Shown: positions 1-64,000 of the stretch, piece after piece
Position numbering within the stretch: position 1 is the first letter of the stretch
Layout of the letters: each line of letters begins with the position of its first letter
Assembly: GCA_028286645.1 (NCBI GenBank)
Contig: JAQBRF010000004.1
Span: forward strand, 337,536-401,535
Source: Candidatus Nomurabacteria bacterium
Lineage (GTDB): Bacteria; Patescibacteriota; Minisyncoccia; Phycocordibacterales; UBA5272
DNA: 64,000 nucleotides
Direction: 5' to 3'
Notes under the pieces: generated by a model
Told to the model about the DNA's origin: nothing
The model's database searches: none
Seen by the model: the letters and a program-made list of their open reading frames with translations, nothing else
Position numbers and translations under genes: made by a program

Positions 1-2668
1 TCACGATAGGACTTGGGATTTTTTTCGATCTTTTCGCGTCCACTTCGATCTCCCCTTTCTTATCTAAGTAAACATGTGCTACTCCGCCCTTTCCAAATTT
101 CTTCGCAAGCATAAGAAGAGCTATTTTATTTAAGATAGTAGTCTGCATGTATCGTTTTATTGGTCTAGCTCCGAAGTGCGGATCAAATGATTTTTCCATT
201 ATATGAGTAACTACTTCGTCTGTTACTTCAAGCACAATTTCTTTTTCAAGAAGTCTCTTAGCAAGCACATCGACTTGTAATCCCACAATCTGCCTAATCT
301 CATCTTTTGATAGCACATCAAATATGATGGTCTCATCTAATCTATTTAAGAATTCAGGCTTAAAGAATTCTTTAAGTGCATCCATCACGCGATCCTTCAC
401 TTGCGTATACTCGCTTCCTCCTACGTGATTTGCAAATCCGATCTGTTCCATCTTTTGAATGTATTGGCTTCCTATATTTGAAGTCATAACTATAATGGTA
501 TTTTTGAAATTCACCACTCTTCCCTTGCTGTCCGTTAACCTTCCTTCGTCTAATACCTGAAGAAGAATATTAAATACTTCTGGGTGCGCTTTTTCAATTT
601 CATCAAATAAAATTACTGCATACGGTCGATGTCGCACAGCCTCTGTTAAATAACCCGACTCTTCATAACCAACGTAACCTGGAGGCGCACCGATTAACTT
701 GCTTGTGGAATGCTTCTCCATATATTCACTCATGTCCACTTTGATCAACGCTTTTTCATCATTAAACATGAATGAAGCCAGCGCCTTCGTAAGCTCTGTC
801 TTTCCGACTCCCGTAGGACCTAAGAACATAAATGATCCGATAGGTCGTCCTGGGTCATTAATTCCCGCACGGCTTCGTCTTACAGCGCCGCTAATCTTCG
901 TAATCGCATCTCTTTGGCCCACCACTCGTTTACCAAGCACATCTTCCATATGTGAAAGCTTTTCCTGCTCTTCCTCAAGCATTCTCACAACTGGTATGCC
1001 AGTCCATCTGGCTACCACTGAAGCTATTTCTTCTTCACTCACTTCTTCTTTAAGGATTCTTCTATTCTTTTGAAGCTTCTTTAATTTATCCAATCGCTCA
1101 TTAAGTTCTTTGGTCAAATCTGGAATCTGTCCATATCGAATCTCCGCCACGCGAGTCAAATCCGCCCGCAATTCTGCATTATCTGCTTCAGTGCGAAGTG
1201 ATTCAAGAGATTTTTTAATTTCGCCGATTTCATTAAGTGTTTTCTTTTCATTCTTCCACTTTAGTTCTAGCTCATGCGTTTTCTCTTTTATATTTGCAAT
1301 TTCTTCTTCAATAGAATCTACGCGTTTCTTAGTCGAGCTATCTGATTCTTTATTCTCCATCAATTCTTTTGTAAGAGCTTCTTTCTCGATTTCCAAACGC
1401 ATTATCTTTCTGTGAGCCTCGTCTAATACTACTGGCTTATTTTCTAGCGCAATGCGAAGAGAACTAGCCGCTTCATCTATTAAATCAATCGCTTTATCCG
1501 GAAGGAATCTGTTAGTGATATATCTGGTAGAAAGGTTAACTGCAGAAATCAGCGCATCATCTGTAATGCGAACGCCGTGGAATAATTCATATTTTTCTTT
1601 AAGACCTCTAAGAATTGCAAGCGCATCTTCTTCATTTGGCTCTTCTACGAAGACCGGCTGGAAGCGTCGAGCAAGCGCTGGATCTTTTTCAATATGTTTT
1701 TGATATTCTTTTAAAGTTGTGGCACCGATTGCTCGCAACTCTCCGCGAGAAAGAGCTGGCTTAAGCAAGTTTGCTGCATCCGCCGAGCCTTCAGTAGCAC
1801 CTGCACCTACAATGGTGTGAATTTCATCGATAAATAAAATGATAGCTCCTTCTGATCTCTCGATTTCTTTCATGATGGCCTTTAATCTTTCTTCGAATTC
1901 TCCGCGGAATTTAGTTCCGGCTATAAGCATTCCAAGATCAAGTGAAACTAAATCTTTATTTTTCAAACTGTCCGGCACATCTCCTTTAGCCATTCGGATA
2001 GCAAGCCCTTCTACTACCGCAGTCTTTCCCACACCCGCGTCTCCGATTAATATAGGATTATTTTTTGTGCGTCGTGAAAGAATCTGCATAAGCCGCATGA
2101 TTTCCGTGTCGCGTCCAATAACTGGATCTAATTTATCTTTGCGAGCAAGATCGGTAAAGTTACGAGTATATTTTGCAATAGCTTTATTTTTCTTCGGGCC
2201 TTGTGCTTCTGTTATGTTTTGTGAACGAAGCTCTTCTAATATATGAACTGCTTGTTCGCGGTCAATTCTAAACCGAGCAAGTATTTCTCTTGCCTGTGAA
2301 GGAGATTCAAGTATTGAAATAAAGAGATGTTCAGTTGATACAAATTCGTCCCCGAGTCCTTGCGCTACTTTTAGTGAAGTTTCGAGTATCTGCGCAAGTT
2401 CTGGAGTTAAATACATCTGATACGACGGGCTCATGGTTGCAGAAGCTCCAGGAACTTCAATAGCATCCACGATGCTGTCTGTTAAATGAACGATGTCTAT
2501 TTCTAAACGCTCCAAAATCGCATGAACGAGAGATTCGTCTTGCGTAAGAAGAGCCCCCATAAGATGTAGCGGGCTTACCTGATTTTGGCCACGTTCAATA
2601 GCAAACTCGTGGGCTTTTCTTATTACTTCTTTGGCTTTTGTTGTGAAGTTATTAAATGATGGGGGCAT
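1..2668 (-). CDS. clpB: ClpB/ClpA-family AAA+ chaperone (3' end runs off window start)
   Basis: Revcomp from 2668 translates to [41 protein letters not shown] (Clp N-domain). Two AAA+ modules follow on the minus strand. Plus-strand ORFs 699-2246 are antisense artefacts. The frame continues past position 1. Confidence 0.85.
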
Positions 2669-2825
2669 AATGGTTCAGCGTGTAGCTAGTAGCGGATAGC
2701 GTGTAGCAAACACAAATTCAGATTTCAATAAATTTTTCAATAAATTAAGGGCCGTGCAGCAAATACAATCATCTCTCTCATCTATACAGTATAACAGGTG
2801 CGTCAAGCAGTTGTGACAGGATAAG

Positions 2826-2848
2826 CAATAATAATAATAATAATAATA
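2826..2848. repeat. (AAT)7 microsatellite upstream of clpB
   Basis: 'caataataataataataataataca' read directly. Confidence 0.9.
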
Positions 2849-3025
2849 CAATTTCAAATACAAGATAATTTCATTCTGAGTTCAATCATTTCTTTCATTC
2901 AATCGCGTCGGTATATATCCACAATGACAAATTCCAGAGCCTCGGTCAACTTGACATATAGTAGTATATATAGTAGAGTAAGATGGTGCCAGCGCTTGCT
3001 GGATTTGGATAGAAGGATAACCCTT

Positions 3026-3268
3026 ATGCTGAAGGCTGACATAGCATTGACGGAAGCAAAAATATGGGCTATGGCTATCGCAGTATGGATTGTCATCGTC
3101 CTGGTCGTTCTCGCGGCGATCGCCTGGCCCGGCTTGTACTTACTCCACAAGATCGCAAATGGCCTCGCCCATCTCAATTGGGTAGCCGCTAGCCCCGCCG
3201 GGATGATGCTTCTCGTATTTCTCGTGGGCATCGTGATCGGCCTTCTCATCAATAGACCACGACAGTGA
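3026..3268 (+). CDS. small GC-rich membrane protein (2 TM); start may be 2924
   Basis: Hydrophobic helices AMAIAVWIVIVLVVLAAIAW and MMLLVFLVGIVIGLL. GAAGGA lies upstream of the ATG at 3026. A rho-independent terminator follows immediately. Confidence 0.45.
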   Translation: MLKADIALTEAKIWAMAIAVWIVIVLVVLAAIAWPGLYLLHKIANGLAHLNWVAASPAGMMLLVFLVGIVIGLLINRPRQ

Positions 3269-3287
3269 AATCACCGCCGTTGTGGAA

Positions 3288-3322
3288 AAAGCGGCGTCAC
3301 CGACGCCGCTTTTTCTTTTTTA
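3288..3322 (+). terminator. rho-independent terminator
   Basis: Hairpin GCGGCGT-caccg-ACGCCGC followed by a TTTTTCTTTTTT run. Confidence 0.7.
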
Positions 3323-3449
3323 TATTTATTAAGCGCAGGGATTTGTTTCCAGATACGAGGCGTAGAATATTTTTATGAGGAGACGTACATGAACGTACGT
3401 TAACGATTAAAAATATTCTGCAACAAAGTATATGGAACAAATAACAAGC

Positions 3450-4010
3450 TTAGAGTCGTTCTTCTACATTATGCCAATCGATGTATGACATAAACGCATT
3501 CACATAATCCGCCCTCTTTAGTCCGTAATCAATCATAAAAGCATGCTCAAATACATCCATTACAAGCAGCGGTGTTGCCCCAGCTAAATGGCCCGTATCA
3601 TGCTCATTAATCCATACGTTAAATAATTTTCCCGTTGATTTATCATGAGCGAGTATCACCCACCCTATTCCTCGAATCATTCCCATCCCTACGAATTCCT
3701 TTTGCCAATTTTCAACCGAACCCCAGCATTCTTCAATTTTTTTCTTAAGAGTTCTGTCGCTTAATTGCACTCCTCCTTTTACCATATTTCCAAAATAAAG
3801 TTCATGAAGTCTCATGCCATTCCATTCCCATCCGAATCTTCGATGAAGTTCATTAAATTCAGGAGATCCTGGTTCACAAGTTTTCATTAAATCAGCCAGC
3901 TTATTCGTATTCGTCACATATCCCTGATAAAGAGTGAAGTGATTATTAAGTAGTGTGTCACTAAATCCTGGAATCCCAAGCAGACTTGAAAAGTCTTTTG
4001 CTGTGTACAT
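3450..4010 (-). CDS. Fe/Mn superoxide dismutase
   Basis: C-terminal DVFEHAFMIDYGLKRADYVNAFMSYIDWHNV, close to the SOD signature D-x-W-E-H-[STA]-[FY]2. Length of 186 aa fits. Confidence 0.8.
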   Translation of the reverse strand: MYTAKDFSSLLGIPGFSDTLLNNHFTLYQGYVTNTNKLADLMKTCEPGSPEFNELHRRFGWEWNGMRLHELYFGNMVKGGVQLSDRTLKKKIEECWGSVENWQKEFVGMGMIRGIGWVILAHDKSTGKLFNVWINEHDTGHLAGATPLLVMDVFEHAFMIDYGLKRADYVNAFMSYIDWHNVEERL

Positions 4011-4040
4011 ATTATTTATATTTAATTTATAATCTTCTCC

Positions 4041-5366
4041 CTATGATTCAATTTTCTTTACATATTTCTCTGCAATTTCTTTCATGGCCATAACTAGATC
4101 ATTCATATCTTTTTTTGCAGTTGTTCTTCCCAGAGTTATTCGGAGATTTTCTTTCGCCGCCATCTCACTTTCTCCTAAAGAAATTATAACATAACTCCCA
4201 TCGGTCTCAGAAGATGCACACGCAGATTTATGTGAAATAGCAAACCCTTTTGCGTCCAATCGCAAAATCATCTCCTCGCTCGTTATCCCTGGTATGCGGC
4301 AGTTAATATTATTGGGCAACCGGAGTTCAGAGTGTAGTGCGTAGAGTGTAGCGTGTAGACTTTCTCCCACTTTCCACTTTCCACTTTCTACTAACTGCGG
4401 GATATCGACTCTCGACTTATAGATATCCCATGCTCCATAAAACTTTATAGCGGGAATTTCTTTTTCTGCTTTCTCCTTAAAATAATCTCGCAGCTCCCTT
4501 AATCTTTCGGACTCTGTTTCTCTTAGCCTCACCGCTTCTTCTAAAGCAATAGAGAAAGCATACGCCGAAGATGCATCTTCTGTGCCGCTTCTTAAACCTC
4601 TTTCCTGTCCGCCTCCATGAACTATCGGATCAACTTTTATTCCTTCTCTTTTATAAAGAAGCGCAATGCCTTTAGGCCCATATACCTTGCTAGAATTTAC
4701 TGTAATCATGTGGGCTCGAAGCCTTACGACGTCTAAACTTAAATAGTTTCCTGCTTGGCACGCGTCGGTGTGAAAGTATGGATAAGACGTGAATGTTTTT
4801 CCATTTTCTTTTTTCCATTCGTCCAGTGCTCTTCCGATTTCTTTTATCGGCTGAATAGTTCCGATCTCGTTATTCGCATACATCACACTTACTAAAATAG
4901 TTTCAGGGGTCAGCGCTTCTTTAAAATCATTTAATTTAACTATTCCATCTTCATATGTTTTTAAATAAGTAACATTCACGAGCCGCTTCTTTTCTAAAAA
5001 CCTAATTGCTTCTAATACTGCAGGATGCTCTATTTCAGTAGTAATAATATGCGGAACTTTTCCCGGATTATCTTTTATAAAAGATTCATACGTTCCAAGG
5101 ATCGCCAAATTACAGCTCTCGGTTCCGGAACCTACAAAATATATTTCATATGCATGAGCGTTAAGTAATCGTCCGCATATTGCTCGTGCTTTATCTAAAA
5201 GAAGCCCTGATTGAACTCCTTCCTTATGAATTCCGGATGGATTCCCATAAATTAAAGATGAAACCCGAAGTGCATTAAGCGCTCCGGAAAATATCGGAGT
5301 AGACCCCGCGTGATCTAAATACACTCTGCTCACTTTCTTATTAAAAAAATTTGCGAGAAAATTCAT
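4041..5366 (-). CDS. cysteine desulfurase (IscS/NifS class V aminotransferase) with repeat-encoded loop insertion
   Basis: PLP-lysine motif SSKVYGPKGIALLY. Active-site HKSACASSETDGSYVI. About 35 extra residues (ESGKWKVGESLHATLYALHSELR) are encoded by the tandem DNA repeats 'cactttccactttccactttc' and 'gtgtag...' at 4321-4400. Confidence 0.8.
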   Translation of the reverse strand: MNFLANFFNKKVSRVYLDHAGSTPIFSGALNALRVSSLIYGNPSGIHKEGVQSGLLLDKARAICGRLLNAHAYEIYFVGSGTESCNLAILGTYESFIKDNPGKVPHIITTEIEHPAVLEAIRFLEKKRLVNVTYLKTYEDGIVKLNDFKEALTPETILVSVMYANNEIGTIQPIKEIGRALDEWKKENGKTFTSYPYFHTDACQAGNYLSLDVVRLRAHMITVNSSKVYGPKGIALLYKREGIKVDPIVHGGGQERGLRSGTEDASSAYAFSIALEEAVRLRETESERLRELRDYFKEKAEKEIPAIKFYGAWDIYKSRVDIPQLVESGKWKVGESLHATLYALHSELRLPNNINCRIPGITSEEMILRLDAKGFAISHKSACASSETDGSYVIISLGESEMAAKENLRITLGRTTAKKDMNDLVMAMKEIAEKYVKKIES

Positions 5367-5400
5367 AACATTAATCCTACAGTAAGAAAATACTTTTTAC

Positions 5401-5435
5401 AAAATAAAAAACCCAGGCCCGCGAGGACCTGGGTT
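5401..5435 (-). terminator. rho-independent terminator ending the minus-strand small-peptide locus
   Basis: Minus strand reads ACCCAGG...CCTGGGT followed by TTTTTTATTTT. Confidence 0.7.
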
Positions 5436-5617
5436 TGCGAGATAACCTCTCGCGTTGGTGGCTTCCATGGGTGGGAGCCGGGTAGACGCGAAACCGTCTG
5501 TCGCGGCGCGAGGGGCGTTCCCACGCGCAAGCGCACATCGATGACGCGAATATTAGAACAGGCACCTAAGCCCGCAAGGCTCAGCCATTGCGGGCCAGCT
5601 GGCGCCGGCTTGGTTTT

Positions 5618-5791
5618 CTACGCCGCGCTGCCGGGCGAGTCGCCCGGATTGCCACCGGCGATGTGAGCATCGCCCACGGACGCACCGCTTCCGGACGGGG
5701 CGCCTTCGTGGTTCGTCGTCGGATTAGTCGCAGAGATCGTCGTACCAGTGTGGAGCTGCATGGCCATAAGCTGCGGAGGTTCTCGATACAT
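5618..5791 (-). CDS. small Gly/Ser/Thr-rich peptide, paralog 1 (57 aa)
   Basis: Translation MYREPPQLMAMQLHTGTTISATNPTTNHEGAPSGSGASVGDAHIAGGNPGDSPGSAA. GAGGAA lies 6 nt upstream. The last ~30 nt are identical to paralog 2. Confidence 0.5.
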   Translation of the reverse strand: MYREPPQLMAMQLHTGTTISATNPTTNHEGAPSGSGASVGDAHIAGGNPGDSPGSAA

Positions 5792-5904
5792 CGTTGTTCC
5801 TCATAGAGAGTTTATCAAGATGATACAGAAAGAAGCATACCACCTACACCTTCTTTGTCAATGGTGAAAAAATGAATGATTTTTAGACTCAAATATAAAA
5901 AAAG

Positions 5905-5945
5905 ACTACCCCGTACTGCTTGTACTGCTAGGGTAGTCGTTGGGG
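5905..5945 (-). terminator. intrinsic terminator between peptide paralogs 2 and 1
   Basis: Minus strand GACTACC...GGTAGTC followed by TTTTTTTA. An extra GC hairpin GACGGGGCgattGCCCCGTC lies at 5951-5970. Confidence 0.55.
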
Positions 5946-6048
5946 TTACTGACGGGGCGATTGCCCCGTCAGGTATTTCGGCACGCAGCCGGCGCGCAAT
6001 GGCTAAGCCATGGACGCGCGCGGGCTAGCCGGCGCCGAGCTTCGAGCT

Positions 6049-6234
6049 TTACGTCGCGTTGCCGGGCGAGTCGCCCGGATTGCCACTGTCGACGCCGAGC
6101 GCGGTGTGCTGGCCGGAACTCATCTTCGCATTGGTGCCGCCGTCGTGGCGCACGCCGCCGCTCGAGCTCGCCATCGCATGATTTGCAGAGGTATTCGTTG
6201 CACCGAGCTGTTGGCCGATCGATTTCAATTTCAT
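6049..6234 (-). CDS. small Gly/Ser/Thr-rich peptide, paralog 2 (61 aa)
   Basis: Translation MKLKSIGQQLGATNTSANHAMASSSGGVRHDGGTNAKMSSGQHTALGVDSGNPGDSPGNAT. AAAGGAA RBS lies 7 nt upstream. Confidence 0.55.
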   Translation of the reverse strand: MKLKSIGQQLGATNTSANHAMASSSGGVRHDGGTNAKMSSGQHTALGVDSGNPGDSPGNAT

Positions 6235-6294
6235 CGTAGTTCCTTTCGTTGTTTGGAAGGCGTTTTAGAAGACTGCTGTTGCGGTACTTCTACC

Positions 6295-6363
6295 TTACGC
6301 ACGGCTATTGTCCTTCCGTTGCACCGATCGTGATGAGCCGACGAGTTTTGTTTCTTTACTCAT
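6295..6363 (-). CDS. 22-aa micro-ORF (MSKETKLVGSSRSVQRKDNSRA) with GAGGAA RBS
   Basis: ATG with GAGGAA 5 nt upstream, lying between paralogs 3 and 2. May be a leader peptide or chance. Confidence 0.2.
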   Translation of the reverse strand: MSKETKLVGSSRSVQRKDNSRA

Positions 6364-6472
6364 CGGTTCCTCGTCGCGGCGGAAGGCTACTCGTCGCCGA
6401 GAGTCTTCGCCGCGCCGATCGCGTGCCCGCCGTCGCCGACCTTGGCGATGTTGTACTTCGCGAAATGCCTGC

Positions 6473-6646
6473 TCACTTCGATGCCCTGGTCGCGCCGGCG
6501 CGGTGGAATCCAGTGTTGCCCGCGGCGATCGAGGTGTCGACGAAGTCGTGCTTCTTGCTGCTGTTGTGATTGCGGCTTTTAGCGGCCACTTCGTGGCCCA
6601 TGGAACCGCGCGCCTTGTCCGGCTTTTCGTGCAGACTGCTGGTCAT
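6473..6646 (-). CDS. small Gly/Ser/Thr-rich peptide, paralog 3 (57 aa)
   Basis: Translation MTSSLHEKPDKARGSMGHEVAAKSRNHNSSKKHDFVDTSIAAGNTGFHRAGATRASK. GGAGGT RBS lies 5 nt upstream of the ATG. The ORF-track start at 6667 is a GTG. Confidence 0.5.
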   Translation of the reverse strand: MTSSLHEKPDKARGSMGHEVAAKSRNHNSSKKHDFVDTSIAAGNTGFHRAGATRASK

Positions 6647-6730
6647 GTGCACCTCCGTGTTTGCCACCCTTTCGAGCGGCGGGTTGGAAAGCTTTCGATT
6701 TCTACCTTGCTTAGTAGTTCATCTTGAATC

Positions 6731-6782
6731 CTACCACCGCCTCAAAACTTGTCAAGTGGGTAAAATCCGGTGGTAGATCTAC
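6731..6782 (-). promoter_or_regulatory. putative promoter (-35 TTGACA) embedded in operator-like inverted repeats
   Basis: TACCACCG...CGGTGGTA 8-bp inverted repeat flanks a minus-strand TTGACA. The perfect palindrome GGTAGATCTACC overlaps it. Located upstream of peptide paralog 3. Confidence 0.4.
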
Positions 6783-6824
6783 CTATTTTTGCCCCCTAAT
6801 TATTAACGGAGGGAAAATAAAAAA

Positions 6825-6912
6825 ACCGATTCCCCCTCCCTAATTACAAAACGTGTAATTAGGGAGGGGTCATCAGTTTATGGGTCAGCTCGGGGATCAC
6901 CCCGAGCTGACC
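6825..6912. repeat. two adjacent perfect hairpins (15-bp and 13-bp stems)
   Basis: CCCTCCCTAATTACAaaacgtTGTAATTAGGGAGGG and GGTCAGCTCGGGGatcacCCCCGAGCTGACC. The TAATTA/GGGAGGG motif also occurs at 6793. Confidence 0.6.
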
Positions 6913-7020
6913 TCTTGCGGCTCCCTTGCAGCCTTAGCTGCTTGCCGACCATCTTGAACACCTTAAGTGTGTCAATATCATGATTCTTTGTCAATTACTT
7001 ATCCCCAGCAAAATTGTAGA

Positions 7021-7242
7021 AGCAGCTTGGCTGCGAAGATACCGGAAGCTAACGAGCTGTAGGTCCTGAAGCGGCAGCTGAAGGGCTGAGCGCGAATGTG
7101 TCGAGGAGTGAGAACGACGAAGGTACTGAGCAGAGTACTGCGAATGTGTTGACGAACGGAGGTGAGGAAATACTGAACATAGCAATGTGAATGTGCAACC
7201 GAGCGCGAGCGAGGACGTATTGAGCGCAGAGGCGCGAAATGC
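7021..7242. repeat. left copy of long-range inverted repeat; contains three degenerate ~50-nt tandem units
   Basis: Motifs agcagcttggctgcgaagat, gcgaatgtg and tactgaacatagcaatgtgaatgtgc recur as the reverse complement at 21326-21480. Confidence 0.7.
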
Positions 7243-7745
7243 TAAAATTGTTAAATAATTTTATGTCTTCCTATTTCGGCTATGTAACCCACTACCCATC
7301 AATCGCACTTTCAGTTGCTTTAATTATTGTTCTTATTTATACGATATATTTACATTTAAAAATACATAAGTTCACCAGCGGAGAATCAGGAATATCTTTA
7401 GAATCAATAATTAAGAAAAATATTGAAAGCGCCGAACAGATTAAAAAGACCAACGAACTAATTCTAGAGCATTCCGAATTGTTAGATAAAAAAGTGTCTC
7501 ATTCCATAAGAAATGCAAAAGTAATTCGCTATAAAGCATTTGAATCTCATGGATCTAATCAAAGTTTTTCTGTAGCACTACTAAATGAGGAAGGAAATGG
7601 GGTGATCATAACTTCCCTTCATTCAAATGATCGAATAAACACATTTGCAAAACCTATAGAAAAATATAAAAGTTCATATGATCTTACAGAAGAAGAGATA
7701 CAGGTAATAAACGAGAGCAAGAAGGAGCATGGAATTAGTGGATAG
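7239..7745 (+). CDS. hypothetical N-terminally anchored protein
   Basis: 168-aa ORF with one N-terminal TM helix. AT-rich host-like composition. Confidence 0.5.
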   Translation: MLKLLNNFMSSYFGYVTHYPSIALSVALIIVLIYTIYLHLKIHKFTSGESGISLESIIKKNIESAEQIKKTNELILEHSELLDKKVSHSIRNAKVIRYKAFESHGSNQSFSVALLNEEGNGVIITSLHSNDRINTFAKPIEKYKSSYDLTEEEIQVINESKKEHGISG

Positions 7746-7851
7746 CCGTTTGACGATATCAAATGTTTTATGAGTGATATCAACTACTTGCCGCGATCTA
7801 TCGACTAACCTATAAAAAACAAGGGAAACATGGTATAATTGTGCGATAATT

Positions 7852-9369
7852 ATGCCGAAAGAAGAAAAATCAAAGCTTGTTCCTCGTCAGCCGGTAATAG
7901 CAGTACTTGGGCATGTTGATCATGGAAAATCGTCCCTTCTTGACTACATCCGCAAATCAAACGTCGTAGAGAGTGAGGCTGGCGGTATCACACAAAGAAT
8001 CTCAGCATATGAAGTAGAGCACAAGCTAACAGACGGAAGAATAATGCCGATTACTTTCTTAGACACTCCAGGACATGCGGCATTTCAATCAATGCGCGAA
8101 CGAGGTGTAGAAATTGCCGACTTAGCGATATTGATGGTTTCTGCTGAAGACCAGGTGAAAGCTCAAACACTAGAAGCGTGGAAAACTATTGCTGAAAATA
8201 AACTCCCCTTTGTCGTTGCTATAAATAAGATAGACAAACCAGGTGCGGATATTCAAAAGACAAAAAACTCTCTTGTAGAGAATGGAATTTATATTGAAGG
8301 ATATGGAGGTGAAATTCCCTGCGTTGAAATAAGCGCGAAAACTGGCCAAGGAATAGACTTTCTTCTTGAAACCCTCATTCTTTTAGTTGAAGTAAACGAA
8401 CTTAAAGCCGATTTGTCGAAAAACGCTTCAGGATTTGTACTTGAAAGTTTCGTAGATCAAAAGCGAGGTATTTCTGCCAGCTTAATAATAAAAGATGGAA
8501 CGCTTCCACCAAGCGGGGCGATCTTAGCCGGCACTGCGATGTCGCCTATCAGGATAATAGAAAACTTCCGAGGATTACTCATAAAGGAACCACACGCCGG
8601 CCAGCCTATTAAAGTTACAGGCTTCGATGAATCTCCTATCGCCGGAGCAATTTTCATAAGTTCGAAAGATAAAAAAGAAATAGAAAAAGCTAGAGAAGAA
8701 GCGAAAGGAAATGAAGTTAAGGAAATAGCAGTAGACCCGAAAGTATACAGAAATGCAAAGGTTGTTGTTCCGGTAATAGTTAAAGCTGATTCTCTAGGAA
8801 CGCTTTCAGCTGTTATACAAGAATTAATGAAGAGAGAAACAGAAGATATAAAAATAAAGATAATTCATCAAGGGATAGGAACTATTACTGAAGGAGATTT
8901 AATGTCTGCATCATCTGATGAAAAAGTAGTAGTAATCGGCTTTGGAGTAAAAGTAGAACCGATGGCTCTCGTCCAGGCTGAAAGATTTAATGTGGTTCCA
9001 CAGATATTTGATATCATTTATAAACTATCCGAATGGTTTGATACTGTAATAGAAAGCCGCCTGCCTTACGAAGAAAAGGAAAATATTTTAGGTACATTAA
9101 AGATAATAAGAACCTTCAGCTCTCAAAAAGATAAGCATGTTATCGGGGGCCACGTAGAAACTGGAAAAATAAAAATAGATGCGGTGGTTAAAATTAGTCG
9201 TCGCGGTGTTGAATTGGGAAGAGGAAAAGTTATCGAGCTTCAATCCCAGAAAATTAAGGTTGATCTAGTAAATGAGGGAAATGATTGCGGTCTGCAAGTC
9301 GAAAGTAAAATCGATATGGTTCCCAATGATATATTGACTGCAGTTGAAATTGAGAAGATGAAAATCTAA
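7852..9369 (+). CDS. infB: translation initiation factor IF-2 (short form)
   Basis: G-domain motifs VLGHVDHGKSSLLD, DTPGHAAF and NKIDK. Followed by rbfA. Confidence 0.85.
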   Translation: MPKEEKSKLVPRQPVIAVLGHVDHGKSSLLDYIRKSNVVESEAGGITQRISAYEVEHKLTDGRIMPITFLDTPGHAAFQSMRERGVEIADLAILMVSAEDQVKAQTLEAWKTIAENKLPFVVAINKIDKPGADIQKTKNSLVENGIYIEGYGGEIPCVEISAKTGQGIDFLLETLILLVEVNELKADLSKNASGFVLESFVDQKRGISASLIIKDGTLPPSGAILAGTAMSPIRIIENFRGLLIKEPHAGQPIKVTGFDESPIAGAIFISSKDKKEIEKAREEAKGNEVKEIAVDPKVYRNAKVVVPVIVKADSLGTLSAVIQELMKRETEDIKIKIIHQGIGTITEGDLMSASSDEKVVVIGFGVKVEPMALVQAERFNVVPQIFDIIYKLSEWFDTVIESRLPYEEKENILGTLKIIRTFSSQKDKHVIGGHVETGKIKIDAVVKISRRGVELGRGKVIELQSQKIKVDLVNEGNDCGLQVESKIDMVPNDILTAVEIEKMKI

Positions 9370-9439
9370 TCCAGAGTCGATGGTCATGGGTCAGCACCAT
9401 CGACATTCGACTATCAGCTATCGACCATTTATACATATT

Positions 9440-9823
9440 ATGAAAGTAGAAGCAAATAAACCACAAACAAAAAGACAAATACAAGTCGGTCTTGAAGTTC
9501 TAGCCATCGCTCAGGATTTCTTTCAGCGTGAGTCCTCAGGATCTTCTATGATCACAGTCACACGAGCTGAAGTATCCGGAGACATGAAACATGGAACTAT
9601 TTTTATAACAGTGCTTCCAGAAAGCAAGGAAGAATCTGCAATTAACTTCGCCAAAAGAATGAGAAGCGATCTTAGACACGCTATTATGAAAAGGATGCCG
9701 GTAAAAGTAATACCATTTCTTGAAGTAGAAATTGATTACGGAGAAAAGAATAGACTTCATATAAGCGAACTTTTGAGGAAAAGTGGTGGCACTACTGCAG
9801 AAGCTTCGGACTTACCTAAATAA
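9440..9823 (+). CDS. rbfA: ribosome-binding factor A
   Basis: ITVTRAEVSGDMKHGTIFITV matches the RbfA core. Classic infB-rbfA linkage. The ORF-track start at 9380 is probably upstream of the real ATG. Confidence 0.75.
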   Translation: MKVEANKPQTKRQIQVGLEVLAIAQDFFQRESSGSSMITVTRAEVSGDMKHGTIFITVLPESKEESAINFAKRMRSDLRHAIMKRMPVKVIPFLEVEIDYGEKNRLHISELLRKSGGTTAEASDLPK

Positions 9824-9917
9824 ACAACTTTTGACAAAAGTAGTATTGTAATGCAGAATATGGATGAGTTTCACTTTGTAACCTACAAAGTGAATTTGAA
9901 CACAAAGGAGTCATTGA

Positions 9918-10742
9918 ATGAATCAGTCTCTGGTGAAAGAAAGCTCGCAAAGTGAATCTCGTGGACTCTCATCGTCGGAGCGGGATACACTCATTCTCCT
10001 TTTCGATCCCGCTGTGGACGATGAGAGAAAGATCGGACTTTCCTTTTCGCTGGGAGAGGGAGCTGCGAAGCTTCATCTCCGCACGGAGCGAAATGAGAAA
10101 GGCCATCCGCTCATCAAGGTGACTGGGGTGGATTCTGGGCACGATTTCAACCCTTTAATGGTCGGAGTGTACTTATTCTTCGCCCACCTTATCTCAGACC
10201 GTGTGCCGGAAAAGATCATGGGGAGACCTTCTCGTCTCAGGAAATATCTGCGCAATCTGTACACGCTTTACGGCGACACCACGCGGCCGCATCTGTCACC
10301 AGTTGCGACTCCTCCAACGAAACCCGAAACCCACAAAAGGATGCCGCTCCCAGTGAAGGCTCCAACGGCGCCGGTAAAAAAAGCGGCGGTCTTGCAGAAA
10401 GCTTCGCGAATTAACAGAAGCGAGTATGCAGAGTTCGGCGAAAGCTCCAACCTGTCGATGCCTGGCAAGCACCAGCTACTGGCAAGAGGCGAGAATGGGT
10501 ATGCATATGTCCGAAGCGACGGGAGCATCGTCACTCTGGATGGCGCGGATGAAGGGAATACGCTTTACGGGTTAACGATCGGATGCAAGATATCCGTTCG
10601 AGAGCTCTCGAATCGAAACCCCGCTTCTGTGTTCGATGCAGAGCCGCGCCGTGGGCTGGAAATCGGCAAGTTCTACAAGTACCTGTGTCAATTCCATCCG
10701 GAAGTCCCCATTGAGCGCCCAAAGCTTCCGTGGGAAAAATAG
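9918..10742 (+). CDS. GC-rich hypothetical protein (274 aa)
   Basis: AAAGGAG RBS 7 nt upstream. GC-clamped terminator immediately downstream. No recognisable motif. Confidence 0.6.
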   Translation: MNQSLVKESSQSESRGLSSSERDTLILLFDPAVDDERKIGLSFSLGEGAAKLHLRTERNEKGHPLIKVTGVDSGHDFNPLMVGVYLFFAHLISDRVPEKIMGRPSRLRKYLRNLYTLYGDTTRPHLSPVATPPTKPETHKRMPLPVKAPTAPVKKAAVLQKASRINRSEYAEFGESSNLSMPGKHQLLARGENGYAYVRSDGSIVTLDGADEGNTLYGLTIGCKISVRELSNRNPASVFDAEPRRGLEIGKFYKYLCQFHPEVPIERPKLPWEK

Positions 10743-10767
10743 GGTCGAGCTTTTTCACTTTAGCAAT

Positions 10768-10800
10768 CCCCCGGCATCATGTCGGGGCTTTTTCTTTTCT
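10768..10800 (+). terminator. rho-independent terminator
   Basis: CCCCGGCatcatGTCGGGG followed by CTTTTTCTTTTCT. Confidence 0.7.
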
Positions 10801-11029
10801 CAAATAAAAAACACCCATCGCGGGTATCTTTTACTTTATAAGTGAAACCTCTCTGTTTTTAACGAAGTGCTCGGCATTATTATACGACTGAATCAATAAA
10901 AAATTTGGGTCATTCGTATTAACTTTACCGGTTTGAAGCATCTTCTTACTTACCTAGACGGTAAAGAATCATAAATCTTACATCTCTCGCAAAAAGCCAA
11001 GAATTAAGATATAATCACTTCTGTTCACA

Positions 11030-11110
11030 CCTGCCCCGGTGGCGAAATTGGCAACAGAACAAATGCGCTAAGTGCGTCTACCAATTTCGTAAGTACATAG
11101 GGAGGTGAGA
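11030..11110 (+). pseudogene. tRNA-Leu 5' fragment plus fold-back (pseudo-tRNA / att remnant)
   Basis: 'tgccccggtggcgaaattggcaacag' copies tRNA positions 1-26. It is followed by 'agtgcgtctaccaatttcg', the inverse of the D-arm. No complete cloverleaf forms. Confidence 0.5.
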
Positions 11111-11137
11111 TAAAAGAGAGTAAAAATTAAATATTTG

Positions 11138-11221
11138 CCCAGGTGGCGAAATTGGTAGACGCACTTGCCTTAGGAGCAAGCGCCGCAAGGCATGAAGGTT
11201 CAAGTCCTTTCCTGGGCACCT
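11138..11221 (+). tRNA. tRNA-Leu (anticodon TAG)
   Basis: Acceptor GCCCAGG/CCTGGGC. Anticodon stem-loop ACTTGC-CTTAGGA-GCAAG. Long variable arm (type II). Confidence 0.85.
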
Positions 11222-12825
11222 AATAATACATTTTGGTCCGCAAGCGTATCAAAAGGTGTATTAAACGTTGATTTGTATACCTTTTTATCTTTTATATAAA
11301 AGTTCAAGAAGATCTTTTTAAGGAAGAAGTCTAGTTCTTCCATATTCTTGATAGAAGCTAGTGTTTTAGGCATATTTTCCATTAGTTCAATGAACTTTTC
11401 AAAAGTTAAAATGCTTACTTTATCATTTTCGTAAATTATCCTAGTTTTCTTCTCGTCTTCTTCTATTAAATTAATATCTCTTTCAGCTTTTTCTAGATCT
11501 CCTCTATAAAACTTCTTAATGTTTTCTGCTTCGTCGCTTAAAAGGAGATTCTTTGTCTTCTCTATCTTTTCTTCGGCTCTAACCTTTTCGGTTCGCAACG
11601 TCAAAAGTTTTTCCTTTGCTTGATTAATACGGTCTGAATGTACTTTTTTTATTTCCTTTGTATAGTGCTCATAACTTCTTTTACTAGAAAATGGTTTCTT
11701 TTCTAAAAGGTGGTATATGTAATCTAAAATTACTTTAGCTCTTATAGATTTTCCATATCTAGGACAATCACGATTATCACACCTATAGTAAAAATATCTT
11801 ATTGTGCCTTTTTTAGTTTTTTTAGCAGTTATTCCTGCTTGCAAAGATTCTCCACATTCGCAAATTACAGCGTCTCTTAAAAGACTTGCTATTATGTCCT
11901 CTCCTTTTCTATAGTTTCGAGCAAGTTTAAGTAAATCTTTATTTCCAGATAGTCTATTAATCTGCATAAATTCTTCTGTGGTTACCATAGGAATAAAATC
12001 GTAATATTCCATTAAGTTAACTACATTTTCTCCATATTGGAGTACCCCAGTATAAACAGGATCTCTTAAAATATATTGGACCCTCTGTTTGTTCATTGTA
12101 AAGAATCTTTCTGACGATTCCGTATTGCTATGAAAATATTTATTACTTATAAGATACTCAGAAATCTGGTCCAAAGTTTTGCCTTCCAATCTCATTTGGA
12201 AGCCTTGCTTCAGTAATACATAATTATTTCCGTCTGGACGTAAATAACCGTTTTTATCTTTTATATAACCGTGTTTAGAGATATTTACATATTTACCTTC
12301 TGCAAGACTTAACCTATTCCCTCTTTTAACATTGACACTTAATTTATCTGAATATTCCTTTGAGAGAGCAAACATAATTCCTAGGAGCAACTTACCGCTT
12401 GCGTCATTACTAAATGTAAAACTTACAAACTTTAAATCTTTGATTATGTCCTTATCAACTAGATCTATAACCTCTCCCGCCTCTTTCATATTTCTTGCTA
12501 GTCTGTCCGGGTGCCACGCGATAACCCCGTCATATTTACTAGCACTTATATCAAGAAGCATTTTAGTAAACTTAGGCCTTATTCCTGGCTCTTTAGCACT
12601 TTCTGCTTCCTCTATTATATCTGCAAACTTAAGTTCATTCTTTCTTGCGAAATCCCTGCATTCCGTGATTTGATCCTCAATGGAACGTATTTGTTTACCG
12701 GTCTCGTCGGTTGACTTTCTTACGTAAATAACATACTTATACTTTTCGGGAGTATATGCCACTTTGTCGTTCTGGGCCGATTTTAGTAACTCCAAAAGTT
12801 CTTGTGGAGAAGTAGGATTAAACAT
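11200..12825 (-). CDS. large serine recombinase (integrase)
   Basis: N-terminal resolvase domain YVIYVRKSTDETGKQIRSIEDQ with the catalytic Ser. 541 aa, with a Cys-containing zinc-ribbon region and a coiled-coil C-terminus. The 3' end overlaps the tRNA-Leu 3' end. Confidence 0.8.
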   Translation of the reverse strand: MFNPTSPQELLELLKSAQNDKVAYTPEKYKYVIYVRKSTDETGKQIRSIEDQITECRDFARKNELKFADIIEEAESAKEPGIRPKFTKMLLDISASKYDGVIAWHPDRLARNMKEAGEVIDLVDKDIIKDLKFVSFTFSNDASGKLLLGIMFALSKEYSDKLSVNVKRGNRLSLAEGKYVNISKHGYIKDKNGYLRPDGNNYVLLKQGFQMRLEGKTLDQISEYLISNKYFHSNTESSERFFTMNKQRVQYILRDPVYTGVLQYGENVVNLMEYYDFIPMVTTEEFMQINRLSGNKDLLKLARNYRKGEDIIASLLRDAVICECGESLQAGITAKKTKKGTIRYFYYRCDNRDCPRYGKSIRAKVILDYIYHLLEKKPFSSKRSYEHYTKEIKKVHSDRINQAKEKLLTLRTEKVRAEEKIEKTKNLLLSDEAENIKKFYRGDLEKAERDINLIEEDEKKTRIIYENDKVSILTFEKFIELMENMPKTLASIKNMEELDFFLKKIFLNFYIKDKKVYKSTFNTPFDTLADQNVLLGAQERT

Positions 12826-12854
12826 ATACAGATTATAACCTTCTAATGAAGAAA

Positions 12855-13148
12855 TTACCTTCTAAATAATTCCGGGAATCTATTAAAAAGGTCCTTATCT
12901 TCTTCGTCTTTTTTGATTGCTTTAAAAGAAAGTGAGACTAGACTTCCTATAATCTTGGCTTGATCTGGTGTTATATGATTTTTCCTAAGATTATTAATTG
13001 TATCCTCTAGTAAGACTAAGGCGTCTGGCACATTTGTAACTCTTAGGGATTTCAACGGCCGGTAAGTGATTCTCGGTTTAAGAGCCTTTCCACCTTTTAT
13101 AATTGCCTCTCTTTTTAATTCAGCCACCTCGGGATTATGAGTAAACAA
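12855..13148 (-). CDS. hypothetical small protein co-oriented with recombinase
   Basis: 97-aa ORF lying 30 nt upstream of the recombinase. Confidence 0.4.
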   Translation of the reverse strand: MFTHNPEVAELKREAIIKGGKALKPRITYRPLKSLRVTNVPDALVLLEDTINNLRKNHITPDQAKIIGSLVSLSFKAIKKDEEDKDLFNRFPELFRR

Positions 13149-13560
13149 AACTCAAAGTTAATCATTGCGTTGGCATTACATTGTTCGTTATTAGATTTTT
13201 TGAATATACATTTCATAAGTTATTGCTTGTAAATTAGCTTTTAAGATCTGAATAAATTGGTATGATTTGAGGTCATAATCAAACGAAAAACGGACCTGAA
13301 CTTACTTATCCCGTGAGATAGCTTGTTCAGACCCGTGAATCTGTCTAGCTTTTTATAACTAGCTTTGTTTTCCCTGGACCATATCTTAAGGCTTTTTCAA
13401 GATTAGGGTCGATCAGTAAAACTATTTGATTATCTTAAGTGTAGCTTATATTCATATCTTGTAAATTGCTTATATTTCTTACGAGAGAATAATAAGATAT
13501 ACTTGCATTACAACTAAATATATTAGTGGCCTAACCCCTAAGCAATTAGAGTATGGTCCA

Positions 13561-13700
13561 AATCGCGACAAACATAAAAAACCTATCATTAGGGCGTTTG
13601 TCGCGGTATACCGGGAAACTGGTATACAGGCCTTCGGGCCTTCCTAGTGGTAGGCTTTTTCTGTCTCCACTTAGATTTATAAATTAAACGCGACAAACAA
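13561..13700 (+). promoter_or_regulatory. three copies of 'cgcgacaaac' (two direct, one inverted) up to the start codon
   Basis: aatCGCGACAAACat ... gGCGTTTGTCGCGg ... aaaCGCGACAAACaatttATG. A UUCG-tetraloop hairpin (aggccTTCGggcct) lies in the same region. Confidence 0.4.
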
Positions 13701-13703
13701 TTT

Positions 13704-14135
13704 ATGGAAAAGCACGCTTCTCTTATTAAGAAAGTCTCAATATATGTCATTATTGGCTCTATAGCAGTCATAGCCCTAATTATCTCTATAAGTAGTGGAG
13801 AAGGTAGTACTTCAAGTAAAACAGCGACTACAACCTCAACAATAGCCACACGGCCTAAAATTGGAGAGGAAGGATACATTAAAACAACATTGAAATATCC
13901 TTTCTTAGCTGTAGATAGAGAATCCTACGATCAGATAATGAAATCAGCAGTAGCAAAGGACGATCGAGGAATTGCTGAAGTTATAGCCGGTGGGGGAGGT
14001 TTCTTTGTGGACAATGGTACTAAAGTCCTTGTCCTAGACCAAGAGTTTGGATCTAGGAAAGTGCGGGTGCTTGAAGGTGATCAAATTAATAGGACTGGCT
14101 GGTTAGTAATGGAGTGGATCTCAAAGGAGAAATAG
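13704..14135 (+). CDS. hypothetical membrane-anchored protein with Thr-rich linker
   Basis: N-terminal TM helix, TATTTSTIAT linker, GGGGFF motif. Confidence 0.5.
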   Translation: MEKHASLIKKVSIYVIIGSIAVIALIISISSGEGSTSSKTATTTSTIATRPKIGEEGYIKTTLKYPFLAVDRESYDQIMKSAVAKDDRGIAEVIAGGGGFFVDNGTKVLVLDQEFGSRKVRVLEGDQINRTGWLVMEWISKEK

Positions 14136-14171
14136 TCTTCGTAACTTTGTGTTTACTTGCTCGGTCTAGTT

Positions 14172-14948
14172 TTAGATCTTTACGAGAATAAAACCTATTT
14201 TTTCTCTCACGATTCCGTCATACTTACCTTCTACTAAGTTTTCGAATACTGGCCACGGCTCATAATATGTATAGCTAAAGCCATTTGCACCGTGATTAGT
14301 ATTCTGTTTAGTGGTTTCACTTAGATTTGGATACGCCAAAATAAACGCCATTTCTTCAATTACGTACTTAATAGCAATAGGTACTTTGCTGTTAATGTCT
14401 TCTCCTTCTTGGAGGCGATTCTTTAGGACCTTAGCCGTTGTAGTATTTATATCTTTATGAAACTCTAGATTTTCTTCATATAAGGTCATTAGACATTCAT
14501 ACTCTTTTAAATATGTCTCGTCCTTATAAATGTCTACCCAATCTAAGAAAATAACCTTACTCTTATTTTCTGGTTCTTCTATTTTTATTCTCTCTAAAGC
14601 TGCAAGACAATGATTCCTTAATCGATTCCTATCTAATCTTGCTTCTCTTAATACTTTGTCTTCAGAATATCCTTTAGCACGAAAATTATGCTTAGCTGGA
14701 CCGTCGGTAAAGAAAACTGAGACTCTATTTGAGAAGTTGAGTGAAAAACGCAGCATTCTATATATATTTTCTCTATTGTAATATCCATTGTTTAGGCAAA
14801 TTGCTAAAAGTAAATCTTGTTTTCTATTCAGAAACTCCACACCTCTCTTTCTTATAGGTAACCCTTCGTCATTTAGAATAACCACTGCTTGCCAGTTATG
14901 ATTTTCAACTCTCTTATTTAATCCAGCTATTTCATTTTTTAGGTCCAT
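14172..14948 (-). CDS. tRNA-dependent cyclodipeptide synthase (CDPS) homolog
   Basis: LLLAICLNNGYYNRENIYRML aligns gap-free to the CDPS pocket motif (YvmC [21 protein letters not shown]; AlbC GISAGNSYF). RVSVFFTDGPAKHN aligns to SVSVLLAGHEAAN. AIKYVIEEMAFILAYP aligns to the CDPS Y-x-x-x-E motif (AVEYVIAELPFFIGAP). Comparator sequences are from memory. Confidence 0.65.
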   Translation of the reverse strand: MDLKNEIAGLNKRVENHNWQAVVILNDEGLPIRKRGVEFLNRKQDLLLAICLNNGYYNRENIYRMLRFSLNFSNRVSVFFTDGPAKHNFRAKGYSEDKVLREARLDRNRLRNHCLAALERIKIEEPENKSKVIFLDWVDIYKDETYLKEYECLMTLYEENLEFHKDINTTTAKVLKNRLQEGEDINSKVPIAIKYVIEEMAFILAYPNLSETTKQNTNHGANGFSYTYYEPWPVFENLVEGKYDGIVREKIGFILVKI

Positions 14949-14950
14949 AT

Positions 14951-15388
14951 TTATCTTGCCATTACCACTCTTGGTTCTCCGTCCCCAAAGTAATCTTCTT
15001 TTCTCGATTCAATTTTAAATCCTAGAGATTCATAAAGGCTAATTGCTTTAAAGTTATCTGGGTGTGTTACAAGATCTATCCTTTTTACTTCTCCTATTTC
15101 CTTTAAGATATAATCCATAGCTTGCCTTGCTATTCCTTGTCTCTGAAACTCTGGAAGGATTAATATTCCACTTATATAAGCGTGGTCCGGCGATTTCATT
15201 TCATACATTACGTCACCTGCTATCTTACTGTCTTTCTCAATAATATAAACCGGTCCGTCATTTATGGCTTTTATCCATTCGGATTCCTCAAGCATTGCAG
15301 AATAAGTTTTAGATCCTACAATACTTTGCTCTATAGAGATAAGAGTAGGAATATCTTCAATTATTGCTTTTTTATATTTAAGTTCCAT
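14951..15388 (-). CDS. GNAT family N-acetyltransferase
   Basis: Motif A YISGILILPEFQRQGIARQAMDYIL and the AISLYESLGFK tail. 145 aa. Ends 3 nt before the CDPS start. Confidence 0.8.
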   Translation of the reverse strand: MELKYKKAIIEDIPTLISIEQSIVGSKTYSAMLEESEWIKAINDGPVYIIEKDSKIAGDVMYEMKSPDHAYISGILILPEFQRQGIARQAMDYILKEIGEVKRIDLVTHPDNFKAISLYESLGFKIESRKEDYFGDGEPRVVMAR

Positions 15389-15390
15389 AT

Positions 15391-15870
15391 CTAAATTATA
15401 CTCTTATATTTTTTCATAAACTTCTGTCTATCTTGGGGAGTATCAAACCAAAAGATTGTATAGTACTTTTTCTTTCCGCTTCTTATTAATGCTTCGTGTC
15501 TATGGGTGCCGTCTCTTACCGAAAGAATAGGCCAAGGGCGCGGGTTAGCAATTAACGCCGGGACTTCCCACCCTTTTTTTATTTCTTTTACCATAGCATT
15601 CACCCTTTTGTTAAACTTCTTTAAAGATTCTGGATATTCCATTCCTTCTTCTGGGCCACAACAACGCACTAACTCTTTTAAAGGAAAGTTAATTGGCCCC
15701 ACCCAGGAGTGATACCCTTCTTCTTTACGAAGTTTCAGTCCTCTTGCCATATTTTTATTGATTCCTGGACCGTGGAGAAAGGCAAAGACCCATTCGTCTA
15801 GCCTCCCTTTCTTTGTATAGGCTTTGAGTTCTTTGATAGAGAAATCTAACTTTTGTTCTGTTTTTGTCAT
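15391..15870 (-). CDS. ParB/sulfiredoxin-fold domain protein
   Basis: C-terminal ILSVRDGTHRHEALIRSG matches the ParB/Srx DGxHRxxA core. Ends 3 nt before the GNAT start. Confidence 0.45.
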   Translation of the reverse strand: MTKTEQKLDFSIKELKAYTKKGRLDEWVFAFLHGPGINKNMARGLKLRKEEGYHSWVGPINFPLKELVRCCGPEEGMEYPESLKKFNKRVNAMVKEIKKGWEVPALIANPRPWPILSVRDGTHRHEALIRSGKKKYYTIFWFDTPQDRQKFMKKYKSII

Positions 15871-15938
15871 TAAAGAAGTATACCAGTTACGTTTTAACCA
15901 CTTAAAAGGTAATAAATTAAGGGTGTATAATTAGTATT

Positions 15939-16187
15939 ATGACCACTATCAGAGAAGAACGTATTTTAAGGAGAAAGTTCTATGTTTTAGATAAAATTGC
16001 TAAACAGTTGGATCAAGTACCTGGAACGAATATTATATATTACACTCAAGATCCTACAGAGTACTTAATGAACGGCCTCCAATATAATGAGTTAATCCCA
16101 GGACCAGCAGACGAAGTTAAGATTCTAGAACTCTTTAATTCAGAGGATATTCTAAAAATTGAAAGTAATTACGACGAATATGAGTAG
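15939..16187 (+). CDS. small protein, putative antitoxin partner of PIN protein
   Basis: 82 aa. Lies immediately upstream of the PIN gene. A TATAAT sits 9 nt before its ATG. Confidence 0.35.
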   Translation: MTTIREERILRRKFYVLDKIAKQLDQVPGTNIIYYTQDPTEYLMNGLQYNELIPGPADEVKILELFNSEDILKIESNYDEYE

Positions 16188-16246
16188 AAGAGTACTAAGA
16201 TTAAAAATAAATAGAAGTAACTTTGAGTTATTATATAGTGAAATTA

Positions 16247-16788
16247 TGAAGAAGTTGTCCTTCATAGATACTAAAATACGGATTTATATTGATACAAATA
16301 TTTTTGGGAGAGCGATAGACGGTAAAATGGACCAGACAAACACAGAGTCAATTGAACGCATTGTTTCTAAGAAGAATATTAGCCTATATACGTCTGAAAA
16401 AACCAGACAAGAAATTAAAAATAATCCAAACAAGGGCGCGCAATCCTATTTACAATTTATTGTTAATTTAGTTACTGTTATACCGGAAGAACATTTCATA
16501 AAAGAAACCTCTGTAAGTATAGGTGAAGCGACACTAGGTTCTGTAACTATTGGAGGTACAACTACACAAGAGGATAAAACGTTTACACAACTTTCAGTTA
16601 TTTTCCAACAGGATGACGCAGAGCATATATTTCAAGCTATAAAAAGTAACGCACAGTATTTTATTACTCTTGATCAGAAAACGATTATCAACAAAAGAGA
16701 CGAATACAATAAACTTGGTTATCAAACAAGGCTGGTCACCCCTTTAGATCTTGAAAAAATACTATTTGCAATAGAGGATAACAGCTAA
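16247..16788 (+). CDS. PIN-domain protein (VapC-like nuclease with insertion)
   Basis: IYIDTNIFGRAID is a canonical PIN N-terminus. Later acidic residues at DDAEHIFQAI and FITLDQK. Start chosen at MKKLSF. Confidence 0.55.
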
Positions 16789-16792
16789 ATTA

Positions 16793-17338
16793 CTAGTAGG
16801 TTTTTACGTCGTAATCTCCTGTATCTTTATTATATGTAGTATGGATACTTTTTACTTGCTTATTAGAAACTTTTGCCATTATGTTTAAGAACTTTATTAG
16901 GTTAATTGCTATTAAATATTCATTCTTCTTAAAATCAGAGGTGAAATAAAGATAGGTTAGTTTACTCTTACTGTGGATAGTGTGGAATGTGTAAGAATGA
17001 ATAATAAGATTTAAAAGAAGTGACAGCTTTATGCTTATCTTTTCTGGTTTTTTAAAATCAAAAAGTTCTGTAAAATCGAATACCGGACCACGTCTCTTGG
17101 AGTTTCTTCTATGTCTTATTACAGATACCTTTGTATCTATTACTTTATCGGGTATTTTACGTGCTTCTAAGAGTTTTCTAATAGAGAACGTTATGATAAA
17201 AACCTTTATTTCAACTTTAGAAATGATTTCGTCTAGTTTGTCGTCTTCTAAGCTATTAATGTTAATTTTTTGTAACTTCTTTATGTAAGAAATGTCTCTT
17301 TTTATAATTTGCCTCCAATAGTAAGATTCAAAAGCCAT
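16793..17338 (-). CDS. hypothetical protein, very AT-rich
   Basis: 181-aa ORF, Lys/Ile-rich. Confidence 0.4.
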   Translation of the reverse strand: MAFESYYWRQIIKRDISYIKKLQKININSLEDDKLDEIISKVEIKVFIITFSIRKLLEARKIPDKVIDTKVSVIRHRRNSKRRGPVFDFTELFDFKKPEKISIKLSLLLNLIIHSYTFHTIHSKSKLTYLYFTSDFKKNEYLIAINLIKFLNIMAKVSNKQVKSIHTTYNKDTGDYDVKTY

Positions 17339-17965
17339 TTCGTGTCGTATTATATATAACTATAAGTTCAATACATTCACCCCTATTAAATAGTAATTAT
17401 TTCTTCCTGCCCAAAGTAACAATATCGCCATTATTTGCAATGACTTGTTGCTGTGGCTTATTATGTGGTACTTTAGGTAAACCTTGTACGACGTCGGTAA
17501 AATTATCTTTTTTCATATATACTAGAAGTATATCAAAAACGTATAGCCAAACCAGCCTTTTTCCTATCTACGCTTATAAAATCAGACATTATGCTATTCC
17601 AATCTCTAAACTTCTCAACGTTATTTGACACTAAATCAAAAAGTTCAAGTGCTGTATGATAGCGGGCACAGCAAAAAAAACCATAAGGTCTTTTGTTTTG
17701 CTATGCCTAGGAAGTAAGTGGCCTACGCCACTTAAGGAAGGACTTAAAAGTCCGGAGTATTTTTTTGGAAACTCCTAAAAATGACGAGGAGCAATCGGCA
17801 AACTTTTCTAAGCGACGGCGAGAAAAGATTTGTCGGAAAGATTCCTTTCCTAGATACACCAACATTTCTTCCAATAATATGCTAAGCAAATGATTTAGCT
17901 TAACATAAGAACAGCAAGAATTGGACTATAATTTTTTATGAGAAAATATAACTTTAAATCACTCC

Positions 17966-17994
17966 TTGACTTTCTATATAAGTTATGTTACAAT
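17966..17994 (+). promoter_or_regulatory. near-consensus sigma70 promoter
   Basis: TTGACT, 17-nt spacer, TACAAT. Then AAAGGAG RBS and the ATG at 18030. Confidence 0.65.
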
Positions 17995-18029
17995 GTAGAT
18001 AACCTAGTACTTACACGAAAGGAGCACTT

Positions 18030-18299
18030 ATGGACTCAGACTTAATTGAAAAGACACGACGGGAAACGGCCAGCCAAGTTCTGGCAATTACAACCGTGGT
18101 GTTACAAGCAATGTCAGCCATGACCAATCTCGGAAGCATTACTCCCTACTGGATGATGACAATAGGGTTTGCAACCGCCACAGCAGTTATGTGGATTAGG
18201 CGCAGCGCGAAAGGAGATGGAGGTTATTCTCTCCCCGGCGCAGTGATATGGCCCATCACCACACTTCTCATATTCCTGCATGGCATAGGCAGTCTTTAG
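18030..18299 (+). CDS. small membrane protein (2 TM)
   Basis: 89 aa, two hydrophobic helices. Strong promoter and RBS. Confidence 0.55.
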   Translation: MDSDLIEKTRRETASQVLAITTVVLQAMSAMTNLGSITPYWMMTIGFATATAVMWIRRSAKGDGGYSLPGAVIWPITTLLIFLHGIGSL

Positions 18300-18366
18300 C
18301 AGATGCAAGTAAGTGACCCCAGAGACTTTGGCAACTTTGGGGCCATTTTTGTATTATCATAAGTAA

Positions 18367-19053
18367 ATGAAGCAAACAAAACCACAAATTCTCTTTGAAA
18401 ATAACCAGTTAGTCGTATTAGACAAGCCCTCTGGCATGGTAATCCATCCTTTTGATTTTTCTAATGAACCAACTGTTTTAGATTTTTTGCAGGAAAATTA
18501 TCTGGAGGTTTTTAACATTGAAAATAAGTTTACACTGCAAGATAAAAGAGAAATAAATCTGGGCGGCATCGTTCACAAGTTAGATAGAGACACATCTGGC
18601 ATATTAGTGGTGGCAAGGACCCAACATGCCTTTGATGAATTAAAAAAACAATTTAGAAACCATGAAATAAACAAGGAATATATCGCTCTAGTTAATGGGA
18701 TTTTGAAAGATGACCAGATTCTGATCGACGCCCCTCTTGGAAGGTCAAAGAAAGATTTCAAACAATCAACTCAACCAGAAAATTTAAGAGGAGAAATGCG
18801 AGAAGCGATCACCGTACTTGAAGTTATAAAAAGAAATGAGAATACTACTTTAGTAAAGCTTATCCCCCAAACCGGAAGAACTCATCAATTGCGCGCACAC
18901 ATGGCGTCAATCGGACACCCCATTGTAGGAGATAAGTCATACGGAAGTAAGATAGAGTCGGAAAGAATTATGCTTCATGCAGAAAAGATTTCGTTTGAAT
19001 TAAATAATCAAAAAAATAACTTCGAATCCCAACTGCCTCAGGACTTTAAATAA
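18367..19053 (+). CDS. RluA-family pseudouridine synthase
   Basis: HKLDRDTSGILVVARTQHAFDELKKQF contains the catalytic Asp motif of RluA/RsuA. Confidence 0.8.
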   Translation: MKQTKPQILFENNQLVVLDKPSGMVIHPFDFSNEPTVLDFLQENYLEVFNIENKFTLQDKREINLGGIVHKLDRDTSGILVVARTQHAFDELKKQFRNHEINKEYIALVNGILKDDQILIDAPLGRSKKDFKQSTQPENLRGEMREAITVLEVIKRNENTTLVKLIPQTGRTHQLRAHMASIGHPIVGDKSYGSKIESERIMLHAEKISFELNNQKNNFESQLPQDFK

Positions 19054-19083
19054 AAACGCGGAGGCCGAAGCCTCTCGCGTATT

Positions 19084-19500
19084 TCACACTTTCCTCGCGT
19101 CTTTCTCGATGGGGAACATTTCGAGAATTTTGGAGCGAAGAAAAAAGTACTGAAAAAAGTTCTGAAACCCCATCTCTCGGTAGGGTCTCTCTTCGGAGGG
19201 CGAATAGTTGCCTCCCCAGGCAACCAGCGTTTTATCGCGCATTCGGATATTTATACACTCCGCTTTTGAGACTCCTTGTCCGGCGCTGTTATGAAGAATC
19301 ACTAAATCGAGCTCGTGGTCTTCGGCTGTTATCGTTCTTACCGCCTGCGCAACTTCGGGAGTGTATCGTGCCAAATGGTCTACAACTCCCAAGTACTCCT
19401 CCGCCGTCACATCGAGAAAAATCCCTTTTTCCCGCATCGCTTCCACGAGAGGGGGAAGGTTATTACGACTACCAAGTAAAAGCGTTTTAACTCTGCGCAT
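19084..19500 (-). CDS. hypothetical protein, possible Rossmann-like (DprA/LOG-like) fold
   Basis: LLLGSRNNLPPLV and DLVILHNSAGQG loosely resemble SLOG-superfamily motifs. Moderately GC-rich. Confidence 0.35.
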   Translation of the reverse strand: MRRVKTLLLGSRNNLPPLVEAMREKGIFLDVTAEEYLGVVDHLARYTPEVAQAVRTITAEDHELDLVILHNSAGQGVSKAECINIRMRDKTLVAWGGNYSPSEERPYREMGFQNFFQYFFLRSKILEMFPIEKDARKV

Positions 19501-19570
19501 GTAATTTCCTCAATTTTTGAGCTTTCGCCCATTCACTTAAAACACTAAAGGAATTGACTCTTATAGTCAA

Positions 19571-20167
19571 CTACTTCTCTTTTCTTCTGCCGATTAAAAA
19601 ATAAAACACGGTACCGATTAATGCCCCTATTGTATCCATAAGCATATCCTTCTGAGCGTCCCAAATATCTCCTTGAGACCCTAGGACTGCAATTCCTGCG
19701 CCAGGATCCGAACTAACTGCATATTGCCATTCAAATATTTCATAAAATGCAGCCACCGCCGGAATAATCATAAAGCCTGCTAAATATGCGAACCATTTTT
19801 TATTTACCCATCTGTACTTAATGGCAGATTCAATAATAGGATACGCATAAAACCCCACCGTTGCATGAGCTACCCTGTCATACATATTTCTTTCGAAACC
19901 GAAAAAATTATCAAACCAATCAAATGGAACAGCGGCAAAAGTATAATGCCCCCCAATGGTGTGCATAAATATAAGGATACTCATTAATAAATATGCAATA
20001 TTTGAAAATCTTATTTTTGCAATATATAAACCTATGATAACCGCAACAATTAGAAGAACTGTTAAATTCTCCACCCACCAAGTATGCCTATCTATCGGAT
20101 GAATCCCCAAGGCGACAAATTCTACTGCATAAATTAGCAAAAGAAGATGCGGGAAATATTTTTTCAT
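19571..20167 (-). CDS. polytopic membrane protein, paralog A
   Basis: About 45-50% identical to ORF 21442-22071, for example YFPHLLLLIY, FDWFDNFFGF and KKWFA. Confidence 0.6.
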   Translation of the reverse strand: MKKYFPHLLLLIYAVEFVALGIHPIDRHTWWVENLTVLLIVAVIIGLYIAKIRFSNIAYLLMSILIFMHTIGGHYTFAAVPFDWFDNFFGFERNMYDRVAHATVGFYAYPIIESAIKYRWVNKKWFAYLAGFMIIPAVAAFYEIFEWQYAVSSDPGAGIAVLGSQGDIWDAQKDMLMDTIGALIGTVFYFLIGRRKEK

Positions 20168-20218
20168 TGGGATAAGTGTAGCATAAAAGAAAATGCCGGG
20201 ATTTCTCCCGGCGGTAAT

Positions 20219-20692
20219 TCAAGCCGCATCGCCGCATTGGGCTTTGGCAGCTTCCACTGTTCGCTGAAATTCTTCGCGACTCATGTCATCGCCAACAAGC
20301 CCTGGAGCCCACTCGAACGGCTTAGGGTCAGCCGCTAGGACCGCGTTGAATTCTTCCCTGGTCAGTATCTGGTTGGGAATACTTTCTGACCGTTCGAGTT
20401 CGTTTACCGCTGGATACGCGATGCTGAGCTCGTGGTTCAGAAAAAAATGCATCGAGCTCACCCGTGCCTTTCTCAGCGTCATGAGTTTCCATACATCGGT
20501 GATAAGCTCGAGATCCGGAGTAAGCACTACGTTTCTCGTCCCTTTGAATAAGGCGGGGAAAGTCCCCATGAGCCCATGCTCGAGCTCCAGGAAGTAGACC
20601 ACCGTAGGCACGAACCCTGCCACTTTGCCGTCCTGCAATTCTTTCAGTGTTGCTGGAACTTTACTTCTGAGATCATCGTTTCGTATGCCCAT
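20219..20692 (-). CDS. GC-rich hypothetical protein
   Basis: GGAGGAAAA RBS before the ATG (MGIRNDDL). The ORF-track start at 20767 lies upstream of the RBS. Confidence 0.5.
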   Translation of the reverse strand: MGIRNDDLRSKVPATLKELQDGKVAGFVPTVVYFLELEHGLMGTFPALFKGTRNVVLTPDLELITDVWKLMTLRKARVSSMHFFLNHELSIAYPAVNELERSESIPNQILTREEFNAVLAADPKPFEWAPGLVGDDMSREEFQRTVEAAKAQCGDAA

Positions 20693-20848
20693 TTTTCCTC
20701 CGCACGTAACGTCTCGGGAGATATCCTGAGACCGTTTGATGCGGACGAATCTGCTCCATCTAACCATTTTAAGTATTTTTAGTCAATCTATTGATATGGG
20801 TGATACTCCGACAAATCTTTTCACTCAATTAAAAATAGATTTTTAATT

Positions 20849-21237
20849 TGTGCCCAGGGTAACATGAGAATTAGAGACTCGGCTACAAGTTCCTCCTCGC
20901 CGCCTCTCGTCGGACTCGCAGCCCGCGGCTCGCGATTTCTAGTGCTTTAGAAATAACGCTCCGCCCTTCGAGTCCCGACGCATAACACGCAGGTGTTATG
21001 CTCCCTGGGCACCAATTAAAAATCCGCTAAGGCGGTATTTTTAATTGGTGCCCAAGGCGAGACTCGGTCACAAAACTTCTCGTCGTAAACTCCTCGATAA
21101 AGTTTCGCAAAGTCGACTTATAATTAGTCGACACCTGTAGACGGCCCATTCGAGTCTCCGCAAGCCAAGCAGTTGGCTTGCTTACTACTGACACTGTGAA
21201 GTAAAAAACAGGAATTCTTTTCCTGTTTTTTACTTCA
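20849..21237 (-). mobile_element. array of miniature elements (family E + family F) with reiterated tRNA-Leu(TAA) 3'-end fragments
   Basis: tRNA 3'-like fragments 'ccgagtct...cctgggcac' at 20849-20881 and 21047-21066. Family E body 20882-20998 (gggcggagcgttat core). Long palindrome 21008-21050. Family F body 21067-21194. Hairpin 21195-21237. Confidence 0.6.
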
Positions 21238-21238
21238 T

Positions 21239-21320
21239 GTGCCCAGGGCGAGACTCGAACTCGCACGCGCTACGCGCTGAGGATTTTAAGTCCTCTATGT
21301 CTACCATTCCATCACCCGGG
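21239..21320 (-). tRNA. tRNA-Leu (anticodon TAA)
   Basis: Revcomp GCCCGGGTGATGGAATGGTAGACATAGAGGACTTAAAATCCTC... with a long variable arm. Anticodon loop CUUAAAA. Confidence 0.85.
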
Positions 21321-21325
21321 CAGGT

Positions 21326-21480
21326 TAATGTAAAACTATTCTAGCACATTCACATTAGTATGTTCAGTACGTCTTCACTTGCGTTCAGTTGCACATTCGC
21401 GCTGCTGCGCTCAGTATTTACTCTATCGCGTCCTTCGCTTGTTAGCTACGGACATCTTCGCAGCCAAGCTGCTCCAACAT
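21326..21480. repeat. right copy of long-range inverted repeat (inverted relative to 7021-7242)
   Basis: The revcomp contains agcagcttggctgcgaagat...agctaac...tactgagc...gcgaatgtg...tactgaacatactaatgtgaatgtgc. Confidence 0.7.
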
Positions 21481-22071
21481 ATTTTTCCTATAAACTGACA
21501 AATAAATAATAACACCTAAAATTCCTCCTAGGAAATCCATTAACATATCTTTTGGCGTATCCCAGAAGTCCCCTTGTGAACCCATAAACCCAGCACTAGC
21601 TACTGGGTCAACATTTATTGCGTTAATCCATTCATATATTTCATAAAATGCAGCGATGGCTGTTATAAACATGACGGCAGTAAAACAAGCAAACCACTTT
21701 TTATTTACCGCCTTAAATCTAATTAATACTTCTGTCATTGGATATGCAAGCAGTCCGATTAAAAAGTGTCCCACTCGATCATAGTTATTTCTATGGAAAC
21801 CAAATAAATTATTAAACCAATTAAAGGGCACATTTTCAAACATATAGTGTGCTCCCACTTGGTGCATGTAAAAAAGCCCGAAAATTATTAAATACGAAAT
21901 GTTTGAAAGACGAACATTTTTGATATAAAAAATAATAACAACAAGCACTAGAGGCAGCACGACTGAATTTTCTATAAACCAGACCTCTCTATTTGTAGGA
22001 TTAATCGCAAGCAAAATAAACTCGATTATATATATTAAAAGTAACAGATGGGGAAAGTATTTTTTAAACAT
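21442..22071 (-). CDS. polytopic membrane protein, paralog B
   Basis: Paralog of 19571-20167. Its C-terminal codons lie inside the inverted-repeat copy. Confidence 0.6.
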   Translation of the reverse strand: MFKKYFPHLLLLIYIIEFILLAINPTNREVWFIENSVVLPLVLVVIIFYIKNVRLSNISYLIIFGLFYMHQVGAHYMFENVPFNWFNNLFGFHRNNYDRVGHFLIGLLAYPMTEVLIRFKAVNKKWFACFTAVMFITAIAAFYEIYEWINAINVDPVASAGFMGSQGDFWDTPKDMLMDFLGGILGVIIYLSVYRKNMLEQLGCEDVRS

Positions 22072-22081
22072 ATTATTTATA

Positions 22082-22492
22082 TTAGATAGTAACTACCTCT
22101 ACCTTATGTTTCTCTAATCCAAGATTTGGTTTGTCTATATTTTTGATTATTATTTCAAACAAATATCTTTTGCTTTCGTCTTTACATACTATTTTCGGGC
22201 CAGCAAAATTATCTGCATAAGAACATAATTCATTTTTATCCTTATCAAAGAGGATGTGATGAAATGAATAATCAGACGCACCACCCGAACGTTTTATAAA
22301 GATAAGTGAATCATCAATTATGTAAATTTGTGGATCTGTAAATATATCATCTTTAATCTCTTTAGTAATAGCGGTTAGCGGAAAGCCTTTCTTGTCCCAT
22401 TTAGAATATTTTGAAGAAGCCAATATAACATAGATTAATCCTATCAAGACAATAATTATTAAAGTTGCTAATATAATTAACTTATATTTCAT
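22082..22492 (-). CDS. hypothetical membrane-anchored protein
   Basis: 136 aa with an N-terminal TM helix. Confidence 0.45.
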   Translation of the reverse strand: MKYKLIILATLIIIVLIGLIYVILASSKYSKWDKKGFPLTAITKEIKDDIFTDPQIYIIDDSLIFIKRSGGASDYSFHHILFDKDKNELCSYADNFAGPKIVCKDESKRYLFEIIIKNIDKPNLGLEKHKVEVVTI

Positions 22493-22494
22493 TG

Positions 22495-22567
22495 TGCCCC
22501 CAGAAGGGATCGAACCTTCGACCTGCGGATTAAGAGTCCGATGCTCTACCAGCTGAGCTATAGGGGC
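22495..22567 (-). tRNA. tRNA-Lys (anticodon CTT)
   Basis: Revcomp GCCCCTATAGCTCAGCTGGTAGAGCATCGGACTCTTAATCCGCAGGTCGAAGGTTCGATCCCTTCTGGGGGCA. Anticodon loop CUCUUAA. Confidence 0.85.
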
Positions 22568-22778
22568 ATTGAATGCAAAATACTATACCATGAGTTTGCA
22601 AAATTTTCTAGAGAGTTTATATGAAATATGTTAGAATTAAAAAACTTTTAAAGTAAAAGTATCCGGGCGTGGTGCCCCCATAAGCACTAGCGAAATTAAA
22701 GTATTGCATTGCGATTAAACCGCGGCGCAGATAAGTTAAGAAACGCTGTTAAGCAAATTAATTTAAAATGACCCCTAA

Positions 22779-22852
22779 GGTGCAGTGGCGAAGTGGCCTA
22801 ACGCTGCGGTTTGCAAAACCGCCATTCGCGGGTTCGACTCCCGCCTGCACCT
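22779..22852 (+). tRNA. tRNA-Cys (anticodon GCA)
   Basis: GGTGCAG acceptor pairs with CTGCACC. Anticodon stem-loop GCGGT-TTGCAAA-ACCGC. Discriminator U73, as typical for tRNA-Cys. Confidence 0.85.
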
Positions 22853-23030
22853 CTAAATTACAAAGTAATTTGCAGGAGAAAGCAAACTGCTTTGCTTTCG
22901 GGAGTCGAAAGGCGGAGCGTTATTTATTCTGCTGAATAAATAACGTTCCGCGGCCAGCGAAAAAGTTTTCTGTCGAGAAGACTTTATTTGTCGGAGACAT
23001 TCCCGCCCATACCTCTAAATTCTAATATCC
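22853..23030 (+). mobile_element. family E miniature element + diverged duplicate of tRNA-Cys 3' end
   Basis: Body holds 'tcgaaaggcggagcgttatttattc' and a 16-bp hairpin. 'cattcccgcccatacctctaaatt' at 22999-23030 mirrors tRNA-Cys 3' 'actcccgcctgcacctctaaatt'. Confidence 0.6.
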
Positions 23031-23043
23031 AATTTATTCCCCA

Positions 23044-23072
23044 TTGACAAGATGGGAAATCTAGTATATAAT
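23044..23072 (+). promoter_or_regulatory. consensus sigma70 promoter
   Basis: TTGACA, 17-nt spacer, TATAAT. Confidence 0.65.
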
Positions 23073-23113
23073 AATACGTAAAGCTACATCCACATTCCCC
23101 TACAGAGGGTACG

Positions 23114-23557
23114 ATGAACAAACTGTTCGCAAGTATCGTAATTACATTCTGCCTGGCAGCCTGCCAGAGCATCCCACAAACCACCACCCCGGCACAAAAA
23201 ACCGTGCCGACCATGATCACCACAACCAAAGTCCTGGACCTTCTGGACAAGGACGAGGTGGTGATAGTCGACGTACGGCCGAAGCAAGACCGGAAAACCT
23301 TTCCGTCCGCCTACGGGATTCACTATCTTCAATTCGGTCCGACTCAATGGACCGGAAAGATATCCGGAAGGGATGAGGAAAACTTCCTTCGCGCAATCTA
23401 CCCCATCTACGCGGAGGCGGAGGAGGCGGGGAAAATGATCGTCTTGATGTGCGACGAAGGTGTGCGAGCGCGTGTCGCTGCACAGCTGCTTCACAATCAG
23501 GACATGGACGTGTTCTACGCGTCCGATGCCAACATGATTACGCTCATGTACCGCTAA
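23114..23557 (+). CDS. rhodanese-domain lipoprotein (GC-rich)
   Basis: Signal peptide with lipobox LAAC. Rhodanese active-site loop LMCDEGVRARVAA (CxxGxR). Confidence 0.6.
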   Translation: MNKLFASIVITFCLAACQSIPQTTTPAQKTVPTMITTTKVLDLLDKDEVVIVDVRPKQDRKTFPSAYGIHYLQFGPTQWTGKISGRDEENFLRAIYPIYAEAEEAGKMIVLMCDEGVRARVAAQLLHNQDMDVFYASDANMITLMYR

Positions 23558-23587
23558 AAAGCGATCATGAGAATACAAAGGGCCATG

Positions 23588-23624
23588 CTTAACGCGTGGC
23601 CCGGTTTTTTTTATTTTAAAAAAT
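23588..23624 (+). terminator. rho-independent terminator
   Basis: GGGCCA...TGGCCC followed by GGTTTTTTTTATTTT. Confidence 0.7.
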
Positions 23625-23704
23625 GATAAGTCAATTGCGTTTTATTTTTCAATGTGACAGTATTGTGGGGACCGCTCTATCACAATTCTTTTCGGGAGAC
23701 TACA

Positions 23705-24781
23705 ATGTCTTTTCGCAAACCCACTAAAGCTCAGATGTCCCTACTTAGCGCTACAGTAGGATTCTCTTCGTATCTCATTCCTGCGTACCTAAGTTTCAGT
23801 GGTCCATATAAATGGTGGATGATGTTAGCAGTCTTTTTCAGCTGCTGCGTCTACTATTTCATAGACCTACCATATCCCATAGAAGTGCGCTATTTCAACA
23901 AACCGGTGGGAAATTATTACGATGAGGGTTTTGTTCTGTTCTTTACAATTCCTTTTATTGACTTCCTCTTACGGTTATCCTATCCATATGGAATATGGAT
24001 AGATAGACCAAAAGGAAAAGAGAGGCCAGAAGATATCTACAGAAGGGAGGCTCGAGTTCGAATTAACAAGGACGATTCGAACGTGCGTATCCTCGCACCA
24101 ATCAGAAACTTTACAAAGAGGGATGCGCTCGTAATTAGCATCATAAGGTATTTTTGGGAGCTTTTGTTCACCGGGCCGGAAATATATAAATTCAAAAGGG
24201 TTGGCCGACTCCTACTTTTACTTAGCTTCCTCGGCGGCTTTGGAGCCACTAAGTTCGCCTCAGAACCAGTAGCCGCTCCTCTCCCGCTTCCGAATCCTAC
24301 GAATAATTCTTCTTCCCCGGAGGTGCCTCCGCTACTAGATGTCCAATTTTCCACCACTTCGTCGGAAGTGGTGGAACTAAACGCGCCACTCGCAAGCGAG
24401 CCACCAAACGCCTTGACGGAAACTCAACCGGTAACTCAAGGTATACCCGCAATTCCACAGTCCGCTGCGCCCTCTCTCGGGCCTCAACTCGCGCAAATCG
24501 ATTACTCCCCAAGTGACGAGATACGTGTGTGGAATGAAAATGAATGCGCTCGCATTCCTCCAGACACAGTGTTCGCGTTCAAAATGAACACATGGCCTAA
24601 GCGAGCTGCCAACATGCGTCAAGCATTGAGCTACGCCGACATTCGCAATGGTCAAGGCGGAGAGCCCTCCTACAATACCATCCCCTGGCAAGATGTCGGG
24701 TCATACTGGAACGCCATCGACCCAAATTATCCTCTGCGCTGGGAATCCTACCCTGGTCGCGTGGGGTATGTCTGCTTTTAG
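23705..24781 (+). CDS. hypothetical polytopic membrane protein with Pro/Ser-rich linker and C-terminal domain
   Basis: GGGAGA RBS before MSFRKPTKAQ. Several TM helices. Moderately GC-rich. Confidence 0.5.
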   Translation: MSFRKPTKAQMSLLSATVGFSSYLIPAYLSFSGPYKWWMMLAVFFSCCVYYFIDLPYPIEVRYFNKPVGNYYDEGFVLFFTIPFIDFLLRLSYPYGIWIDRPKGKERPEDIYRREARVRINKDDSNVRILAPIRNFTKRDALVISIIRYFWELLFTGPEIYKFKRVGRLLLLLSFLGGFGATKFASEPVAAPLPLPNPTNNSSSPEVPPLLDVQFSTTSSEVVELNAPLASEPPNALTETQPVTQGIPAIPQSAAPSLGPQLAQIDYSPSDEIRVWNENECARIPPDTVFAFKMNTWPKRAANMRQALSYADIRNGQGGEPSYNTIPWQDVGSYWNAIDPNYPLRWESYPGRVGYVCF

Positions 24782-24787
24782 AAACAT

Positions 24788-24818
24788 CCACAGGTGCAAT
24801 GCCTGTGGCTTTTTTTTA
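24788..24818 (+). terminator. rho-independent terminator
   Basis: CCACAGGtgcaatgCCTGTGG followed by CTTTTTTTT. Confidence 0.7.
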
Positions 24819-24843
24819 AAATAGTCATATATACTTTATTTTA

Positions 24844-25740
24844 ATGGATCAACATATCACCGTCATTCCTCATGAAAAGTTTTCTGAGCACCCTCTTTTA
24901 TCTCGGCTCTTAGAATTACATGATGTACCAGAAGTAATTTATGTAAAAGGAAATCTTCCTGAAATAACAATAGATGAATATGGACGAGCAACTCCTAGAA
25001 TATTAACTGTAGTTGGATCAAGAAGTTACACAGAATATGGAAGGAGCGCATTAAATAATTTAATTTCATCATTAAGCGGGGAAGATGTGATTATCCTTTC
25101 AGGACTTGCTCTTGGTATAGATGGCCTGGCTCACTCTGCAGCACTTAAAAATAATATTAAAACTATTGGCGTGCCCGGAAGTGGAATTGATTTGAAAGTT
25201 ATACATCCACGGACCAATTTGCAAATCGCAGAAGAAATACTTAATAAAGGAGGCACACTTCTATCAGAATTTGATCCTTTAATGCGACCAGCCAAGTGGA
25301 CATTTATTATGAGAAACAGAATTATGGCCGCATTATCTGATGCAGTCCTATTAATAGAAGCGGGCGAAAAGTCTGGGACTCTTGTAACAGCGCGCATGGC
25401 ACTGGAATTAGGACGAGATATTGGAGCAATTCCTGGAGAGATATTTTCTCCTACATCAATAGGCACAAATGACCTTATAAAAAATGGGGCTTATTTAATA
25501 TCAACACCTGACGACTTATTTTCTTTGCTTCATATGTCGAAAAAGCAAGATAGTAATCACCAAATTAATCTAACCCAAGAAGAGAAAATAATTATGGATA
25601 TATTAAATGAGCCATCAGAAAAAGACGCTTTATTAATTAAAAGCAATATGTCTCCTGATAAATTTTTAATAACATTATCCTCGCTTGAAATTAAAGGAGT
25701 AATTGAAGAAACATTTGGAGAAGTAAGAAGGATAAACTAG
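24844..25740 (+). CDS. dprA: DNA processing protein DprA (Smf)
   Basis: LTVVGSRSYTEYGRSAL and LSGLALGIDGLAHSAAL Rossmann motifs. Conserved dprA-topA synteny. Confidence 0.8.
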   Translation: MDQHITVIPHEKFSEHPLLSRLLELHDVPEVIYVKGNLPEITIDEYGRATPRILTVVGSRSYTEYGRSALNNLISSLSGEDVIILSGLALGIDGLAHSAALKNNIKTIGVPGSGIDLKVIHPRTNLQIAEEILNKGGTLLSEFDPLMRPAKWTFIMRNRIMAALSDAVLLIEAGEKSGTLVTARMALELGRDIGAIPGEIFSPTSIGTNDLIKNGAYLISTPDDLFSLLHMSKKQDSNHQINLTQEEKIIMDILNEPSEKDALLIKSNMSPDKFLITLSSLEIKGVIEETFGEVRRIN

Positions 25741-25831
25741 ATATTAGATTGCAGATTGAATTCCGAATTCTATAAAATTTGCTTTTTGTCTTTATCTATA
25801 GTCTAATGTCTAACATCTATCAACTAATTAT

Positions 25832-28051
25832 ATGAAACTACTCATAGTAGAAAGTCCATCAAAAGCGAAAACAATCTCTAAATATTTAGACGGCGCATAC
25901 GAAGTGCGTGCGTCTGTTGGACATGTGCGAGATCTTCCCAAGAGCAATAAAAAAGCTCTGGACATTGAAGGCGGCTTCGTTCCACACTACGAAGTCTCTC
26001 CGGGGAAAGAAAAAGTAATAGCCGAAATTAAATCCCTCGCAAAGAGATCAAACGAAGTAATACTCGCAACCGACCCCGATCGCGAAGGAGAAGCTATAGC
26101 GTGGCACATAAGAGAGGCTTGTAAATTAGACGGATCTAAGCGCGTAACATTTAACGAAATTACTCCGGAGGCTATTAAAGAAGCACTTAAACATCCTCGA
26201 GAAATCGATATGAATTTAAAGGAGGCGCAAGAAGCGCGAAGAGTGCTTGATCGATTGGTTGGATATGACCTATCCGGAATTATTTGGAAGAAAGTTAGAT
26301 ACGGACTTTCTGCTGGACGAGTGCAGTCTCCAGCGCTTCGCATTATCATGGAAAGAGAAAGAGAAATCCGCGCGTTTAATCCAGTTACTTATTATGTAAT
26401 AGCCGGTGAATTTATAACGGTCGGAAAAATGAAGGAGAGCAAGACATATACATTAATTTTAGAATGCGAAGAGCAGCCGAAAGTTAAGGGAGAAGCTGAT
26501 CGAATAGTAAAAGAAGGAAAGAACGGAACATGGGAAGTAGTAGGAGTTGAGAGCACGGAAGTATCTCGCTCCCCTCGCGCGCCTTTCACTACTTCGACTC
26601 TTCAGCAGACCGCATCGTCTCGCCTCGGGTTTGCTCCTAAGCGCACGATGATGATCGCACAAAAACTATATGAAAAAGGATTAATCACATACATGCGTAC
26701 TGACAGCACGACTCTTTCTGCTGTTGCGGTTAATGAAATTAAAAGTACGATCGAAAAAACATATGGAGGAGAGTTAGTAGAAATTAGACAATACAAAACT
26801 AAATCAAAAAATGCTCAGGAAGCCCACGAAGCAATAAGACCCACTCATGCAAGCTCGAGATCAGGCGGAAGCACAGACGATGAAAAAAGACTCTATTCAT
26901 TAATCTGGGAAAGAACAGTTGCCAGCCAAATGAAGGATGCGAAACTTAAGAGAAGCAAAGTCACTGCAAACATTCATACCAAAAGCATCCCTGACTTTTC
27001 CGTAACAGGATCAATTGTTGTGTCTCCCGGATGGCTGCTTGCAGATCCTAATGCTCGCGGAGATGATGTGATACTACCCGCGCTTAATAAAGGAGACCCG
27101 CTTAACTTAAAAGCCCTTCAAGCGATTGAAAAAGCAACAGAACCGCCGAACAGATATACCGAAGCTGGGCTTATTAAAGAGCTAGAAAAAAGAGGCATCG
27201 GACGACCTTCAACATACGCGTCTATCATTTCTACTATTGAAGACCGTGGGTATGTTGATAAATTAAACAAAGCCCTTCACCCGACAGATACCGGCGAAGT
27301 GGTTATTTCATTTTTAGAAGAGCATTTTACTAATTATATTTCTGATACGTTCACCGCTGAAATGGAAGACAAGCTTGATGATATAGCAGAAGGCAAAACA
27401 ACATACTTAAAAATATTAACTGATTTTTATAAACCATTCTTAAAAGATGTTAAATCAAAAGAAAAATTAGAGAAGGCTACAAACATGGGAGATGCTCCAG
27501 TTGATATTAAATGCCCTCTTTGTGAAAGTCCTATGGTTATTAAGCTTGCAAAAAATGGAAAGTTTTATTCATGTGCAAGGTTCCCGGATTGTATGGGCGC
27601 GAGAAAGTTAGATGGCTCTGTTATGGAAGGACCGAAGATGCTTGGAAAGGTTTGTCCTAAGTGTGAAAAGGGAGAATTAATGGAACGTGAAGGACGTTAT
27701 GGAAAGTTTATTGCATGTTCTAATTATCCAAAGTGTAAATATATTGAGCAAGACGAAGAATTAAGAAAAGCAAATTCTACTGGAGTATCGTGCAATAAAT
27801 GTAAAGATGGATATATGGAAGAAAGAAAAGGCCGGTTTGGTATATTTTATTCCTGTTCAAATTATCCTGATTGCAAACATATTATAAAAACACGGCCCAC
27901 GGGTAACAGATGTACATATAAAAAAGATGATGGAACAGAATGCGGCGAACTCATGATGGAAGGGACAAAAACGATTCCCGAGCGATGCAGTGATAAGACC
28001 TGCCCCAATCATAACCCTCACAAACTAGAGCAAGATAAAACTAAAAAATAA
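25832..28051 (+). CDS. topA: DNA topoisomerase I with C-terminal C4 zinc ribbons
   Basis: TOPRIM MKLLIVESPSKAK...ATDPDREGE. Topo IA core. Four CxxC...CxxC ribbons. Confidence 0.9.
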   Translation: MKLLIVESPSKAKTISKYLDGAYEVRASVGHVRDLPKSNKKALDIEGGFVPHYEVSPGKEKVIAEIKSLAKRSNEVILATDPDREGEAIAWHIREACKLDGSKRVTFNEITPEAIKEALKHPREIDMNLKEAQEARRVLDRLVGYDLSGIIWKKVRYGLSAGRVQSPALRIIMEREREIRAFNPVTYYVIAGEFITVGKMKESKTYTLILECEEQPKVKGEADRIVKEGKNGTWEVVGVESTEVSRSPRAPFTTSTLQQTASSRLGFAPKRTMMIAQKLYEKGLITYMRTDSTTLSAVAVNEIKSTIEKTYGGELVEIRQYKTKSKNAQEAHEAIRPTHASSRSGGSTDDEKRLYSLIWERTVASQMKDAKLKRSKVTANIHTKSIPDFSVTGSIVVSPGWLLADPNARGDDVILPALNKGDPLNLKALQAIEKATEPPNRYTEAGLIKELEKRGIGRPSTYASIISTIEDRGYVDKLNKALHPTDTGEVVISFLEEHFTNYISDTFTAEMEDKLDDIAEGKTTYLKILTDFYKPFLKDVKSKEKLEKATNMGDAPVDIKCPLCESPMVIKLAKNGKFYSCARFPDCMGARKLDGSVMEGPKMLGKVCPKCEKGELMEREGRYGKFIACSNYPKCKYIEQDEELRKANSTGVSCNKCKDGYMEERKGRFGIFYSCSNYPDCKHIIKTRPTGNRCTYKKDDGTECGELMMEGTKTIPERCSDKTCPNHNPHKLEQDKTKK

Positions 28052-28290
28052 TAGCTCGGGAAAGCGACCAACCTGCTTTGGTTGCGTTCGTTTTTGTCGG
28101 GCGGAGCGTTATGAGGTGAGCACGCCGAATTGCGAGCCGAGGGTGATTAGCAAATCATGCCGTGAGGCCAAAGCGAACTTTTTGAGTGGCTACGAAAAAA
28201 GATTTGTAGTCAAAGACCATACCTGAACGATGTAGCGACAAAATCTGTCCGAATCACAATCCACACAAGTTAGAAATAGTAAAGAAATAA
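28052..28290 (+). mobile_element. family E miniature element + diverged duplicate of topA 3' end
   Basis: Body holds 'gtcgggcggagcgttatgagg'. 28205-28290, ending '...tgtccgaatcacaatccacacaagttagaaatagtaaagaaataa', mirrors the last ~75 nt of topA and its stop codon. Confidence 0.6.
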
Positions 28291-28439
28291 GAGAGGAATT
28301 AGTGAGTACTTGACAAAGTTAATACCAATGGTTAGTGTACTAGCAGGACAGCATGTGCTGCCTCCCTTGCTCCGGGAATGGAGTTGGAAGGAGAAGTACC
28401 TTGGATAATACCACCCCGCTTTATGCCATCCCTTTTGAG

Positions 28440-29066
28440 ATGGTTGCTCTAAAGAGCAAGTTCGAAACCCTGCGCTACGGCGTGGAGAGTCTCGGATTGG
28501 GAACTATCGATATCCGAATGGCTCATTACAACACAGATGCCAGGGCGGATGAAGATAACATGGCCGACTGGATGTTGATAGTCTGCTCCGACGCTCGCGG
28601 GGAAGAGATTGCGGTAATGTACTTTCTTACCCAACTTTATCCCGACGAAGATCGCAATGAGACGTACGCATCGGTGGATGCTCATCAACTCCGATTCGAG
28701 AAGCTCTTCGCGAAACCTCATCAGCTTAGTTGGGATGAGGCCTATAAGCGTATAAAGCGCGCGTATGGCTGGCTTGCAAAGGATAAGGACCCTCGATTCG
28801 CTAATTTTCCTGAACCTCAATATATGGTGGTAACGCACCTTAGTTTTGGATTCGGTGAAAAAATGCTGAGTAATTGCGAAGGCCCCTACCAAAAAGAGCT
28901 CGCCGATATACGCTTAAAAGATTTGCAGAGCGAGTATAAGCGCTTTGCTGATCTTACAGCTTCGGCGGAAGGGAAGGATACCCCGATGATGAATTTCGTC
29001 GCGGAGGTAATCCCAATCTCTTTACCGCAAAAGCTTGCGCTATTAGCTGTCGAAAAGTCGACATAA
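28440..29066 (+). CDS. GC-rich hypothetical protein
   Basis: ORF in the GC-rich segment. Start uncertain between 28353 and 28440. Confidence 0.4.
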   Translation: MVALKSKFETLRYGVESLGLGTIDIRMAHYNTDARADEDNMADWMLIVCSDARGEEIAVMYFLTQLYPDEDRNETYASVDAHQLRFEKLFAKPHQLSWDEAYKRIKRAYGWLAKDKDPRFANFPEPQYMVVTHLSFGFGEKMLSNCEGPYQKELADIRLKDLQSEYKRFADLTASAEGKDTPMMNFVAEVIPISLPQKLALLAVEKST

Positions 29067-29196
29067 AACCCTTTCGCCATTCTCTTCGGCGTGTAGATGA
29101 GATAGGGAAGCAATCTCCGAATTAGAATTGCGCATGACCAGATTTAATCTGGTCTTTTTTCTTCCCATATACTTCTATTTCTGTTACTGTAAATAA

Positions 29197-30681
29197 ATGG
29201 GAAAGATTCCAGTTGTTAATACAAATCCAGAGCGAATTTTTGCACTTCTTCCAGGAATAACGCATGAAGACAAAGAAAAAATTGTTAAAGCCTGTAAGTT
29301 TGCAGAAAAGGCTCATAGCGGACAATTAAGAAAGTCCGGTGAGCCATATTATAACCATGTCTTTATGACGGGATTGAACTTGGCAGTACTAAAAATGGAT
29401 AGCGATACCATCGCCGCCGGGATACTGCATGACGTGTTAGAAGACACTGAAGTAACAGATGAAGAATTAAAGAACGAGTTTGGAGAAAATATTTTAAATT
29501 TAGTGCAAGGAGTGACGAAGCTCGCCAAACTTCGCTATTCAGGTGCGGAGCGGCACGTCGAATCACTTCGTAAATTCTTCATCGCTATGGCGGACGATAT
29601 ACGAGTAGTCGTTATTAAACTATGCGACCGACTCCATAATATAGAAACTCTTCAATATGTTTCACCAGAAAAACAAAAGAGGATTGCTCTTGAGACACTG
29701 GAGATACACGCGCGTCTAGCAGACCGACTCGGTATGGGGCGTCTTAAATCTCAATTAGAAGACGCGGCATTCCCCTATGTGTATCCAGAAGAATACAAAA
29801 AAACAATTGAATTTTTTGAAACAATGAAGCCTGTTTCTGATGAGCAATTTGAAAAGGTTGTCGCCTCTTTAAAAGAAGAGCTCTCAATATTTGATGTAGA
29901 AATTGAAAGAATAGACTATCGGGTAAAACATTTATATAGTCTATGGCTGAAATTAAAAAGATACAGGATGGATACTTCCAAGGTACATGACGTCTTAGCC
30001 CTTCGTATCATCGTGCCTACGCCAACTGACTGTTATCAAGCTCTCGGCGTGATCCACGGCCTTTATAGGCCGGTTCCTACTAGATTTAAGGATTACATCG
30101 CAGTACCGAAACCAAATGGTTACAGATCGCTTCATACAACTGTTTTTACTGGAGACGGAAGTACACTTGAAATACAAATCAGAACCCAGGAAATGCATAA
30201 CGAAGCTGAGTACGGTATCGCATCACACTTAACATATAAAGAACTTGGCAAGAATTTAAGCAAAGAAGAAATTATAAAGAAAACAGGATGGACCAAAGAA
30301 CTCTTAGAATGGCAAAAGGACGTGGCGCACCATAAAGATTTCTTAACTAACCTACGAAATGATTTTTTTCAAAATCGCGTGTTTGTCCTCACGCCATTAG
30401 GCGATGTGATTGATCTTCCCGAAGGATCTACACCGATAGACTTTGCCTATGCTGTTCACTCAGACATCGGAGACCATACAGCCGGTGCAAAAGTAAATGG
30501 TAAGATGGCTCCTTTAAATACGATTCTTCAAAATCGCGATGTGGTGGAAATTGATGTAAAAGAAAGTGCCTCACCTAAAAGAAAGTGGATTGATATGGCT
30601 CGCACAACATTAGCTAAAAGAAAAATCAGAAATTATATAAAGGAGCATGGAAATCCGCTGGAGCGACTGCTTACTAGATAG
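29197..30681 (+). CDS. rel: (p)ppGpp synthetase/hydrolase Rel/SpoT homolog (HD + synthetase + TGS, no ACT)
   Basis: HD motif HSGQLRKSGEPYYNHV...ILHDVLEDT. Synthetase motif LRIIVPTPTDCYQALGVIHGLY...YRSLHTTV. TGS region VFVLTPLGDVIDLPEGSTPIDFAYAVHS. Confidence 0.85.
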   Translation: MGKIPVVNTNPERIFALLPGITHEDKEKIVKACKFAEKAHSGQLRKSGEPYYNHVFMTGLNLAVLKMDSDTIAAGILHDVLEDTEVTDEELKNEFGENILNLVQGVTKLAKLRYSGAERHVESLRKFFIAMADDIRVVVIKLCDRLHNIETLQYVSPEKQKRIALETLEIHARLADRLGMGRLKSQLEDAAFPYVYPEEYKKTIEFFETMKPVSDEQFEKVVASLKEELSIFDVEIERIDYRVKHLYSLWLKLKRYRMDTSKVHDVLALRIIVPTPTDCYQALGVIHGLYRPVPTRFKDYIAVPKPNGYRSLHTTVFTGDGSTLEIQIRTQEMHNEAEYGIASHLTYKELGKNLSKEEIIKKTGWTKELLEWQKDVAHHKDFLTNLRNDFFQNRVFVLTPLGDVIDLPEGSTPIDFAYAVHSDIGDHTAGAKVNGKMAPLNTILQNRDVVEIDVKESASPKRKWIDMARTTLAKRKIRNYIKEHGNPLERLLTR

Positions 30682-30784
30682 TATTTGAAGTGATAAATTC
30701 TAGGATTTAGGCAAGCTAACCATAAACTTGACATTTGTATAATATAATGTAACCTTTAATTAAACCTTCATGAATGGAGTTTCT

Positions 30785-31081
30785 ATGAGTACCCATGACA
30801 GCCTGCAGTATGTCCTGATCATCATCTTTTCGCTGGCCGTTTTCTTGGGGCGATTTGAGGGATTTTTCTCTCCAGGGTTAAGTGACTTTAGGAGGACTTC
30901 TTCTGCACAAGAGATATTGATCTTCGTTATTGGATACCTGGGATTGGGGATGATGAATCTCGGATTTAGCGATCCGTTCAGCAAAGCTCCTGGCCCTCCT
31001 GTATCGGCGATCATTATTACTCTTACTATTTCGCTTTTGGCATTGCTATACATGCCGAAAGAACTACAAGAGACGACATAG
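30785..31081 (+). CDS. small membrane protein
   Basis: GGAG 8 nt upstream of the ATG. Two hydrophobic helices. A terminator follows. Chosen over antisense ORF 30760-31053. Confidence 0.45.
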   Translation: MSTHDSLQYVLIIIFSLAVFLGRFEGFFSPGLSDFRRTSSAQEILIFVIGYLGLGMMNLGFSDPFSKAPGPPVSAIIITLTISLLALLYMPKELQETT

Positions 31082-31087
31082 CTGAAA

Positions 31088-31124
31088 ACACGCAGAGAAC
31101 CTGCGTGCTTATTTTATTTATTTT
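31088..31124 (+). terminator. rho-independent terminator
   Basis: CACGCAGagaacCTGCGTG followed by CTTATTTTATTTATTTT. Confidence 0.7.
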
Positions 31125-31216
31125 CCTATATAAATGTATGGTGATGAATAAATTTCATAGCCAAATTTGTAAATTCATATTTTATGATAAAAAGTACATC
31201 AATGAATTTAAACTCT

Positions 31217-32368
31217 TTATACTGTAAAGTTTTTTACACTATAAAGATCTTCTTCCTGCTCATCTCCCTTCACTTCTTCGAGAGATCTATCATCTAGCGC
31301 CACTTCATTTTCTTCTATACTGTCTTGCTCTACAGCTTCGCTTCCTGATTCAAAATTAACAGCACTCGGAGCATTTTCAATCTCGTCGAGTGTTTCTTTA
31401 GGAATTTCCATAATTAATTCTTCCTTTCCTAAATGAGTAAATCCAGTTACCGCAGGCACTTCCCGCGGACTTTCTCCTTGCTCTTTAAGCATTTCAATAT
31501 CCTCTTCTTTTAATTTATCAAACATCCCCTTATGAGTTTTATTTTCTCCAGCTTTTCGTATTGCCAAAGAAAGAGCCAGCAATTCTTCGTGAGAAAAATA
31601 ATCAATCCAAATACGTCCACCACGCTCGCGGGGTTCTATCTGCACGCGAGTACCGAGCGATTCGGCCAATCTTTCTTCCATATCTACTACTTCTGGAGTC
31701 ATAAAGAAATCCTTTTTACGGACTTTTTCGAATGCGATGCGACGTGCAATAGCTTCAGCCTCACGCACAGTCATCTTTCTCACCATCATTTCTTTAAATA
31801 GCGTCATCTGCTCTTGTGGACGATCTATTAGCATAAGAAGCGGCCTGGTGTGTCCTTCCGTTATCTGGCCTTTTGAAAGCGCATCTAAGATATCTTGCGG
31901 AAGCATGAGTATGCGCACCGTGTTTGATACATATTCTCGGCTCTTCCCTACTTTTCTTCCTACTTCAGCAAGGGAAATTTTAAATTCATCTGCCAATCTC
32001 TGGAATGATTGTGCGCGCTCAACCGCATTTAAATCTTCACGCTGCAGGTTTTCAATAATAGCAAGTTCTAATTTCGCACGGCTATCATCTCCCACACGCA
32101 CGACCACAGGCACCTGATCAAGTCCGGCGAGTTTTGATGCGCGAAGCCTTCTTTCTCCAGCGATAAGCTCGTACTCCACTTTTACACCTCCATCATCTAG
32201 TACAGTTTGAGTGCGAGAAACCACAAGAGGCTGAAGTACTCCGTATTGGCGGATGCTGTCTGATAATTCTTTTAATCGGTCTTGATCAAATTCCCGTCTG
32301 GGTTGATACGGGTTCGGTACTATCTTATCTATTTCTATCCAAAAAATTGAGCTTTCAGTTTGTCCCAT
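31217..32368 (-). CDS. parB: ParB/Spo0J-family partition protein with acidic C-terminal extension
   Basis: IEIDKIVPNPYQPRREFD and LIAGERRLRASKLAGL ParB boxes. Confidence 0.8.
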   Translation of the reverse strand: MGQTESSIFWIEIDKIVPNPYQPRREFDQDRLKELSDSIRQYGVLQPLVVSRTQTVLDDGGVKVEYELIAGERRLRASKLAGLDQVPVVVRVGDDSRAKLELAIIENLQREDLNAVERAQSFQRLADEFKISLAEVGRKVGKSREYVSNTVRILMLPQDILDALSKGQITEGHTRPLLMLIDRPQEQMTLFKEMMVRKMTVREAEAIARRIAFEKVRKKDFFMTPEVVDMEERLAESLGTRVQIEPRERGGRIWIDYFSHEELLALSLAIRKAGENKTHKGMFDKLKEEDIEMLKEQGESPREVPAVTGFTHLGKEELIMEIPKETLDEIENAPSAVNFESGSEAVEQDSIEENEVALDDRSLEEVKGDEQEEDLYSVKNFTV

Positions 32369-32671
32369 AAATGTTTAATGAGAAAAGTATAACACGCTGT
32401 AAATCATATTGAGATAGAGCCAAATATATAAGTTTGCTACACTCTTTCTATAATGGAAACTATTAAAAGAAGTACGAAGGATGCAAGAATAAATGTATTT
32501 ATTGGAGGAAAAGAAGTAGAGATAGCCTTTTTTATAGTTAACTTCTTAAAAATATGGGCATGTGTCGGAGGATAGTACCTTCCAGAACTTTATAGCTATT
32601 CACTCTATGTTAAGAAATGTATAGCAAGGCTTAAATGAATAACAACGAGAGGATGTTAAACTCAGTAAATA

Positions 32672-33253
32672 ATGCTTGAATATAAAATATTTTTTGCACT
32701 TGTTGCGTCCGCATTCGAAATCATTGCCAACTTTCCGTATATTCTGGACATACTTGCAAGAAAAACCACTCCTCATTTTTTTACATGGCTTATTTGGACC
32801 CTGCTCACATGGATTAGTTTTTTTATTCTTGTTTCGGAAGGGGCAGGCACGGGGGCTTTGGTAACCGGAGTGACTGCAGTTACATGTTTAGGAATACTTA
32901 CTCTGTCATTATTTTATGGAGCAAGGAAAATAACAACATCTGATTGGATATGCCTTATTCTTGCTTTTTTTGCTCTAGCCCTATGGAAAATTACTAATAA
33001 TGGATTTTTAGCAATAATTATAATTGTTATTGTTGACACCCTTGGCTTTATACCTACTTTTAGAAAGTCATTCCTAGAACCATATAAGGAAACCTTATCT
33101 ACTTATCTTCTTGTAACCTGTAAACACCTTCTCACATTATTTGCACTTCAGATGTACACACCCACAACCATTCTTTACCCAGCTATTCTTTTCTTAACAA
33201 ATTTTTTATTTGTTATTATGCTTATCATAAGACGAAAGAAAATTGTTGTTTAG
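32672..33253 (+). CDS. hypothetical polytopic membrane protein
   Basis: 193 aa with 5-6 predicted TM helices. Confidence 0.5.
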   Translation: MLEYKIFFALVASAFEIIANFPYILDILARKTTPHFFTWLIWTLLTWISFFILVSEGAGTGALVTGVTAVTCLGILTLSLFYGARKITTSDWICLILAFFALALWKITNNGFLAIIIIVIVDTLGFIPTFRKSFLEPYKETLSTYLLVTCKHLLTLFALQMYTPTTILYPAILFLTNFLFVIMLIIRRKKIVV

Positions 33254-33618
33254 GTGCCGGAGGAGAGACTGGTCACGAAATCAGCTCCTCACTTCGTTTG
33301 TCACAGATGATTTCTCGACCCCTATTCAAGTCTCCGCAAGCCAAGCAGTTGGCTTGCTCTCAATTCCAATATAGTGAATTAAAAAACAAGAGAAAAACTC
33401 TTGTTTTTTAATTCATGTGCCGGAGGAGAGACTTGGCTACAAGTTTTCTCTCGTCGCCACTCAAGAAACTCGCAGCCCACCCCTCGTGGTTTTGCTTGCT
33501 AACAAAACATCACTGCGGCCCTTCAAGTTCTCACGTAAAACGCGCAGGCGCTTTACTCTCCTTGTACAGTGTTTAAATAAAAATACCGAGACGAGCTCGG
33601 TATTTTTATTTAAACATG
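33254..33618 (-). mobile_element. array of miniature elements (family F + family E) with reiterated tRNA-Leu(CAA) 3'-end fragments
   Basis: Fragments 'gtgccggaggagagact' at 33254-33272 and 33417-33436 copy the tRNA 3' end at 33619-33637. Family F body with 'tctccgcaagccaagcagttggcttgct' and hairpin 33375-33416. Family E body 33437-33569. 21-bp hairpin 33570-33616. Confidence 0.6.
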
Positions 33619-33699
33619 TGCCGGAGGAGAGACTTGAACTCTCACACCTTTCGATACACGATTTTGAGTCGTGCGCGTCTACCATTCCGCCACTCCGGC
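33619..33699 (-). tRNA. tRNA-Leu (anticodon CAA)
   Basis: Revcomp GCCGGAGTGGCGGAATGGTAGACGCGCACGACTCAAAATCGTG... with a long variable arm. Anticodon loop CUCAAAA. Confidence 0.85.
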
Positions 33700-33845
33700 A
33701 AGTTTAATTATTCTAGCACGACTAATATTAATTTTTTTAAATAATCCTTACATCTATTGACTTTCCTTACAAATATGATATAGTTAAGCTAAATGGGCAC
33801 CTGCTCATTGTAATGCTTTACAACGGCTCAAGGAGGCCAATAAAC

Positions 33846-34979
33846 ATGACCACCAACATTCCTGCTCCCTCGGGCGCTTTCGTGGGATCGATCGATCGTT
33901 CCGGTTCTCGCGCGGGCGAAGAAAAGGCCATGGTCCTGGCATGGAACGCATTCATGGCGAACATGAAAAAAGACCCGCTGGGCCAAAACATGCGCGGCCG
34001 CATATCGATGTGGGACAATATGGGCACCGACATCCTCCGTCAAGGAGTTTTCTCGGAGATCAAACCGCTCACAAACGGCGAGATCGAAGCCCGGGCGCTC
34101 ACTCCGCTTTACGACAACGTAATGTTCGCGATTCAGATCCTCGACGAGATGGAAGGCGCTCGAAAAGCGCTCGTCATCGACACCGACGGTCTGGAGAACT
34201 ACTCTCAAAAGTGGAAGGATGTCGCTCCAGTCCGGGCGGAAATCGAAAAACGTCGCGAGCAAGGCTGGCTCGTCATCTACCTCGCGAAGAATATAGACGC
34301 GTGGAAGGTGGCGGAGGAGCTCGGCATCCCGAAAGAAAACGCGATGAACTACCGCAATACCGGCGCCGCGGCGCCGCATAGCGGAGGCTTACTGAGCCGT
34401 TTTCGTAACCATGTGGCAGAACACCCCATGGGCTACGCGCTCGGCGCGACTGCTGCGCTCGTCGGCGCTTACATGCTGCTCCGTCCGGGGCAATCGCATG
34501 GCGCACTCGGCTTCACTGATTCGGATCGCAATAACGCGATGGGCGTAGACGGCGTCAGCCAAACCTGGCAGAACGCAGTGGCAGACGATGCGAGCGGGTT
34601 CAGAGAGCCGATCAACCACTTCATGGACCTGCCAACGAATCTACAGGAAGCGTACGTCGGGCTCCCTGAAGATTTCGACCCGCTCCTCGGCTCGATGAAC
34701 GAAGACGGAACTCAGCCGGGTCTCCTCGATCCGAATGAAGATGTCCTCGATGCAACGGATGCCGAAAGCTTGGCTAACGGTGAATATGCCGAGGCTGGTC
34801 AAGGTGAATCCAACGCGACCGAGGACACACCGAGACAAGGAAACGTGTCGGGAAATGATCGCGAAGAACAAGGGGCCGACGCGGACCCTGACCCACTTCC
34901 CGAGGAATCGAACGACTCGGTGAGTATTGACGCAGACTACGGCGGCGGTGGTGGTGGTGGAGACATCGGGGGCGACTGA
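33846..34979 (+). CDS. GC-rich hypothetical protein with acidic tail ending in poly-Gly
   Basis: AGGAGG RBS 9 nt before the ATG (MTTNIPAPSG). C-terminal DADYGGGGGGGDIGGD. Confidence 0.55.
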   Translation: MTTNIPAPSGAFVGSIDRSGSRAGEEKAMVLAWNAFMANMKKDPLGQNMRGRISMWDNMGTDILRQGVFSEIKPLTNGEIEARALTPLYDNVMFAIQILDEMEGARKALVIDTDGLENYSQKWKDVAPVRAEIEKRREQGWLVIYLAKNIDAWKVAEELGIPKENAMNYRNTGAAAPHSGGLLSRFRNHVAEHPMGYALGATAALVGAYMLLRPGQSHGALGFTDSDRNNAMGVDGVSQTWQNAVADDASGFREPINHFMDLPTNLQEAYVGLPEDFDPLLGSMNEDGTQPGLLDPNEDVLDATDAESLANGEYAEAGQGESNATEDTPRQGNVSGNDREEQGADADPDPLPEESNDSVSIDADYGGGGGGGDIGGD

Positions 34980-35063
34980 GAATCGCCTCGACGTCACGAC
35001 GTAAAGCAAGAAAGTCAACCGTCCACAAGGCGTAAGCTGAGTGGGCGGTTTTTTTATTAATAA

Positions 35064-35456
35064 TTATCTCCCCTCTAGTGTATTTATCTCCGCAATTGTT
35101 ATTCCTCCTAAATATCCGGTTGCAGTAATTCCATTTGCTTTCTGGAATTTCTTAAGTGCTAATTGAGTTTTTATACCAAAATAATCTGATTCTTTTCCGG
35201 GTGCTCCGTTACCTGATGAGGCAACTTGATAACCGTGCATATTTAAATATATCTGCAGACTTCTAACATCTTCCCCTTTTGCTCCTAAAGATAAAGGCCT
35301 TTTAAAATTAAAGTTCTCAGTCTGGCTAACGGTTATTTGTGTACTGGTTGCGTTTGTCGGAGAAACGGTTACAGCTACTCCAGAAATAGTACTAGTTTGC
35401 GCACTTGCAACACTTATAATTCCTAATGCAATTAAAATAAATATTCCTTTTTTCAT
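35064..35456 (-). CDS. secreted peptidoglycan-binding domain protein
   Basis: Signal peptide. PG_binding_1-like region GAKGEDVRSLQIYLNMHGY...FGIKTQLALKKFQKANGITATGYLG. Confidence 0.7.
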   Translation of the reverse strand: MKKGIFILIALGIISVASAQTSTISGVAVTVSPTNATSTQITVSQTENFNFKRPLSLGAKGEDVRSLQIYLNMHGYQVASSGNGAPGKESDYFGIKTQLALKKFQKANGITATGYLGGITIAEINTLEGR

Positions 35457-35468
35457 GCATTAATTATA

Positions 35469-36530
35469 TCACAAGCCTGTATTATCATAAGACAATTTTG
35501 TAAGGTCGCTTATTATTTTAGAAAGGCTATCAAAACTATTTCCTCGAGTCATAACACAGATCAAAAAAGGAGCAGATGATTTATAAACAATCCCACAATC
35601 ATGAAGCTCCTCGCTTGAAACTGTTTTCCCATCACTTTCGTATACAGTTCTTTCGCCGAATTTGTGAGCAACTATCACCCCTTGCGGAACTCCAGAAACT
35701 ATACCTTGAGAAAAATCGGAATCAGAAAGAAGAGTCAGCGCCAATATAGAATCATCCTCACTTAAATATGTACTGTTATATAAAATCCTCAGCAATCTTG
35801 AATATAAATCCGCAGACATAAAGTCTGAACTTCCTCCGGCATCCGGGGTGGGCAAAGGAAGTTTCAAATTAATAAACAAGTTTGGAATAGCGTCCGGCGG
35901 AACCAACTTAAATAATAAATTTGTAGCATTATTATCCGAATAAGAAATCATATATTTCATTAATTCTTTTACTGTGTAATAATTCCCCCCAATAATTTTC
36001 ACCTCTGACTTGTAATGCTCTTCTCCATTTAAATCTATCTTTCCGTCAAAATAAATCTTTTTATTTAATAAGTTAGGGTTCTTTTCGGATTCCTTAAGGA
36101 TAGCAATCATTATAGGGACTTTCATCAAACTTGCGGGAGCGAAAGTTTCCTTACTATTTACTTCGCCAAATAAAGCAGTATCAAGATTCCTATAATAAAA
36201 AGATATCATCGTGGCGGACTTGTCCGCGGTTTTTTTATTAATATAATCATTAACTTTTTTCATAAAATCATCCTGAAGCGCTGTTTTAGGATTGTCTTGA
36301 GACAAAAGAAGAGGAGAAATAAGCGGGCTTGTTACTCGGAGGCGCAAGGGTGTACTCCTGATTTCTGAAATCTTATTTGGCAATACGCTATATGTAAGAT
36401 ATAAATATACTAAAAAACCACCAAGGGCAAAAAAAACTACATATAAAGCGATGTTCTTAAACATTTTATGAAAATTCATGCAAGTAAAGGAATTATTATA
36501 TAATACACCTAATACACAGAAATATTTCAT
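35469..36530 (-). CDS. membrane-anchored beta-lactamase-fold serine hydrolase (class A / PBP-like)
   Basis: SxxK (SLMKV), SDN (SYSDNNATN) and KTG-like (HKFG) motifs in the canonical order. Confidence 0.65.
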   Translation of the reverse strand: MKYFCVLGVLYNNSFTCMNFHKMFKNIALYVVFFALGGFLVYLYLTYSVLPNKISEIRSTPLRLRVTSPLISPLLLSQDNPKTALQDDFMKKVNDYINKKTADKSATMISFYYRNLDTALFGEVNSKETFAPASLMKVPIMIAILKESEKNPNLLNKKIYFDGKIDLNGEEHYKSEVKIIGGNYYTVKELMKYMISYSDNNATNLLFKLVPPDAIPNLFINLKLPLPTPDAGGSSDFMSADLYSRLLRILYNSTYLSEDDSILALTLLSDSDFSQGIVSGVPQGVIVAHKFGERTVYESDGKTVSSEELHDCGIVYKSSAPFLICVMTRGNSFDSLSKIISDLTKLSYDNTGL

Positions 36531-36610
36531 TTATGAGCTTCCCAAAAAAGAAATAACATGGTAGATTGAAATTCCCCTCTTTAAAAATTCTATTAGAACG
36601 GAGACGACGC

Positions 36611-36967
36611 ATGCCACTCGCGTTAACAGAAGAACCGCAAACTTCACAGCCGTACATGGATCCCAGCAACCTGGAAAAGTTGAGCTGGAACCGGGTGCTG
36701 TACACAGCCGTCAAGCAAAGGAAAGCTCACGGACTCGTGGATACCGGAAGCATCATCAACGGAGTCCGGACGGACTTCCATAAGAAATGCACCCCTGAAG
36801 TCGCAGAATATATCCTGCGGGGGTGGGAACAGCACGGATTCCTCCACAACGCTCGCGGGCATTGGTGGAGACTCACGGAGGCAGCGGAACAAAAGGCGGG
36901 AGCTTGGGCACAAAATCCCGCACATATGCGTCGGACCACAAGCCCTGAAGCGTTGATGCGCGCGTAA
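36611..36967 (+). CDS. GC-rich hypothetical protein
   Basis: GGAGA RBS before MPLALTEEPQ. A terminator follows. Confidence 0.45.
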   Translation: MPLALTEEPQTSQPYMDPSNLEKLSWNRVLYTAVKQRKAHGLVDTGSIINGVRTDFHKKCTPEVAEYILRGWEQHGFLHNARGHWWRLTEAAEQKAGAWAQNPAHMRRTTSPEALMRA

Positions 36968-36985
36968 GCACAGCATCAGTAGTAC

Positions 36986-37022
36986 GTGCGCAGACCTGAG
37001 GGGGCTGCGCACTTTTTTTTAT
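36986..37022 (+). terminator. rho-independent terminator
   Basis: GTGCGCAG...CTGCGCAC followed by TTTTTTTT. Confidence 0.7.
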
Positions 37023-37023
37023 A

Positions 37024-37332
37024 CTAAAATGAGTACTCCCGGATGTAATCAATTATTTCATCAGAGTTTCCCATTTGTACATTAGCGGAAGTATCTACGA
37101 GAAATGGCATAGTGCGAGCATTGTACCCTTGAACTTCTTTAAGGAACTCTCCATTCTTTATATTTCTATCTTCATAGGAAATGCTTCTATTCGCAAATTC
37201 GTTCTTTACTTTCGCGCAGTATTCACAATTATCTTTTGTATAAAGTATCAACATATCAAAAATTGTATCACAATTTTTAGATTTAAGAATTATGAATGAT
37301 TCATAATTCTTAAATCGTAAATCATGAATCAA
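37024..37332 (-). CDS. glutaredoxin/NrdH-like thioredoxin-fold protein
   Basis: LYTKDNCEYCAKVK (CxxC), TMPFLVD and IIDYI. The real start is probably MLILYTK at about 37254. Confidence 0.6.
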   Translation of the reverse strand: MIHDLRFKNYESFIILKSKNCDTIFDMLILYTKDNCEYCAKVKNEFANRSISYEDRNIKNGEFLKEVQGYNARTMPFLVDTSANVQMGNSDEIIDYIREYSF

Positions 37333-37360
37333 TAAATTTTGCTCCTTGTATTAATTTTAT

Positions 37361-38251
37361 TTGACTATAGAATGTGACTACATGAAAAAAGCTCCAGAAG
37401 TAATAGTTGTTCTAGGCCCCACTGCAAGTGGAAAGAGTGATTTTGCTGTAGATTTATCATTGCAAATGGGCGGCGAAGTAATAAGCGCTGACTCAAGACA
37501 GATATATAAAGGCTTAGATATAGGAACAGGAAAAATTAAAAAAGAGGAAATGAAAGGCGTGAAGCATTATATGCTTGATGTCATAGACCCAAATGAAGAA
37601 TTTTCTGTTGCTAAATATAAAAAGTTAGCAACCCCGATTTTAAAAGATATTCTTTCGCGAAATAAAGCCGCAATCATCTGCGGAGGAACCGGCCAATATA
37701 TAGATGCCCTTATTTTTGATAATAAAGTTCCCGCTGTTCCGCCAAACAAGGCATTAAGAAATAGTTTGGAGGAAAAAAGCGCGGAAGAACTATATAACGA
37801 ACTTTTAAAGAAAGACAAAAGAAGAGCTTTGGAAATAGACAGACATAATAAAGTGCGCCTAATACGTGCTTTAGAGATAATAGAAGTCTTAGGTAAAGTT
37901 CCACGCCTTACCAAACTCAAATTAAAATATAATACTAAAATTTATCTACTTTCCCCATCTCGAGAGTTACTAAGGGAGAGAATAACAAAAAGATTAGAAG
38001 AAAGATTAAAGATAGGAATGATTGAAGAAGTTGAAAATCTTATGAGAGATAGGAAAAATTCGCATGATAAGAAAAAGTTTGGACTTGAATATGTAAGCAT
38101 AGCTAAATTCTTAGAAAAGAAAATATCTGAAGATGATATGAAGCAAGAGATCATTACGAAAAGCATGCAGTACGCTAAACGGCAAGAAACATGGAATAAA
38201 AAGTATCTGAGGGATTTTAAAGATATTGCGGAAATTATAGAAGTGAAATAA
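37361..38251 (+). CDS. miaA: tRNA dimethylallyltransferase
   Basis: P-loop VIVVLGPTASGKSDFAV and the SADSRQIYKGLDIGTGK motif. Confidence 0.85.
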   Translation: MTIECDYMKKAPEVIVVLGPTASGKSDFAVDLSLQMGGEVISADSRQIYKGLDIGTGKIKKEEMKGVKHYMLDVIDPNEEFSVAKYKKLATPILKDILSRNKAAIICGGTGQYIDALIFDNKVPAVPPNKALRNSLEEKSAEELYNELLKKDKRRALEIDRHNKVRLIRALEIIEVLGKVPRLTKLKLKYNTKIYLLSPSRELLRERITKRLEERLKIGMIEEVENLMRDRKNSHDKKKFGLEYVSIAKFLEKKISEDDMKQEIITKSMQYAKRQETWNKKYLRDFKDIAEIIEVK

Positions 38252-38303
38252 AAACAGCGCTACGCCTTGATGCATCCGCATCAGAATCGTAGCGCCTTGT
38301 TGC

Positions 38304-39008
38304 TTACAGACCGGATTTCAACTTGATATCCGGTGAACCATCGAGAATTGCGGAAGTGTGAATCATTTCCTGGTCGCGGATCAACCTGGCAAGACGGTTA
38401 ACAGTCTTCCATCCGAGCTCTTTTTGTACGTCCCGCTCTCTGATCTCTGCGGCCACCATCCGTCGGCAATTCTTTCTTTCCGGATAGAACCACAACCGGG
38501 CGAAACGAGCGTTTGCTAGCAGGGTTGTTGATTTTGTGGCCTTTTCATCCTTCAGAACTTCCCAGCCGAGGGTGATAGCCACTTGGCGATGCCCTCCGAA
38601 CGGATTCAAAAGGTGCCGTCGCAAATACACCGCCATCAGCACCTCCTTATCATCCGGAGTAAGAAGCCTACGAGCCGGCGCTTGCATGGCAACCTGCGAA
38701 AGTCGGCTCATTTCCTTGAAGCGTTCGATGGCCTTCGGTACATAGCTCAGTTGCCGCTTCGCAATAAGCTTGATCGAATGATTCATCGCCGCGTAAAGGG
38801 TGCTGATATACGTCATCTGCGCCCGAGCCCATTGCTCACGAAGCAGTCCTTCTCTTTCTTGGGTCCGTGCGGGCCGCAGACTGAATGCAACGTACTGCGT
38901 GTTTGCGTATTCGTAGAGTCTACGATGTTGAAGTACTACACCTTTCGACCCGAAGTACAAACCTTGCCAGTGCGGTGCATCATCTTGATGTAACGGATCT
39001 TGCGGCAT
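38304..39008 (-). CDS. GC-rich hypothetical protein
   Basis: AGGGGGAAAC precedes the ATG at 39008 (MPQDPLHQ). No recognised motif. Confidence 0.45.
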   Translation of the reverse strand: MPQDPLHQDDAPHWQGLYFGSKGVVLQHRRLYEYANTQYVAFSLRPARTQEREGLLREQWARAQMTYISTLYAAMNHSIKLIAKRQLSYVPKAIERFKEMSRLSQVAMQAPARRLLTPDDKEVLMAVYLRRHLLNPFGGHRQVAITLGWEVLKDEKATKSTTLLANARFARLWFYPERKNCRRMVAAEIRERDVQKELGWKTVNRLARLIRDQEMIHTSAILDGSPDIKLKSGL

Positions 39009-39141
39009 GTTTCCCCCTATTACAATTAATCGGTATATACCGTACTCATATAGTATATAATATATATGCGCTTCTGTCAATATGATATATCCTAAAAAAT
39101 CCTTTAAATATCTGGTATAATCCAATTATAAGTTTAAAAAC

Positions 39142-40563
39142 ATGTCTAATGATTACATAACAACTATAGGACTTGAGGTCCACGCTGAACTCCATACCAA
39201 TTCTAAAATGTGGTGCGGTTGTAAAAACGATCCATATGAAAAGAAGCCTAATCAAAATATCTGCGAGGTTTGCATGGCTCATCCTGGGACGCTTCCTGTT
39301 CCAAATAAAGATGCGATAAAAAAAGTGATTACGGTAGGGCTTGCACTAGGCGCAGATATTGCCGACTTCACAGAATTTGATAGAAAGAATTACTTTTATC
39401 CCGATATCCCTAAAGGTTATCAGATATCTCAATACAAACTCCCTATTGTAACGGGCGGGAAAATTAATGGGATTGAAGTTACTAGAATACATTTAGAAGA
39501 AGATACGGCGAAGTCTACACATACCACATCTGCAAACGCTACATTAGTTGATTACAATCGCGCCGGAGTTCCTCTTATGGAGCTTGTAACTGAGCCAGTA
39601 ATCCATACAGCTGAAGACGCTGGAAAGTTCGCCAGAGAATTACAGAGAGTGCTTCGTTATGTGGGAGCGTCCGAAGCTAACATGGAAATGGGGCAAATGA
39701 GAGTCGAGGCGAATATTTCCGTATCAAAAGATCCGAATAAGTTCGGAACCAAATGCGAAGTGAAAAACTTAAATTCATTCCGCTCCGTAGAAGAAGCCAT
39801 TAAATATGAAGTGGCGCGGCATATTGAATTAATAGAAAAAGGAGAACAGGTTATTCAAGAAACTCGCGGCTGGGATGAAAACAAGCAGACTACATTTTCA
39901 CAAAGGAAAAAAGAAAATGCGCACGACTACAGATATTTCCCAGATCCTGATTTACCTAAGCTTTATCTTCATAAATTATTTAATATTGATGAAATAAAAA
40001 GCTCTCTTCCTACACTTCCGAAAGAAATGAGAGAAAAATTAGCAGGTTTCGATTTAAAACCTGACACGATTGATATTCTTATCGACTCTCCCTCTCTTGT
40101 TAATTACTTTAACGAAGTAATTAAAGACAAAGATGCAGCTTTCGCAAATCTAACTGCAAACTATTTAACTGCGGATATTTTAGGATTACTTAAAAAAGAC
40201 AGTAAGGAGGCAACGATAGATTCACTTCCAACTTCGAAGAGTTTAAGAGCGGTTATTGAAATGATCCAGGCTGGTGAGCTTTCCTCTCGCGGAGCAAAAG
40301 ATTTGCTGGCAGAACTATTAGACGCAAAGGAAGTTGACGTAAAGAAATTAGCTGAAGAAAAAGGCTTAATCCAGAAAAACGATCCGGAAGCATTGAAAAC
40401 AATTGTAGCTGAAGTCATTTCAGAAAATCCAAAGCAAGTTGCAGATTATAAATCTGGAAAAGAAGCTATGTTTATGTTTTTCGTAGGACAATGCATGAAG
40501 AAATCCAAGGGGTCTGGTAATCCTGCATTATTTCAAGACCTGCTAAAACAAGCTTTGAAATAG
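39142..40563 (+). CDS. gatB: Asp/Glu-tRNA amidotransferase subunit B
   Basis: N-terminal TIGLEVHAELHTNSKMWCGC and a C-terminal GatB/YqeY domain. Confidence 0.85.
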   Translation: MSNDYITTIGLEVHAELHTNSKMWCGCKNDPYEKKPNQNICEVCMAHPGTLPVPNKDAIKKVITVGLALGADIADFTEFDRKNYFYPDIPKGYQISQYKLPIVTGGKINGIEVTRIHLEEDTAKSTHTTSANATLVDYNRAGVPLMELVTEPVIHTAEDAGKFARELQRVLRYVGASEANMEMGQMRVEANISVSKDPNKFGTKCEVKNLNSFRSVEEAIKYEVARHIELIEKGEQVIQETRGWDENKQTTFSQRKKENAHDYRYFPDPDLPKLYLHKLFNIDEIKSSLPTLPKEMREKLAGFDLKPDTIDILIDSPSLVNYFNEVIKDKDAAFANLTANYLTADILGLLKKDSKEATIDSLPTSKSLRAVIEMIQAGELSSRGAKDLLAELLDAKEVDVKKLAEEKGLIQKNDPEALKTIVAEVISENPKQVADYKSGKEAMFMFFVGQCMKKSKGSGNPALFQDLLKQALK

Positions 40564-40581
40564 TACTGATATAATTGTTAA

Positions 40582-41172
40582 ATGACAATAAGAGAAGTAT
40601 TTACTAATAGATTCATTAAAGATCTTTTCTGGAGTATTGTTTTTATATTTTTTCTTTATGCGATTACTCATAACCCCATTACCCATCCCACTCCGCAGCC
40701 TATCCCAGGAAATTGGAGCATACAGATAATGCAGCATCCATTATTTTTCGGGTTCGCCGGACATAATTACATCGCATTAAAAGATGCTGATGGTAATATA
40801 ATCTCTGAATTTCATGGACTTGCAACTGATATAAATAATGGGGGATGGAAATATATTGGGACTAATTCAACCGACATAATAAAAGTCTGGGAATTTGAAA
40901 ATGGCAGATATTATATTGCAGGAAAGGGTTTCCCTGGAAAAATTTTATCTCAAGGATTAGAGGCGGATATGAGAGCTGCCTGGAATAAAGGAAGGGCATG
41001 CATGGCACCGATTGATAGCAAAAAGATTCCTTACCCTGCATATGGCGTTAGCTTAAGGGGTGAAACTGTAAATTCAAACTCAGTCGCATACACTCTCGCC
41101 ATTTGCATGGGGTTTAGTCCGGCGCATGTAGGATTACTTACTCCTGGAGAAAAGGTGAATTTATTAAAATAA
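40582..41172 (+). CDS. hypothetical membrane-anchored protein
   Basis: 196-aa ORF with an N-terminal TM helix. Confidence 0.45.
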   Translation: MTIREVFTNRFIKDLFWSIVFIFFLYAITHNPITHPTPQPIPGNWSIQIMQHPLFFGFAGHNYIALKDADGNIISEFHGLATDINNGGWKYIGTNSTDIIKVWEFENGRYYIAGKGFPGKILSQGLEADMRAAWNKGRACMAPIDSKKIPYPAYGVSLRGETVNSNSVAYTLAICMGFSPAHVGLLTPGEKVNLLK

Positions 41173-41206
41173 AAAATCCCCGCATAAGCAGGGCAATACA
41201 GAGTAA

Positions 41207-41596
41207 TCAGTACTTCGCGAGGCCCTTTTCGGAGAGAATACCCTCAGCCTCGTCATGGGCTTCTACGAGCAATTTCTCAAGGCACCTGGACGCCCGCATT
41301 TCGTCTGAGGAATAATTCTCCTCATTGGGGGGGTATATCGTATCTACGAAAGAATGAATACGCTGCCCGAAATTCTTAAAAGCGAGATAACTGCCTCCTT
41401 TTTCCACCTGATCGACAAGGGCTTTTACTAAAGCCGGTTTGCTTATCGAAGAAAGTACGAGGGACAGGTCGCCCATGTCCAACATTGGCGCTTTGCTTTG
41501 TAGAACGAAAATTGCCTTTCCATTGTTCATTTGCAGTCCCCTCTTAATATGAATATAGCTCATTTCAACTCTACAGGAATCTTGATTGGACTGCAA
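41207..41596 (-). CDS. hypothetical protein (moderately GC-rich)
   Basis: ORF with a minus-strand terminator (CCCTGCttatGCGGGG plus a T-run) at 41174-41198. Confidence 0.4.
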   Translation of the reverse strand: MQSNQDSCRVEMSYIHIKRGLQMNNGKAIFVLQSKAPMLDMGDLSLVLSSISKPALVKALVDQVEKGGSYLAFKNFGQRIHSFVDTIYPPNEENYSSDEMRASRCLEKLLVEAHDEAEGILSEKGLAKY

Positions 41597-41599
41597 ACA

Positions 41600-42565
41600 C
41601 TATTTTTTTAACTCTTTTACCAATATATCTCCAAACTCCTTAACCATTTCATCTTCAAACAATGAAAGTGTCATTACATCTTTTTTACTTACCTTCTTTA
41701 GATCCTTTAATTTCTTTTCGCAAGTTTTTTTATCTACCACATCCGACTTTGACAATACAACGATCTCTTCTCTTTTTAAGAGTTCTGCATCATACTTTCC
41801 AAGTTCTTCCCGGATAGTCTTATAAGCCTGGGACACGTCCTCATTATCTGCTGCCACTAAGTGAATGAGTAATTTTGTGCGCGTGATATGGCGTAAAAAT
41901 TTGTGTCCCAGTCCTTTTCCTTCGCTCGCTCCTTCGATGATTCCTGGAATGTCAGCAAGGACATAACCGAAGTACGCCCCGAGGTTCGGCTCAAGGGTTG
42001 TAAACGGATAATCCCCGATCTTTGCTCCTGCGCGAGTGAGTGCGTTTAGCAGGGACGATTTACCAGCGTTTGGCAATCCTATTAATCCCACATCTGCAAT
42101 GAGTTTAAGTTCGATTTCAAATGTCGCAAATTCTCCGATTTCTCCTTTTGTAAACTCCTCCGGTGCGCGATTTGTTGAAGACTTAAAGTTTTCATTTCCT
42201 AATCCACCTTTTCCTCCACGAAGAATCAAATGTATCCCTTCTTCTGTAAATTCATAATGTTTATCGTATTCACGATTGTATACAACCGCTCCAATTGGAA
42301 TATCTAAATATAAATCTTCACCGTCTTTTCCATGCATGCTTCTTTTCTGTCCAGAAACTCCTGTCGGCGCTTCCCATTCTCTTTTATGCTTGTAATTCGA
42401 TAAGGCTTGAATATCACGAACAATGCGGAAATATACATCTCCGCCTTTTCCTCCGTCTCCACCGGCCGGACCTCCATACATGATGCCTTTTTCACGGCGC
42501 CATCTAACTACTCCATCTCCGCCTTTTCCGGCCTTTATATTTAAGGTTATATGATCAATTAACAT
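41600..42565 (-). CDS. obg: GTPase Obg
   Basis: Gly-rich Obg fold GGKGGDGVVRWRREK...GGPAGGDGGKGGDVY. G-domain DVGLIGLPNAGKSSLL. Confidence 0.9.
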   Translation of the reverse strand: MLIDHITLNIKAGKGGDGVVRWRREKGIMYGGPAGGDGGKGGDVYFRIVRDIQALSNYKHKREWEAPTGVSGQKRSMHGKDGEDLYLDIPIGAVVYNREYDKHYEFTEEGIHLILRGGKGGLGNENFKSSTNRAPEEFTKGEIGEFATFEIELKLIADVGLIGLPNAGKSSLLNALTRAGAKIGDYPFTTLEPNLGAYFGYVLADIPGIIEGASEGKGLGHKFLRHITRTKLLIHLVAADNEDVSQAYKTIREELGKYDAELLKREEIVVLSKSDVVDKKTCEKKLKDLKKVSKKDVMTLSLFEDEMVKEFGDILVKELKK

Positions 42566-42733
42566 AAGAGTACTTACTAGATATTAGGCTTTAGGCGTTA
42601 AAAAACCCAAAGATTAAATCATTGTTAAATACTACCTTAAAATAAGGGTTTTATCAATAAGGACTTGACTTTATATAGAAATAATGTATAATTTACAAAA
42701 TATACTTCCCTTATCATCCTTTAGGAGAAAAAA

Positions 42734-43018
42734 GTGAACCCTTTGTACATTGTTATGCCGTCCCTTAGCGTAAACACGGCAGAATTCGTTCAGAATGTGG
42801 AGTTGACGAAAAGCTTTCTTTATCAACTCTTCGTGCTGCCACTTGTCGCCGTGGCGATCTACTTCGCAATTTACTATGTGTTTTGCGCCCCAGGCGTAGA
42901 ACAAGCGGAGAATCGCTGTCACTATAAGAAGATTCGGAAAGTCTTCACAGGATTTTTAGTTCTCTTCATCGTGATTAATGTGGTTTTCCGGCTCGCTCTG
43001 CGCTTCCTGTTGAGCTAA
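42734..43018 (+). CDS. small membrane protein (GTG start)
   Basis: AGGAGA 5 nt upstream of the GTG. Two TM helices. A strong terminator follows. Confidence 0.45.
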   Translation: MNPLYIVMPSLSVNTAEFVQNVELTKSFLYQLFVLPLVAVAIYFAIYYVFCAPGVEQAENRCHYKKIRKVFTGFLVLFIVINVVFRLALRFLLS

Positions 43019-43069
43019 ATAAGTTCGGCGTCATCATGGCCGCGCTAGGCTACTGATCATATCCGAATA

Positions 43070-43102
43070 CCCGCCGCACGGCCTCTCCGTGCGGCGTTTT
43101 TT
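43070..43102 (+). terminator. rho-independent terminator
   Basis: CGCCGCACGGcctctCCGTGCGGCG followed by TTTTTTG. Confidence 0.75.
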
Positions 43103-43164
43103 GCTTAAAATATGCAATTTTGTCAAGATTGACCGCTTGGACAAAAAGAATAGAATGGCCTTAT

Positions 43165-43743
43165 ATGAAAACAATTAAAATAGCCTTCTTAGGAATATTG
43201 GTATCTATGGGAGCGTTCGGTGCGGCATCTGCAGCGTATTATCAGACATCGTCATATTATCAGCCTACAAGCAGCTATTATGGAAACTATAGTAATTATA
43301 GCGCTTCTTACTATTACACTTCAGGATGCTATACCTATTATTATAATGGGTCTACCAGATCAACTACTGTTTACAGCTATAACTGTTCCACTACAAATTA
43401 CAATACATCATATTATCCAGTAAGCAGCTACACTACTTATCCCTCAACCAGCTATTACACCCAGCCATCACAGTACTACGTATACTGCAGCTCAAATGGC
43501 ACATGGTATAAAACAACTGGATCCTGTCCAAATATTTTCAGCGGATATAGCACGAATTACAATACATATAATACAGGTTATACAAATACTGGATATACGA
43601 ATACAAATTATTACGACAGCTACTACGGAAATGGCGGATATAATAGCTATGATTCATACGACATGTACGGATATAATAACTATAACAACAGCGGATACGG
43701 AAATAATTGTTACTACAGCGGGTACCAATACGTTTGCTACTAG
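43165..43743 (+). CDS. secreted tyrosine-rich low-complexity protein
   Basis: Signal peptide MKTIKIAFLGILVSMGAFGAASA. The mature part is about 28% Tyr plus Ser/Thr/Asn/Gly, with 8 Cys. Confidence 0.55.
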   Translation: MKTIKIAFLGILVSMGAFGAASAAYYQTSSYYQPTSSYYGNYSNYSASYYYTSGCYTYYYNGSTRSTTVYSYNCSTTNYNTSYYPVSSYTTYPSTSYYTQPSQYYVYCSSNGTWYKTTGSCPNIFSGYSTNYNTYNTGYTNTGYTNTNYYDSYYGNGGYNSYDSYDMYGYNNYNNSGYGNNCYYSGYQYVCY

Positions 43744-43770
43744 AGCGGAGTGTAGCGTATAGAAAACACA

Positions 43771-43805
43771 AATAAAAAAGGTCGCGCTAACGCGCGGCCT
43801 TTTGC
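43771..43805. terminator. bidirectional intrinsic terminator
   Basis: GGTCGCGCtaacGCGCGGCC, flanked by an A-run on the 5' side and a T-run on the 3' side. Confidence 0.6.
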
Positions 43806-43812
43806 GTCTCTT

Positions 43813-44283
43813 CTACCCAGAGAGCTCCCCGTAGTACTCGAACTCACGGTGGAGCTTTTCCGAAAGCGGGAACCTGTTAGTCTGCCCTCGGTCTGGCACC
43901 CGATTTATCTTCGGGTCCCATGCTTGGTATTGCATACGAGAGCCGCTTATCAGGTGTTCTAATGAAAGAACCACCACGTACGGGCTTGAACTTCCTTCCT
44001 TTCTTCTCTTGAGGATCGTGCTCCCGGGCTTGATGACGAACTTCTTCCCGAGGAAACGATAATCCCGCTGGAAGTGAGGCAGAGGATGACGAGCGAGTGA
44101 GCTTGTAGGCTTCACCTCCTGCTTGACCACATCCCATTCGCGAGTGGTGACCTCCCCTCCATACAATTGCTCCGCGTCCGGAGGAAATACCTCCATGACG
44201 AGCACAATACTCTGCGCGCCTGCCACCACTTTCCGATCCAACCACAGATCCTCTACTGCGGGGTTCTGCTTTACCTTTTTCAT
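43813..44283 (-). CDS. GC-rich hypothetical protein, tandem paralog 1
   Basis: Shares WDPKINRVPDRGQTNRFPLSEKLHREFE with paralog 2 (WDLKNNCPQPRGQTNGHPIDERFHKKFK). Confidence 0.5.
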   Translation of the reverse strand: MKKVKQNPAVEDLWLDRKVVAGAQSIVLVMEVFPPDAEQLYGGEVTTREWDVVKQEVKPTSSLARHPLPHFQRDYRFLGKKFVIKPGSTILKRRKEGSSSPYVVVLSLEHLISGSRMQYQAWDPKINRVPDRGQTNRFPLSEKLHREFEYYGELSG

Positions 44284-44329
44284 TGCGAGTACTCCATTGA
44301 ACGTATCATTATTACCCTATCATGCTTTT

Positions 44330-44358
44330 CTTAAAGAAAAAAGCCGCGCGAGCGCGGC
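44330..44358 (-). terminator. rho-independent terminator
   Basis: Minus strand GCCGCGC...GCGCGGC followed by TTTTTTCTTT. Confidence 0.6.
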
Positions 44359-44381
44359 CACTTATACGTTGGAGCTTCCAT

Positions 44382-44885
44382 TTAACGCTTGAGAGGTGGC
44401 TCCACCACCTTGAACTTCTTATGGAAGCGTTCGTCGATGGGGTGCCCGTTGGTTTGACCTCTGGGCTGAGGACAGTTGTTCTTCAGATCCCACACTCGGT
44501 ACTGAAATACCCACACATCTTCAGAACGTTGCGGTTTCCAAACTTTCATCACCTTGATGTAGCGAGCGTCTTCGTGTTCACGCTTTTCCCGTTCCAGAAT
44601 GGTCACTCCTGGCTCGAGATCCGGAACATAGAACCCGACGCGACGGCCATAGTTATCGGGGAAATTCCGCGCCTCGAGATAGGAGGTAGTTCCCACAGGA
44701 GTTCCTTTCTCGATGTCGAACGATCGTACCTTCGCCACAGTGAGAGCGCGAGCCATGAGTGGGTGGTGGCCTTTCTGCACATTGAGGACCACGACATGGG
44801 GCCATGATCTCCTTGCCCCCTTTTGCCTCTCAAACACCCCACCCTCTTCAACCTTCTGTGACCCTTCTTTCTTCTCGATGAACAT
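44382..44885 (-). CDS. GC-rich hypothetical protein, tandem paralog 2
   Basis: See paralog 1. Confidence 0.5.
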   Translation of the reverse strand: MFIEKKEGSQKVEEGGVFERQKGARRSWPHVVVLNVQKGHHPLMARALTVAKVRSFDIEKGTPVGTTSYLEARNFPDNYGRRVGFYVPDLEPGVTILEREKREHEDARYIKVMKVWKPQRSEDVWVFQYRVWDLKNNCPQPRGQTNGHPIDERFHKKFKVVEPPLKR

Positions 44886-45106
44886 GGTTTATCCTTCGCA
44901 AAGTGAGTGAAGCTCATTAAAACACTATCACAAAAATCTTCTAGCTAAAAGTCCGCAATATGGCGGACTTTTAAACTATCTTAAATTAAACTTAAAAATT
45001 AGTATAGCTATCACAAGAAAGAGTATTAACAGAATCCAGACTGAAATTTTACTTAAGGGCCGAGTCGTAAAGACATTAAGTAGAATCTCAAGAATAAAAT
45101 CCATAA

Positions 45107-46471
45107 CTAGTAATTTCTTAATCTTTCTGATTTCTCGTGATTCCTGATCTTCTCATGAACTTTCGCTTCAATCTGTCTGATTCGCTCACGCGTAACCCCA
45201 AACTCAGCGCCCACTTCTTCTAGCGTATTTACTACTCCGTGATATTCGCCAAGTCCGTTTCTCATTTCAACAATCTTTCTTTCCTTTGGTGAAAGCTCTT
45301 CTAGAATTTCGTCGATCTGGTCGGCAAGAATTCTGTGTGATGATTCCTGGTCAGGAGATAAGATCTTATCATCTGAAATAAATTCTCCCAGTGTTGATTT
45401 ATCGTCATCATCTCCAATCGGCTTTTCAAGCGACACGGTATCTTGGTTGATGTTTTCTATAATATGAATCTTTTCCACATCAACTCCCATTTCTACTGCA
45501 ATTTCTTCAGCTAATGGATCGCGTCCTAAGTCCTGAGAAAGACGTCTCACGACTTGTTTGTATTTAGCAATTGTTTCCACCATGTGAACAGGAATACGAA
45601 TAGTACGTGACTGATCCGCAAGGGCTCTCGTGATAGCCTGGCGAATCCACCATGTGGCATAAGTTGAGAACTTATATCCTTTGGTCCAATCAAATTTTTC
45701 AACCGCCTTAAATAATCCAATATTTCCTTCTTGAATTAAGTCAAGAAGTGTAAGATCCGATGATCTTCCCACATACTTCTTTGCAATAGACACCACCAAA
45801 CGGAGGTTGGCTTTTGCAAGCAACGTACTTGCTTCCCTATCTCCTTTTTCTATTCTTTGAGCAAGCTCGCGCTCGTTATCTCCAGAAATAAGCGGATATT
45901 GTCCGATTTCACGAAGATACATTTGAATACTGTCATGAGAACTGTCGGATCCTGCAAGCTTAGTAAGGTCGTCATCCATATCCAAGAGATTCCCTCCTTC
46001 TAGGACATCGATTCCCGCTTGATTCATTTTTTCATAAAGTTCCTCAAGATATAAAATATCTGTTTCAATGGTTGGGAAATATCTTATGATCTCATCATAT
46101 GTAATGAAACCACGCTCCTTGCCTTTTTGCAGAAGTTCTAATTCGTTGCTTTCTCTAGTTGTGACCTTCTTTGGCTTTTCTGGTGCTCTTACTTTTGTCG
46201 GACCAGTTTTTATAGTAAATGCCTTTGGCTTATATTTAGGCTTATCTGAAATCTTTGCTTTTTTTACTACAACCTTTGCCTTTTTAATATTCTTTGAAAA
46301 TTTTCCCCCTTTACTTGCACTAGTCTTTTTTAAATTTTTACTATTATTTTTATTTAGAGGTGCCTTCTTTTTTTGTGGCACATCTCTTTTGGCTTTAGCC
46401 TTTTTTGCTGCAGATTTTACTGCAGGTTTTTTATGTAAACTTTTCTTTTGTGAAGTAACTTTTTTCGCCAT
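45107..46471 (-). CDS. rpoD: RNA polymerase sigma-70 factor with Lys-rich N-terminus
   Basis: Region 2 LVVSIAKKYVGRSSDLTLLDLIQEGNIGLFKAVEKFDWTKGYKFSTYATWWIRQAI. Region 4 LEEVGAEFGVTRERIRQIE. Confidence 0.9.
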   Translation of the reverse strand: MAKKVTSQKKSLHKKPAVKSAAKKAKAKRDVPQKKKAPLNKNNSKNLKKTSASKGGKFSKNIKKAKVVVKKAKISDKPKYKPKAFTIKTGPTKVRAPEKPKKVTTRESNELELLQKGKERGFITYDEIIRYFPTIETDILYLEELYEKMNQAGIDVLEGGNLLDMDDDLTKLAGSDSSHDSIQMYLREIGQYPLISGDNERELAQRIEKGDREASTLLAKANLRLVVSIAKKYVGRSSDLTLLDLIQEGNIGLFKAVEKFDWTKGYKFSTYATWWIRQAITRALADQSRTIRIPVHMVETIAKYKQVVRRLSQDLGRDPLAEEIAVEMGVDVEKIHIIENINQDTVSLEKPIGDDDDKSTLGEFISDDKILSPDQESSHRILADQIDEILEELSPKERKIVEMRNGLGEYHGVVNTLEEVGAEFGVTRERIRQIEAKVHEKIRNHEKSERLRNY

Positions 46472-46537
46472 GTTGACGTGTAAGCGGGATTATATCATAT
46501 ATAGACGTATGTGTCCATGGAAAAATTACAGCAATTA

Positions 46538-48169
46538 TTAACCCCCATTATTTTTCATATGAATATAGATTTTCTGCAATATCTCATCTTCGTCATGGCC
46601 CTCTTCTTGCAACTTTTGCTGAAGTTCTAAAAGGCTTTGTTTATGAAGCTCTTTTTTATATGTGCTGATTAAATCTGTAAAATATTTATCTTTATTCCCA
46701 ACAGCTTTTTCTTCCAGCTTGAACATTTCTTCTTGAATAATGGCTTCTGGGAATTGCTCTAGATCAAGCGAAAGAGAAAGCAGGCTTTCGTCATTTAATT
46801 TGCTAGTTAAAGTAGCATAGGCGATTAATTCCCGCGCGATTCTATCTTTGAGCGGAACCGGGCTCGTAATTTCTTTTATAACTTCAGCTTGATGGAATGA
46901 GCCACGTGATAATTCTTCCATAAGCACGCTTTGTGGAATATTTGCTTTTTCTTCTATAACTCTTAGGAAGTGCGCTCGGTCAATCGGAGATTGTATAGCT
47001 CGAATAAAAGGCAGGAGTTCACTTACTATTCTCTGCCCCCGAATACGCTGATCTTTTTCTGATTTTAATATGTCGTTTAAAACATTTTCTACAATATGCT
47101 TTTTATTTTCTATCGCTTTTAGCCAGTCTTCCTTGCTTTCTTTTATTAAATCCGCCGGATCTTTCGAGCCGATTGAAATAACATAAACATCTAAGCCTCC
47201 CAGAAGGCAAAGCATGGCAGTTTTTTTAAGCGCAGCTTCTCCCGCTTTATCCTGATCAAATGAAAGGATTACCGTATCACAAAATCTTTTAATTAAATTA
47301 ATATGCTCATCAGTAAAAGCAGTACCAGAGACCGCTACGGTGTTCGTAACACCCGCTTGATAACTCATACAAAGATCCATCTGTCCTTCTACTATTACCA
47401 CGGCTTTTGATTCAGACATCTTTTTCTTCGCTGTATCGTACCCAAATAAAATCTTAGATTTATGGTAAAGTGCTGTCTCTGGAGTATTCACATATTTGCC
47501 TTGTGCAACCGTAGCATCAACAAAGCTGGGCAAAATCCGCCCTGAATAGCCCACAGTAGCCCCAGACACGTTTCTAATAGGAAACATGATTCTTCCTCTG
47601 AATCTGTCATACCAACCCTTAGTCTTGCCGCTACTATCTTTTGCCTCAATGGTAATTCCGGACTGTTCCATTTCTTCAGGAGAATATCCCTTAGAAGCTA
47701 AATACATGAATAAATCGCGCCACTCATTCTTTGCAAAGCCGATGTGGAATGTAGAGATTGTTTCTTCGGTTAACCCGCGTTCTAATAAATAATTCTTAGA
47801 TTCCGGACTATTTTTTAAATTGTTTTCGAAATGAATGGTGGCATCTTTTAATAAAGAAACCAGCCGCATATCTTCTTTATTCTTTTCAGTGTTGGTCAAT
47901 TGAATCCCAGCTCTATCTGCTAAAATTTTAAGCGCATCAAAAAATGGAATGTTTTCAATTTTTTCAACGAATGTAAAAATATCTCCATGAGCTTGACAGC
48001 CGAAGCAATGAAATGATTTTCTTTCAGGTGAAACATAAAAGCTCGGTGTTTTCTCATTGTGGAACGGACAGCGCGCTCGAAACTGACTTCCAGATTTTTC
48101 TAAGCGGATATATGTAGTGACGACATCAGTTATAGAGAGATTTTCCTTTATCTGGTCTTTAGGATTCAT
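46538..48169 (-). CDS. dnaG: DNA primase
   Basis: Zinc ribbon CPFHNEKTPSFYVSPERKSFHCFGCQAHGD. TOPRIM domain. dnaG-rpoD operon order. Confidence 0.9.
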   Translation of the reverse strand: MNPKDQIKENLSITDVVTTYIRLEKSGSQFRARCPFHNEKTPSFYVSPERKSFHCFGCQAHGDIFTFVEKIENIPFFDALKILADRAGIQLTNTEKNKEDMRLVSLLKDATIHFENNLKNSPESKNYLLERGLTEETISTFHIGFAKNEWRDLFMYLASKGYSPEEMEQSGITIEAKDSSGKTKGWYDRFRGRIMFPIRNVSGATVGYSGRILPSFVDATVAQGKYVNTPETALYHKSKILFGYDTAKKKMSESKAVVIVEGQMDLCMSYQAGVTNTVAVSGTAFTDEHINLIKRFCDTVILSFDQDKAGEAALKKTAMLCLLGGLDVYVISIGSKDPADLIKESKEDWLKAIENKKHIVENVLNDILKSEKDQRIRGQRIVSELLPFIRAIQSPIDRAHFLRVIEEKANIPQSVLMEELSRGSFHQAEVIKEITSPVPLKDRIARELIAYATLTSKLNDESLLSLSLDLEQFPEAIIQEEMFKLEEKAVGNKDKYFTDLISTYKKELHKQSLLELQQKLQEEGHDEDEILQKIYIHMKNNGG

Positions 48170-48322
48170 GTGTCCATTTTAGCACAAGCTAAATGGACAG
48201 ATTTTAGACGTTAGATATTAGATTTTAGGTAGATCAAACCCAACTTCCAGTTGGCATAAATAAAAAATATAGAAATAAAAAAGCCCGCAACTGGTGCGGA
48301 GCTTTCGGCCGATAAGGCCTGG

Positions 48323-48868
48323 TTAAGCGATCGGGTCAAAATCGTTGGAGATCCCGAACTCTGCAAAGAGGGTGAAGACTCGTTCGCAAACGATGGCTTT
48401 CGCGAGATCTCGTACGAAGGTGTCGATGGCCCGACCCCTCGGATACAGACCCCCGAATTCCTTTATAACTACGCTGTGTGCCTGACAGAAATCATCAAGC
48501 TTGTCCATCAGAAAACCTGCTTCACCGCTACGTTTGATGATACCCATGGTGTGAGTGAAGGAGAAGTTGTTTTGGGTTTTTTCCTTCACCACATTCACGA
48601 TTACGGCGGCGAGATCAGTTTTTGCGTTGATCAAAGCCATCTGAGTTTCCTCATCTTCTGTGATCCTTTTCAGGACCTCCTTGCCCACTTCCAGAAAAAT
48701 AGGGTCGCCTTGGCGACTTCCTGTGGACTTGTAAAAGCGAGAAAGCAACTCAACAGAACTATGTGCGGATTGCATATAGTCTCCTTGACTATCAAGGTCC
48801 ACCTCACGACAATTCGTAAGCATGGAAGATTCGAGGTTCGTCCTCGTCCGAACCATAACAAACAACAA
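48323..48868 (-). CDS. hypothetical protein (GC-moderate) between rpoC and dnaG
   Basis: ORF with a minus-strand terminator (CCGCAccagtTGCGG plus a T-run) at about 48268-48300. Confidence 0.4.
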   Translation of the reverse strand: MLFVMVRTRTNLESSMLTNCREVDLDSQGDYMQSAHSSVELLSRFYKSTGSRQGDPIFLEVGKEVLKRITEDEETQMALINAKTDLAAVIVNVVKEKTQNNFSFTHTMGIIKRSGEAGFLMDKLDDFCQAHSVVIKEFGGLYPRGRAIDTFVRDLAKAIVCERVFTLFAEFGISNDFDPIA

Positions 48869-48985
48869 TGGTTAATATACAGTATACCACGTAATATGAC
48901 TCATTGTCAATAGTAAAAAGCCTTATTAAATAAGGCTTTTTACTATATTCATATAGATTCTTAAAAAGTCAGAAGCTGATTCAGA

Positions 48986-51900
48986 TTATGACTTTTTATC
49001 TTTCTTTTCCCTTAATCCAGTGCCGGCGGGGATAAGTCGTCCAATAATCACATTCTCCTTCAACCCTCGAAGCTCATCAATCTGGCCTCTTGTTGAAGCG
49101 TTGATAAGAACTCTCGTAGTGTTTTGGAATGATGCTGAGGACAGCCATGATGAGGTAGAAAGTGCTACGTCCGTTATACCTAATACTAAATGCTTTCCCT
49201 TTGCTTCTACTCCGCCGTTTTTCTTCACGCGATTATTCTCAGTTCTAAAGTTTGATATTTCAACAATATCGCTTTGTGTGAACTTGGTATCTCCTGGGTT
49301 TGAAACTTTAATTCTTCCGAACATTTGCTTGATCACTATTTCCACGTGCTTACGTGAAATTGAAGCTCCTTGAAGTTCATACACCTTGTTGATTTCACTA
49401 ACGATGTATTCTTCTGCAGCTTCTTTGCTTGCTTGATTAAATAATTCATCTATGTCCGCAGATCCATCAGTGATCATGGCTCCCTTTTTTACCATATCCC
49501 CTACTTTTACAATAGGCTGGCGTCTAAATGGTACAGTGTACTCAATTTGCTTGCCGCTTTTATTTCCCTTTGCTCCATCATCATCTGCTAGGATAATGAT
49601 AACCTTTTCCTTTCCTTCGTCACGAATACCTAGCACTTCGCCAGATTCATGCGCAATGATAGATGGATTCTTCGGAGTTCGGCGTTCGAAAATTTCTTCA
49701 ACACGAGGAAGACCTTGTGTGATGTCCGTTCCTGCCACACCTCCAGAGTGGAATGTACGCATAGTAAGCTGAGTTCCTGGTTCACCGATCGCTTGAGCGG
49801 CCACGATTCCTACAGCTTCACCAAGCTGAACCTGATGATTTCGTCCCATGTCCAGACCATAACACTTTTGACATAATCCATGCATTGACTGGCAAACAAG
49901 AGGTGAGAATACTTTTACTTCTTCTACTCCGCTGTTTTCTATTTCTAACGCATCATCTTTTGATACAAGGTGATTTTTCTTAAATATGACTTTCCCTCCA
50001 ACTATTATGTCTTCAGCGATAACTCGTCCACGAACATTCTTTGAAATCGGCACTTCAATTCCTAATGCGTTTTCCTTGCGCACAATCTTATGCTCTTTCG
50101 TTCCGCAATCAACTTCTGTGATGATGGCGTCTTGTGCCACATCCACCAATCTTCGAGTAAGATATCCCGCTTGAGCTGTTTTCAAGGCGGTGTCTGAGTT
50201 ACCTTTACGCGCTCCATAAGTTGTAATGAAGTATTCAAGCGGAGTAAGACCTTCTTTATAAGAAGAAATTACAGGGAAGTCGATATTTCTTCCGGAGTTG
50301 TTAACGATAATACCCTTCATACCTGACATTTGAATAACCTGAGCCATAGAACCTCGGGCTTCAGATGTAATAAGATCATAAACTGATCCATGCTTTTCTA
50401 GAGATGCTGGGATAAGCTTTTCGATCTTCTTACGAACATCCTGCCAAGATAGAATAGTCTTTTCATATCTTTCTTCTTCAGACAAAAGACCTTCCTGGAA
50501 ATCTTCTACGATTCGCGCAGCTTGCCTCCATCCTTCTTCGACTAACACTCCCTTTTCTGGCGGAACTTTCACTGCATCAATATTCCAAGTAGTCCCTGAA
50601 ATAGTTGCATACTTATAGCCGAATGCTTTTATTTTATCAATCACTGACGGAGCAGTATCTAATCCATATGTAAGAATTACCTGGTCTATAATTCCGTTCA
50701 TTTTCTTTCCTGTGACTTCTTCATTTATATATGGGAAAGAAGTTGGAAATACAGAGTTAAATAATAGCTTTCCGACAGTTGTCTGAAATGGCTTTCCTTC
50801 GTACTTTGCATATTTTTCTTTATCAGTTGATGCAAGCACCCAGATTTTCGCTCTGAAAGAGAGGATTCCGAATTCATACGCGGTAATTGCTTCGTTTGGA
50901 GAAGCGAAATATTTATTCTCGCCTTTTTCTCCGTCAATATCTTTTGTCATCCAATATGTTCCAAGCACCATGTCCATTCTAGGGTTCACTGTAGAGTCTC
51001 CGCTTCCTGGCTTTAGTAAGTTTCTGTTTGCCGCCATAAGAGTTCTCGCTTCTTCCTGTGCCTCAATAGAAAGTGGCAAGTGAACCGCCATCTGGTCTCC
51101 GTCGAAGTCTGCGTTAAAGGCAGAACAAACGAGAGGGTGAAGAGAAATAGCATTTCCTTCGATCAATTTCGGATTGAAAGCCTGGATACCAAGTCGGTGA
51201 AGAGTCGGAGCTCGGTTTAGAAGCACATATTTTCCTTTAATACACTCTTCTAAAATTGCCCACACTTCTGGAATTCCATCTTCAATAAGCTTATTTGCTC
51301 CGCGTATGTTAAATGCTAATTCTCTTTCTAAGATTTTAGAAATAATAAATGGCTTAAAGAGTTCAAGGGCCATGTGCTTAGGAAGACCACATTCATTGAG
51401 TGCAAGTGATGGACCTACGACAATAACAGAACGAGCTGAGTAGTCCACACGCTTTCCTAGAAGGTTTCCTCTAAGTAGCCCTTGCTTTCCTTTCAAGTTA
51501 TCAGATAGCGACTTTAATTGTCGCTTCTGAGACTGGCTCATAACAGCATCTTGTCCATGACGCGCGGAGTTATCTATAAGCGCATCTACAGCTTCCTGAA
51601 GAATTCTTTTTTCATTTCTTAAAATAACATCTGGGGCGCCGATTTCCATTAACTTCTTCAATCGGTTATTTCTGTTTATCACGCGTCGGTAAAGATCGTT
51701 TACATCTGATGCGGCATAACGACCTCCTTCAAGTGCAACCATCGGACGAATACCTGGAGGAATAACTGGAATAGTTGTTAAGAACATCCACTCTGGACGA
51801 ATACCAGCGATTTGGAATGCTCTTATTAATGAAAGTCTCTTTTCTGCCTTATCACGTTCAAGTGCGCCGGCTTTTTCTAGCTGCTTAACTATTCCTTCTT

Positions 51901-52591
51901 CGATTGCCTTCAAATCCATTAATTTAAATAGATCAAAGATGGCTTCAGCTCCGATTCCGGCTTCAAACATCGTGCCATATTTCATGGCATATCTGTGATA
52001 GGTAAGCTCGTCAAATATTTTTGATGGCTTGATTTCTTCAATCTCCTTTTTGGTAGAAGTTAAAAGCTCTCGAAGCTTATCTTGAGTCTTTTCATCATTT
52101 GCTGATTTTACCTTCGCCTTAAATTCGCTATCAAGGTTTGCTAAAATTTCAGCTTTCGCTGCCAGGTTTACTGATTTAACAACATATCCAGCAAAGTAAA
52201 TAACCTTTTCTACATCAGATACCGGCTGAGCAAGTATAAGAGAGATACGGGAAGGAACATTTCTTAAGAACCAAATGTGCGCAACAGGTGAAGCGAGCTC
52301 AATATGCCCCATTCTTTCACGTCGAACTATAGACTTAGTAACTTCCACTCCACACTTTTCACATATAATATCCTTATATCGAATGCGTCGATATTTTCCA
52401 CAATAACATTCATAATCTTTTTCAGGACCAAATATTCGCTCATCAAAGAGACCATATCTTTCACTTCTGCCAGTTCTATAGTTGATGGTTTCTGGCTTGG
52501 TAACTTCACCAAAGCTCCATGATCGGATTGTTTCCGGAGAAGCAATCTTGATTTCCAGACCGTCAAAATTTTGTGTATCAATTGTTTTCAT
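48986..52591 (-). CDS. rpoC: RNA polymerase beta' subunit
   Basis: Zinc-binding YECYCGKYRRIRYKDIICEKCGVEV. Catalytic NADFDGDQMAVH. 1201 aa. Confidence 0.95.
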   Translation of the reverse strand: MKTIDTQNFDGLEIKIASPETIRSWSFGEVTKPETINYRTGRSERYGLFDERIFGPEKDYECYCGKYRRIRYKDIICEKCGVEVTKSIVRRERMGHIELASPVAHIWFLRNVPSRISLILAQPVSDVEKVIYFAGYVVKSVNLAAKAEILANLDSEFKAKVKSANDEKTQDKLRELLTSTKKEIEEIKPSKIFDELTYHRYAMKYGTMFEAGIGAEAIFDLFKLMDLKAIEEGIVKQLEKAGALERDKAEKRLSLIRAFQIAGIRPEWMFLTTIPVIPPGIRPMVALEGGRYAASDVNDLYRRVINRNNRLKKLMEIGAPDVILRNEKRILQEAVDALIDNSARHGQDAVMSQSQKRQLKSLSDNLKGKQGLLRGNLLGKRVDYSARSVIVVGPSLALNECGLPKHMALELFKPFIISKILERELAFNIRGANKLIEDGIPEVWAILEECIKGKYVLLNRAPTLHRLGIQAFNPKLIEGNAISLHPLVCSAFNADFDGDQMAVHLPLSIEAQEEARTLMAANRNLLKPGSGDSTVNPRMDMVLGTYWMTKDIDGEKGENKYFASPNEAITAYEFGILSFRAKIWVLASTDKEKYAKYEGKPFQTTVGKLLFNSVFPTSFPYINEEVTGKKMNGIIDQVILTYGLDTAPSVIDKIKAFGYKYATISGTTWNIDAVKVPPEKGVLVEEGWRQAARIVEDFQEGLLSEEERYEKTILSWQDVRKKIEKLIPASLEKHGSVYDLITSEARGSMAQVIQMSGMKGIIVNNSGRNIDFPVISSYKEGLTPLEYFITTYGARKGNSDTALKTAQAGYLTRRLVDVAQDAIITEVDCGTKEHKIVRKENALGIEVPISKNVRGRVIAEDIIVGGKVIFKKNHLVSKDDALEIENSGVEEVKVFSPLVCQSMHGLCQKCYGLDMGRNHQVQLGEAVGIVAAQAIGEPGTQLTMRTFHSGGVAGTDITQGLPRVEEIFERRTPKNPSIIAHESGEVLGIRDEGKEKVIIILADDDGAKGNKSGKQIEYTVPFRRQPIVKVGDMVKKGAMITDGSADIDELFNQASKEAAEEYIVSEINKVYELQGASISRKHVEIVIKQMFGRIKVSNPGDTKFTQSDIVEISNFRTENNRVKKNGGVEAKGKHLVLGITDVALSTSSWLSSASFQNTTRVLINASTRGQIDELRGLKENVIIGRLIPAGTGLREKKDKKS

Positions 52592-52705
52592 AGTTTTTTG
52601 ATTGATTTTTAATGAGTGGAGCGATTATAAAAATCATCACCCAGCCATTTATTTTTATTTTTTGTTTTTACCATTTTCTAAAATGGCTGGGCAAATAATT
52701 TAGTC

Positions 52706-55700
52706 TTATAATGATGTTTCGCCTAAAATTGGTTCCTCTCTGCTTTCGACCTTGCGAGGCACTACGTCAAGCGATAGCCCGCGAAGTGTGTTTAACATCA
52801 CCGTAAACGATGCCGGAGTATTCGGCTCCTTAACGTCTTCTCCCTTGATGATAGAATCGAATGCTTGTGAACGCCCTACAATATCGTCAGATTTCACAGT
52901 AAGCATTTCACGCAAGATGTGCGCAGCTCCATAACCTTCGAGTGCCCATACTTCCATTTCTCCAAATCTCTGTCCTCCTCCTTGAGCTTTTCCGCCAAGC
53001 GGCTGCTGTGTAATAAGAGAATAAGGGCCGATTGATCGCATGTGAATCTTATCTTCCACCATATGGTGAAGTTTCAGGATATACATAACGCCGATTGCTG
53101 TTTCTTTATCGAACTTATCGCCTGTTCTTCCGTCATAAAGCTGAACCGTACCAGAATCCTTAAATCCTGCCTTTACTAGTTCTTCTTTAATTTCTGTTTC
53201 ATTGGCTCCTTGGAATGACGGAACAATAGCTTGGTATCCTAAGGTTTCTGCGGCAAGACCTAAATGCATTTCTAGTATTTGTCCTAGGTTCATACGTGAT
53301 GGCACACCAAGAGGAGTAAGAATGATGTCAATTGGAGTTCCGTCTGCATCGTATGGCATTTCTTCTACTGGAAGAATTGTTGAAATAACACCCTTGTTTC
53401 CATGACGTCCAGCAAGCTTGTCTCCGACTGAAATGTTTCTGATCTGTGCTACTTCAATATGGATTCTTTTTATGATTCCACTTTCCAAGTGATCTCCGCG
53501 TTCACGTGAGAATACTTTTACACCTATGACGCGTCCGCGCTTTCCGTGATCAAGTCGAAGAGATGAATCTTTCACATCTCGCACTTTTTCACCGAAGATT
53601 GAACGAAGAAGTCTTTCTTCTGGGGTAAGTTCGGTCTCACCCTTTGGTGTAATCTTTCCTACCATAATGTCTCCTGGTCTGACTTCTGCTCCGATACGCA
53701 CAACCCCGTCTTCATCTAAATTCTTGAGTTTATTTTCTCCTACGTTTGGAATATCGTGTGTTGTAACTTCAGCTCCTAACTTTGTATCTCGGACGTTACA
53801 TACGAATTCTTCAATGTGAATCGAGCTAAACTTGCTTTCCTTTACCAATCTTTCTGAAAGAATAATAGCGTCTTCAAAGTTGGCTCCATTCCATGACATA
53901 AATGCCACGCGGATGTTATGGCCGAGCGCGATCTGTCCGTTATCCGATGTAGCAGCATCTGCTAGGATTTGTCCTTTTTTAACTTTATCTCCTATAGAAA
54001 CTGCAGGTCTCTGGTGGAAGAGATTGAAGGCATTTGTTCTCGCAAAGTTGATAAGCGCGTATTCATATTCTTTCTTTTCACTCTTTACCACAATTTTCTT
54101 TGCATCCACATACTTAACTTCTCCTGCTTCTTCCGCGATAATAAGTCGTCCAATGTGCTTTGCTGCTTCTCCTTCCATACCGGTTGCTACTAGCGGCGCT
54201 TCTGGACGCATAAGCGGAACTGCTTGCTTTTGCATGTTTGAACCCATCAGTGCTCTAGACGCGTCGTCATGCTCTAGGAATGGAATCATAGAAGTTGCGA
54301 CAGAAAAGGCTTGGTTCGTTGCTACATCAATGAATTCAACTTCATTTCTTTCTGCAAGAGCCGGTTGTCCCGCGCGACGGACTTCAATTTCATCATTAAC
54401 AAATTTTCCATCTTTATCATATTCATTTCCGGCATGCGCAATAACAAACCTCTCTTCTTCAAGAGCGTTCATATACACGATCTCCTTAGTAATCTTTCCT
54501 TTCAATACCTTTACATACGGAGTTTCGATAATACCGAAATCATTTATTCGGGCGTAATTCGAAAGACGCAAAATAAGACCGATGTTTGGACCTTCTGGAG
54601 TATGGATTGGACACACGCGGCCGTAGTGGGATGTGTGCACGTCACGAACTTCAAATCCAGCTCGTTCTCGTGTTAAACCTCCGGGACCTAGCGCTGAAAG
54701 CGTTCTTAAGTGTTCAACTTCTGCTAGAAGGTTTTCCTGGTTCATAAACTGTGAAAGCTGGTTAGTCGTAAAGAATTCCTTGATACGAGCCTGTAGCGGA
54801 CGCTGGTTGATGATAGCGATAGGAAGTGTCGTATCAGTATCTATAACTGACATTTTATCCTGAATATTTCTCTTCATCTGCATCATTCCCGTTCGGATCT
54901 TTCCGGCCATCATTTCTCCTACATATCTAACGCGTCGTGAACCTAAGTGGTCGATATCGTCTTCTTCTGCATTTGGATTGTTGTTAAGTTCAACAATGTG
55001 ATTGATAATATCTATAAGATCCTCTTTTGAAAGAGTTCTTCGAGCACCTTCCTTGTCTTTCGGATCGATTGACTTGCCGAATCTTTTATTAAATCTGAAT
55101 CGTCCTACGGGAGAAAGATCATATCTTTCAGGCGAAAGAATAGCATCTATATGCTCCTTTGCGTTTTCTGGGGTCGCCAAATCTCCATCTCGAAGACGTT
55201 TATAAATTTCTATATATGAATCATGAAGTGTCTTTATTTCATCTTTAGCAACTACCAGATCCATAAGCGGACCAGTAATCGGATGATCCTTAAATGCGGC
55301 TTTAATCTGCTCATCTGTTGATAGTCCAAGCACGCGCATTAGGGCGATAATTGAAAACTTTCTTTTCTTGTCTATTCGAACATACATTCCTCCATCAGAT
55401 TCTGATCCGATTTCAATCCATACTCCACGAGCAGGAATAATCTTCGCACCGAAATATCTTTTTCCCTTTGATTCTTCTGAATCAAAAAATACTCCGAAAG
55501 AACGCGCAAGCTGTGGTACAACTACACGTTCAACTCCGTTAATGATGAATGTTCCGTGAACAGTCATCAATGGAAAATCTGCCATGAAGATTTCCTGTTC
55601 TTTAACAGTATTTAATATTTTGTTTGTTAGCTTTACTCGAGCACGCAGTGGCGCTTCATAAGTCAGCTTATTTTCCTTCGCATAGACTTCATCATACTTA

Positions 55701-55921
55701 GGCGGAGATAGCTCAAAAGAAATAAACTCCAGATCAAATTTCTTTTCTGAATAATCACGAAGTGGAGAGAATTCTCTGAAGATTTCTACAATTCCTCTTT
55801 CTGTTAAGTCTTTATATGAAAGGATTTGGTTTTCTACCAGGTTTGGCAACTTAGTGAGCGGTTCACGATACTTTGAGAACGTTTTCTGCGGACGCACATG
55901 GGAATTATGTGTTTTTGGCAT
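52706..55921 (-). CDS. rpoB: RNA polymerase beta subunit
   Basis: Conserved rpoB blocks, for example GEMEVWALEGYGAAHIL. The ATG at 55921 is preferred over the TTG-initiated ORF start at 55939. Confidence 0.95.
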   Translation of the reverse strand: MPKTHNSHVRPQKTFSKYREPLTKLPNLVENQILSYKDLTERGIVEIFREFSPLRDYSEKKFDLEFISFELSPPKYDEVYAKENKLTYEAPLRARVKLTNKILNTVKEQEIFMADFPLMTVHGTFIINGVERVVVPQLARSFGVFFDSEESKGKRYFGAKIIPARGVWIEIGSESDGGMYVRIDKKRKFSIIALMRVLGLSTDEQIKAAFKDHPITGPLMDLVVAKDEIKTLHDSYIEIYKRLRDGDLATPENAKEHIDAILSPERYDLSPVGRFRFNKRFGKSIDPKDKEGARRTLSKEDLIDIINHIVELNNNPNAEEDDIDHLGSRRVRYVGEMMAGKIRTGMMQMKRNIQDKMSVIDTDTTLPIAIINQRPLQARIKEFFTTNQLSQFMNQENLLAEVEHLRTLSALGPGGLTRERAGFEVRDVHTSHYGRVCPIHTPEGPNIGLILRLSNYARINDFGIIETPYVKVLKGKITKEIVYMNALEEERFVIAHAGNEYDKDGKFVNDEIEVRRAGQPALAERNEVEFIDVATNQAFSVATSMIPFLEHDDASRALMGSNMQKQAVPLMRPEAPLVATGMEGEAAKHIGRLIIAEEAGEVKYVDAKKIVVKSEKKEYEYALINFARTNAFNLFHQRPAVSIGDKVKKGQILADAATSDNGQIALGHNIRVAFMSWNGANFEDAIILSERLVKESKFSSIHIEEFVCNVRDTKLGAEVTTHDIPNVGENKLKNLDEDGVVRIGAEVRPGDIMVGKITPKGETELTPEERLLRSIFGEKVRDVKDSSLRLDHGKRGRVIGVKVFSRERGDHLESGIIKRIHIEVAQIRNISVGDKLAGRHGNKGVISTILPVEEMPYDADGTPIDIILTPLGVPSRMNLGQILEMHLGLAAETLGYQAIVPSFQGANETEIKEELVKAGFKDSGTVQLYDGRTGDKFDKETAIGVMYILKLHHMVEDKIHMRSIGPYSLITQQPLGGKAQGGGQRFGEMEVWALEGYGAAHILREMLTVKSDDIVGRSQAFDSIIKGEDVKEPNTPASFTVMLNTLRGLSLDVVPRKVESREEPILGETSL

Positions 55922-56212
55922 AAATTGGCAGTGCGCCAAAACGGCCTTTCTCCGTTTTGGCTAAATTTTTAGTATTAAAATTAGTAAACAAACCTCTCTT
56001 TCTCTTTTTGGACACCCCGAGCTCATGACTCAATCGTTATAGAAGCATAACACAATAATTTTAAGGGCGCAAGCCTTAAAGACCAGCTTCTTTATCCTAT
56101 TTCTTTTTAATCTCCGATTTTTAGGCACAGGTATTTTTATTGCTATAAAAATCCTTCCTTCTCGTCTACTCGACTCCGAAAGTCCTAAAAATAGGAGATT
56201 GGATTCCTTAAT

Positions 56213-56243
56213 ACAAAAAACAAAAGCCCATCTTACGATGGGC
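56213..56243 (-). terminator. rho-independent terminator
   Basis: Minus strand GCCCATCgtaaGATGGGC followed by TTTTGTTTTTTG. Confidence 0.65.
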
Positions 56244-56273
56244 CCCGCGAGAAAACGGTTAAAGACTCAGTAT

Positions 56274-56750
56274 TTAAGGGCGTGATGTGATGAATCGGAA
56301 CTTGCATCCGTAGATCTCGAGCGTGTCTTCGTCGGGTGTGCTCCCTCGTATGTACTTGAACTCAGGAGCGGTCGGCATTTTACGCCGCTCTTCAACGTCG
56401 AGCGGTGACGGAAGAAGCACTTGATCAGTGTAGCGTGGCGGGGGGAGCCAACGTTTGCCCACCAGATCATAGTAGAGCTTCAACCTTAACACTTCATTGC
56501 TTCGTTGCCGAATAGGGCGGGTAAGAAACTCGGCCTCAATCTGAAGAGATTGATTGACGTCACCCCCGTGCGGCACAGAGAAGGCAAGTAAGGTAAGAGC
56601 CCCCGAGACAAAGCACGCGAGTGCAGGCAATACGTAATCATTCCGCGCTGCGATGTCTGATTCGAGAAAACCTGCTGCTATTAAAATGGCAAATCCTGCT
56701 CCAACCAACATGGCGCCGGCCGCCTGATGAGGCTTCATATAAGAATTCAT
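56274..56750 (-). CDS. GC-rich hypothetical membrane-anchored protein
   Basis: AAAGGATGG RBS before the ATG at 56750 (MNSYMKPHQ). One TM helix. Confidence 0.45.
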   Translation of the reverse strand: MNSYMKPHQAAGAMLVGAGFAILIAAGFLESDIAARNDYVLPALACFVSGALTLLAFSVPHGGDVNQSLQIEAEFLTRPIRQRSNEVLRLKLYYDLVGKRWLPPPRYTDQVLLPSPLDVEERRKMPTAPEFKYIRGSTPDEDTLEIYGCKFRFITSRP

Positions 56751-56969
56751 AACCATCCTTTAGCTCTCTCGACATGGAAGAGCAGAATTGTAAAATGAGC
56801 ATTCATCCCGGGATTAAGACCGGAAGATAACCAGTGTCGAGCCTAGTGCGGTTACTATAGCACATTTTGCACCAAGTGTCAATACTAAATAACCCTTCAT
56901 TTATAAAGGCTTTTCTTTTTTCATTATTTGTGGTGTAATACAGGAAACTTTTCACAAATGAGGTGACTC

Positions 56970-57278
56970 ATGTCCCGCATTATCGTGTGTGTTCTTCTGT
57001 TCTGTCTTCAGCATTCCGTAATAGCGGCCTCCGATCCACTGGAAAACATCCAGGAAAAGATAAGGGGGGCGGCCGACGAATTAAACAAATATGGAGTATG
57101 TGTCGAGCAAAACATCGATACATACTCAGTAAAGGTTTGCAGCGGAAGAATACAATCCCCCTGCAACCATTTCCTGCGAGCTCGTGTGCATTCTCACCGT
57201 GAAGACCACTATCGATGTCCGGCGGGGCGAGATCTGGGAAGCATGCCAATTAAGAATCGCATCGTACTACCTAAGTAA
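56970..57278 (+). CDS. small secreted Cys-rich protein
   Basis: GAGGTGA RBS. Signal peptide MSRIIVCVLLFCLQHSVIAAS. Six Cys in the mature part. Confidence 0.4.
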   Translation: MSRIIVCVLLFCLQHSVIAASDPLENIQEKIRGAADELNKYGVCVEQNIDTYSVKVCSGRIQSPCNHFLRARVHSHREDHYRCPAGRDLGSMPIKNRIVLPK

Positions 57279-57424
57279 AAATCTATTGCTTAGGTTTACT
57301 TACGATATACCCTGTTTAAATAACGACCATGAGGAGGTGGAGAAGTACAAGGGATTGGCGAAAGACATTTTCCGAAAGGCGATCCTCTCGATCGCGAAGT
57401 AACGCCCGAAAGGGCTTTTTTTTA

Positions 57425-58018
57425 TTATATAAACTTCTTTATTACTTTAAAGTCTTCAAAAAGCTGAGGCTTCATCCCGCCGTTATAAAGCCCAACAGCT
57501 GGATGATATAGTGGCAAAATATCTACTTTTCCATAAGATAACTTTCCTTTATACAATTTCCCGTGCATTTTTCCTATTGTAGTTAATTCGGTTGCGATAC
57601 CGGTTTTTGAAAAAATATAATACATGCTTAAGCGCCCTAGAAGCACAATTACTTTCGGCTTAATGATTTCTAGCTGACGGTCTAAGAAGGGCGCATAGAG
57701 CGCAATTTCTTCTGGCGATGGATCGCGATTATCGTGCGGTCGGTCTTTCACTAAATTTGTAATGTAAACTTTTTGCCGATCAAGCCCAATAGAAGCTAAC
57801 ATTTCATCCAGCAATTTACCAGAGCGTCCGCAAAATGGCTTTCCGGTGAGCGCTTCAGTTTTCCCCGGAGCTTCTCCGATACAAACAATATTCGCCTTTT
57901 CTGTTCCTTCTCCTATTACAGGAAAATAGTTATTAGTAATCCGATATTCATATAAGGGAGATTCTTTCAAATTTAAAATCTCTTTATTTATTTTCTGCAT
58001 ACCATCCTTCTTTATCAT
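57425..58018 (-). CDS. uracil-DNA glycosylase superfamily protein (family 4-like)
   Basis: IVCIGEAPGKTE motif A, FCGRSGKLL, and LPLYHPA motif B. Confidence 0.7.
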   Translation of the reverse strand: MIKKDGMQKINKEILNLKESPLYEYRITNNYFPVIGEGTEKANIVCIGEAPGKTEALTGKPFCGRSGKLLDEMLASIGLDRQKVYITNLVKDRPHDNRDPSPEEIALYAPFLDRQLEIIKPKVIVLLGRLSMYYIFSKTGIATELTTIGKMHGKLYKGKLSYGKVDILPLYHPAVGLYNGGMKPQLFEDFKVIKKFI

Positions 58019-58053
58019 AATGATAGTTTACAGTTTTCAGTTATCAGTTTCCA

Positions 58054-58083
58054 GTAAAAAAGCGCACCCTCCCCGGTGCGCCT
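58054..58083 (-). terminator. rho-independent terminator
   Basis: Minus strand GCGCACCggggaGGGTGCGC followed by TTTTTT. Confidence 0.7.
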
Positions 58084-58103
58084 GATGCGAAAATGAACGC
58101 CGC

Positions 58104-58559
58104 TTACTTCTTCGCGTGCTTTTCTTTGTTTTTATATGCCATTCTCGCTTCGTTCCATTCATGGTCAGACTTCAAGATAATCCTCACATAGTGCCCGGAG
58201 AATCTCCATTCGGTTTCCTTTTCCTGACCATTGATCAGGACCACATTTTCCTCCGGGGTGTAGCGGACAGTTGCGCGAACCCCTTTATTGCTTATCGCGA
58301 AGCATTCGTCATCGGGCGCTTCCCCGGGGGATTGGCAGTTTTCCTTGAACTTCGCCAGATCATACGGGCTGATCCTTAGGTCCGGCTGTACAGGATGTTT
58401 ATTTGCCAGGGCAATGACCCGAGCACTTTCCTTTTTATAAAACTCTTCCCGCTCGCCATTGCGTTGAATGGCAGAAACTGCCCATATGGCCACCGACACA
58501 AAAGCTACCGCCCCCGCGCCCCATGAGAAGACGCGTAATGCTCTCCTGACCTTATTCAT
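58104..58559 (-). CDS. GC-rich hypothetical membrane-anchored protein
   Basis: 151 aa, with an N-terminal TM helix and a Lys-rich tail. Confidence 0.45.
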   Translation of the reverse strand: MNKVRRALRVFSWGAGAVAFVSVAIWAVSAIQRNGEREEFYKKESARVIALANKHPVQPDLRISPYDLAKFKENCQSPGEAPDDECFAISNKGVRATVRYTPEENVVLINGQEKETEWRFSGHYVRIILKSDHEWNEARMAYKNKEKHAKK

Positions 58560-58676
58560 GAACGATCCTTAAATTAGAGTGCCGACTTTCAGCCAGCAAT
58601 TAAAAAGCTTCATACGAGCTACCCGCCTTCTAATCTATAATAAAAATCAGGAAAGTCAAATCAACCAAAACTAAAT

Positions 58677-59450
58677 TTATGCCTTCAATCCTCTTCCTGT
58701 TTTAAAGAGATACAATATCCAAGCAAAAGCAATTGCAATAGCCCCCAATATAACTGCAATACAATATATAAAAGAAATATCAGAAAATCCTAAGATGCCA
58801 TATCTAAGAGCATTAATCATATAAAGAATTGGATTGAAATGTGAGATGGTTTGCCAAATGCCTGGCAGCATTTTCACTGAGTAGAAAATTCCACCTAAGT
58901 ATGTAAGAGGCATAAGGAAAAAAGTTGAAACTATTCCCATATCATCAAAAGTTTTCGCATAAGTGGCATTAATAAGTCCAAGAAGGGCGAAAAACATTGA
59001 AGTAAGCAGAATTACTAGGACAGCGTAGATCGGATGTACTATATGGATAGTCTCAAAAAAGAATGAGCTTATAAATATAAGAAATCCTATAATTACTCCG
59101 TTAAACATGGAGCTGGCTAAATAACTTGTTACGACAAGCCATGCGGGCATAGGAGTAATTAATATTTCCTGAACAGTCTTTTGAAATTTTAAAAAGAAAA
59201 ACTTAGTGAGCATGCTTTGAAAAGAATTCATTAGTACTGCCATCATCATAAGACCGGGCACTATGAAAGCCATATAAGAAACTCCACCGACGGCTTTGAT
59301 TTGAGAACCGATAAAAGTTCCGAAAATCAGAAAATACATTACTGTGGTAATTATGGAAGGCAAGAAGGTCTGCTTCCATGTACGAAAAGAGCGTCTTATT
59401 TCTTTATCAAATATAGTTCTAAATGCGATGTATTTTTGTCTTGGATTCAT
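58677..59450 (-). CDS. ABC-2 type transporter permease
   Basis: Six TM helices. Lies immediately downstream of the ABC ATPase. Confidence 0.7.
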   Translation of the reverse strand: MNPRQKYIAFRTIFDKEIRRSFRTWKQTFLPSIITTVMYFLIFGTFIGSQIKAVGGVSYMAFIVPGLMMMAVLMNSFQSMLTKFFFLKFQKTVQEILITPMPAWLVVTSYLASSMFNGVIIGFLIFISSFFFETIHIVHPIYAVLVILLTSMFFALLGLINATYAKTFDDMGIVSTFFLMPLTYLGGIFYSVKMLPGIWQTISHFNPILYMINALRYGILGFSDISFIYCIAVILGAIAIAFAWILYLFKTGRGLKA

Positions 59451-59461
59451 AGGTATAGATG

Positions 59462-60217
59462 TTAGATTTTAGATAATACCGGTTCCTGGCTGCCTCCTGC
59501 TTCTTTAATTATTTCCATATATATATCTTCCAAACGTTTGCCGCCTCTTACCTCCTCCATCGTTCCCTCTCGTTTGATTTCTCCATTACTAATAATGGCG
59601 ATATTTCTACAAAGATTTTCCGCCTCTTCTAAATAGTGCGTCGTAAGGATTATAGTAACCCCACTTTTATTTAATTCTGCTAAATATTTCCACATTTCAT
59701 GCCTAAGCTCCACATCGACTCCAGCCGTAGGCTCGTCCAAGAAAAGTAGAGTTGGCTTATGTACGAGCGCACGAGCAATCATTAGTCGTCTTTTCATGCC
59801 TCCAGAAAGAGCGATAGTCTGTACTTTTCTTTTATCTTCTAGTGAAAGCTTAGTTAAAAGCATGTCGATCTGCTCCTTCGCCTCACTTCTTGATATTCCA
59901 TAATATCCCGCTTGTGTATATAAAACATTTTCTACTGTTTCAAAAATATCCGCGTTATATTCTTGAGGAACTAGGCCAATATGGACCTTGGCAATGTCTC
60001 CATCAATATCAATATCATGGCCTTGAACTATTATCTTTCCCTCTGTTTTATTAACTAGTCCGCAGGTTATGCTAATGAGTGTAGTTTTCCCGGCGCCGTT
60101 AGGGCCGAGGAGAGCGAAAAAATCCCCTTCAGCGACATTTAAGCTCACCTCTTTCAAAGCTTGCTTCCCTCCTTCGTATATTTTTTTTAAACTTTTAATT
60201 TCTAATGCGTTCTTCAT
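59462..60217 (-). CDS. ABC transporter ATP-binding protein
   Basis: Walker A LLGPNGAGKTT. Signature LSGGMKRRL. Walker B LLFLDEPTAGVD. Confidence 0.9.
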   Translation of the reverse strand: MKNALEIKSLKKIYEGGKQALKEVSLNVAEGDFFALLGPNGAGKTTLISITCGLVNKTEGKIIVQGHDIDIDGDIAKVHIGLVPQEYNADIFETVENVLYTQAGYYGISRSEAKEQIDMLLTKLSLEDKRKVQTIALSGGMKRRLMIARALVHKPTLLFLDEPTAGVDVELRHEMWKYLAELNKSGVTIILTTHYLEEAENLCRNIAIISNGEIKREGTMEEVRGGKRLEDIYMEIIKEAGGSQEPVLSKI

Positions 60218-60312
60218 GGAATGATTATTCTATACTATCATTTGCTGAGAAGAAAACAAAACAGCACCTAAGGCGCTGTTTTAATTATTAATAAAGTAAT
60301 ATTACTTGGAAT

Positions 60313-60720
60313 TTATTTCCAAGATGCTAGCCAATCTTTCAATTGCTTTAGTTGTGAGGCCTCAGAACTTATAACATTTTTCGCAAGAGTTGCGATCTCA
60401 TTTCTTGGGTTTAGTGCAAGAACTTGTTGAGACATTGCAATGGCGGCTTGTTGGTTTGCTACCATCAACTGCACATACTGCTTCTCTGTAGTAACTTTAC
60501 CTGTGTAAGCTACATATGAAGATGTTGTCCCGCCTGCATTTGCAGATCCAGCTTGAGTTCCAGTTGTTCCGCTTCCGCTAGTTCCGGTTGCAGACCCGTT
60601 ATCTGTTACCGTGTCCATAGCATCCATGGATCCTTTATCGGTCATAGAATATCCATACCATCCTACTAAAAGCCCTACTATTAATGCGATTACAATTCCC
60701 CAAATATTATTTTTGTTCAT
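60313..60720 (-). CDS. membrane-anchored protein with DUF305-like C-terminal helix pair
   Basis: LMVANQQAAIAMSQQVL resembles the DUF305 HHxxAIxMA motif, but without the His residues. Confidence 0.35.
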   Translation of the reverse strand: MNKNNIWGIVIALIVGLLVGWYGYSMTDKGSMDAMDTVTDNGSATGTSGSGTTGTQAGSANAGGTTSSYVAYTGKVTTEKQYVQLMVANQQAAIAMSQQVLALNPRNEIATLAKNVISSEASQLKQLKDWLASWK

Positions 60721-60778
60721 ACGATATTAAGTATAAGGTCAAATGGCAAAAGTCAAAAGTGACAGCGACACCTTTTAT

Positions 60779-61324
60779 TTATGAGTTTTGAGATTTGAGA
60801 TATTCTAGCATTGTGTCTGCATCTGATACTTCAAATGGGTCAGAATCATAGTTATCTGAAAATCCAGGCTCGATAAATAACTTTTTTATTATTCCATCTT
60901 CTACGAACATAGAATATCTCCATGATCTTTCACCGAATCCTAAGTTAGTCTTCTTTACAAGCATTCCTATCTCGCGAGTAAAGTCTGCATTTCCGTCAGG
61001 CAGCATAAATACTTTTTCAACGTTCAGATTTTTCTTCCAGTTATACATTACGAATGCATCATTCACTGAGATACAAACAATTTCATCTACTCCTAAATTT
61101 TTAAATTCATCATAATGCTTTTCATAACCCGGCGCATGAGTAGACGAACATGTAGGCGTAAATGCTCCCGGAAGTCCGAACACAATTACTTTTTTCCCCT
61201 TAAAAATTTCATCTGTAGTAACGTCTTGCCAGCGGAAAGGATTTTCTCCACCAACTGATTCATCTCGCACCCTAGTCTTAAATGTTACTTGTGGAACACT
61301 GTCCCCTTCTTTTTTTTGGTTCAT
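60779..61324 (-). CDS. peroxiredoxin (Prx5-like)
   Basis: FGLPGAFTPTCSSTHAP with the peroxidatic Cys. Confidence 0.8.
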   Translation of the reverse strand: MNQKKEGDSVPQVTFKTRVRDESVGGENPFRWQDVTTDEIFKGKKVIVFGLPGAFTPTCSSTHAPGYEKHYDEFKNLGVDEIVCISVNDAFVMYNWKKNLNVEKVFMLPDGNADFTREIGMLVKKTNLGFGERSWRYSMFVEDGIIKKLFIEPGFSDNYDSDPFEVSDADTMLEYLKSQNS

Positions 61325-61433
61325 ATTTTTTCAATTTATTTCTAATAATCATAACTACCATAATCTGTATATAGTAAATATAACGCAAAGATTTGTAAGA
61401 TGCAAAATACTTCAAAGTGGTATACTTTGCCCC

Positions 61434-62189
61434 ATGAGCAATGTCCTTAAAGCTAATGAATTTTTCGATATCAATAAGCTCCCCCCTGAAAAAGGCTTAC
61501 TTTTATTTGGACTTTCTATGAACAGACTTCTGAATCGTCAAAGCCCAGAAAAGTGTTTTGAGGATATACGGCATATAAGTCCCTCAAAGGTCAATAAGCC
61601 GCTTATAGGTCTTAACTTTATATATTCAGATTTCTTATATTTGTATAGCGATAAACCCGCACCTGAACTAAAAAAAACATTTATGGTGGAAGTCATAAAA
61701 CACAGAAATGGAATGATGAATTTACTGGAAAAGAATGCACTTGAATTTCAACTTCAACACGCATTTAATTACATGGTCTGGAATCAGCTTTATGTGGGCA
61801 CAAATAATTTTAATGACTTATTTGAGGAGATAAAAAGAATTTATAAAAAAGATGAGCTATTCCAAAAATATCTTGAAGAAGACTGTCAAACTTTTGGAAG
61901 AGAGATGAAAGAAAATCAAGTTAATTTTTTCTTAGAAGAAAACCTAATGTGCTACCTATTGAGTAAAGGGCAAGTAAAGCTTCCAAATGAATTTATAGAA
62001 AATAATCAAAAGTGGGTATTGTTTTGCTATCCAGGAAGAGCATTGAAAAGCCATATATATCTGCACCAAATCAACCCCTTTAAATTAAAATGGAATGAAA
62101 ATCCCTATCAAGACTCTTATTACGATTTAGAATCAAAACAGCTTATTGATTTTAATCGTATTGATTTAGAAACTTACAAAGTCAAATAG
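61434..62189 (+). CDS. hypothetical protein
   Basis: 251-aa AT-rich ORF. Confidence 0.4.
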   Translation: MSNVLKANEFFDINKLPPEKGLLLFGLSMNRLLNRQSPEKCFEDIRHISPSKVNKPLIGLNFIYSDFLYLYSDKPAPELKKTFMVEVIKHRNGMMNLLEKNALEFQLQHAFNYMVWNQLYVGTNNFNDLFEEIKRIYKKDELFQKYLEEDCQTFGREMKENQVNFFLEENLMCYLLSKGQVKLPNEFIENNQKWVLFCYPGRALKSHIYLHQINPFKLKWNENPYQDSYYDLESKQLIDFNRIDLETYKVK

Positions 62190-62205
62190 GAAGGAAACAG
62201 GAACA

Positions 62206-63126
62206 CTAATTAATCTTCGTGGGATATTCAGACTTGGAAGCGTTAGCTATTGCCTCCGTCCACAATTCTCCATTTTTCTTCATTGAGCCGTCAGTTGCCC
62301 AAGCAAGAGCCGGTAGTGCTAAGATATTACCAGTATAATTATTAAGATTACCGTTCTCCTCTTCAAATGCATAACCATACAGCTCGTCTTTCTTCGCCCG
62401 ATCTAATACAAAATTATGATCATATAATTTATGAGATATGCTTACAAACATAGCACTAGTTTTCATTACAGATAAAAATTCATTAGTAAGAATTTTCTTT
62501 GTGCTATTATTATCAGCCAAAGCAGGGAAAATAACATCACACCCCTTAATAAGATCTCCTAATTCCAGAAATACAAATCTATCATCTCGAGAATTTTGAG
62601 ACCAGTATGAGACTTCCATACCTACCCCTACGCATAATTCAGCAAAACGTTTCCCGATACTTCCTAAGCCTATTATCCCAACTTTCTTTCCTCGTAATTC
62701 GACACCTTGATGCTTAATAAAATCCTGCCTAAAATTATCATGCATAACGACGGGCAATTTACGCGCTAAAGATAAAGTCATCATCAATGAGAATTCTGCA
62801 ACGGCCTCTGTTGAAAAACCTCTCAGATTTGTAACCGGTATTCCTTTTTCTTTAGCATACAAAGTATCAATCCAACCAAAAGAAGTTGTTTGCAGGATAA
62901 TCGCCTTTAAATTAACCACAGAGTCAATATCTTGTTTCGAAAAAGACCAATTAACAAAATCTGGATCAATAGCAAGTATTTTCTCATCCGCGGTTTTCAA
63001 TTCTCGTATACCTGAAATAGGCTCTACTGTAGTTTTAAAAATAACTTCTCCGGCCTGAGCCAATTTATCTTCAAGTTCTTGTGTAAATACCCCTTCCCTA
63101 TTAGGCGTAAGAATAATTAGCTTCAT
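62206..63126 (-). CDS. D-isomer-specific 2-hydroxyacid dehydrogenase family protein
   Basis: NAD-binding GKKVGIIGLGSIGKRFAE. Confidence 0.75.
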   Translation of the reverse strand: MKLIILTPNREGVFTQELEDKLAQAGEVIFKTTVEPISGIRELKTADEKILAIDPDFVNWSFSKQDIDSVVNLKAIILQTTSFGWIDTLYAKEKGIPVTNLRGFSTEAVAEFSLMMTLSLARKLPVVMHDNFRQDFIKHQGVELRGKKVGIIGLGSIGKRFAELCVGVGMEVSYWSQNSRDDRFVFLELGDLIKGCDVIFPALADNNSTKKILTNEFLSVMKTSAMFVSISHKLYDHNFVLDRAKKDELYGYAFEEENGNLNNYTGNILALPALAWATDGSMKKNGELWTEAIANASKSEYPTKIN

Positions 63127-63317
63127 TTAGGAAGTATATCAGTAACATCATTGTAACAAAATCCGCCTTCGGCGGATTTTGTTTTATCTTTATTTAGGAT
63201 TTTAAAAGAAAATTATTTGGAGCAGATTCTAGGCGGGGAGAAAGGTTTTTTAGAGACGTACGAGATAGTACGTCGAGAAAAACTAGAGGCTCCGCAACAA
63301 CGAAGGTGCCCAAATAA

Positions 63318-64000
63318 TTATCTTTTCGGTACGAAGGTGAGAGCGTGGCCTAATTTAGTTCCACGTCCCGTTCTTCCTATTCTGTGAATATAAGTCTCGT
63401 AGTTATTTGGAATATCATAGTTCACCACAAGTGAAATATCATTGATATCTAGTCCGCGAGCTGCAACGTCAGTTGCAATAACTACTTGGACTTTTCCGCT
63501 TGAAAGCGCTTTAACGGCTCTTTCTCTTTCTCTGTTATGCATGTCTCCATGAAGCGCTAAGGCTTTGAATCCTCTTGCTTCAAGTTCTGCTTGCAATCCA
63601 TCCACGTGTCTTTTCATTTCTCTGAAAATAAGTACTTTTGAATACTCAGGTTTAGAAAGAATGTCATGAAGCGCTTCTACCTTATCCTTATCTCCGTTAA
63701 CTCTTACGACGTCCTGCATAACTGATGCTGCAGTATCTCGTGATTTAACAGAAACTGTTACAGGATCTTTTAGGAAATCATTACAAAGCTTCTTAATTTC
63801 AGCTCCAAATGTGGCTGAAAAGAATAGACCCTGCTTTTTCGCAGGCATTGCGCCTAATATAGATCTCATATCATCTATGAATCCCATATCTAGCATTCTA
63901 TCTGCTTCATCAAGAACGATACTTTCGAAGTAATCCATTCTGATTTTTCCTCTTTCAATTAAATCTTTAACTCTTCCTGGGGTTCCGATAACTGCATGGA
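63318..64000 (-). CDS. DEAD-box RNA helicase (5' end beyond window)
   Basis: LDEADRMLDMGF (DEAD box). Motif VI HRIGRTGRG. The gene continues past 64000. Confidence 0.85.
   Translation of the reverse strand, partial: HAVIGTPGRVKDLIERGKIRMDYFESIVLDEADRMLDMGFIDDMRSILGAMPAKKQGLFFSATFGAEIKKLCNDFLKDPVTVSVKSRDTAASVMQDVVRVNGDKDKVEALHDILSKPEYSKVLIFREMKRHVDGLQAELEARGFKALALHGDMHNRERERAVKALSSGKVQVVIATDVAARGLDINDISLVVNYDIPNNYETYIHRIGRTGRGTKLGHALTFVPKR

Follow-up and report, generated by a model that had tools for sequence, protein, structure and literature searches.

The window, that is, the whole stretch of 64,000 nucleotides analysed here, comes from a MAG of Paceibacteria ("Nomurabacteria"), an AT-rich, tiny-genome soil bacterium of the Patescibacteria, and it raises the question of whether the GC-rich ORFs lying between its conserved genes were imported or belong to the lineage. 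The first-pass annotation described a gene-by-gene mosaic of GC-rich and AT-rich genes, and the composition of the individual genes agrees with this description. The GC content of the window is 0.405, and the distribution of GC in 200-nt segments has a heavy right tail reaching 0.70. The GC-rich ORFs (n = 22; 10,392 bp) have GC1/GC2/GC3 = 0.57/0.42/0.60, against 0.45/0.34/0.31 in the AT-class genes (n = 43; 39,960 bp). Calculated per gene, GC3 is 0.49–0.78 in about 22 GC-rich ORFs and 0.21–0.39 in the 43 conserved genes, with zero overlap, and the shift extends to each codon position, by amounts that fit genomes with ~55% and 37% GC. The GC class also has its own dinucleotide signature (delta* 92 versus 35 ± 11 in controls) and uses TGA stops more often (6/22 versus 2/43).

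The change in composition is sharp: GC is 0.35–0.38 upstream, about 0.54 within the ORF, and has returned to 0.39 within 50 nt of the stop codon. The step is thus limited to the ORF with its terminator; upstream regions are AT-rich, like the host, and no GC gradient into the flanking core genes was seen in the window. Pfam confirms rpoB, rpoC, dnaG, rpoD, obg, gatB, topA, infB, parB, and relA in the window, and the reported wedging of GC-rich ORFs into conserved synteny is real for ORFs 48323–48775 and 56274–56756 (Table 1).

Table 1. GC-rich units of the window, with their expression signals and relatives
Position	Strand	Feature	Composition and signals	Relatives
3026–3316	+	ORF 3026–3268 (80 aa; alternative start 2924), two predicted TM helices	GC3 0.59; promoter TTGACA-17-TAGAGT, 46 nt ahead of ATG; terminator 3284–3316, hairpin −23.8 kcal	
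5409–6755	−	Islet of three small ORFs: 5618–5791 (57 aa), 6049–6234 (61 aa), ~6473–6648 (~58 aa, possibly frameshifted)	Promoters 5861–5834 and 6755–6728; terminator 5436–5409; 73-nt direct repeat, 84% identity	First two ORFs paralogous, 35% identity, E = 3e-5
9918–10787	+	ORF 9918–10742 (274 aa, soluble), annotated JWN37_772	GC3 0.59; promoter TTGACA-17-CAGAAT; terminator 10769–10787	True ORFan; singleton cluster; self-match only against 5.8 billion cluster representatives
18030–18299	+	Small membrane ORF, 89 aa	GC 0.50; promoter TTGACT-17-TACAAT 35 nt upstream; terminator −14.6 kcal	
19061–19500	−	ORF 19084–19500 (138 aa) and terminator	GC3 0.53; hairpin −16.9 kcal	Singleton cluster
20219–20692	−	ORF, 157 aa (longest ORF reaches 20767), downstream of tRNA-Leu(UAA) and repeated tRNA 3'-end fragments	GC3 0.57; terminator −13.7 kcal	
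23114–23557	+	Lipoprotein ORF, 147 aa, lipobox LAAC, rhodanese-like domain (Pfam PF00581, E = 1.4e-5)	Perfect 12/12 promoter TTGACA-17-TATAAT; terminator −19.3 kcal	
23705–24781	+	ORF, 358 aa: membrane segment, Pro-rich linker, C-terminal domain	GC3 0.49; terminator −12.2 kcal	Cluster of MAG copy and Logan (SRA-run) copy only
28440–29066	+	ORF, 208 aa (longest ORF from 28353), between topA and relA/spoT	GC3 0.53; strong terminator not found in terminator scan	No family matches
30770–31081		Borderline GC-rich member		
33846–35050	+	ORF 33846–34979 (377 aa): VWA domain (MIDAS motif DRSGS), TM helix, acidic tail	GC 0.58, GC3 0.67; bidirectional terminator common to convergent PG-binding gene	11 full-length homologues, 38–49% identity
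36611–36967	+	ORF, 118 aa, convergent with glutaredoxin gene	GC3 0.59; terminator −18.2 kcal	Singleton cluster; at this position in related genomes, non-homologous GC-elevated ORFs, 76–148 aa, same orientation
38304–39008	−	ORF, 234 aa, all-alpha, gatB–miaA gap	Promoter 11/12; terminator −23.2 kcal	
41207–41533	−	ORF, ~108 aa, downstream of obg	GC3 0.52; terminator −10.0 kcal	Homologue in related loci not found
42734–43018	+	Small membrane ORF, 94 aa, two TM helices	GC3 0.59; promoter 11/12 TTGACT-16-TATAAT; terminator −17.3 kcal	
43813–44885	−	Tandem paralogues 43813–44283 (156 aa) and 44382–44885 (167 aa), own terminator each	GC3 0.64 and 0.61; terminators −17.3 and −12.0 kcal	Singleton clusters
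48323–48775	−	ORFan, 150 aa, between rpoC and dnaG	Terminator −13.3 kcal	No homologue among 138 same-gap ORFs of 64 loci; as 48323–48868, self and one marginal match, E = 8e-6 (exhaustive HMMER scan, 1.84 billion representatives)
56274–56756	−	ORF, 160 aa, two TM helices, upstream of rpoB	GC3 0.54; promoter 11/12; terminator −13.9 kcal	
56970–57425	+	Unit with signal peptide, split by a frameshift in the frame translations (56970–57278 and 57184–57402)	Terminator GCCCGAAAGGGC then eight T	
58104–58559	−	ORF, 151 aa, N-terminal TM anchor	GC3 0.58; terminator −15.4 kcal	Singleton cluster

The two classes also differ in their expression signals. A strong terminator, defined as a hairpin with a T-run, dG ≤ −10, and at most 90 nt from the stop codon, follows 18 of 23 GC-rich ORFs and 4 of 43 AT-rich genes (Fisher 2e-8), as the first-pass annotation had suggested; in two of the four AT-gene cases, the hairpin is a bidirectional one that belongs to a convergent GC-rich ORF. 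A contrast in Shine–Dalgarno sites, promoters, and leaders, absent from that annotation, accompanies it: Shine–Dalgarno sites precede 15/22 GC-class and 4/43 AT-class genes (p = 2e-6), and promoters scoring at least 10/12 were found for 10/22 and 3/43, respectively (p = 5e-4). In the core genes, Shine–Dalgarno sites are largely absent, hairpin terminators are rare, and many genes look leaderless, with the −10 box ending 6–7 nt before the ATG; related loci show the same sharp −10-box peak 6–7 nt ahead of the start codons of their conserved (anchor) genes.

The products of the GC class are largely without recognisable families. Of the 22 ORFs, 20 have no Pfam/NCBIfam family (10 were searched against NCBIfam), and the only recognisable domains are the rhodanese domain of 23114–23557 and the VWA fold of 33846–34979, the latter modelled by AF2 with pLDDT 70 and assigned by Foldseek. 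Predicted TM segments, a signal peptide, or a lipobox occur in about 9 of the 22, so that the earlier description of "many" products as membrane or secreted proteins is apt, and "most" would overstate it. All eight ORFs looked up are singletons at 90% identity, having no copy at or above this level elsewhere, and a tblastn search with 16 ORFs against 50,697 phage genomes and 72,556 plasmids gave zero matches. The VWA family, which matches phrog_7371, is GC-elevated in 6/6 contexts (the window and five others), whether host GC is 0.39 or 0.54, and its homologues occupy non-syntenic positions.

The pattern is lineage-wide. About 88 related loci carry their own GC-elevated, terminator-capped ORFs, mostly non-homologous, in the same inter-gene gaps, and the genomes showing the class come from groundwater, lake, and soil. 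When ORFs in these loci are called by a simple longest-ORF heuristic, 29% of the variable ORFs lie above the anchors' 99th percentile of GC3, the anchors themselves deviating with an sd of 0.03. Strong terminators were found at frequencies of 0.61, 0.36, and 0.30 in GC-elevated variable ORFs, other variable ORFs, and anchors, and Shine–Dalgarno sites at 0.53, 0.22, and 0.08 (p = 1.6e-26). ORFs picked by Shine–Dalgarno site and terminator alone have GC3 0.13 over background, and their GC3 depends on that of the host with a slope of 1.30 ± 0.21 (p = 2e-8), the class being defined here without a GC criterion; among families with elevated GC, a slope of 0.81 was obtained (p = 0.003). The density of the GC class in the window is about four times that of the average related locus, which suggests a burst of gain.

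As the first-pass annotation supposed, the GC-rich ORFs are lineage-specific: between 36.5 and 58.2 kb, homologues in related loci were found for 11/11 AT-class genes and 1/9 GC-class ORFs (p = 7e-5), and most GC-rich ORFs of the window have no detectable homologue even among same-gap ORFs of related genomes. Judged from sequence comparison, vertical descent is demonstrated for a single family, that of the gatB–miaA gap gene (38304–39008), the sole window family common to related genomes. Jackhmmer ties it to gap ORFs of 12–14 related loci at ~27% identity; its positional homologues, in at least 12–14 lineages, are GC-elevated in all, with GC3 = 1.14 × host background + 0.11, and at least 10 of 12 members keep the Shine–Dalgarno site. 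In one strain pair, pS is 0.047, compared with 0.045–0.057 in the flanks, and pN/pS is 0.54, compared with 0.01–0.02; the protein is evolving about 25 times faster than those of its neighbours. Orthologues of the same composition across the lineage, named in the first-pass annotation as evidence against its reading, thus exist for this one family.

Overall, we favour, with a probability of roughly 0.55, the view that the GC-rich ORFs are a fast-evolving, lineage-specific accessory class native to the Paceibacteria lineage, with its own expression architecture and a maintained GC excess. Since related genomes have equivalents in the same gaps, the excess scales with host GC, and the gap family is GC-elevated, the GC excess appears to be a maintained property of the class rather than a mark of unameliorated recent import. 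Each gene is an autonomous, insulated transcription unit, consisting of a near-consensus −35/−10 promoter, a 35–100-nt leader, a strong Shine–Dalgarno site, a GC-elevated ORF, and a strong intrinsic terminator, and such units are placed in gaps between conserved operons, where the terminators may shield essential neighbours from read-through. The leader, Shine–Dalgarno site, GC-rich body, and 3' hairpin would give strongly translated, long-lived mRNAs, and the products could be rapidly changing surface, secreted, or interaction proteins. What sustains the GC excess in situ may be GC-biased gene conversion at often-recombining loci, or selection on mRNA. We know of no in-place force shown to give bacterial GC3 offsets of +0.2 to +0.35. 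The published effect of recombination on GC was reported for core genes (PMC4450053). An outside source also fits the dinucleotide signature, TGA use, Shine–Dalgarno sites, and terminators, and the shortage of same-gap homologues, the fourfold density, the tRNA-linked repeats, and the missing flank gradient speak against a native class.

A possible, though doubtful, explanation is a flux from a co-evolving mobile pool, in which cassettes are repeatedly imported into permissive inter-operon gaps and are GC-rich because they are young or continually replaced. The source would be unsampled, somewhat GC-richer, Shine–Dalgarno-using, and specific to Patescibacteria (phages, plasmid-like elements, or GC-richer relatives), with entry by transformation, recombination, or integration. 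The distinct signature and stop-codon usage, the unrelated families filling one gap in different lineages, the many singletons, the non-syntenic VWA homologues with their phrog match, the graded frequency of Shine–Dalgarno sites and terminators, and the high density in the window are all consistent with it. According to a published survey, most gene transfers into Patescibacteria originate in other Patescibacteria (PMC12455944). The tRNA 3'-end repeats, which lie near two of the cassettes, demonstrate past site-specific integration in this genome, and the window contains a serine-recombinase island; however, this only clear mobile island is AT-rich, and no recombinase or common att-like sequence was found flanking the cassettes. 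Nor do the ORFs have phage, plasmid, or IMG/VR relatives besides the generic VWA domain. A slope of ~1.3 would require such a pool to change in step with each host, and the gatB–miaA family has persisted in one gap, its synonymous divergence matching that of the flanks.

The origin proposed in the first-pass annotation, recent unameliorated transfer from a high-GC donor such as the actinobacterial host of an episymbiont, is improbable and already close to refuted. The GC1/GC2/GC3 values are indeed those of genes native to a ~55% GC genome, the ORFs are absent from the corresponding gaps of related genomes, and their Shine–Dalgarno sites and terminators set them apart from the style of the core; however, no homologues of the ORFs searched were found in sampled GC-rich organisms, and ordinary bacterial genes usually have a Pfam/NCBIfam family, which 20 of these 22 lack. 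A common donor is disfavoured because it would not give the observed dependence of class GC3 on recipient GC3. The occurrence of the class in relatives from three habitats, the host-like upstream regions, and a positional orthologue family that is GC-elevated across saturated divergence and no more diverged synonymously than its flanks also argue against it.

An artefact is very improbable, whether it be chimerism in the metagenome assembly or chance ORFs in non-coding DNA of high GC. In its favour, the source is a MAG, and GC-rich DNA contains long open frames that are spurious, on either strand; antisense ORFs that overlap others are present here. Against it, more than 20 gene-sized composition switches fall exactly at promoter/terminator boundaries, the arrangement of 33.8–39.9 kb recurs when SRA run SRR13312974 is assembled separately (Logan), and the pattern is shared by dozens of MAGs that come from unrelated studies. 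At 58% GC, an open frame of 377 codons would arise by chance with a probability of ~1e-6 (estimated from base composition), and codon-position GC, Shine–Dalgarno spacing, the conserved motifs of two families, and the VWA fold point to coding sequence.

It should be noted that three intervals of the first-pass list of 17 do not correspond to one ORF each, and that the list omits 18030–18299, 42734–43018, and the borderline 30770–31081. Interval 5618–6646 was rejected as one ORF, the ORF list giving three small minus-strand ORFs, and 43813–44885 is likewise not one ORF, its two tandem paralogues (36% identity over 70 aa, E = 5e-10) both being GC-rich despite their divergence. The third, 56970–57402, is split by a frameshift, which points to gene decay or else to an error in the sequence.

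The GC-rich ORFs of the window are set apart from its conserved genes by codon composition, which agrees with the contrast drawn in the first-pass annotation. Using curated gene lists, we compared 22 ORFs of the GC-rich class (10.4 kb) with 43 genes of the AT-rich core (40 kb); GC1/GC2/GC3 was 0.57/0.42/0.60 in the former and 0.45/0.34/0.31 in the latter, and the GC3 ranges are disjoint (0.49-0.78 vs. 0.21-0.39), every ORF of the GC-rich class lying 0.18 to 0.36 above the core. The GC content of the whole window is 0.405, with a heavy upper tail. In a codon-position test based on the Muto-Osawa relations, the shifts match the proportions expected for genomes of ~55% vs. ~37% GC, indicating that the class consists of settled coding sequences and not of random GC-rich DNA. 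The dinucleotide delta* of the class is 92, vs. 35 ± 11 in controls. Stop codons are TAA 11, TGA 6 and TAG 5 in the GC-rich class (TGA 6/22) vs. TAA 24, TAG 17 and TGA 2 in the core (TGA 2/43), and the core usage is unusual given the AT-rich genome.

Most of the 17 intervals listed in that annotation as GC-rich ORFs stand, with three corrections: 5618-6646 holds three small minus-strand ORFs, 43813-44885 comprises two tandem paralogues, and 56970-57402 is frameshifted. Two or three further members of the class were absent from the list. The suggestion that many of the products are membrane or secreted proteins fits the predictions, membrane, secreted or lipoprotein features being found for ~9/22 products (~40%). 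The long minus-strand frame at the left end of the window (see the table) was missing from the list of the ORF tool.

Pfam confirms rpoB, rpoC, dnaG, rpoD, obg, gatB, topA, infB, parB and relA/spoT in the window, and the loci retrieved by a DnaG search are labelled Paceibacterota, Nomurabacteria or Parcubacteria, many being mislabelled as Saccharibacteria; on these grounds, we assign the window to the chromosome of a patescibacterial MAG (class Paceibacteria). One GC-rich product carries the NCBI locus tag JWN37_798 on the 514-kb contig, and the arrangement at 33.8-39.9 kb is reproduced in a separate (Logan) assembly of SRA run SRR13312974.

Features of the window discussed in the text (nucleotide positions in the window)
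Feature	Coordinates	Strand	Remark
Open frame of at least 891 codons	1-2675	minus	leaves via the left edge
tRNA-Leu(UAG) 5'-end copy	11033-11052		
AT-rich island	~11200-17900		GC 0.30-0.36
Large serine recombinase	11200-12825	minus	in AT-rich island
LOOT RNA (Rfam RF03000)	13528-13642	plus	in AT-rich island; 65 bits vs. gathering score 46
Cyclodipeptide synthase	14172-14948		in AT-rich island
GNAT acetyltransferase	14951-15388		in AT-rich island
DUF2238 membrane-protein paralogues	19571-20167; 21442-22071		
GC-rich ORF between the DUF2238 paralogues	20219-20692		
Repeat region of tRNA-Leu(UAA)	20839-21321		
tRNA-Leu(UAA) 3'-end copies, downstream	21048-21067; near 20855-20888		the latter degenerate
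Repeat region of tRNA-Leu(CAA)	33254-33699		
tRNA-Leu(CAA) 3'-end copies, downstream	33417-33432; 33254-33269		exact 16-mers
VWA ORF	33846-34979		
gatB-miaA gap gene	38304-39008		
Tandem paralogues	43813-44283; 44382-44885		

The two classes also differ in their expression signals. GC-rich ORFs typically end in a strong hairpin with a T-run, as had been noticed from the sequence (18/23 vs. 4/43 core genes, p = 2e-8; 19 when the own terminator of the unit at 56970-57402 is included). Strong, correctly spaced Shine-Dalgarno sites precede 15/22 ORFs of the class vs. 4/43 core genes (p = 2e-6), and a promoter with at least 10/12 consensus positions and a 35-97-nt leader is found for 10/22 vs. 3/43; promoters and terminators are sequence predictions throughout. 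GC content is 0.35-0.38 ahead of the ORF and ~0.54 inside it, and has dropped back to 0.39 by 50 nt past the stop codon. By its predicted sequence signals, each cassette (a GC-rich ORF with its promoter, leader and terminator) is organized as a transcription unit that is autonomous and insulated.

The core genes show a different arrangement. Of 452 anchors, the conserved genes of the related loci, 60 have a TATAAT-like hexamer whose end lies precisely 6-7 nt ahead of the ATG, the background being ~2-4 per position, and many core genes have an extended -10 box (TGnTATAAT-like) at this distance, e.g., infB, dnaG, rpoD and ORF 40582. Such a peak is the signature expected of leaderless transcription, and would imply that leaderless mRNAs are widespread in this Paceibacteria lineage. 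The 16S anti-Shine-Dalgarno motif has been reported missing in about half of Parcubacteria (PMC9297842); our finding bears on that report, and the core genes without Shine-Dalgarno sites may be linked to this loss.

The related loci allow us to estimate how far the pattern extends. Of the loci retrieved with DnaG (43-84% identical), 62 belong to GTDB species representatives and 30 to metagenomes; neither exact-protein look-ups nor the metagenome scan gave a relative above ~84% DnaG identity. In the stretch that these loci cover, homologues were found for 11/11 AT-rich genes vs. 1/9 GC-rich ORFs. The absence from sister genomes that an import would entail thus holds for eight of the nine, which have no homologue in the 62-92 related loci, and the ninth belongs to a family conserved in the gatB-miaA gap; orthologues with the same composition across the lineage, which would speak against import, exist for this family only, the other covered ORFs having no homologues.

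The class recurs in the related loci. Anchor GC3 stays within ± 0.03 of the local median, and 29% of the variable ORFs exceed the anchors' 99th percentile. These GC-elevated ORFs fill the same gaps as in the window: rpoC-dnaG, rpoD-obg, gatB-miaA, downstream of grx and upstream of rpoB. A strong terminator follows 61% of them, vs. 36% of other variable ORFs and 30% of anchors, and a Shine-Dalgarno site at the best candidate start precedes 53%, 22% and 8%, respectively (p = 1.6e-26). When ORFs are picked by Shine-Dalgarno site and terminator with no GC criterion, their GC3 is still 0.13 higher. The density of the class is 4.2 ORFs per 10 kb in the window and 1.0 on average in the related loci (maximum 4.0), and the most AT-rich of the related genomes have few GC-elevated ORFs; the window stands at the far end of a continuum, and the pattern is a property of the lineage, not of this genome alone.

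The gatB-miaA gap gene has same-gap homologues in 12-14 lineages at ~27% identity with conserved motifs, and a strong Shine-Dalgarno site is kept in at least 10/12 family members. Regressed on host background, the GC3 values of ORFs located here give a slope of 1.14 and an intercept of +0.11 (Spearman 0.67, p = 4e-4). In a strain pair of relatives (L016 and L086, ~1.4% divergent), synonymous divergence of the gap gene is 0.047 vs. 0.045-0.057 in rpoC, dnaG and rpoD, and its pN/pS is 0.54 vs. 0.01-0.02 for the same three genes. From these values, we conclude that the gap gene was inherited with its flanks and is not hypermutated, and that its protein evolves fast. Identity of the gap protein does not correlate with that of gatB/miaA, in a set of nearly equidistant genomes where gatB vs. 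miaA itself gives rho = 0.25. A single-sequence structure model of a family protein reached a pLDDT of only 43 and was uninformative.

Elsewhere in this strain pair, a ~2.5-kb block with obg and two neighbours (L016 7172-9626) is essentially identical, synonymous divergence being ~5% outside it, which points to homologous recombination in these populations in recent times. Between dnaG and rpoD, L086 moreover carries an AT-rich ORF of 478 aa for which L016 has no aligned counterpart.

A further GC-elevated family is that of the VWA ORF, with 11 full-length homologues at 38-49% identity, an invariant DRSGS sequence (DxSxS MIDAS motif) and elevated GC relative to neighbours in 6/6 contexts (host GC 0.39 to 0.54), two of which are mutually syntenic. 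The AF2 model has a pLDDT of 80-90 over residues 10-170, and its top Foldseek matches are VWA/integrin I domains (probability 1.0); with its predicted Rossmann-like fold and MIDAS, the product qualifies as a VWA protein. The tandem paralogues are 36% identical, yet both are still GC-rich.

Overall, the GC-rich class is fast-evolving and lineage-wide, and we consider it, with a probability of about 0.55, to be a second, lineage-intrinsic accessory gene class with its own expression architecture. In this class, leader, Shine-Dalgarno site, GC-rich body and 3' hairpin could together give efficiently translated, RNase-resistant mRNAs, and the terminators could shield essential neighbouring operons from read-through. 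The GC excess may be held by GC-biased gene conversion or by selection on mRNA; that the flanking core genes show no such rise in GC speaks against long conversion tracts. A more far-reaching version, which we rate as less likely than not, is that two expression regimes coexist in one small genome, with the GC excess made and held in place for fast-evolving accessory genes, through gene-scale GC-biased conversion or selection on mRNA. The core regime would consist of AT-rich genes that are leaderless or lack Shine-Dalgarno sites and have no hairpin terminators; the accessory regime, maintained by selection, would pair a Shine-Dalgarno-bearing leader with a coding body enriched in GC and a strong hairpin at the 3' end, as expected of long-lived mRNAs that are strongly translated. 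It would then be the mode of expression and evolution of new lineage-specific genes, and not their place of origin, that makes them GC-rich.

The strongest alternative is a flux of genes from a co-evolving, Patescibacteria-specific mobile pool, which we regard as a serious though less likely rival. Several independent features set the class apart from the core, as they would an outside gene pool, most gaps house unrelated families in different lineages, most ORFs of the window are without a same-gap homologue elsewhere, and the class density of the window is unusual; in addition, the repeated tRNA 3'-end fragments by two tRNA-Leu genes would show past site-specific integration. However, the one clear mobile island of the window (11.2-17.9 kb) is AT-rich and has the classical polarity. 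Retro-insertion of mRNAs as cDNA is an idea that would account for the restriction of high GC to the stretch from ribosome-binding site to terminator.

Import from a high-GC donor, e.g., an actinobacterial host, had been the initial interpretation, and the composition of the cassettes is indeed atypical for the recipient. It is not supported, however: searches for a donor came back empty, GC3 follows the host, and the class is lineage-wide. The regression of GC3 on host background has a slope of 1.30 ± 0.21 (p = 2e-8) for ORFs with a Shine-Dalgarno site and a terminator, and of 0.81 (p = 0.003) when calculated inside GC-elevated families; with a fixed pool of high-GC donors, the slope should be ~0, so these values count against such a pool, and the composition is not independent of the recipient.

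No donor homologues of matching composition were identified. Deep database searches cover three ORFs, and the remainder were compared with family libraries, 90% clusters and phage and plasmid genomes. The sole match of ORF 9918-10742 among 5.8 billion representatives was itself, and ORF 48323-48868, run by exhaustive HMMER against 1.84 billion representatives, recovered itself and one marginal protein only; the third, the VWA ORF, has only the 38-49% identical homologues, which again exceed their neighbours in GC in the five contexts read, and the matches of its family in IMG/VR were limited to the generic VWA domain (23-34% identity). All eight ORFs looked up among ~15 billion proteins are singleton clusters at 90% identity. 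A tblastn search with a concatenate of 16 ORFs (2,651 aa) against 50,697 phage genomes and 72,556 plasmids gave no match. Over the GC-rich products, Pfam recognized a rhodanese domain alone and PHROGs matched the VWA protein alone; PADLOC and NCBIfam (10 ORFs each) gave no matches.

Integron cassettes form a tandem array beside an integron integrase, each ending in a related attC site. We rejected this type (the GC-rich units are dispersed over 55 kb, all-against-all blastn/tblastx shows no flanking sequence in common, and their hairpins differ in sequence), as well as copies of one mobile element (no mutual similarity except two paralogue pairs), structured RNAs (the Rfam matches are tRNAs and a single LOOT RNA, and coding signatures are clear) and an alternative genetic code (long core ORFs are intact under table 11).

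Among known systems, phage morons are reportedly extra genes inserted between conserved phage genes, as described by Hendrix, Juhala and colleagues around 2000. The cassettes resemble them as single ORFs of deviant composition, with their own promoter and intrinsic terminator, between genes that are adjacent in relatives. Unlike morons, they lie in a bacterial chromosome among rpoB, rpoC, dnaG, rpoD, obg, gatB, topA, infB and parB, no phage homologues were found, and their composition offset follows the host and persists over long divergence. Chromosomal gene-gain hotspots between core genes and tRNA-linked genomic islands are also well known. The same core-gene gaps hold different genes across lineages, as in hotspots, and the window has tRNA repeats and a serine-recombinase island; unlike genomic islands, the cassettes are single-gene, with no flanking integrase or att repeat found.

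The cassettes share with bacterial ORFans their short length, restriction to a lineage, fast evolution, unassigned function and clustering at variable positions between core genes, and the searches described above detected no homologues beyond a narrow lineage. For genes that diverge rapidly, a drift towards AT is expected. ORFans, or taxonomically restricted genes (Daubin & Ochman 2004), are, at least as reviewed in PMC12315717, AT-rich relative to their own genome or no different from it in their classical form (Vakirlis & Kupczok 2024, cited there). Low GC is usually taken as an ORFan hallmark, and here the polarity is reversed: the cassettes are GC-richer than the core by 25-35 GC3 points, and differ from it in transcription and translation signals as well. 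In a limited check of the literature, we found no account of GC-rich ORFans with Shine-Dalgarno sites in Patescibacteria.

A link between recombination and GC3 in bacteria, attributed to GC-biased gene conversion, has been reported for core genes (Lassalle et al. 2015, PMC4450053). As under such conversion, GC is raised in particular genes, chiefly at third positions and independently of codon optimality, and accelerated protein evolution could be a side effect; unlike the published cases, the offset amounts to 0.2-0.35 in GC3, ends at the ORF bounds and is tied to the architecture of leader, Shine-Dalgarno site and terminator.

The origin of ORFans is debated between phage import, rapid divergence and de novo birth (PMC12315717), and the two-regime reading, if true, would overturn the rule that ORFans are AT-rich. 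If the pattern is genome-wide, it would provide a clean natural setting in which mutation bias, biased gene conversion and selection can be told apart by their effects on composition; composition-based detectors of islands and horizontal transfer would misread such genomes, and the class would supply a set of probably highly expressed, fast-evolving proteins that are candidates for interaction with hosts or phages in an uncultured group of episymbionts.

The AT-rich island, which starts beside tRNA-Leu(UAG) and also contains several unknown ORFs, is mobile DNA of the usual AT-rich kind. To our knowledge, the LOOT RNA motif found in it has been described only from metagenomes without an assigned organism.

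Two tRNA-Leu genes are trailed by extra copies of their own 3' end, from the T-loop to the 3' terminus. The copies are ~165-200 nt apart, and every unit closes with a hairpin terminator; both loci contain two types of repeat unit, which have internal motifs in common and stand in opposite order at the two loci, and the units match no Rfam family even at permissive thresholds. They resemble att scars left by integration, or else a small family of tRNA-linked elements. A meaningful adjacency of the GC-rich class to tRNAs was rejected, 4/5 tRNAs having a neighbour of this class vs. ~55% by chance, as estimated from the share of the class. The DUF2238 paralogues, which share an 82-nt stretch with 78% DNA identity, bracket tRNA-Leu(UAA), its repeat units and one GC-rich ORF.

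Follow-up and report, generated by a model that had tools for sequence, protein, structure and literature searches.

A GC-rich locus between two housekeeping genes of a Nomurabacteria-like bacterium may encode small hydrophilic proteins in two self-contained transcription units

What does a block of GC-rich DNA encode when it lies between two housekeeping genes of an otherwise AT-rich bacterium? The locus considered here comes from an uncultured CPR bacterium, Paceibacteria- or Nomurabacteria-like, and was analysed within a stretch of 64,000 nucleotides (the window). The surrounding gene order is RbfA, IF-2, DUF4446, the slot that holds the locus, a cysteine-desulfurase-like gene and SOD. GC content is 0.57–0.65 across positions 5400–6750 and 0.31–0.39 in the flanking genes, with a window average of about 40%. 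The initial annotation, which placed the locus far above the flanking housekeeping DNA, was right about this contrast but not if the contrast is taken as peculiar to the locus, since about 15 GC-rich islands occur in the window. An assembly artefact is made unlikely by an independent Logan assembly that is 100% identical over 3502–9914, possibly from the same sample. The three annotated minus-strand ORFs were all found at 5618–5791 (ORF1), 6049–6234 (ORF2) and 6473–6646 (ORF3). Together with a fourth reading frame, termed copy 4, they make up a set of which only ORF1 is called by a public gene caller. With somewhat more belief than doubt, we read the locus as two self-contained minus-strand units that encode lineage-restricted, small, hydrophilic, probably disordered cytoplasmic proteins at a variable syntenic slot.

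The transcription signals define the layout of the locus. Two minus-strand promoters each combine TTGACA, a 16-nt spacer and an extended -10 element (TGg) with 10 of 12 consensus matches; the first (6728–6755) has TAGGAT as its -10 hexamer and the second (5834–5861) has TATGCT. In the 64 kb, where 0.14 occurrences of the arrangement TTGACA-N13-15-TGnTAnnnT would be expected, there are 4, and each precedes a GC-rich unit. The intrinsic terminator region of unit 1 (5897–5972, minus strand) contains, in the MFE fold, a 10-bp hairpin (5972–5949) and then a hairpin at 5938–5904 with T7 at 5903–5897. That of unit 2 (5401–5436, minus strand) consists of a 12-bp stem (hairpin 5436–5409) and a T-run. 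The promoter proposed earlier between copies 2 and 1 is thus present at 5861–5834, as are the internal terminator (hairpin 5938–5904 plus T7) and the terminal one given as 5401–5435 (5436–5409 plus T-run). The view of a single locus has to be given up: the second near-consensus promoter, at 6755–6728, heads the upstream unit, so that the locus divides into two transcription units independent of each other. Unit 1 would run from about 6721 to 5897 and carry ORF3, copy 4 as an overlapping ORF in the -1 frame, and ORF2. Unit 2, from about 5827 to 5401, would carry ORF1 and a 180-nt structured tail. Each is predicted to have its own near-consensus extended -10 sigma-70 promoter and intrinsic terminator.

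This layout raises the question of whether RNA rather than protein is the product. In AT-rich genomes, RNA genes typically stand out as GC-rich islands equipped with strong promoters and terminators, a pattern that the locus fits. Strong structure is predicted for all of its transcripts (z=-4 to -5), which is compatible with a role at the RNA level. The 3' tail of unit 2 (5437–5617, minus strand; GC 0.65) is strongly structured without codon periodicity (p=0.58), and this 180-nt non-coding segment folds at z=-4.8 with the terminator counted in. On this account the units would be genes for structured small RNAs or dual-function RNAs. The peptides would then be incidental or secondary, and a module of about 100 nt, described below, would act in stability, in processing or as a protein-binding site. 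We hold that account to be improbable; the frame-specific GC3 periodicity and codon usage of the ORFs are not expected of a non-coding RNA.

That periodicity is significant and confined to the claimed frames in ORF2 (p=0.005), ORF3 (p=2e-4) and copy 4 (p=4e-5), with GC3 of 0.76–0.93. No GC3 periodicity was found in the spacer, the 3' tail or five ORFs of the plus strand. Of the six frames, a codon log-likelihood model fitted to 15 further GC-rich genes gave the claimed one the top score in each of ORF1, ORF2, ORF3 and copy 4. On 60-codon chunks of its own training genes the model picks the correct frame in 38 of 44 cases, a figure that is not cross-validated. SD-like motifs lie 5–6 nt before the ATG of ORF1 (GAGGA), ORF2 (AGGA) and ORF3 (GGAGG); arbitrary ATGs of the window have one in 11% of cases. 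The statement that each ORF has its own SD is correct for these three. The reading of the minus strand as coding gains support from the GC3 periodicity, the six-frame codon test and the SD/ATG contexts. The plus strand, whose Arg-rich ORFs had been named as the possible refutation of this reading, offers nothing of the kind: in their own frames the five such ORFs have no GC3 excess and negative codon scores, and a search with all five concatenated found no homologue. The minus strand is most probably the coding strand of the locus. The locus most likely encodes tiny unstructured proteins, and the genes look real.

A coding signature of this type could also be inherited. The ORFs may be decaying fragments of coding DNA from a high-GC donor that keep the donor's periodicity without selection, which we regard as unlikely. 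The GC3 of ORF2, ORF3 and copy 4 (0.76–0.93) is far from that of the host core (0.21–0.39, about 0.3), as in recent imports that have not been ameliorated. Periodicity is also weak in ORF1 and absent from the micro-ORF and spacer of unit 1. A relic would not be expected to show what ORF1 to ORF3 show, each starting at ATG with a correctly spaced SD, or promoters and terminators that are AT-rich, near-consensus and of host type, with a statistical link to genes of this class.

ORF3 (57 aa, minus strand) encodes a hydrophilic, basic protein with 5 His; its GC1/2/3 values are 0.52/0.53/0.81 and it scores 0.19 bits/codon in the codon model. Copy 4 (6387–6476, minus strand) is a 29-aa ORF with a GTG start that overlaps the TGA of ORF3 (GTGA) in the -1 frame. 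It had been described as a degenerate fourth copy, but its coding signature is the strongest of the set (GC3 0.93; 0.42 bits/codon) and it has no detectable kinship to ORF1 or ORF2. Copy 4 is either a translationally coupled ORF or the tail of a frameshifted gene of about 86 aa. No slippery heptamer for a programmed -1 frameshift was seen by eye at the junction. The break in frame could come from a frameshift that disabled the gene, a sign of decay, and its position amid a continuous coding-type signal is what a relic would predict. The 22-aa micro-ORF (6295–6363, minus strand) has an SD-like GAGG and falls inside a non-periodic spacer of about 150 nt; with GC1/2/3 of 0.48/0.48/0.48 it shows no periodicity of its own and is probably not a gene.

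ORF1 and ORF2 are the one related pair. ORF1 (57 aa, ATG, minus strand) is a paralogue of ORF2 (61 aa, ATG, minus strand) with a 10-aa N-terminal extension, and BLASTP aligns residues 11–56 of the former with 1–60 of the latter (E=3e-5, shuffle z=6.7). The proposal of three to four paralogous peptides holds for these two but not for ORF3 and copy 4, whose similarity to ORF1/ORF2 is at chance level (shuffle z=0–2; hhalign probability 0.2% and 0.1%, respectively). GC3 of ORF2 is 0.76 overall and 0.83–0.90 in sliding windows, and its predicted tryptic peptides are SIGQQLGATNTSANHAMASSSGGVR and MSSGQHTALGVDSGNPGDSPGNAT. The periodicity of ORF1 is not significant (GC1/2/3 0.62/0.62/0.71, p=0.17; 0.09 bits/codon), and AlphaFold gives it a pLDDT of 57, a pTM of 0.14 and no secondary structure.

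Both ORFs contain a 27-nt block that had been reported as identical in the two copies, and this was confirmed: the 25-nt core of the block, which belongs to repeat family D1, has 2 matches against 0 expected. Upstream (5') of the block the DNA is unalignable (z=0.5), whereas the protein can be aligned in the claimed frame (z=3.3, 2 of 300 shuffles). The N-terminal similarity in this frame is modest, and among the 18 frame pairs tested an antisense pair out of register reached a similar score (z=3.1). Synonymous sites in this region are saturated (pS=0.83) and pN is 0.41, with a null for pN that was used without re-alignment and so overstates its significance. We suggest that ORF1 and ORF2 would be old tandem duplicates whose N-terminal two-thirds have been kept as protein while synonymous sites became saturated. 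The preservation of frame and residues despite that saturation argues against decaying fragments, and this single paralogue pair constitutes the evidence of purifying selection within the locus.

The 3' end of the pair behaves differently. Synonymous differences between ORF1 and ORF2 number 0 of 9 in the block and 11 of 15 upstream (p=6e-4; pS 0.00 and 0.83). The absence of synonymous change in the block, next to saturated sites upstream, indicates gene conversion or a constraint at the nucleotide level, in keeping with the recent duplication or gene conversion suggested for the block. The identity lies in a shared module of about 100 nt on the minus strand, continues for about 65 nt past the stop codons and includes a perfect 17-bp palindrome (repeat I3). 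In unit 1 the module spans 5985–6092 and takes in the last 9–10 codons of ORF2, the stop and a 3' hairpin, with the palindrome at 6062–6078. The unit 2 copy (5575–5661) has its palindrome at 5631–5647, and repeats D1, I1 and I3 fall in both copies. The C-terminal GNPGDSPG that had been taken as conserved across the peptides occurs in two ORFs only, and its identity is at the DNA level and crosses the stop codons. It is primarily part of a nucleotide module and only secondarily a conserved motif of the peptides. The last nine or so codons, the stop and the 3' hairpin may thus reflect either recent gene conversion or a nucleotide-level constraint on the 17-bp palindrome. The mismatches between the block copies are not specific to adenine, which rules out a target or template repeat of a DGR.

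Enterobacteria offer the classic example of tandem paralogues homogenised by gene conversion, their duplicated tuf genes. ORF1 and ORF2 resemble them in having a sharply bounded tract of zero synonymous divergence within otherwise saturated genes. They differ from them in that the tract is only about 30–100 nt long, lies at the 3' end, is centred on a palindrome and extends into a non-coding hairpin.

The module also bears on the idea of an RNA product. The only strongly conserved part of the locus straddles the stop, its core is a perfect palindrome free of synonymous change, and both copies fold into the same architecture of two hairpins, a 7–8-bp GC hairpin and a larger one. The two copies, however, fold with z-scores of only -2.5 and -1.9, and 1 of 25 pairs is compensatory, a count that comes from two sequences. 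No match was found in Rfam 15 at gathering thresholds, and the best matches at E<=10 are at chance level and fall on terminator hairpins only. No further copy of the module was found elsewhere in the 64-kb window or in viral contigs.

The same module could be a palindromic element, REP/MITE-like or attC-like, that inserted into two otherwise unrelated ORFs or provides their 3' ends, with GNPGDSPG as its translation. Similarity peaks in the hairpin-forming module across the stop while the DNA upstream is unalignable, and the palindrome translates to PG[DE]SPG on both strands. We think such an element very unlikely, given the N-terminal protein similarity of ORF1 and ORF2 in the claimed frame and the low copy number, two in the 64 kb with no further one in viral contigs. 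Features of an integron were likewise not found: there is no IntI-type integrase among the scanned ORFs, the units carry their own promoters, unlike integron cassettes, and no RYYYAAC/GTTRRRY core sites were seen by eye. The only recombinase among the scanned ORFs is a large serine recombinase at 11200–12825, about 5.5 kb away.

Searches of large collections returned no relatives of the peptides. A profile of ORF1/ORF2 against 5.8 billion protein clusters and a full HMMER search against 1.84 billion representatives each found only the query itself. A concatenated homology search with ORF3, copy 4 and the micro-ORF gave no match, and scans of metagenome and viral contigs with back-translated DNA gave no homologue. 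The exact 25-mer of the block is absent from viral contigs, and blastn and tblastn found no similarity in plasmid and phage collections. There was no relevant match in Pfam at E<=10 and no match in NCBIfam at E<=1 or in PADLOC; the only PHROGs hit had E=0.21. A full-text literature search returned nothing relevant. The lack of homologues is compatible with decayed import; against it, no donor gene is detectable despite the dense sampling of high-GC bacteria.

The properties of the peptides were compared with those of known small-protein classes. GRAVY is -0.49 for ORF1, -0.66 for ORF2, -0.37 for copy 4 and -1.01 for ORF3; maximal 19-aa hydropathy is 0.06–0.22, net charge runs from -3 to +5 and Gly content is 9–18%. 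As first annotated, the peptides lack both Cys and a signal peptide, and none contains a hydrophobic segment. In being small, Gly-rich, hydrophilic, Cys-free, predicted disordered and without a signal peptide, they resemble hydrophilins and the KGG and CsbD stress proteins. Hydrophilins were reportedly defined by Garay-Arroyo et al. in 2000 by Gly above 6% and a mean hydrophilicity index above 1. All of the peptides reach that Gly content, and ORF3 alone reaches the hydrophilicity. The earlier suggestion of the KGG/CsbD type is not borne out by the profiles, as neither PF10685 (KGG) nor PF05532 (CsbD) was reported by Pfam at E<=10 and the peptides lack KGG or CsbD-type repeats, or by the hydrophilicity of ORF1 and ORF2. 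The suggestion of a toxin or bacteriocin finds no hydrophobic or cationic character in the peptides to build on.

A further suggestion was that the peptides are RiPP precursors, and the wider version of it, in which the genes for maturation and export would lie elsewhere in the genome, also admits bacteriocin-like peptides that stay unmodified. Several small Ser/Thr/Gly-rich ORFs do stand in tandem, and the window encodes secondary metabolism related to peptides, in the form of a cyclodipeptide synthase with a GNAT, as well as an ABC-2 transporter pair. We nevertheless consider this origin extremely improbable. That no modification enzyme is adjacent was already remarked, and the finding extends to the window: a Pfam scan of about 50 of its ORFs, all but about 15 shorter ones, detected no radical-SAM, YcaO, LanB/C/M, ATP-grasp, prolyl-oligopeptidase or peptidase-containing ABC (PCAT) protein, the last being the exporter for double-glycine leaders. 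Precursor and leader families (NHLP, Nif11, lasso, lanthipeptide and others) gave no match in Pfam at E<=10 or NCBIfam at E<=1. The peptides lack Cys and are not cationic, amphipathic or hydrophobic. Conservation between ORF1 and ORF2 is the reverse of a conserved leader with a variable core, with the N-terminus diverged (pN 0.41) and the C-terminus identical at the DNA level. CPR genomes are small and poor in RiPP-type pathways, which also argues against such precursors.

The position of unit 2 upstream of a co-oriented cysteine-desulfurase-like gene recalls a leader-peptide attenuator, with a promoter, a small ORF, structured RNA and a terminator. Unlike an attenuator leader, ORF1 is 57 aa long and its stop lies about 180 nt before the terminator; moreover, the slot ORFs of relatives show no detectable relation to it. 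The desulfurase also has a promoter-like element of its own directly after the terminator, conserved as TATGATAGAGTA in all relatives and present in the window as TTGTAA-17 nt-TAGGAT. An attenuator for the desulfurase is rejected on these three grounds.

Comparison of the slot among relatives places the locus in a wider context. Scans of genomes and metagenomes for the flanking desulfurase for closer syntenic relatives gave only relatives of 60–65% identity. None of the slot genes in these relatives resembles the peptides of the window (best E about 5), a comparison that used slot-ORF queries other than those of L004 and L006 together with a complete reciprocal tblastn of the peptides against the loci. 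The relatives' slot ORFs are nonetheless GC3-elevated over their own genomes (0.43–0.93 vs 0.12–0.47), and one of them evolves as a protein, with 7, 10 and 25 differences at the three codon positions. A slot occupant that is GC-elevated whatever the GC of its host, and in one case clearly under purifying selection, is a further argument against relics of a high-GC donor.

The same combination of traits recurs within the window. Of 20 island ORFs, 7 have a strong promoter of their own and 13 a terminator of their own; among 45 core ORFs the counts are 4 (p=0.026) and 6 (p=5.5e-5). Of the island proteins tested, 9 of 10 have no Pfam family, and a second paralogous island pair lies at 43813–44885. 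The two units would therefore seem to us members of a window-wide class of genes that are GC-rich, mostly family-less, equipped with their own promoter and terminator and placed between AT-rich core operons. They resemble the orphan small-protein genes of CPR and metagenome data in being short and family-less, with their own SD and promoter, a variable position and local tandem paralogues. They differ from the usual orphan genes in having GC and GC3 above the host core, in their tie to extended -10 promoters and terminators, and in the putative conversion tract of ORF1/ORF2 that spans the stop codon.

We infer that the ORFs are translated, that their products are disordered and that they have an accessory role with fast turnover. 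Our best guess is that they are small disordered proteins present in large amounts, which would bind other molecules or buffer them in connection with stress or host interaction, rather than substrates for modification. By themselves they would add a few more orphan small ORFs to an uncultured bacterium, and their significance would be modest. If translated, they would form a small-protein family without known relatives in the CPR, a lineage whose biology has mostly been deduced from genome sequences and in which small proteins are routinely missed (1 of the 4 ORFs here is called automatically). More interesting than the peptides is their context: in this window, compositionally distinct, family-less genes are statistically tied to strong promoters and terminators of their own, and GC-rich accessory genes run against the usual rule of AT-rich accessory DNA. 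It is a doubtful extension that genomes of the Paceibacteria type of CPR carry a hitherto undescribed, genome-wide class, with this locus as one example, of GC-rich genes, most without a known family and each joined to a near-consensus extended -10 promoter and a terminator, that turn over at fixed slots and are GC3-elevated whatever the GC of the host. If true, this would point to GC-biased gene conversion on recombining cassettes or to dedicated cassette exchange, not to random import from one high-GC donor, and the palindrome-centred conversion tract of ORF1 and ORF2 would be a footprint of that cassette process.

The locus lies on the minus strand of DNA from an uncultured CPR/Patescibacteria bacterium, in a 1.87 kb gap between a cysteine-desulfurase-like gene (4041-5366, minus strand) and a divergent DUF4446 gene (7239-7745). 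The window is ordinary housekeeping DNA, with genes for RNA polymerase beta/beta', sigma-70, primase, Obg, GatB, MiaA, topoisomerase I, DprA, RelA/SpoT, ParB, IF-2, RbfA, and SOD. GC content is 0.57-0.65 across 5400-6750 versus 0.31-0.39 in neighboring genes, in agreement with the GC-rich island described in the initial annotation. The ORFs proposed there were found exactly in place, and ORF1 (5618-5791), ORF2 (6049-6234), and ORF3 (6473-6646) each carry the expected SD-like motif 5-6 nt upstream of the ATG, compared with a background of 11% among arbitrary ATGs. Scans recovered the claimed internal promoter at 5861-5834 and the terminal terminator at 5436-5409; a hairpin at 5938-5904 with a run of seven T behind it forms the internal terminator. 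The promoter scan also places a second promoter, of equal quality, at 6755-6728, which is absent from the earlier description. With promoters at 6755-6728 and 5861-5834, the locus therefore comprises two independent minus-strand units. Unit 1 contains ORF3, a short ORF previously described as a degenerate fourth copy ("copy 4", 6387-6476), a spacer with a micro-ORF (6295-6363), and ORF2, and unit 2 contains ORF1 and a 180-nt tail.

The coding strand is the minus strand, as had been claimed, and periodicity and codon usage agree on this point. In a GC frame plot, enrichment at the third codon position is strong and specific to frame: it follows ORF3 and then the copy-4 frame, is lost in the spacer, and returns in the frame of ORF2. 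GC at codon positions 1/2/3 is 0.52/0.53/0.81 for ORF3 (p=2e-4), 0.60/0.43/0.93 for copy 4 (p=4e-5), 0.55/0.56/0.76 for ORF2 (p=0.005), and 0.62/0.62/0.71 for ORF1, where the excess is not significant (p=0.17). The micro-ORF is flat, and no excess is present in the 3' tail or in any of the five plus-strand ORFs. A log-likelihood model of codon usage, built from 15 further GC-rich genes in the window and comparing six frames, ranks the claimed frame first for ORF1, ORF2, ORF3, and copy 4 (0.09, 0.21, 0.19, and 0.42 bits per codon), and all five plus-strand ORFs are negative in their own frame. Applied, without cross-validation, to 44 chunks of 60 codons from the genes it was trained on, the model chose the right frame 38 times. 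A plus-strand homolog was sought as a refutation of minus-strand coding, and a search with the plus-strand ORFs concatenated found none.

The proposal of three to four paralogs holds only for ORF1 and ORF2, which are related to one another (BLASTP E=3e-5; shuffle z=6.7). It does not extend to ORF3 and copy 4, whose scores do not exceed those of composition-matched shuffles (z=0-2) and which reach hhalign probabilities of 0.2% and 0.1%, respectively, against the ORF1/ORF2 profile. Nor is copy 4 degenerate, since no other ORF here shows as strong a coding signal. Copy 4 is in the -1 frame relative to ORF3, its GTG overlapping the TGA of the latter (GTGA), and across the junction each of the two frames stays open and rich in GC3. 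The overlap may reflect translational coupling, or else a former gene of ~86 aa that has been frameshifted; reading the sequence by eye revealed no slippery heptamer.

At the DNA level the two units resemble each other mainly within a module of ~100 nt that begins 27 nt upstream of the stop codon and runs ~65 nt past it into a hairpin. The reported 27-nt identical block is real (2 matches versus 0 expected), and a perfect 17-bp palindrome, CCGGGCGA-C-TCGCCCGG, forms the core of the module. The DNA of the two units cannot be aligned upstream of the module (z=0.5), but the claimed protein frame can (z=3.3; 2 of 300 shuffles); we grade this in-frame similarity as moderate evidence because one off-register antisense frame pair, among 18 pairs tested, reached 3.1. 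Synonymous codons differ at 11 of the 15 residues shared by both proteins upstream versus 0 of 9 in the block (p=6e-4). Nei-Gojobori estimates in the block are pS=0.00 and pN=0.11. Upstream they are pS=0.83 and pN=0.41, the latter set against a null that is generous because it involved no re-alignment. Most simply, ORF1 and ORF2 would descend from an old tandem duplication, in which similarity would have been maintained at the protein level, and their 3' ends were probably homogenized later, and recently, by gene conversion. The conserved GNPGDSPG peptide motif would then be a 3' gene-conversion tract taken for a peptide motif. The palindrome or hairpin may also serve a function at the nucleotide level. 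The two module copies fold alike into a two-hairpin shape, but with z of only -2.5 and -1.9, and two sequences are too few to reveal covariation. As an account of the locus, an RNA-level function seems unlikely, and Rfam gave no match. A palindromic repeat element is more improbable still; additional module copies occur neither elsewhere in the window nor in viral contigs.

Searched against 5.8 billion protein clusters and, with full HMMER, 1.84 billion representatives, a profile of ORF1 and ORF2 matched nothing but ORF1 itself. Homology searches with ORF3, copy 4, and the micro-ORF found no matches, nor did back-translated scans of metagenome and viral contigs. Plasmid and phage collections yielded none in DNA or protein, and Pfam, NCBIfam, PHROGs, and PADLOC gave no meaningful match. 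One Logan contig is 100% identical to window positions 3502-9914 and contains the exact proteins. The peptides have GRAVY values of -0.49 to -1.01 and 9-18% Gly, with no Cys and no hydrophobic window, and AlphaFold, run with a two-sequence alignment, predicts no secondary structure (mean pLDDT 57, pTM 0.14). Our reading of the locus, with modest confidence, is that it most likely encodes genuine small proteins, disordered and restricted to the lineage, expressed from two autonomous units. The functions suggested initially fared poorly. The KGG/CsbD assignment lacks a profile match, and ORF1 and ORF2 fall outside the hydrophilin hydropathy range; a toxin or bacteriocin role is at odds with peptides of neither hydrophobic nor cationic character. 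RiPP precursors combine a conserved leader with a variable core, whereas these peptides show the reverse pattern, and a Pfam scan of ~50 window ORFs found no maturation or dedicated export gene. The closest to RiPP-type genes are a cyclodipeptide synthase with a GNAT (14.2-15.4 kb) and an ABC-2 pair (58.7-60.2 kb). RiPP or bacteriocin precursors are thus a very remote prospect.

The cyclodipeptide synthase (PF16715; 14172-14948, minus strand) is followed by the GNAT acetyltransferase (14951-15388, minus strand). A LOOT RNA (RF03000, 65 bits; 13528-13642, plus strand) lies ~530 nt from the synthase gene and may be an RNA motif tied to a small secondary-metabolite operon.

The closest relatives of the desulfurase are only 60-65% identical and come from MAGs labeled Candidatus Paceibacterota and Nomurabacteria. 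Synteny is conserved (RbfA, IF-2, DUF4446, slot, desulfurase, SOD), and the slot between DUF4446 and the desulfurase is in every case occupied by a co-oriented, self-contained unit of varying identity. The corresponding regions L003, L005, and L008 encode an 89-aa protein, and L004, L006, and L007 encode Gly-rich proteins of 145-153 aa, with signal-peptide-like beginnings in L004 and L006. None has detectable similarity to the window peptides. The 89-aa occupant evolves as a protein, judging from its codon-position differences (7/10/25). Slot-occupant GC3 exceeds that of its own genome in each relative (0.43-0.50 versus 0.12-0.39; 0.93 versus 0.40-0.47 in L006). In L006, a 49% GC genome, the slot contains two ORFs, one of 149 aa that looks secreted (4420-4869, GC3 0.93) and a further small one that has an SD of its own (4994-5203). 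The window is therefore not alone in having a multi-unit slot or extreme GC3.

We also considered a leader-peptide attenuator for the co-oriented desulfurase gene, and rejected it: the ORF1 stop lies ~180 nt ahead of the terminator, ORFs in the same position are unrelated in relatives, and the desulfurase gene retains its own promoter-like element just 3' of the terminator. This element is TTGTAA-17 nt-TAGGAT in the window, and in all relatives a conserved TATGATAGAGTA occupies the place (extended -10, TGaTAGAGT; L003 ~5646-5657, L004 ~1139-1150, L005 ~4729-4740, L006 ~5224-5235, L007 ~595-606, L008 ~4848-4859). In the relatives it directly follows the slot-unit terminator, 10-30 nt upstream of the desulfurase start, and the 5' leader would therefore be very short or absent.

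Just upstream of the locus is a third short minus-strand unit (6812-6965, fold z=-8.9) that looks like an sRNA or tiny gene. Besides a perfect hairpin of 13 bp (6883-6912) and a long terminator hairpin (6823-6879) with a T-run, it contains a 24-aa basic ORF and a box, ATTGACAAAGAA, that recurs at the promoter of unit 2; no -10 box could be recognized with conviction. The plus strand at 7000-7240, 5' of the DUF4446 gene, is strongly purine-rich and contains the repeat GCGAATGTGT(C/T)GA(G/C)GA at 7092-7107 and 7140-7155.

Gene GC3 across the window is bimodal, with core genes at 0.21-0.39 and about 20 island ORFs at 0.49-0.67 (for example 9918-10742, 23114-23557, 33813-34979, 43813-44885, 48323-48868, 56274-56756, and 58104-58559). 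Nine of ten island proteins tested lack a Pfam family. Relics of imported GC-rich DNA are a minority explanation for the locus. The architecture common to both locus promoters, TTGACA-N13-15-TGnTAnnnT, occurs 4 times in 64 kb versus 0.14 expected, and the remaining two sites are also directly 5' of GC-rich orphan ORFs. Near-consensus promoters of their own precede 7/20 island versus 4/45 core ORFs (p=0.026), and 13/20 versus 6/45 have their own intrinsic terminator (p=5.5e-5); these p-values are nominal, from a mechanical ORF set with a GC3 cut-off (0.47) picked after viewing the distribution. An adjacent pair of GC-rich orphan paralogs (43813-44283 and 44382-44885, both minus; BLASTP E=1e-8) is a second local tandem duplication within this gene class. 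Elsewhere, a GC-rich orphan ORF (20219-20767) and tRNA-Leu(taa) lie between DUF2238 membrane-protein paralogs (19571-20167 and 21442-22071, both minus). The ORF at 9918-10742 adjoins a large serine recombinase (11200-12825, minus; Resolvase, Recombinase, and Zn ribbon domains) that abuts or overlaps tRNA-Leu(tag) (11137-11220), and 9918-12825 may be an element integrated at the tRNA gene.

The single locus alone is of modest interest. An AT-rich genome with GC-rich accessory genes reverses the usual pattern, and what merits follow-up is a class of GC-rich orphan genes tied to their own strong promoters and terminators, in slots that turn over between relatives.

Follow-up and report, generated by a model that had tools for sequence, protein, structure and literature searches.

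We found that the window (the whole 64,000-nucleotide stretch of DNA analyzed here) probably contains a 6.45-kb integrative element that was inserted by a large serine recombinase (LSR) at the very 3' terminus of tRNA-Leu(UAG) (window ~11220-17669) and that carries its attP inside its own recombinase gene. A sequence-only reading of this DNA had proposed an LSR island at the same tRNA, with limits at 11030 and 21013. Its integration core is upheld by empty target sites and by differing cargo among relatives; its limits are not.

The island and its target tRNA

The features of the two ends are as follows:
11033-11051: 5' pseudo-tRNA fragment (18/19 nt match)
11137..11220, + strand: tRNA-Leu(TAG) (ARAGORN; Rfam tRNA, 58.6 bits)
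11196-11220: host half-site of attL (B arm), the tRNA T-arm and acceptor 3' strand (sequence)
11198-11205: T-loop motif GTTCAAGT in the real tRNA (sequence)
11200..12825, - strand: LSR, integrated truncated form, 541 aa (Pfam, phrog_95)
11214..11219, + strand: attL core GGGCAC, common to attR (sequence)
17397..17516, - strand: conserved 39-aa ORF (MKKDNFTDVVQGLP...), 17 nt downstream of the exon
17536..17670, - strand: detached recombinase 3' end ("C-terminal exon"), 45 codons, start-less, CARYHTALELFDLVSNNVEKFRDWNSIMSDFISVDRKKAGLAIRF; stop codon at 17533-17535
17642..17669, + strand: element half-site of attR (P arm), a pseudo tRNA 3' end, AGTTCAAGTGCTGTATGATAGCGGGCAC
17643-17650: GTTCAAGT in the attR pseudo-copy, with its GGGCAC core at 17664-17669
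17671..17705, + strand: host flank (B' arm), hairpin agcaaaaaaaacc...ggtcttttgttttgct (sequence, GC)
21239-21321, - strand: tRNA-Leu(TAA)

As the earlier reading stated, the 541-aa recombinase gene ends inside the tRNA: its last 21 nt lie within the tRNA 3' end, where its last six codons (GAQERT) and its TGA stop (11200-11202) are antisense tRNA. As that reading had recommended, we compared related genomes, and we found empty tRNA sites in two relatives. Specifically, in L159 the ATG of a pseudouridine synthase gene follows 13 nt after the tRNA, and L139 likewise has no recombinase there, so that the insertion is polymorphic in presence and absence. Moreover, among metagenome contigs sharing a 41-mer of this tRNA (n=44), this recombinase abutting the tRNA was present in 1 and absent from 43. 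The composition is heterogeneous, as had been noted before: the GC content of 11221-17669 is 0.336 compared to 0.413 for the rest of the window, which places the island below all 180 other 6.4-kb windows, and by GC the host-like sequence starts again at 17671.

The far junction lies at 17664-17669, at about 17,669 rather than 21,013. The T-loop motif of the pseudo-copy is 21 nt from the core there, versus 16 nt in the real tRNA (+5). A serine integrase needs no 12-13-nt direct repeat, and an attP-type mimic of the tRNA end is present instead. Judging from the sequence, the exact crossover would fall within or adjoining the GGGCAC core, and the hairpin that follows may be read as the original tRNA terminator. 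The elements of L002 and L005 share conserved sequence with 17343-17701, and in L002 the ATG of the pseudouridine synthase gene abuts the pseudo-tRNA end in the way it abuts the real tRNA in L159. Read by eye, dyad symmetry of attP is present in the window and in L002 and absent in L005, and the P' half-site of attP and the host flank B' share no convincing common motif. We saw no excised circle, no fused gene in a single element and no empty site in the same strain, and Logan contig L001 passes unbroken through 17670. Neither a direct repeat of the tRNA 3' end longer than 10 nt nor a tyrosine integrase within 11-21 kb was found; an Islander-type tRNA island is ruled out by the lack of such an integrase and of a long identical tRNA 3' direct repeat.

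The wider island of 11030-21013, with the 5' pseudo-tRNA fragment as one limit and a direct repeat of 12-13 nt at 21001-21013 ('tccctgggcacca') as the other, is contradicted by these observations and very improbable. An exact 10-nt match (CCTGGGCACC) at 21004-21013 agrees with it, as does Logan contig L001, which spans 11183-21103. However, those 10 nt are all that is exact relative to the tRNA-Leu(TAG) end (BLAST E 0.85-3.6), and the repeat matches tRNA-Leu(TAA) equally well (CCCTGGGCAC). It pairs with 20838-20859 and with 21037-21057 as an arm of inverted repeats of 21-22 nt and sits among copies resembling the tRNA-Leu(TAA) 3' end that cluster beside that tRNA, which is the origin that the sequence-only reading had itself named as fatal to its far junction. 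The 5' fragment is present where that reading saw it, but we rejected it as a junction because the same upstream structure occurs in L139 and L166, both of which lack the recombinase; an inverted exact 20-nt copy of tRNA positions 11-30, at 11070-11089, had been missed. In addition, the conserved attP-type junction at 17642-17669 stands against the wider limits, the sequence of 17670-21013 has a host-like GC content (0.426), and the pseudouridine synthase and DUF2238 genes (18367-20167) flank the same tRNA in recombinase-free relatives. The small membrane protein (18030-18299) and the DUF2238 paralogs, previously counted as island content, are therefore outside the corrected island and not cargo.

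The recombinase and its detached exon

The recombinase has the domains Resolvase, Recombinase and Zn_ribbon_recom. Its catalytic domain (PF00239, E 6.3e-22, residues 32-179) identifies it as a serine recombinase, and R36-K37-S38-T39-D40 are invariant across 17 homologs. PF07508 matches with E 4e-08 and the phrog_95 integrase family with E 1.5e-56. The match to PF13408 (20.2 bits) is below the cut-off of 25.3, yet the cysteines C322, C324, C349 and C354 are all invariant, and the zinc ribbon probably contains a coiled-coil insert.

The detached exon begins at the GGGCAC core, and the codon phase across the core (GTGCCC on the coding strand) is the same as that of the recombinase. In L005, a stop codon lies immediately before the exon. 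Its frame is under purifying selection, with a dN/dS of 0.20-0.36 compared to about 1-2.4 in the other two frames. Fused reading frames occur in two tandem arrays. In that of L043, recombinase A continues in frame into exon B, and this 52-aa exon was found detached and 100% identical in L023; in L032, a 621-codon ORF is fused to an exon. The 39-aa ORF downstream of the exon also occurs in the elements of L002 and L005 and partly in L109.

A family of related elements

We surveyed 80 genome loci with recombinase homologs (30-72% identity). The island belongs to a very large family of LSR elements in Patescibacteria that target the 3' ends of many tRNA genes. At these loci, the recombinase ORF terminates within a convergent tRNA gene in 58 cases and continues right across it in 4, and at least 13 tRNA species are used. 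The split layout with a detached exon was found in about 22 relatives at no fewer than 7 tRNA species, and recombinase and tRNA are arranged likewise in the IMG/VR loci L200 and L201. The pseudo-acceptor covaries with the target tRNA (GTGCCC, GTGGGC, GTCG, GCGG, GTAGC, GCGGAGGA, GTGGGCCT). In LSRs, the motif bound by the zinc-ribbon domain is 5 bp closer to the center in attB than in attP (PMC3783163). We observed the same 5-bp shift for the one half-site examined: the offset of GAAC is 24 in the element copy and 19 in the tRNA in 12 out of 12 elements (L010 by eye), and GAAC lies at the attP-type offset in 10 further exon copies. Exceptions are L070, L024 and L039, where the far end resembles a plain 3' fragment of a tRNA rather than an attP-type copy. 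The family elements are only about 3-8.5 kb long, without phage or conjugation genes.

Other island contents

Between the recombinase and the exon module, the island contains:
12855..13148, - strand: 97-aa ORF, upstream of the recombinase gene; matches no family, unconserved in relatives
13528..13642, + strand: LOOT RNA (Rfam RF03000), 65.3 bits versus a gathering score of 46.4
13704..14135, + strand: 143-aa ORF; has weak homologs in the elements of L002 and L005
14172..15870, - strand: cargo operon of three genes
14172-14948, - strand: cyclodipeptide synthase (CDPS; Pfam CDPS, 8.6e-18)
14951-15388, - strand: GNAT acetyltransferase (Acetyltransf_1, 1.7e-16)
15391-15870, - strand: 159-aa protein, weak ParB-like match (phrog_1033, E 0.004)
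15939..16788, + strand: 82-aa ORF and 209-aa PIN-like protein (PIN_3, E 0.0013, below Pfam thresholds)
16793..17338, - strand: 181-aa ORFan

Domain matches thus place the CDPS, GNAT and PIN-like genes where they had been read from the sequence. The LOOT RNA also occurs in the related elements of L002, L005, L008 and L066; the cargo varies among relatives.

Alternative explanations

We weighed two further explanations. One holds that the recombinase is a resident, vertically inherited gene beside a hotspot of gene turnover, not (or no longer) the integrase of a mobile unit, and that the piece at the far end is a separate micro-gene or DNA site. The recombinase is indeed about as conserved as IF-2 and RbfA (69-72% identity to relatives), its gene-order context is unchanged in L002 and L005 despite different cargo, and no circle was observed; this conservation and shared synteny also fit long residence. 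Yet the identities of the recombinase among three relatives are star-like (72/69/70%), compared to 75/73/85% for IF-2, which indicates that the recombinase does not track its host. Moreover, a long-resident gene accounts poorly for the many related tRNA-Leu(TAG) sites without it, for a family spread over so many tRNA species, for a pseudo-tRNA arm with attP spacing that covaries with the target tRNA, for a start-less exon under purifying selection in the recombinase phase, and for the low GC content of the island. We consider this explanation unlikely.

The other keeps the LSR island with its corrected limits and takes the 45-codon piece for a constrained DNA site (an attP arm with relics) or a decaying remnant, with no functional part in the recombinase. 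The exon has no known-domain match, its first ~10 codons overlap the att half-site and are thus constrained at the DNA level, and no fused gene was found in a single element. Protein database searches likewise returned no recombinase-plus-exon protein, which is weak evidence since a representative library would hide one. However, codons 14-45 are outside any plausible 25-bp half-site, and their dN/dS is 0.23-0.31 in two out of three pairwise comparisons (the third was not computable, as synonymous sites were saturated). In addition, exon homologs share their end position, with a fixed length (45-46 codons in the Parcubacteria type, 51-52 in the Saccharibacteria type), a conserved motif and the same stop position, they invariably share the phase of the recombinase, and tandem arrays contain fused ORFs. 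We regard a mere DNA site or remnant as quite improbable.

Proposed mechanism

We propose that attP lies within the 3' end of the recombinase gene and that one of its half-sites mimics the acceptor 3' strand and the T-loop of the targeted tRNA. In this mimic, the T-loop-like motif is 5 bp more distant from the crossover than its counterpart in the tRNA itself, in keeping with the known attP/attB geometry of LSRs. Integration would leave the tRNA intact and cut the recombinase gene: the integrated body (11200-12825) now reads six codons of antisense tRNA (GAQERT) and stops in the T-loop, and the last ~43-45 codons lie start-less at the opposite end (17536-17670). Excision, if the element is still active today as we infer, would rejoin the two parts into a ~580-aa protein, followed by the conserved 39-aa ORF, and the predicted attP junction would join ...GTATGATAGCGGGCAC to CTAATAATACATTTTGG...

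The long (episomal) and short (integrated) recombinases may differ in activity or stability, which would amount to integration-dependent control, by analogy with the integration-dependent immunity of mycobacteriophages. We speculate, with more doubt than confidence, that the tail swap acts as a state sensor, that recognition of the T-loop eases hopping between tRNAs, and that the LOOT RNA and the 39-aa ORF belong to a control module. If so, the difference between a long circle-encoded and a short chromosome-encoded recombinase would let the topology of the element set the direction of recombination without a separate directionality factor, and the universal T-loop as distal motif would let the family switch tRNA species via few acceptor-stem contacts.

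Comparison with known systems

LSRs catalyze recombination between attP and attB at a 2-bp crossover, and excision needs a directionality factor. The island recombinase resembles known LSRs (Listeria A118/LI, phiC31, Bxb1, SPbeta SprA, TnpX, CcrAB) in the order of its resolvase catalytic domain, recombinase domain and zinc ribbon with a predicted coiled-coil insert. As with the LSRs of phages and mobile elements, the integrase gene adjoins attP, the identical core is short, and the 5-bp shift is present. Unlike these named LSRs, the family targets the 3' ends of many tRNA species, with the universal T-loop apparently acting as the distal motif; its hosts are Patescibacteria, and attP lies within the coding region of the integrase itself, so that integration alters the C-terminus of the protein.

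An attP within the integrase gene is also found in SSV1-type archaeal integrases, which target tRNA genes and whose gene is split by integration; these enzymes belong to the tyrosine recombinases, are encoded by archaeal viruses and plasmids, and are disrupted by the split. The island shares with them an attP inside the integrase ORF and gene parts at opposite ends of the element. It is not a member of this type, since its enzyme is a serine rather than a tyrosine recombinase, which loses only a tail of ~45 aa while its catalytic and DNA-binding body remains complete.

The mycobacteriophages BPs and Brujita (clusters G, N and P) have their attP within the 3' end of a gene and an attB that overlaps a tRNA gene. 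On integration, the protein loses a C-terminal segment and takes its stop codon from the junction, so that viral and prophage forms of it exist (PMC9262239). In these phages, it is the repressor gene that is split, a tyrosine recombinase acts as the integrase, and the part lost is an ssrA-like degradation tag. Unlike this system, the island splits the integrase itself, and the exon tails end in ...IRF, VVF or VKL rather than in LAA-type tags; we therefore do not assign it to integration-dependent immunity.

Finally, tRNA-targeting islands with tyrosine integrases (Islander-type islands and tycheposons) likewise sit at the tRNA 3' end, have the integrase beside the tRNA, carry accessory or defence-like cargo and end in a tRNA-like repeat (PMC4383910; bioRxiv 10.1101/2020.12.28.424599). 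In these islands, an identical core of 25 bp or more restores the tRNA, whereas the identity is limited to 4-8 nt in the island described here, whose far end has an attP-type mimic of shifted spacing instead.

A recombinase-bearing island at tRNA-Leu(TAG)

The sequence-only reading placed an island at 11030-21013, with a large serine recombinase gene overlapping the 3' end of tRNA-Leu(TAG). The window comes from a MAG of Candidatus Nomurabacteria (Parcubacteria/Patescibacteria), and a protein recorded under that name is 100% identical to its recombinase. We confirmed that this is a true island and that the overlap is real. The 541-aa ORF contains Resolvase, Recombinase and zinc-ribbon domains and matches the phage integrase family phrog_95, and its last six codons (GGT GCC CAG GAA AGG ACT, encoding GAQERT) together with the TGA stop are antisense to the tRNA over its T-arm and the 3' strand of its acceptor stem. 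A second ORF, of 543 aa (46538-48169), was considered as another recombinase and rejected, as it is DnaG primase. The main features are:

11033-11051, 5' pseudo-tRNA fragment
11137-11220, plus strand, tRNA-Leu(TAG)
11200-12825, minus strand, 541-aa large serine recombinase
13528-13642, plus strand, LOOT RNA (RF03000, an orphan motif typed as sRNA)
17397-17516, conserved 39-aa ORF
17670 to 17536, minus strand, 45-codon frame without a start codon
17642-17669, pseudo-copy of the tRNA end
17671-17705, hairpin
18367-20167, pseudouridine synthase (PsiU) and DUF2238 genes
21239-21321, minus strand, tRNA-Leu(TAA)

The island extends over about 11220-17669, and the far boundary at 21013 had been placed too distant. 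Two related elements, L002 and L005, are found in two MAGs, have recombinases 72% and 69% identical to that of the window, likewise stop within tRNA-Leu(TAG), and share the neighbourhood of the window (IF-2/RbfA ... DprA/TopA). Their cargo varies: L002 carries TIR and caspase-like proteins, whereas L005 has three small ORFs. We also searched metagenome contigs for unoccupied sites, using a scan with a 41-nt tRNA piece and tblastn with window proteins, and this comparison with relatives lacking the island recovered two. In L159 (IF-2 73% identical), the PsiU ATG lies 13 nt after the tRNA with no recombinase between, and in L139 the recombinase is also absent at the tRNA. Because such unoccupied sites exist in relatives without the recombinase, PsiU and DUF2238 are host genes. 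Among the 44 contigs that extend for 1.7 kb or more beyond the tRNA on its downstream side, this recombinase adjoins it in only one (L109). Composition agrees with the shorter limit: GC is 0.336 over 11221-17669, below all 180 other 6.4-kb windows, and 0.426 over 17670-21013. We set aside the idea that the island is an inversion system, which the block in L002, opposite to that in L005 and the window, might evoke, as the att arms are direct and empty sites exist.

The far junction was located through conservation between related elements, after BLAST with the tRNA had given only chance-level matches in the window, L002 and L005. Specifically, nucleotide-level conservation with L002 and L005 extends over 17343-17701 (tblastx and alignment), and this block terminates in AGTTCAAGTGCTGTATGATAGCGGGCAC (17642-17669), which is a pseudo-copy of GGTTCAAGTCCTTTCCTGGGCAC, the end of the tRNA. 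In L002 the pseudo-tRNA end directly abuts the PsiU ATG, like the real tRNA in the empty site L159. The hairpin directly right of the window's pseudo-tRNA end can be read as the original terminator of tRNA-Leu(TAG).

The repeat previously taken as the far junction, tccctgggcacca at 21001-21013, does not hold up in that role. It has 10 exact nucleotides in common with tRNA-Leu(TAG) (E 0.85-3.6), matches tRNA-Leu(TAA) equally well, and is one arm of 21-22-nt inverted repeats (20838-20859, 21003-21024 and 21037-21057) that form a cluster of copies resembling the tRNA-Leu(TAA) 3' end and adjoining that gene. The three copies (ATTTTTAATTNGTGCCCARGG; 20838-21068) alternate in orientation, and each amounts to one half of a terminator joined to the end of tRNA-Leu(TAA) in antisense. 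The GC-rich stretch of about 150 nt that separates them occurs again downstream of tRNA-Cys (22895-23008) and also in contig L109 (2794-2936). An Rfam search of the repeat region gave no match. Other elements at tRNA-Leu(TAA) could have left these repeats as scars, or they could represent a small repeat of structured or MITE-like type.

The 5' side of the tRNA

The 5' pseudo-tRNA fragment noted earlier is real (18/19 nt) but is not an island junction, as it is also present at sites without the recombinase. After it, at 11070-11089, tRNA positions 11-30 recur as an inverted copy that is exact over 20 nt. Together, the pseudo-copy of positions 1-19 and the inverted D-arm region (20/20 nt) form a 47-nt imperfect palindrome (11033-11089), about 50-100 nt upstream of the tRNA, which is kept in two relatives without the recombinase (L139, about 9240-9300; L166, about 703-716). 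The predicted stability of the hairpin at 11030-11095 is not unusual (z = -0.39). Upstream 5' tRNA fragments also occur at the target tRNAs of four other loci (L033, L036, L049 and L056). Disruption of a resident tRNA with an element-borne replacement would require a 3' remainder at the far end; we found none in these four loci or in the 64-kb window and rejected this explanation.

Between RbfA and the tRNA lies a 274-aa ORFan (9918-10742, GC 0.49), and the segment bearing it (9885-10982) forms a separate Logan contig of 1,098 nt. Gene content here was compared with L002 and L005, in which the genes are unrelated; in L139 and L159 the interval is far longer, at about 3.5-3.8 kb. These differences point to a second variable spot, 5' of tRNA-Leu(TAG). 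The orientation of the tRNA relative to PsiU also varies between one set of loci (L096, L107, L109, L113, L133, L135, L138, L149 and L166) and another (the window, L005, L139 and L159), the two being divergent neighbours in some genomes and the tRNA lying upstream of the gene in others. In L002 the whole block is inverted and transposed. Rearrangements near these tRNA genes are recurrent.

A probable detached exon of the recombinase at the opposite end

The start-less 45-codon frame begins exactly at the pseudo-acceptor end, and in L005 a stop codon immediately precedes it. Its products are as follows.

Protein encoded by the detached frame
Window: CARYHTALELFDLVSNNVEKFRDWNSIMSDFISVDRKKAGLAIRF
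L002: GARYYTALELFAVLSEEVSGFQEWNHIMSEFISSERKKAVLEVVF
L005: CARSYSALELFDVIANDVTKFTEWNNAMSDFIRLDRKKAVLVVRF

We found dN/dS values of 0.20-0.36 in this frame, versus about 1-2.4 in the two other frames. An exhaustive search of 1.84 billion proteins returned three further copies, all conserved from (G/C)A to an identical stop position. Over the shared core, the codon phase is the same in the exon and the recombinase (GGT GCC C.. and TGT GCC C..), and therefore the joined element ends would encode ...NVLLGA followed by RYHTALELF..., in a protein of about 580 aa. The conserved 39-aa ORF lies 17 nt after the exon end, and hence after the reconstructed long form. Exons also lie on the recombinase strand 1.2-6.8 kb upstream of its start in five other loci (L008, L009, L010, L025 and L066). 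A version of different sequence, 51-52 codons long, is present in the Saccharibacteria-type members L023, L024, L027, L030, L032, L033, L036, L037, L053, L054 and L071, and four loci hold single candidates (L017, L048, L057 and L065). Exon positions give element sizes of about 3-8.5 kb. Pfam and PHROG searches gave no additional match for the exon or the fused protein. A shortened copy (CARRHTALELFETMINNIDLFVEY) lies downstream of tRNA-Leu(TAG) at 2201-2386 of L138, a contig without a recombinase, and is suggestive of an element in decay.

The start of the detached frame always copies the acceptor-stem antisense of the tRNA abutted by the same recombinase.

Exon start for each target tRNA
Leu-TAG: GTGCCC
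Another Leu-TAG: GTGGGC
Pro: GTCG
Asp: GCGG
Glu: GTAGC
Ser: GCGGAGGA
Met: GTGGGCCT

The T-loop-like GAAC lies at offset 24 in the element copy and 19 in the tRNA, a shift of exactly +5 bp that was present in 12/12 elements (L010 judged by eye), and another 10 exon copies show it as well; from motif start to discriminator base there are 13 nt in the tRNA and 18 nt in the element copy. The zinc-ribbon-domain motif of large serine recombinases is shifted by 5 bp between attP and attB (Rutherford et al., PMC3783163). The tRNA T-arm and acceptor end would therefore be the B half-site and the pseudo-tRNA end the P half-site, with GTTCAAGT, the T-loop motif, as the putative zinc-ribbon-domain motif. 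The predicted attP junction joins AAAGTTCAAGTGCTGTATGATAGCGGGCAC to CTAATAATACATTTTGGTCCGCAAGC and the predicted attB junction GCATGAAGGTTCAAGTCCTTTCCTGGGCAC to AGCAAAAAAAACCATAAGGTCTTTTGTTTTGC; crossover would fall in or adjoin the 4-8-nt shared core. The tRNA remains intact. We looked for a convincing motif in the other two half-sites and found none. The reconstructed attP showed dyad symmetry at 10/14 positions in the window, 9/14 in L002 and 5/14 in L005, which was judged not significant. The attP of this family is located inside the integrase gene and mimics a tRNA 3' end. Elements can accordingly be delimited by a convergent tRNA at one end and, at the other, a pseudo-tRNA end with GAAC at +5 followed by a start-less frame of 45-52 codons.

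Fused forms and mobility

Tandem arrays of two elements at one tRNA-Pro were observed (L043, 6441-13451; L023; L032, about 2360-4380), with the upstream recombinase fused in frame to the exon of the downstream element. In L043, recombinase A runs uninterrupted into the 52-aa exon of element B, with attP-type spacing at the junction. L023 holds element B alone, at 91% nucleotide identity, and there an exon 100% identical to this one lies detached, 2.3 kb upstream of recombinase B. In L032, a 621-codon ORF is fused to an exon. Two tandem arrays show that the recombinase and exon frames fit, and the arrays imply non-canonical site pairing (attP with attL or attR) or co-integrates. We found no circle of a single element. 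An exhaustive protein search for a fused long recombinase with the 45-aa query returned only short ORF calls, and the fused C-terminal query returned one IS-interrupted fragment of the integrated form. In L199 (Logan SRR23617274), a C-terminal fragment of a family recombinase (…GAQERT) directly follows an IS-type DDE_3 transposase pair, and therefore apparently derives from an element interrupted by an insertion sequence.

Mobility is supported by the sporadic occupation of the site (1/44), differing cargo among relatives, the many tRNA targets, selection on an exon useful only in the excised state, and recombinase distances (72/69/70%) that do not track the host (IF-2 75/73/85%). Caution is nevertheless warranted, as the recombinase is as conserved as core genes and Logan contig L001 (window 11183-21103) crosses 17670 unbroken.

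A widespread family in Patescibacteria

More than 1,100 proteins in the collection searched are homologs of the recombinase, and nearly all measure 540-550 aa. Species-representative genomes gave at least 591 matches, and the label is Patescibacteria for nearly all of these. Among 80 fetched loci, 58 recombinase ORFs stop within a convergent tRNA gene and 4 read through; most of the remaining loci are cut by contig ends. Target tRNAs are Leu, Val, Pro, Asp, Ala, Glu, Gly, Gln, Ile, His, Lys, Met and Ser, and the aligned C-terminal tails (GAQERT, GARERT, GGRGGT etc.) are antisense tRNA. Longer homologs (P0023, P0036 and others) were rejected as fused forms, being N-terminal extensions or read-through into tRNAs without an in-frame stop.

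The window's island carries the CDPS-GNAT-159-aa operon, a PIN-like protein paired with an 82-aa ORF, and several ORFans; PADLOC gave no match on this cargo. In L002 (8640-9994), the TIR-like and caspase-like (Peptidase_C14) proteins adjoin the recombinase and are candidate defence genes carried as cargo. The family appears to be a main carrier of genes of accessory and defence type (CDPS, PIN-like, TIR, caspase-like) in Patescibacteria, whose genomes are tiny and whose mobile elements are poorly known. LOOT RNA is also present in related elements.

LOOT RNA in related elements
L002: 7986-8105
L005: 9236-9362
L008: 8811-8929
L066: 9670-9796

In these and in the window it always lies upstream of the recombinase, 0.2-1.9 kb from its start, and may be on either strand. 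Given this constant nearness, it looks like a regular component of the element, which gives the orphan motif a genomic home.

Significance and relation to known systems

The long and short recombinase forms may differ in activity or stability, a tentative proposal drawn from analogy. If true, the family's serine integrase would alter its own C-terminus when it integrates, and directionality would be controlled in a novel manner. These natural serine integrases, with predictable tRNA-templated att sites, seem easy to retarget and are of interest for genome engineering and for the genetics of hard-to-culture Patescibacteria. In the literature searched, whose coverage is incomplete, we found no description of the recombinase family or of a tRNA-mimicking attP layout. 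Archaeal SSV1-type integrase genes also split on integration into tRNA genes. The closest documented logic to the tail swap is the integration-dependent immunity of mycobacteriophages (PMC9262239). In contrast to both, the split gene here is a serine recombinase, and only its family-specific tail is exchanged.
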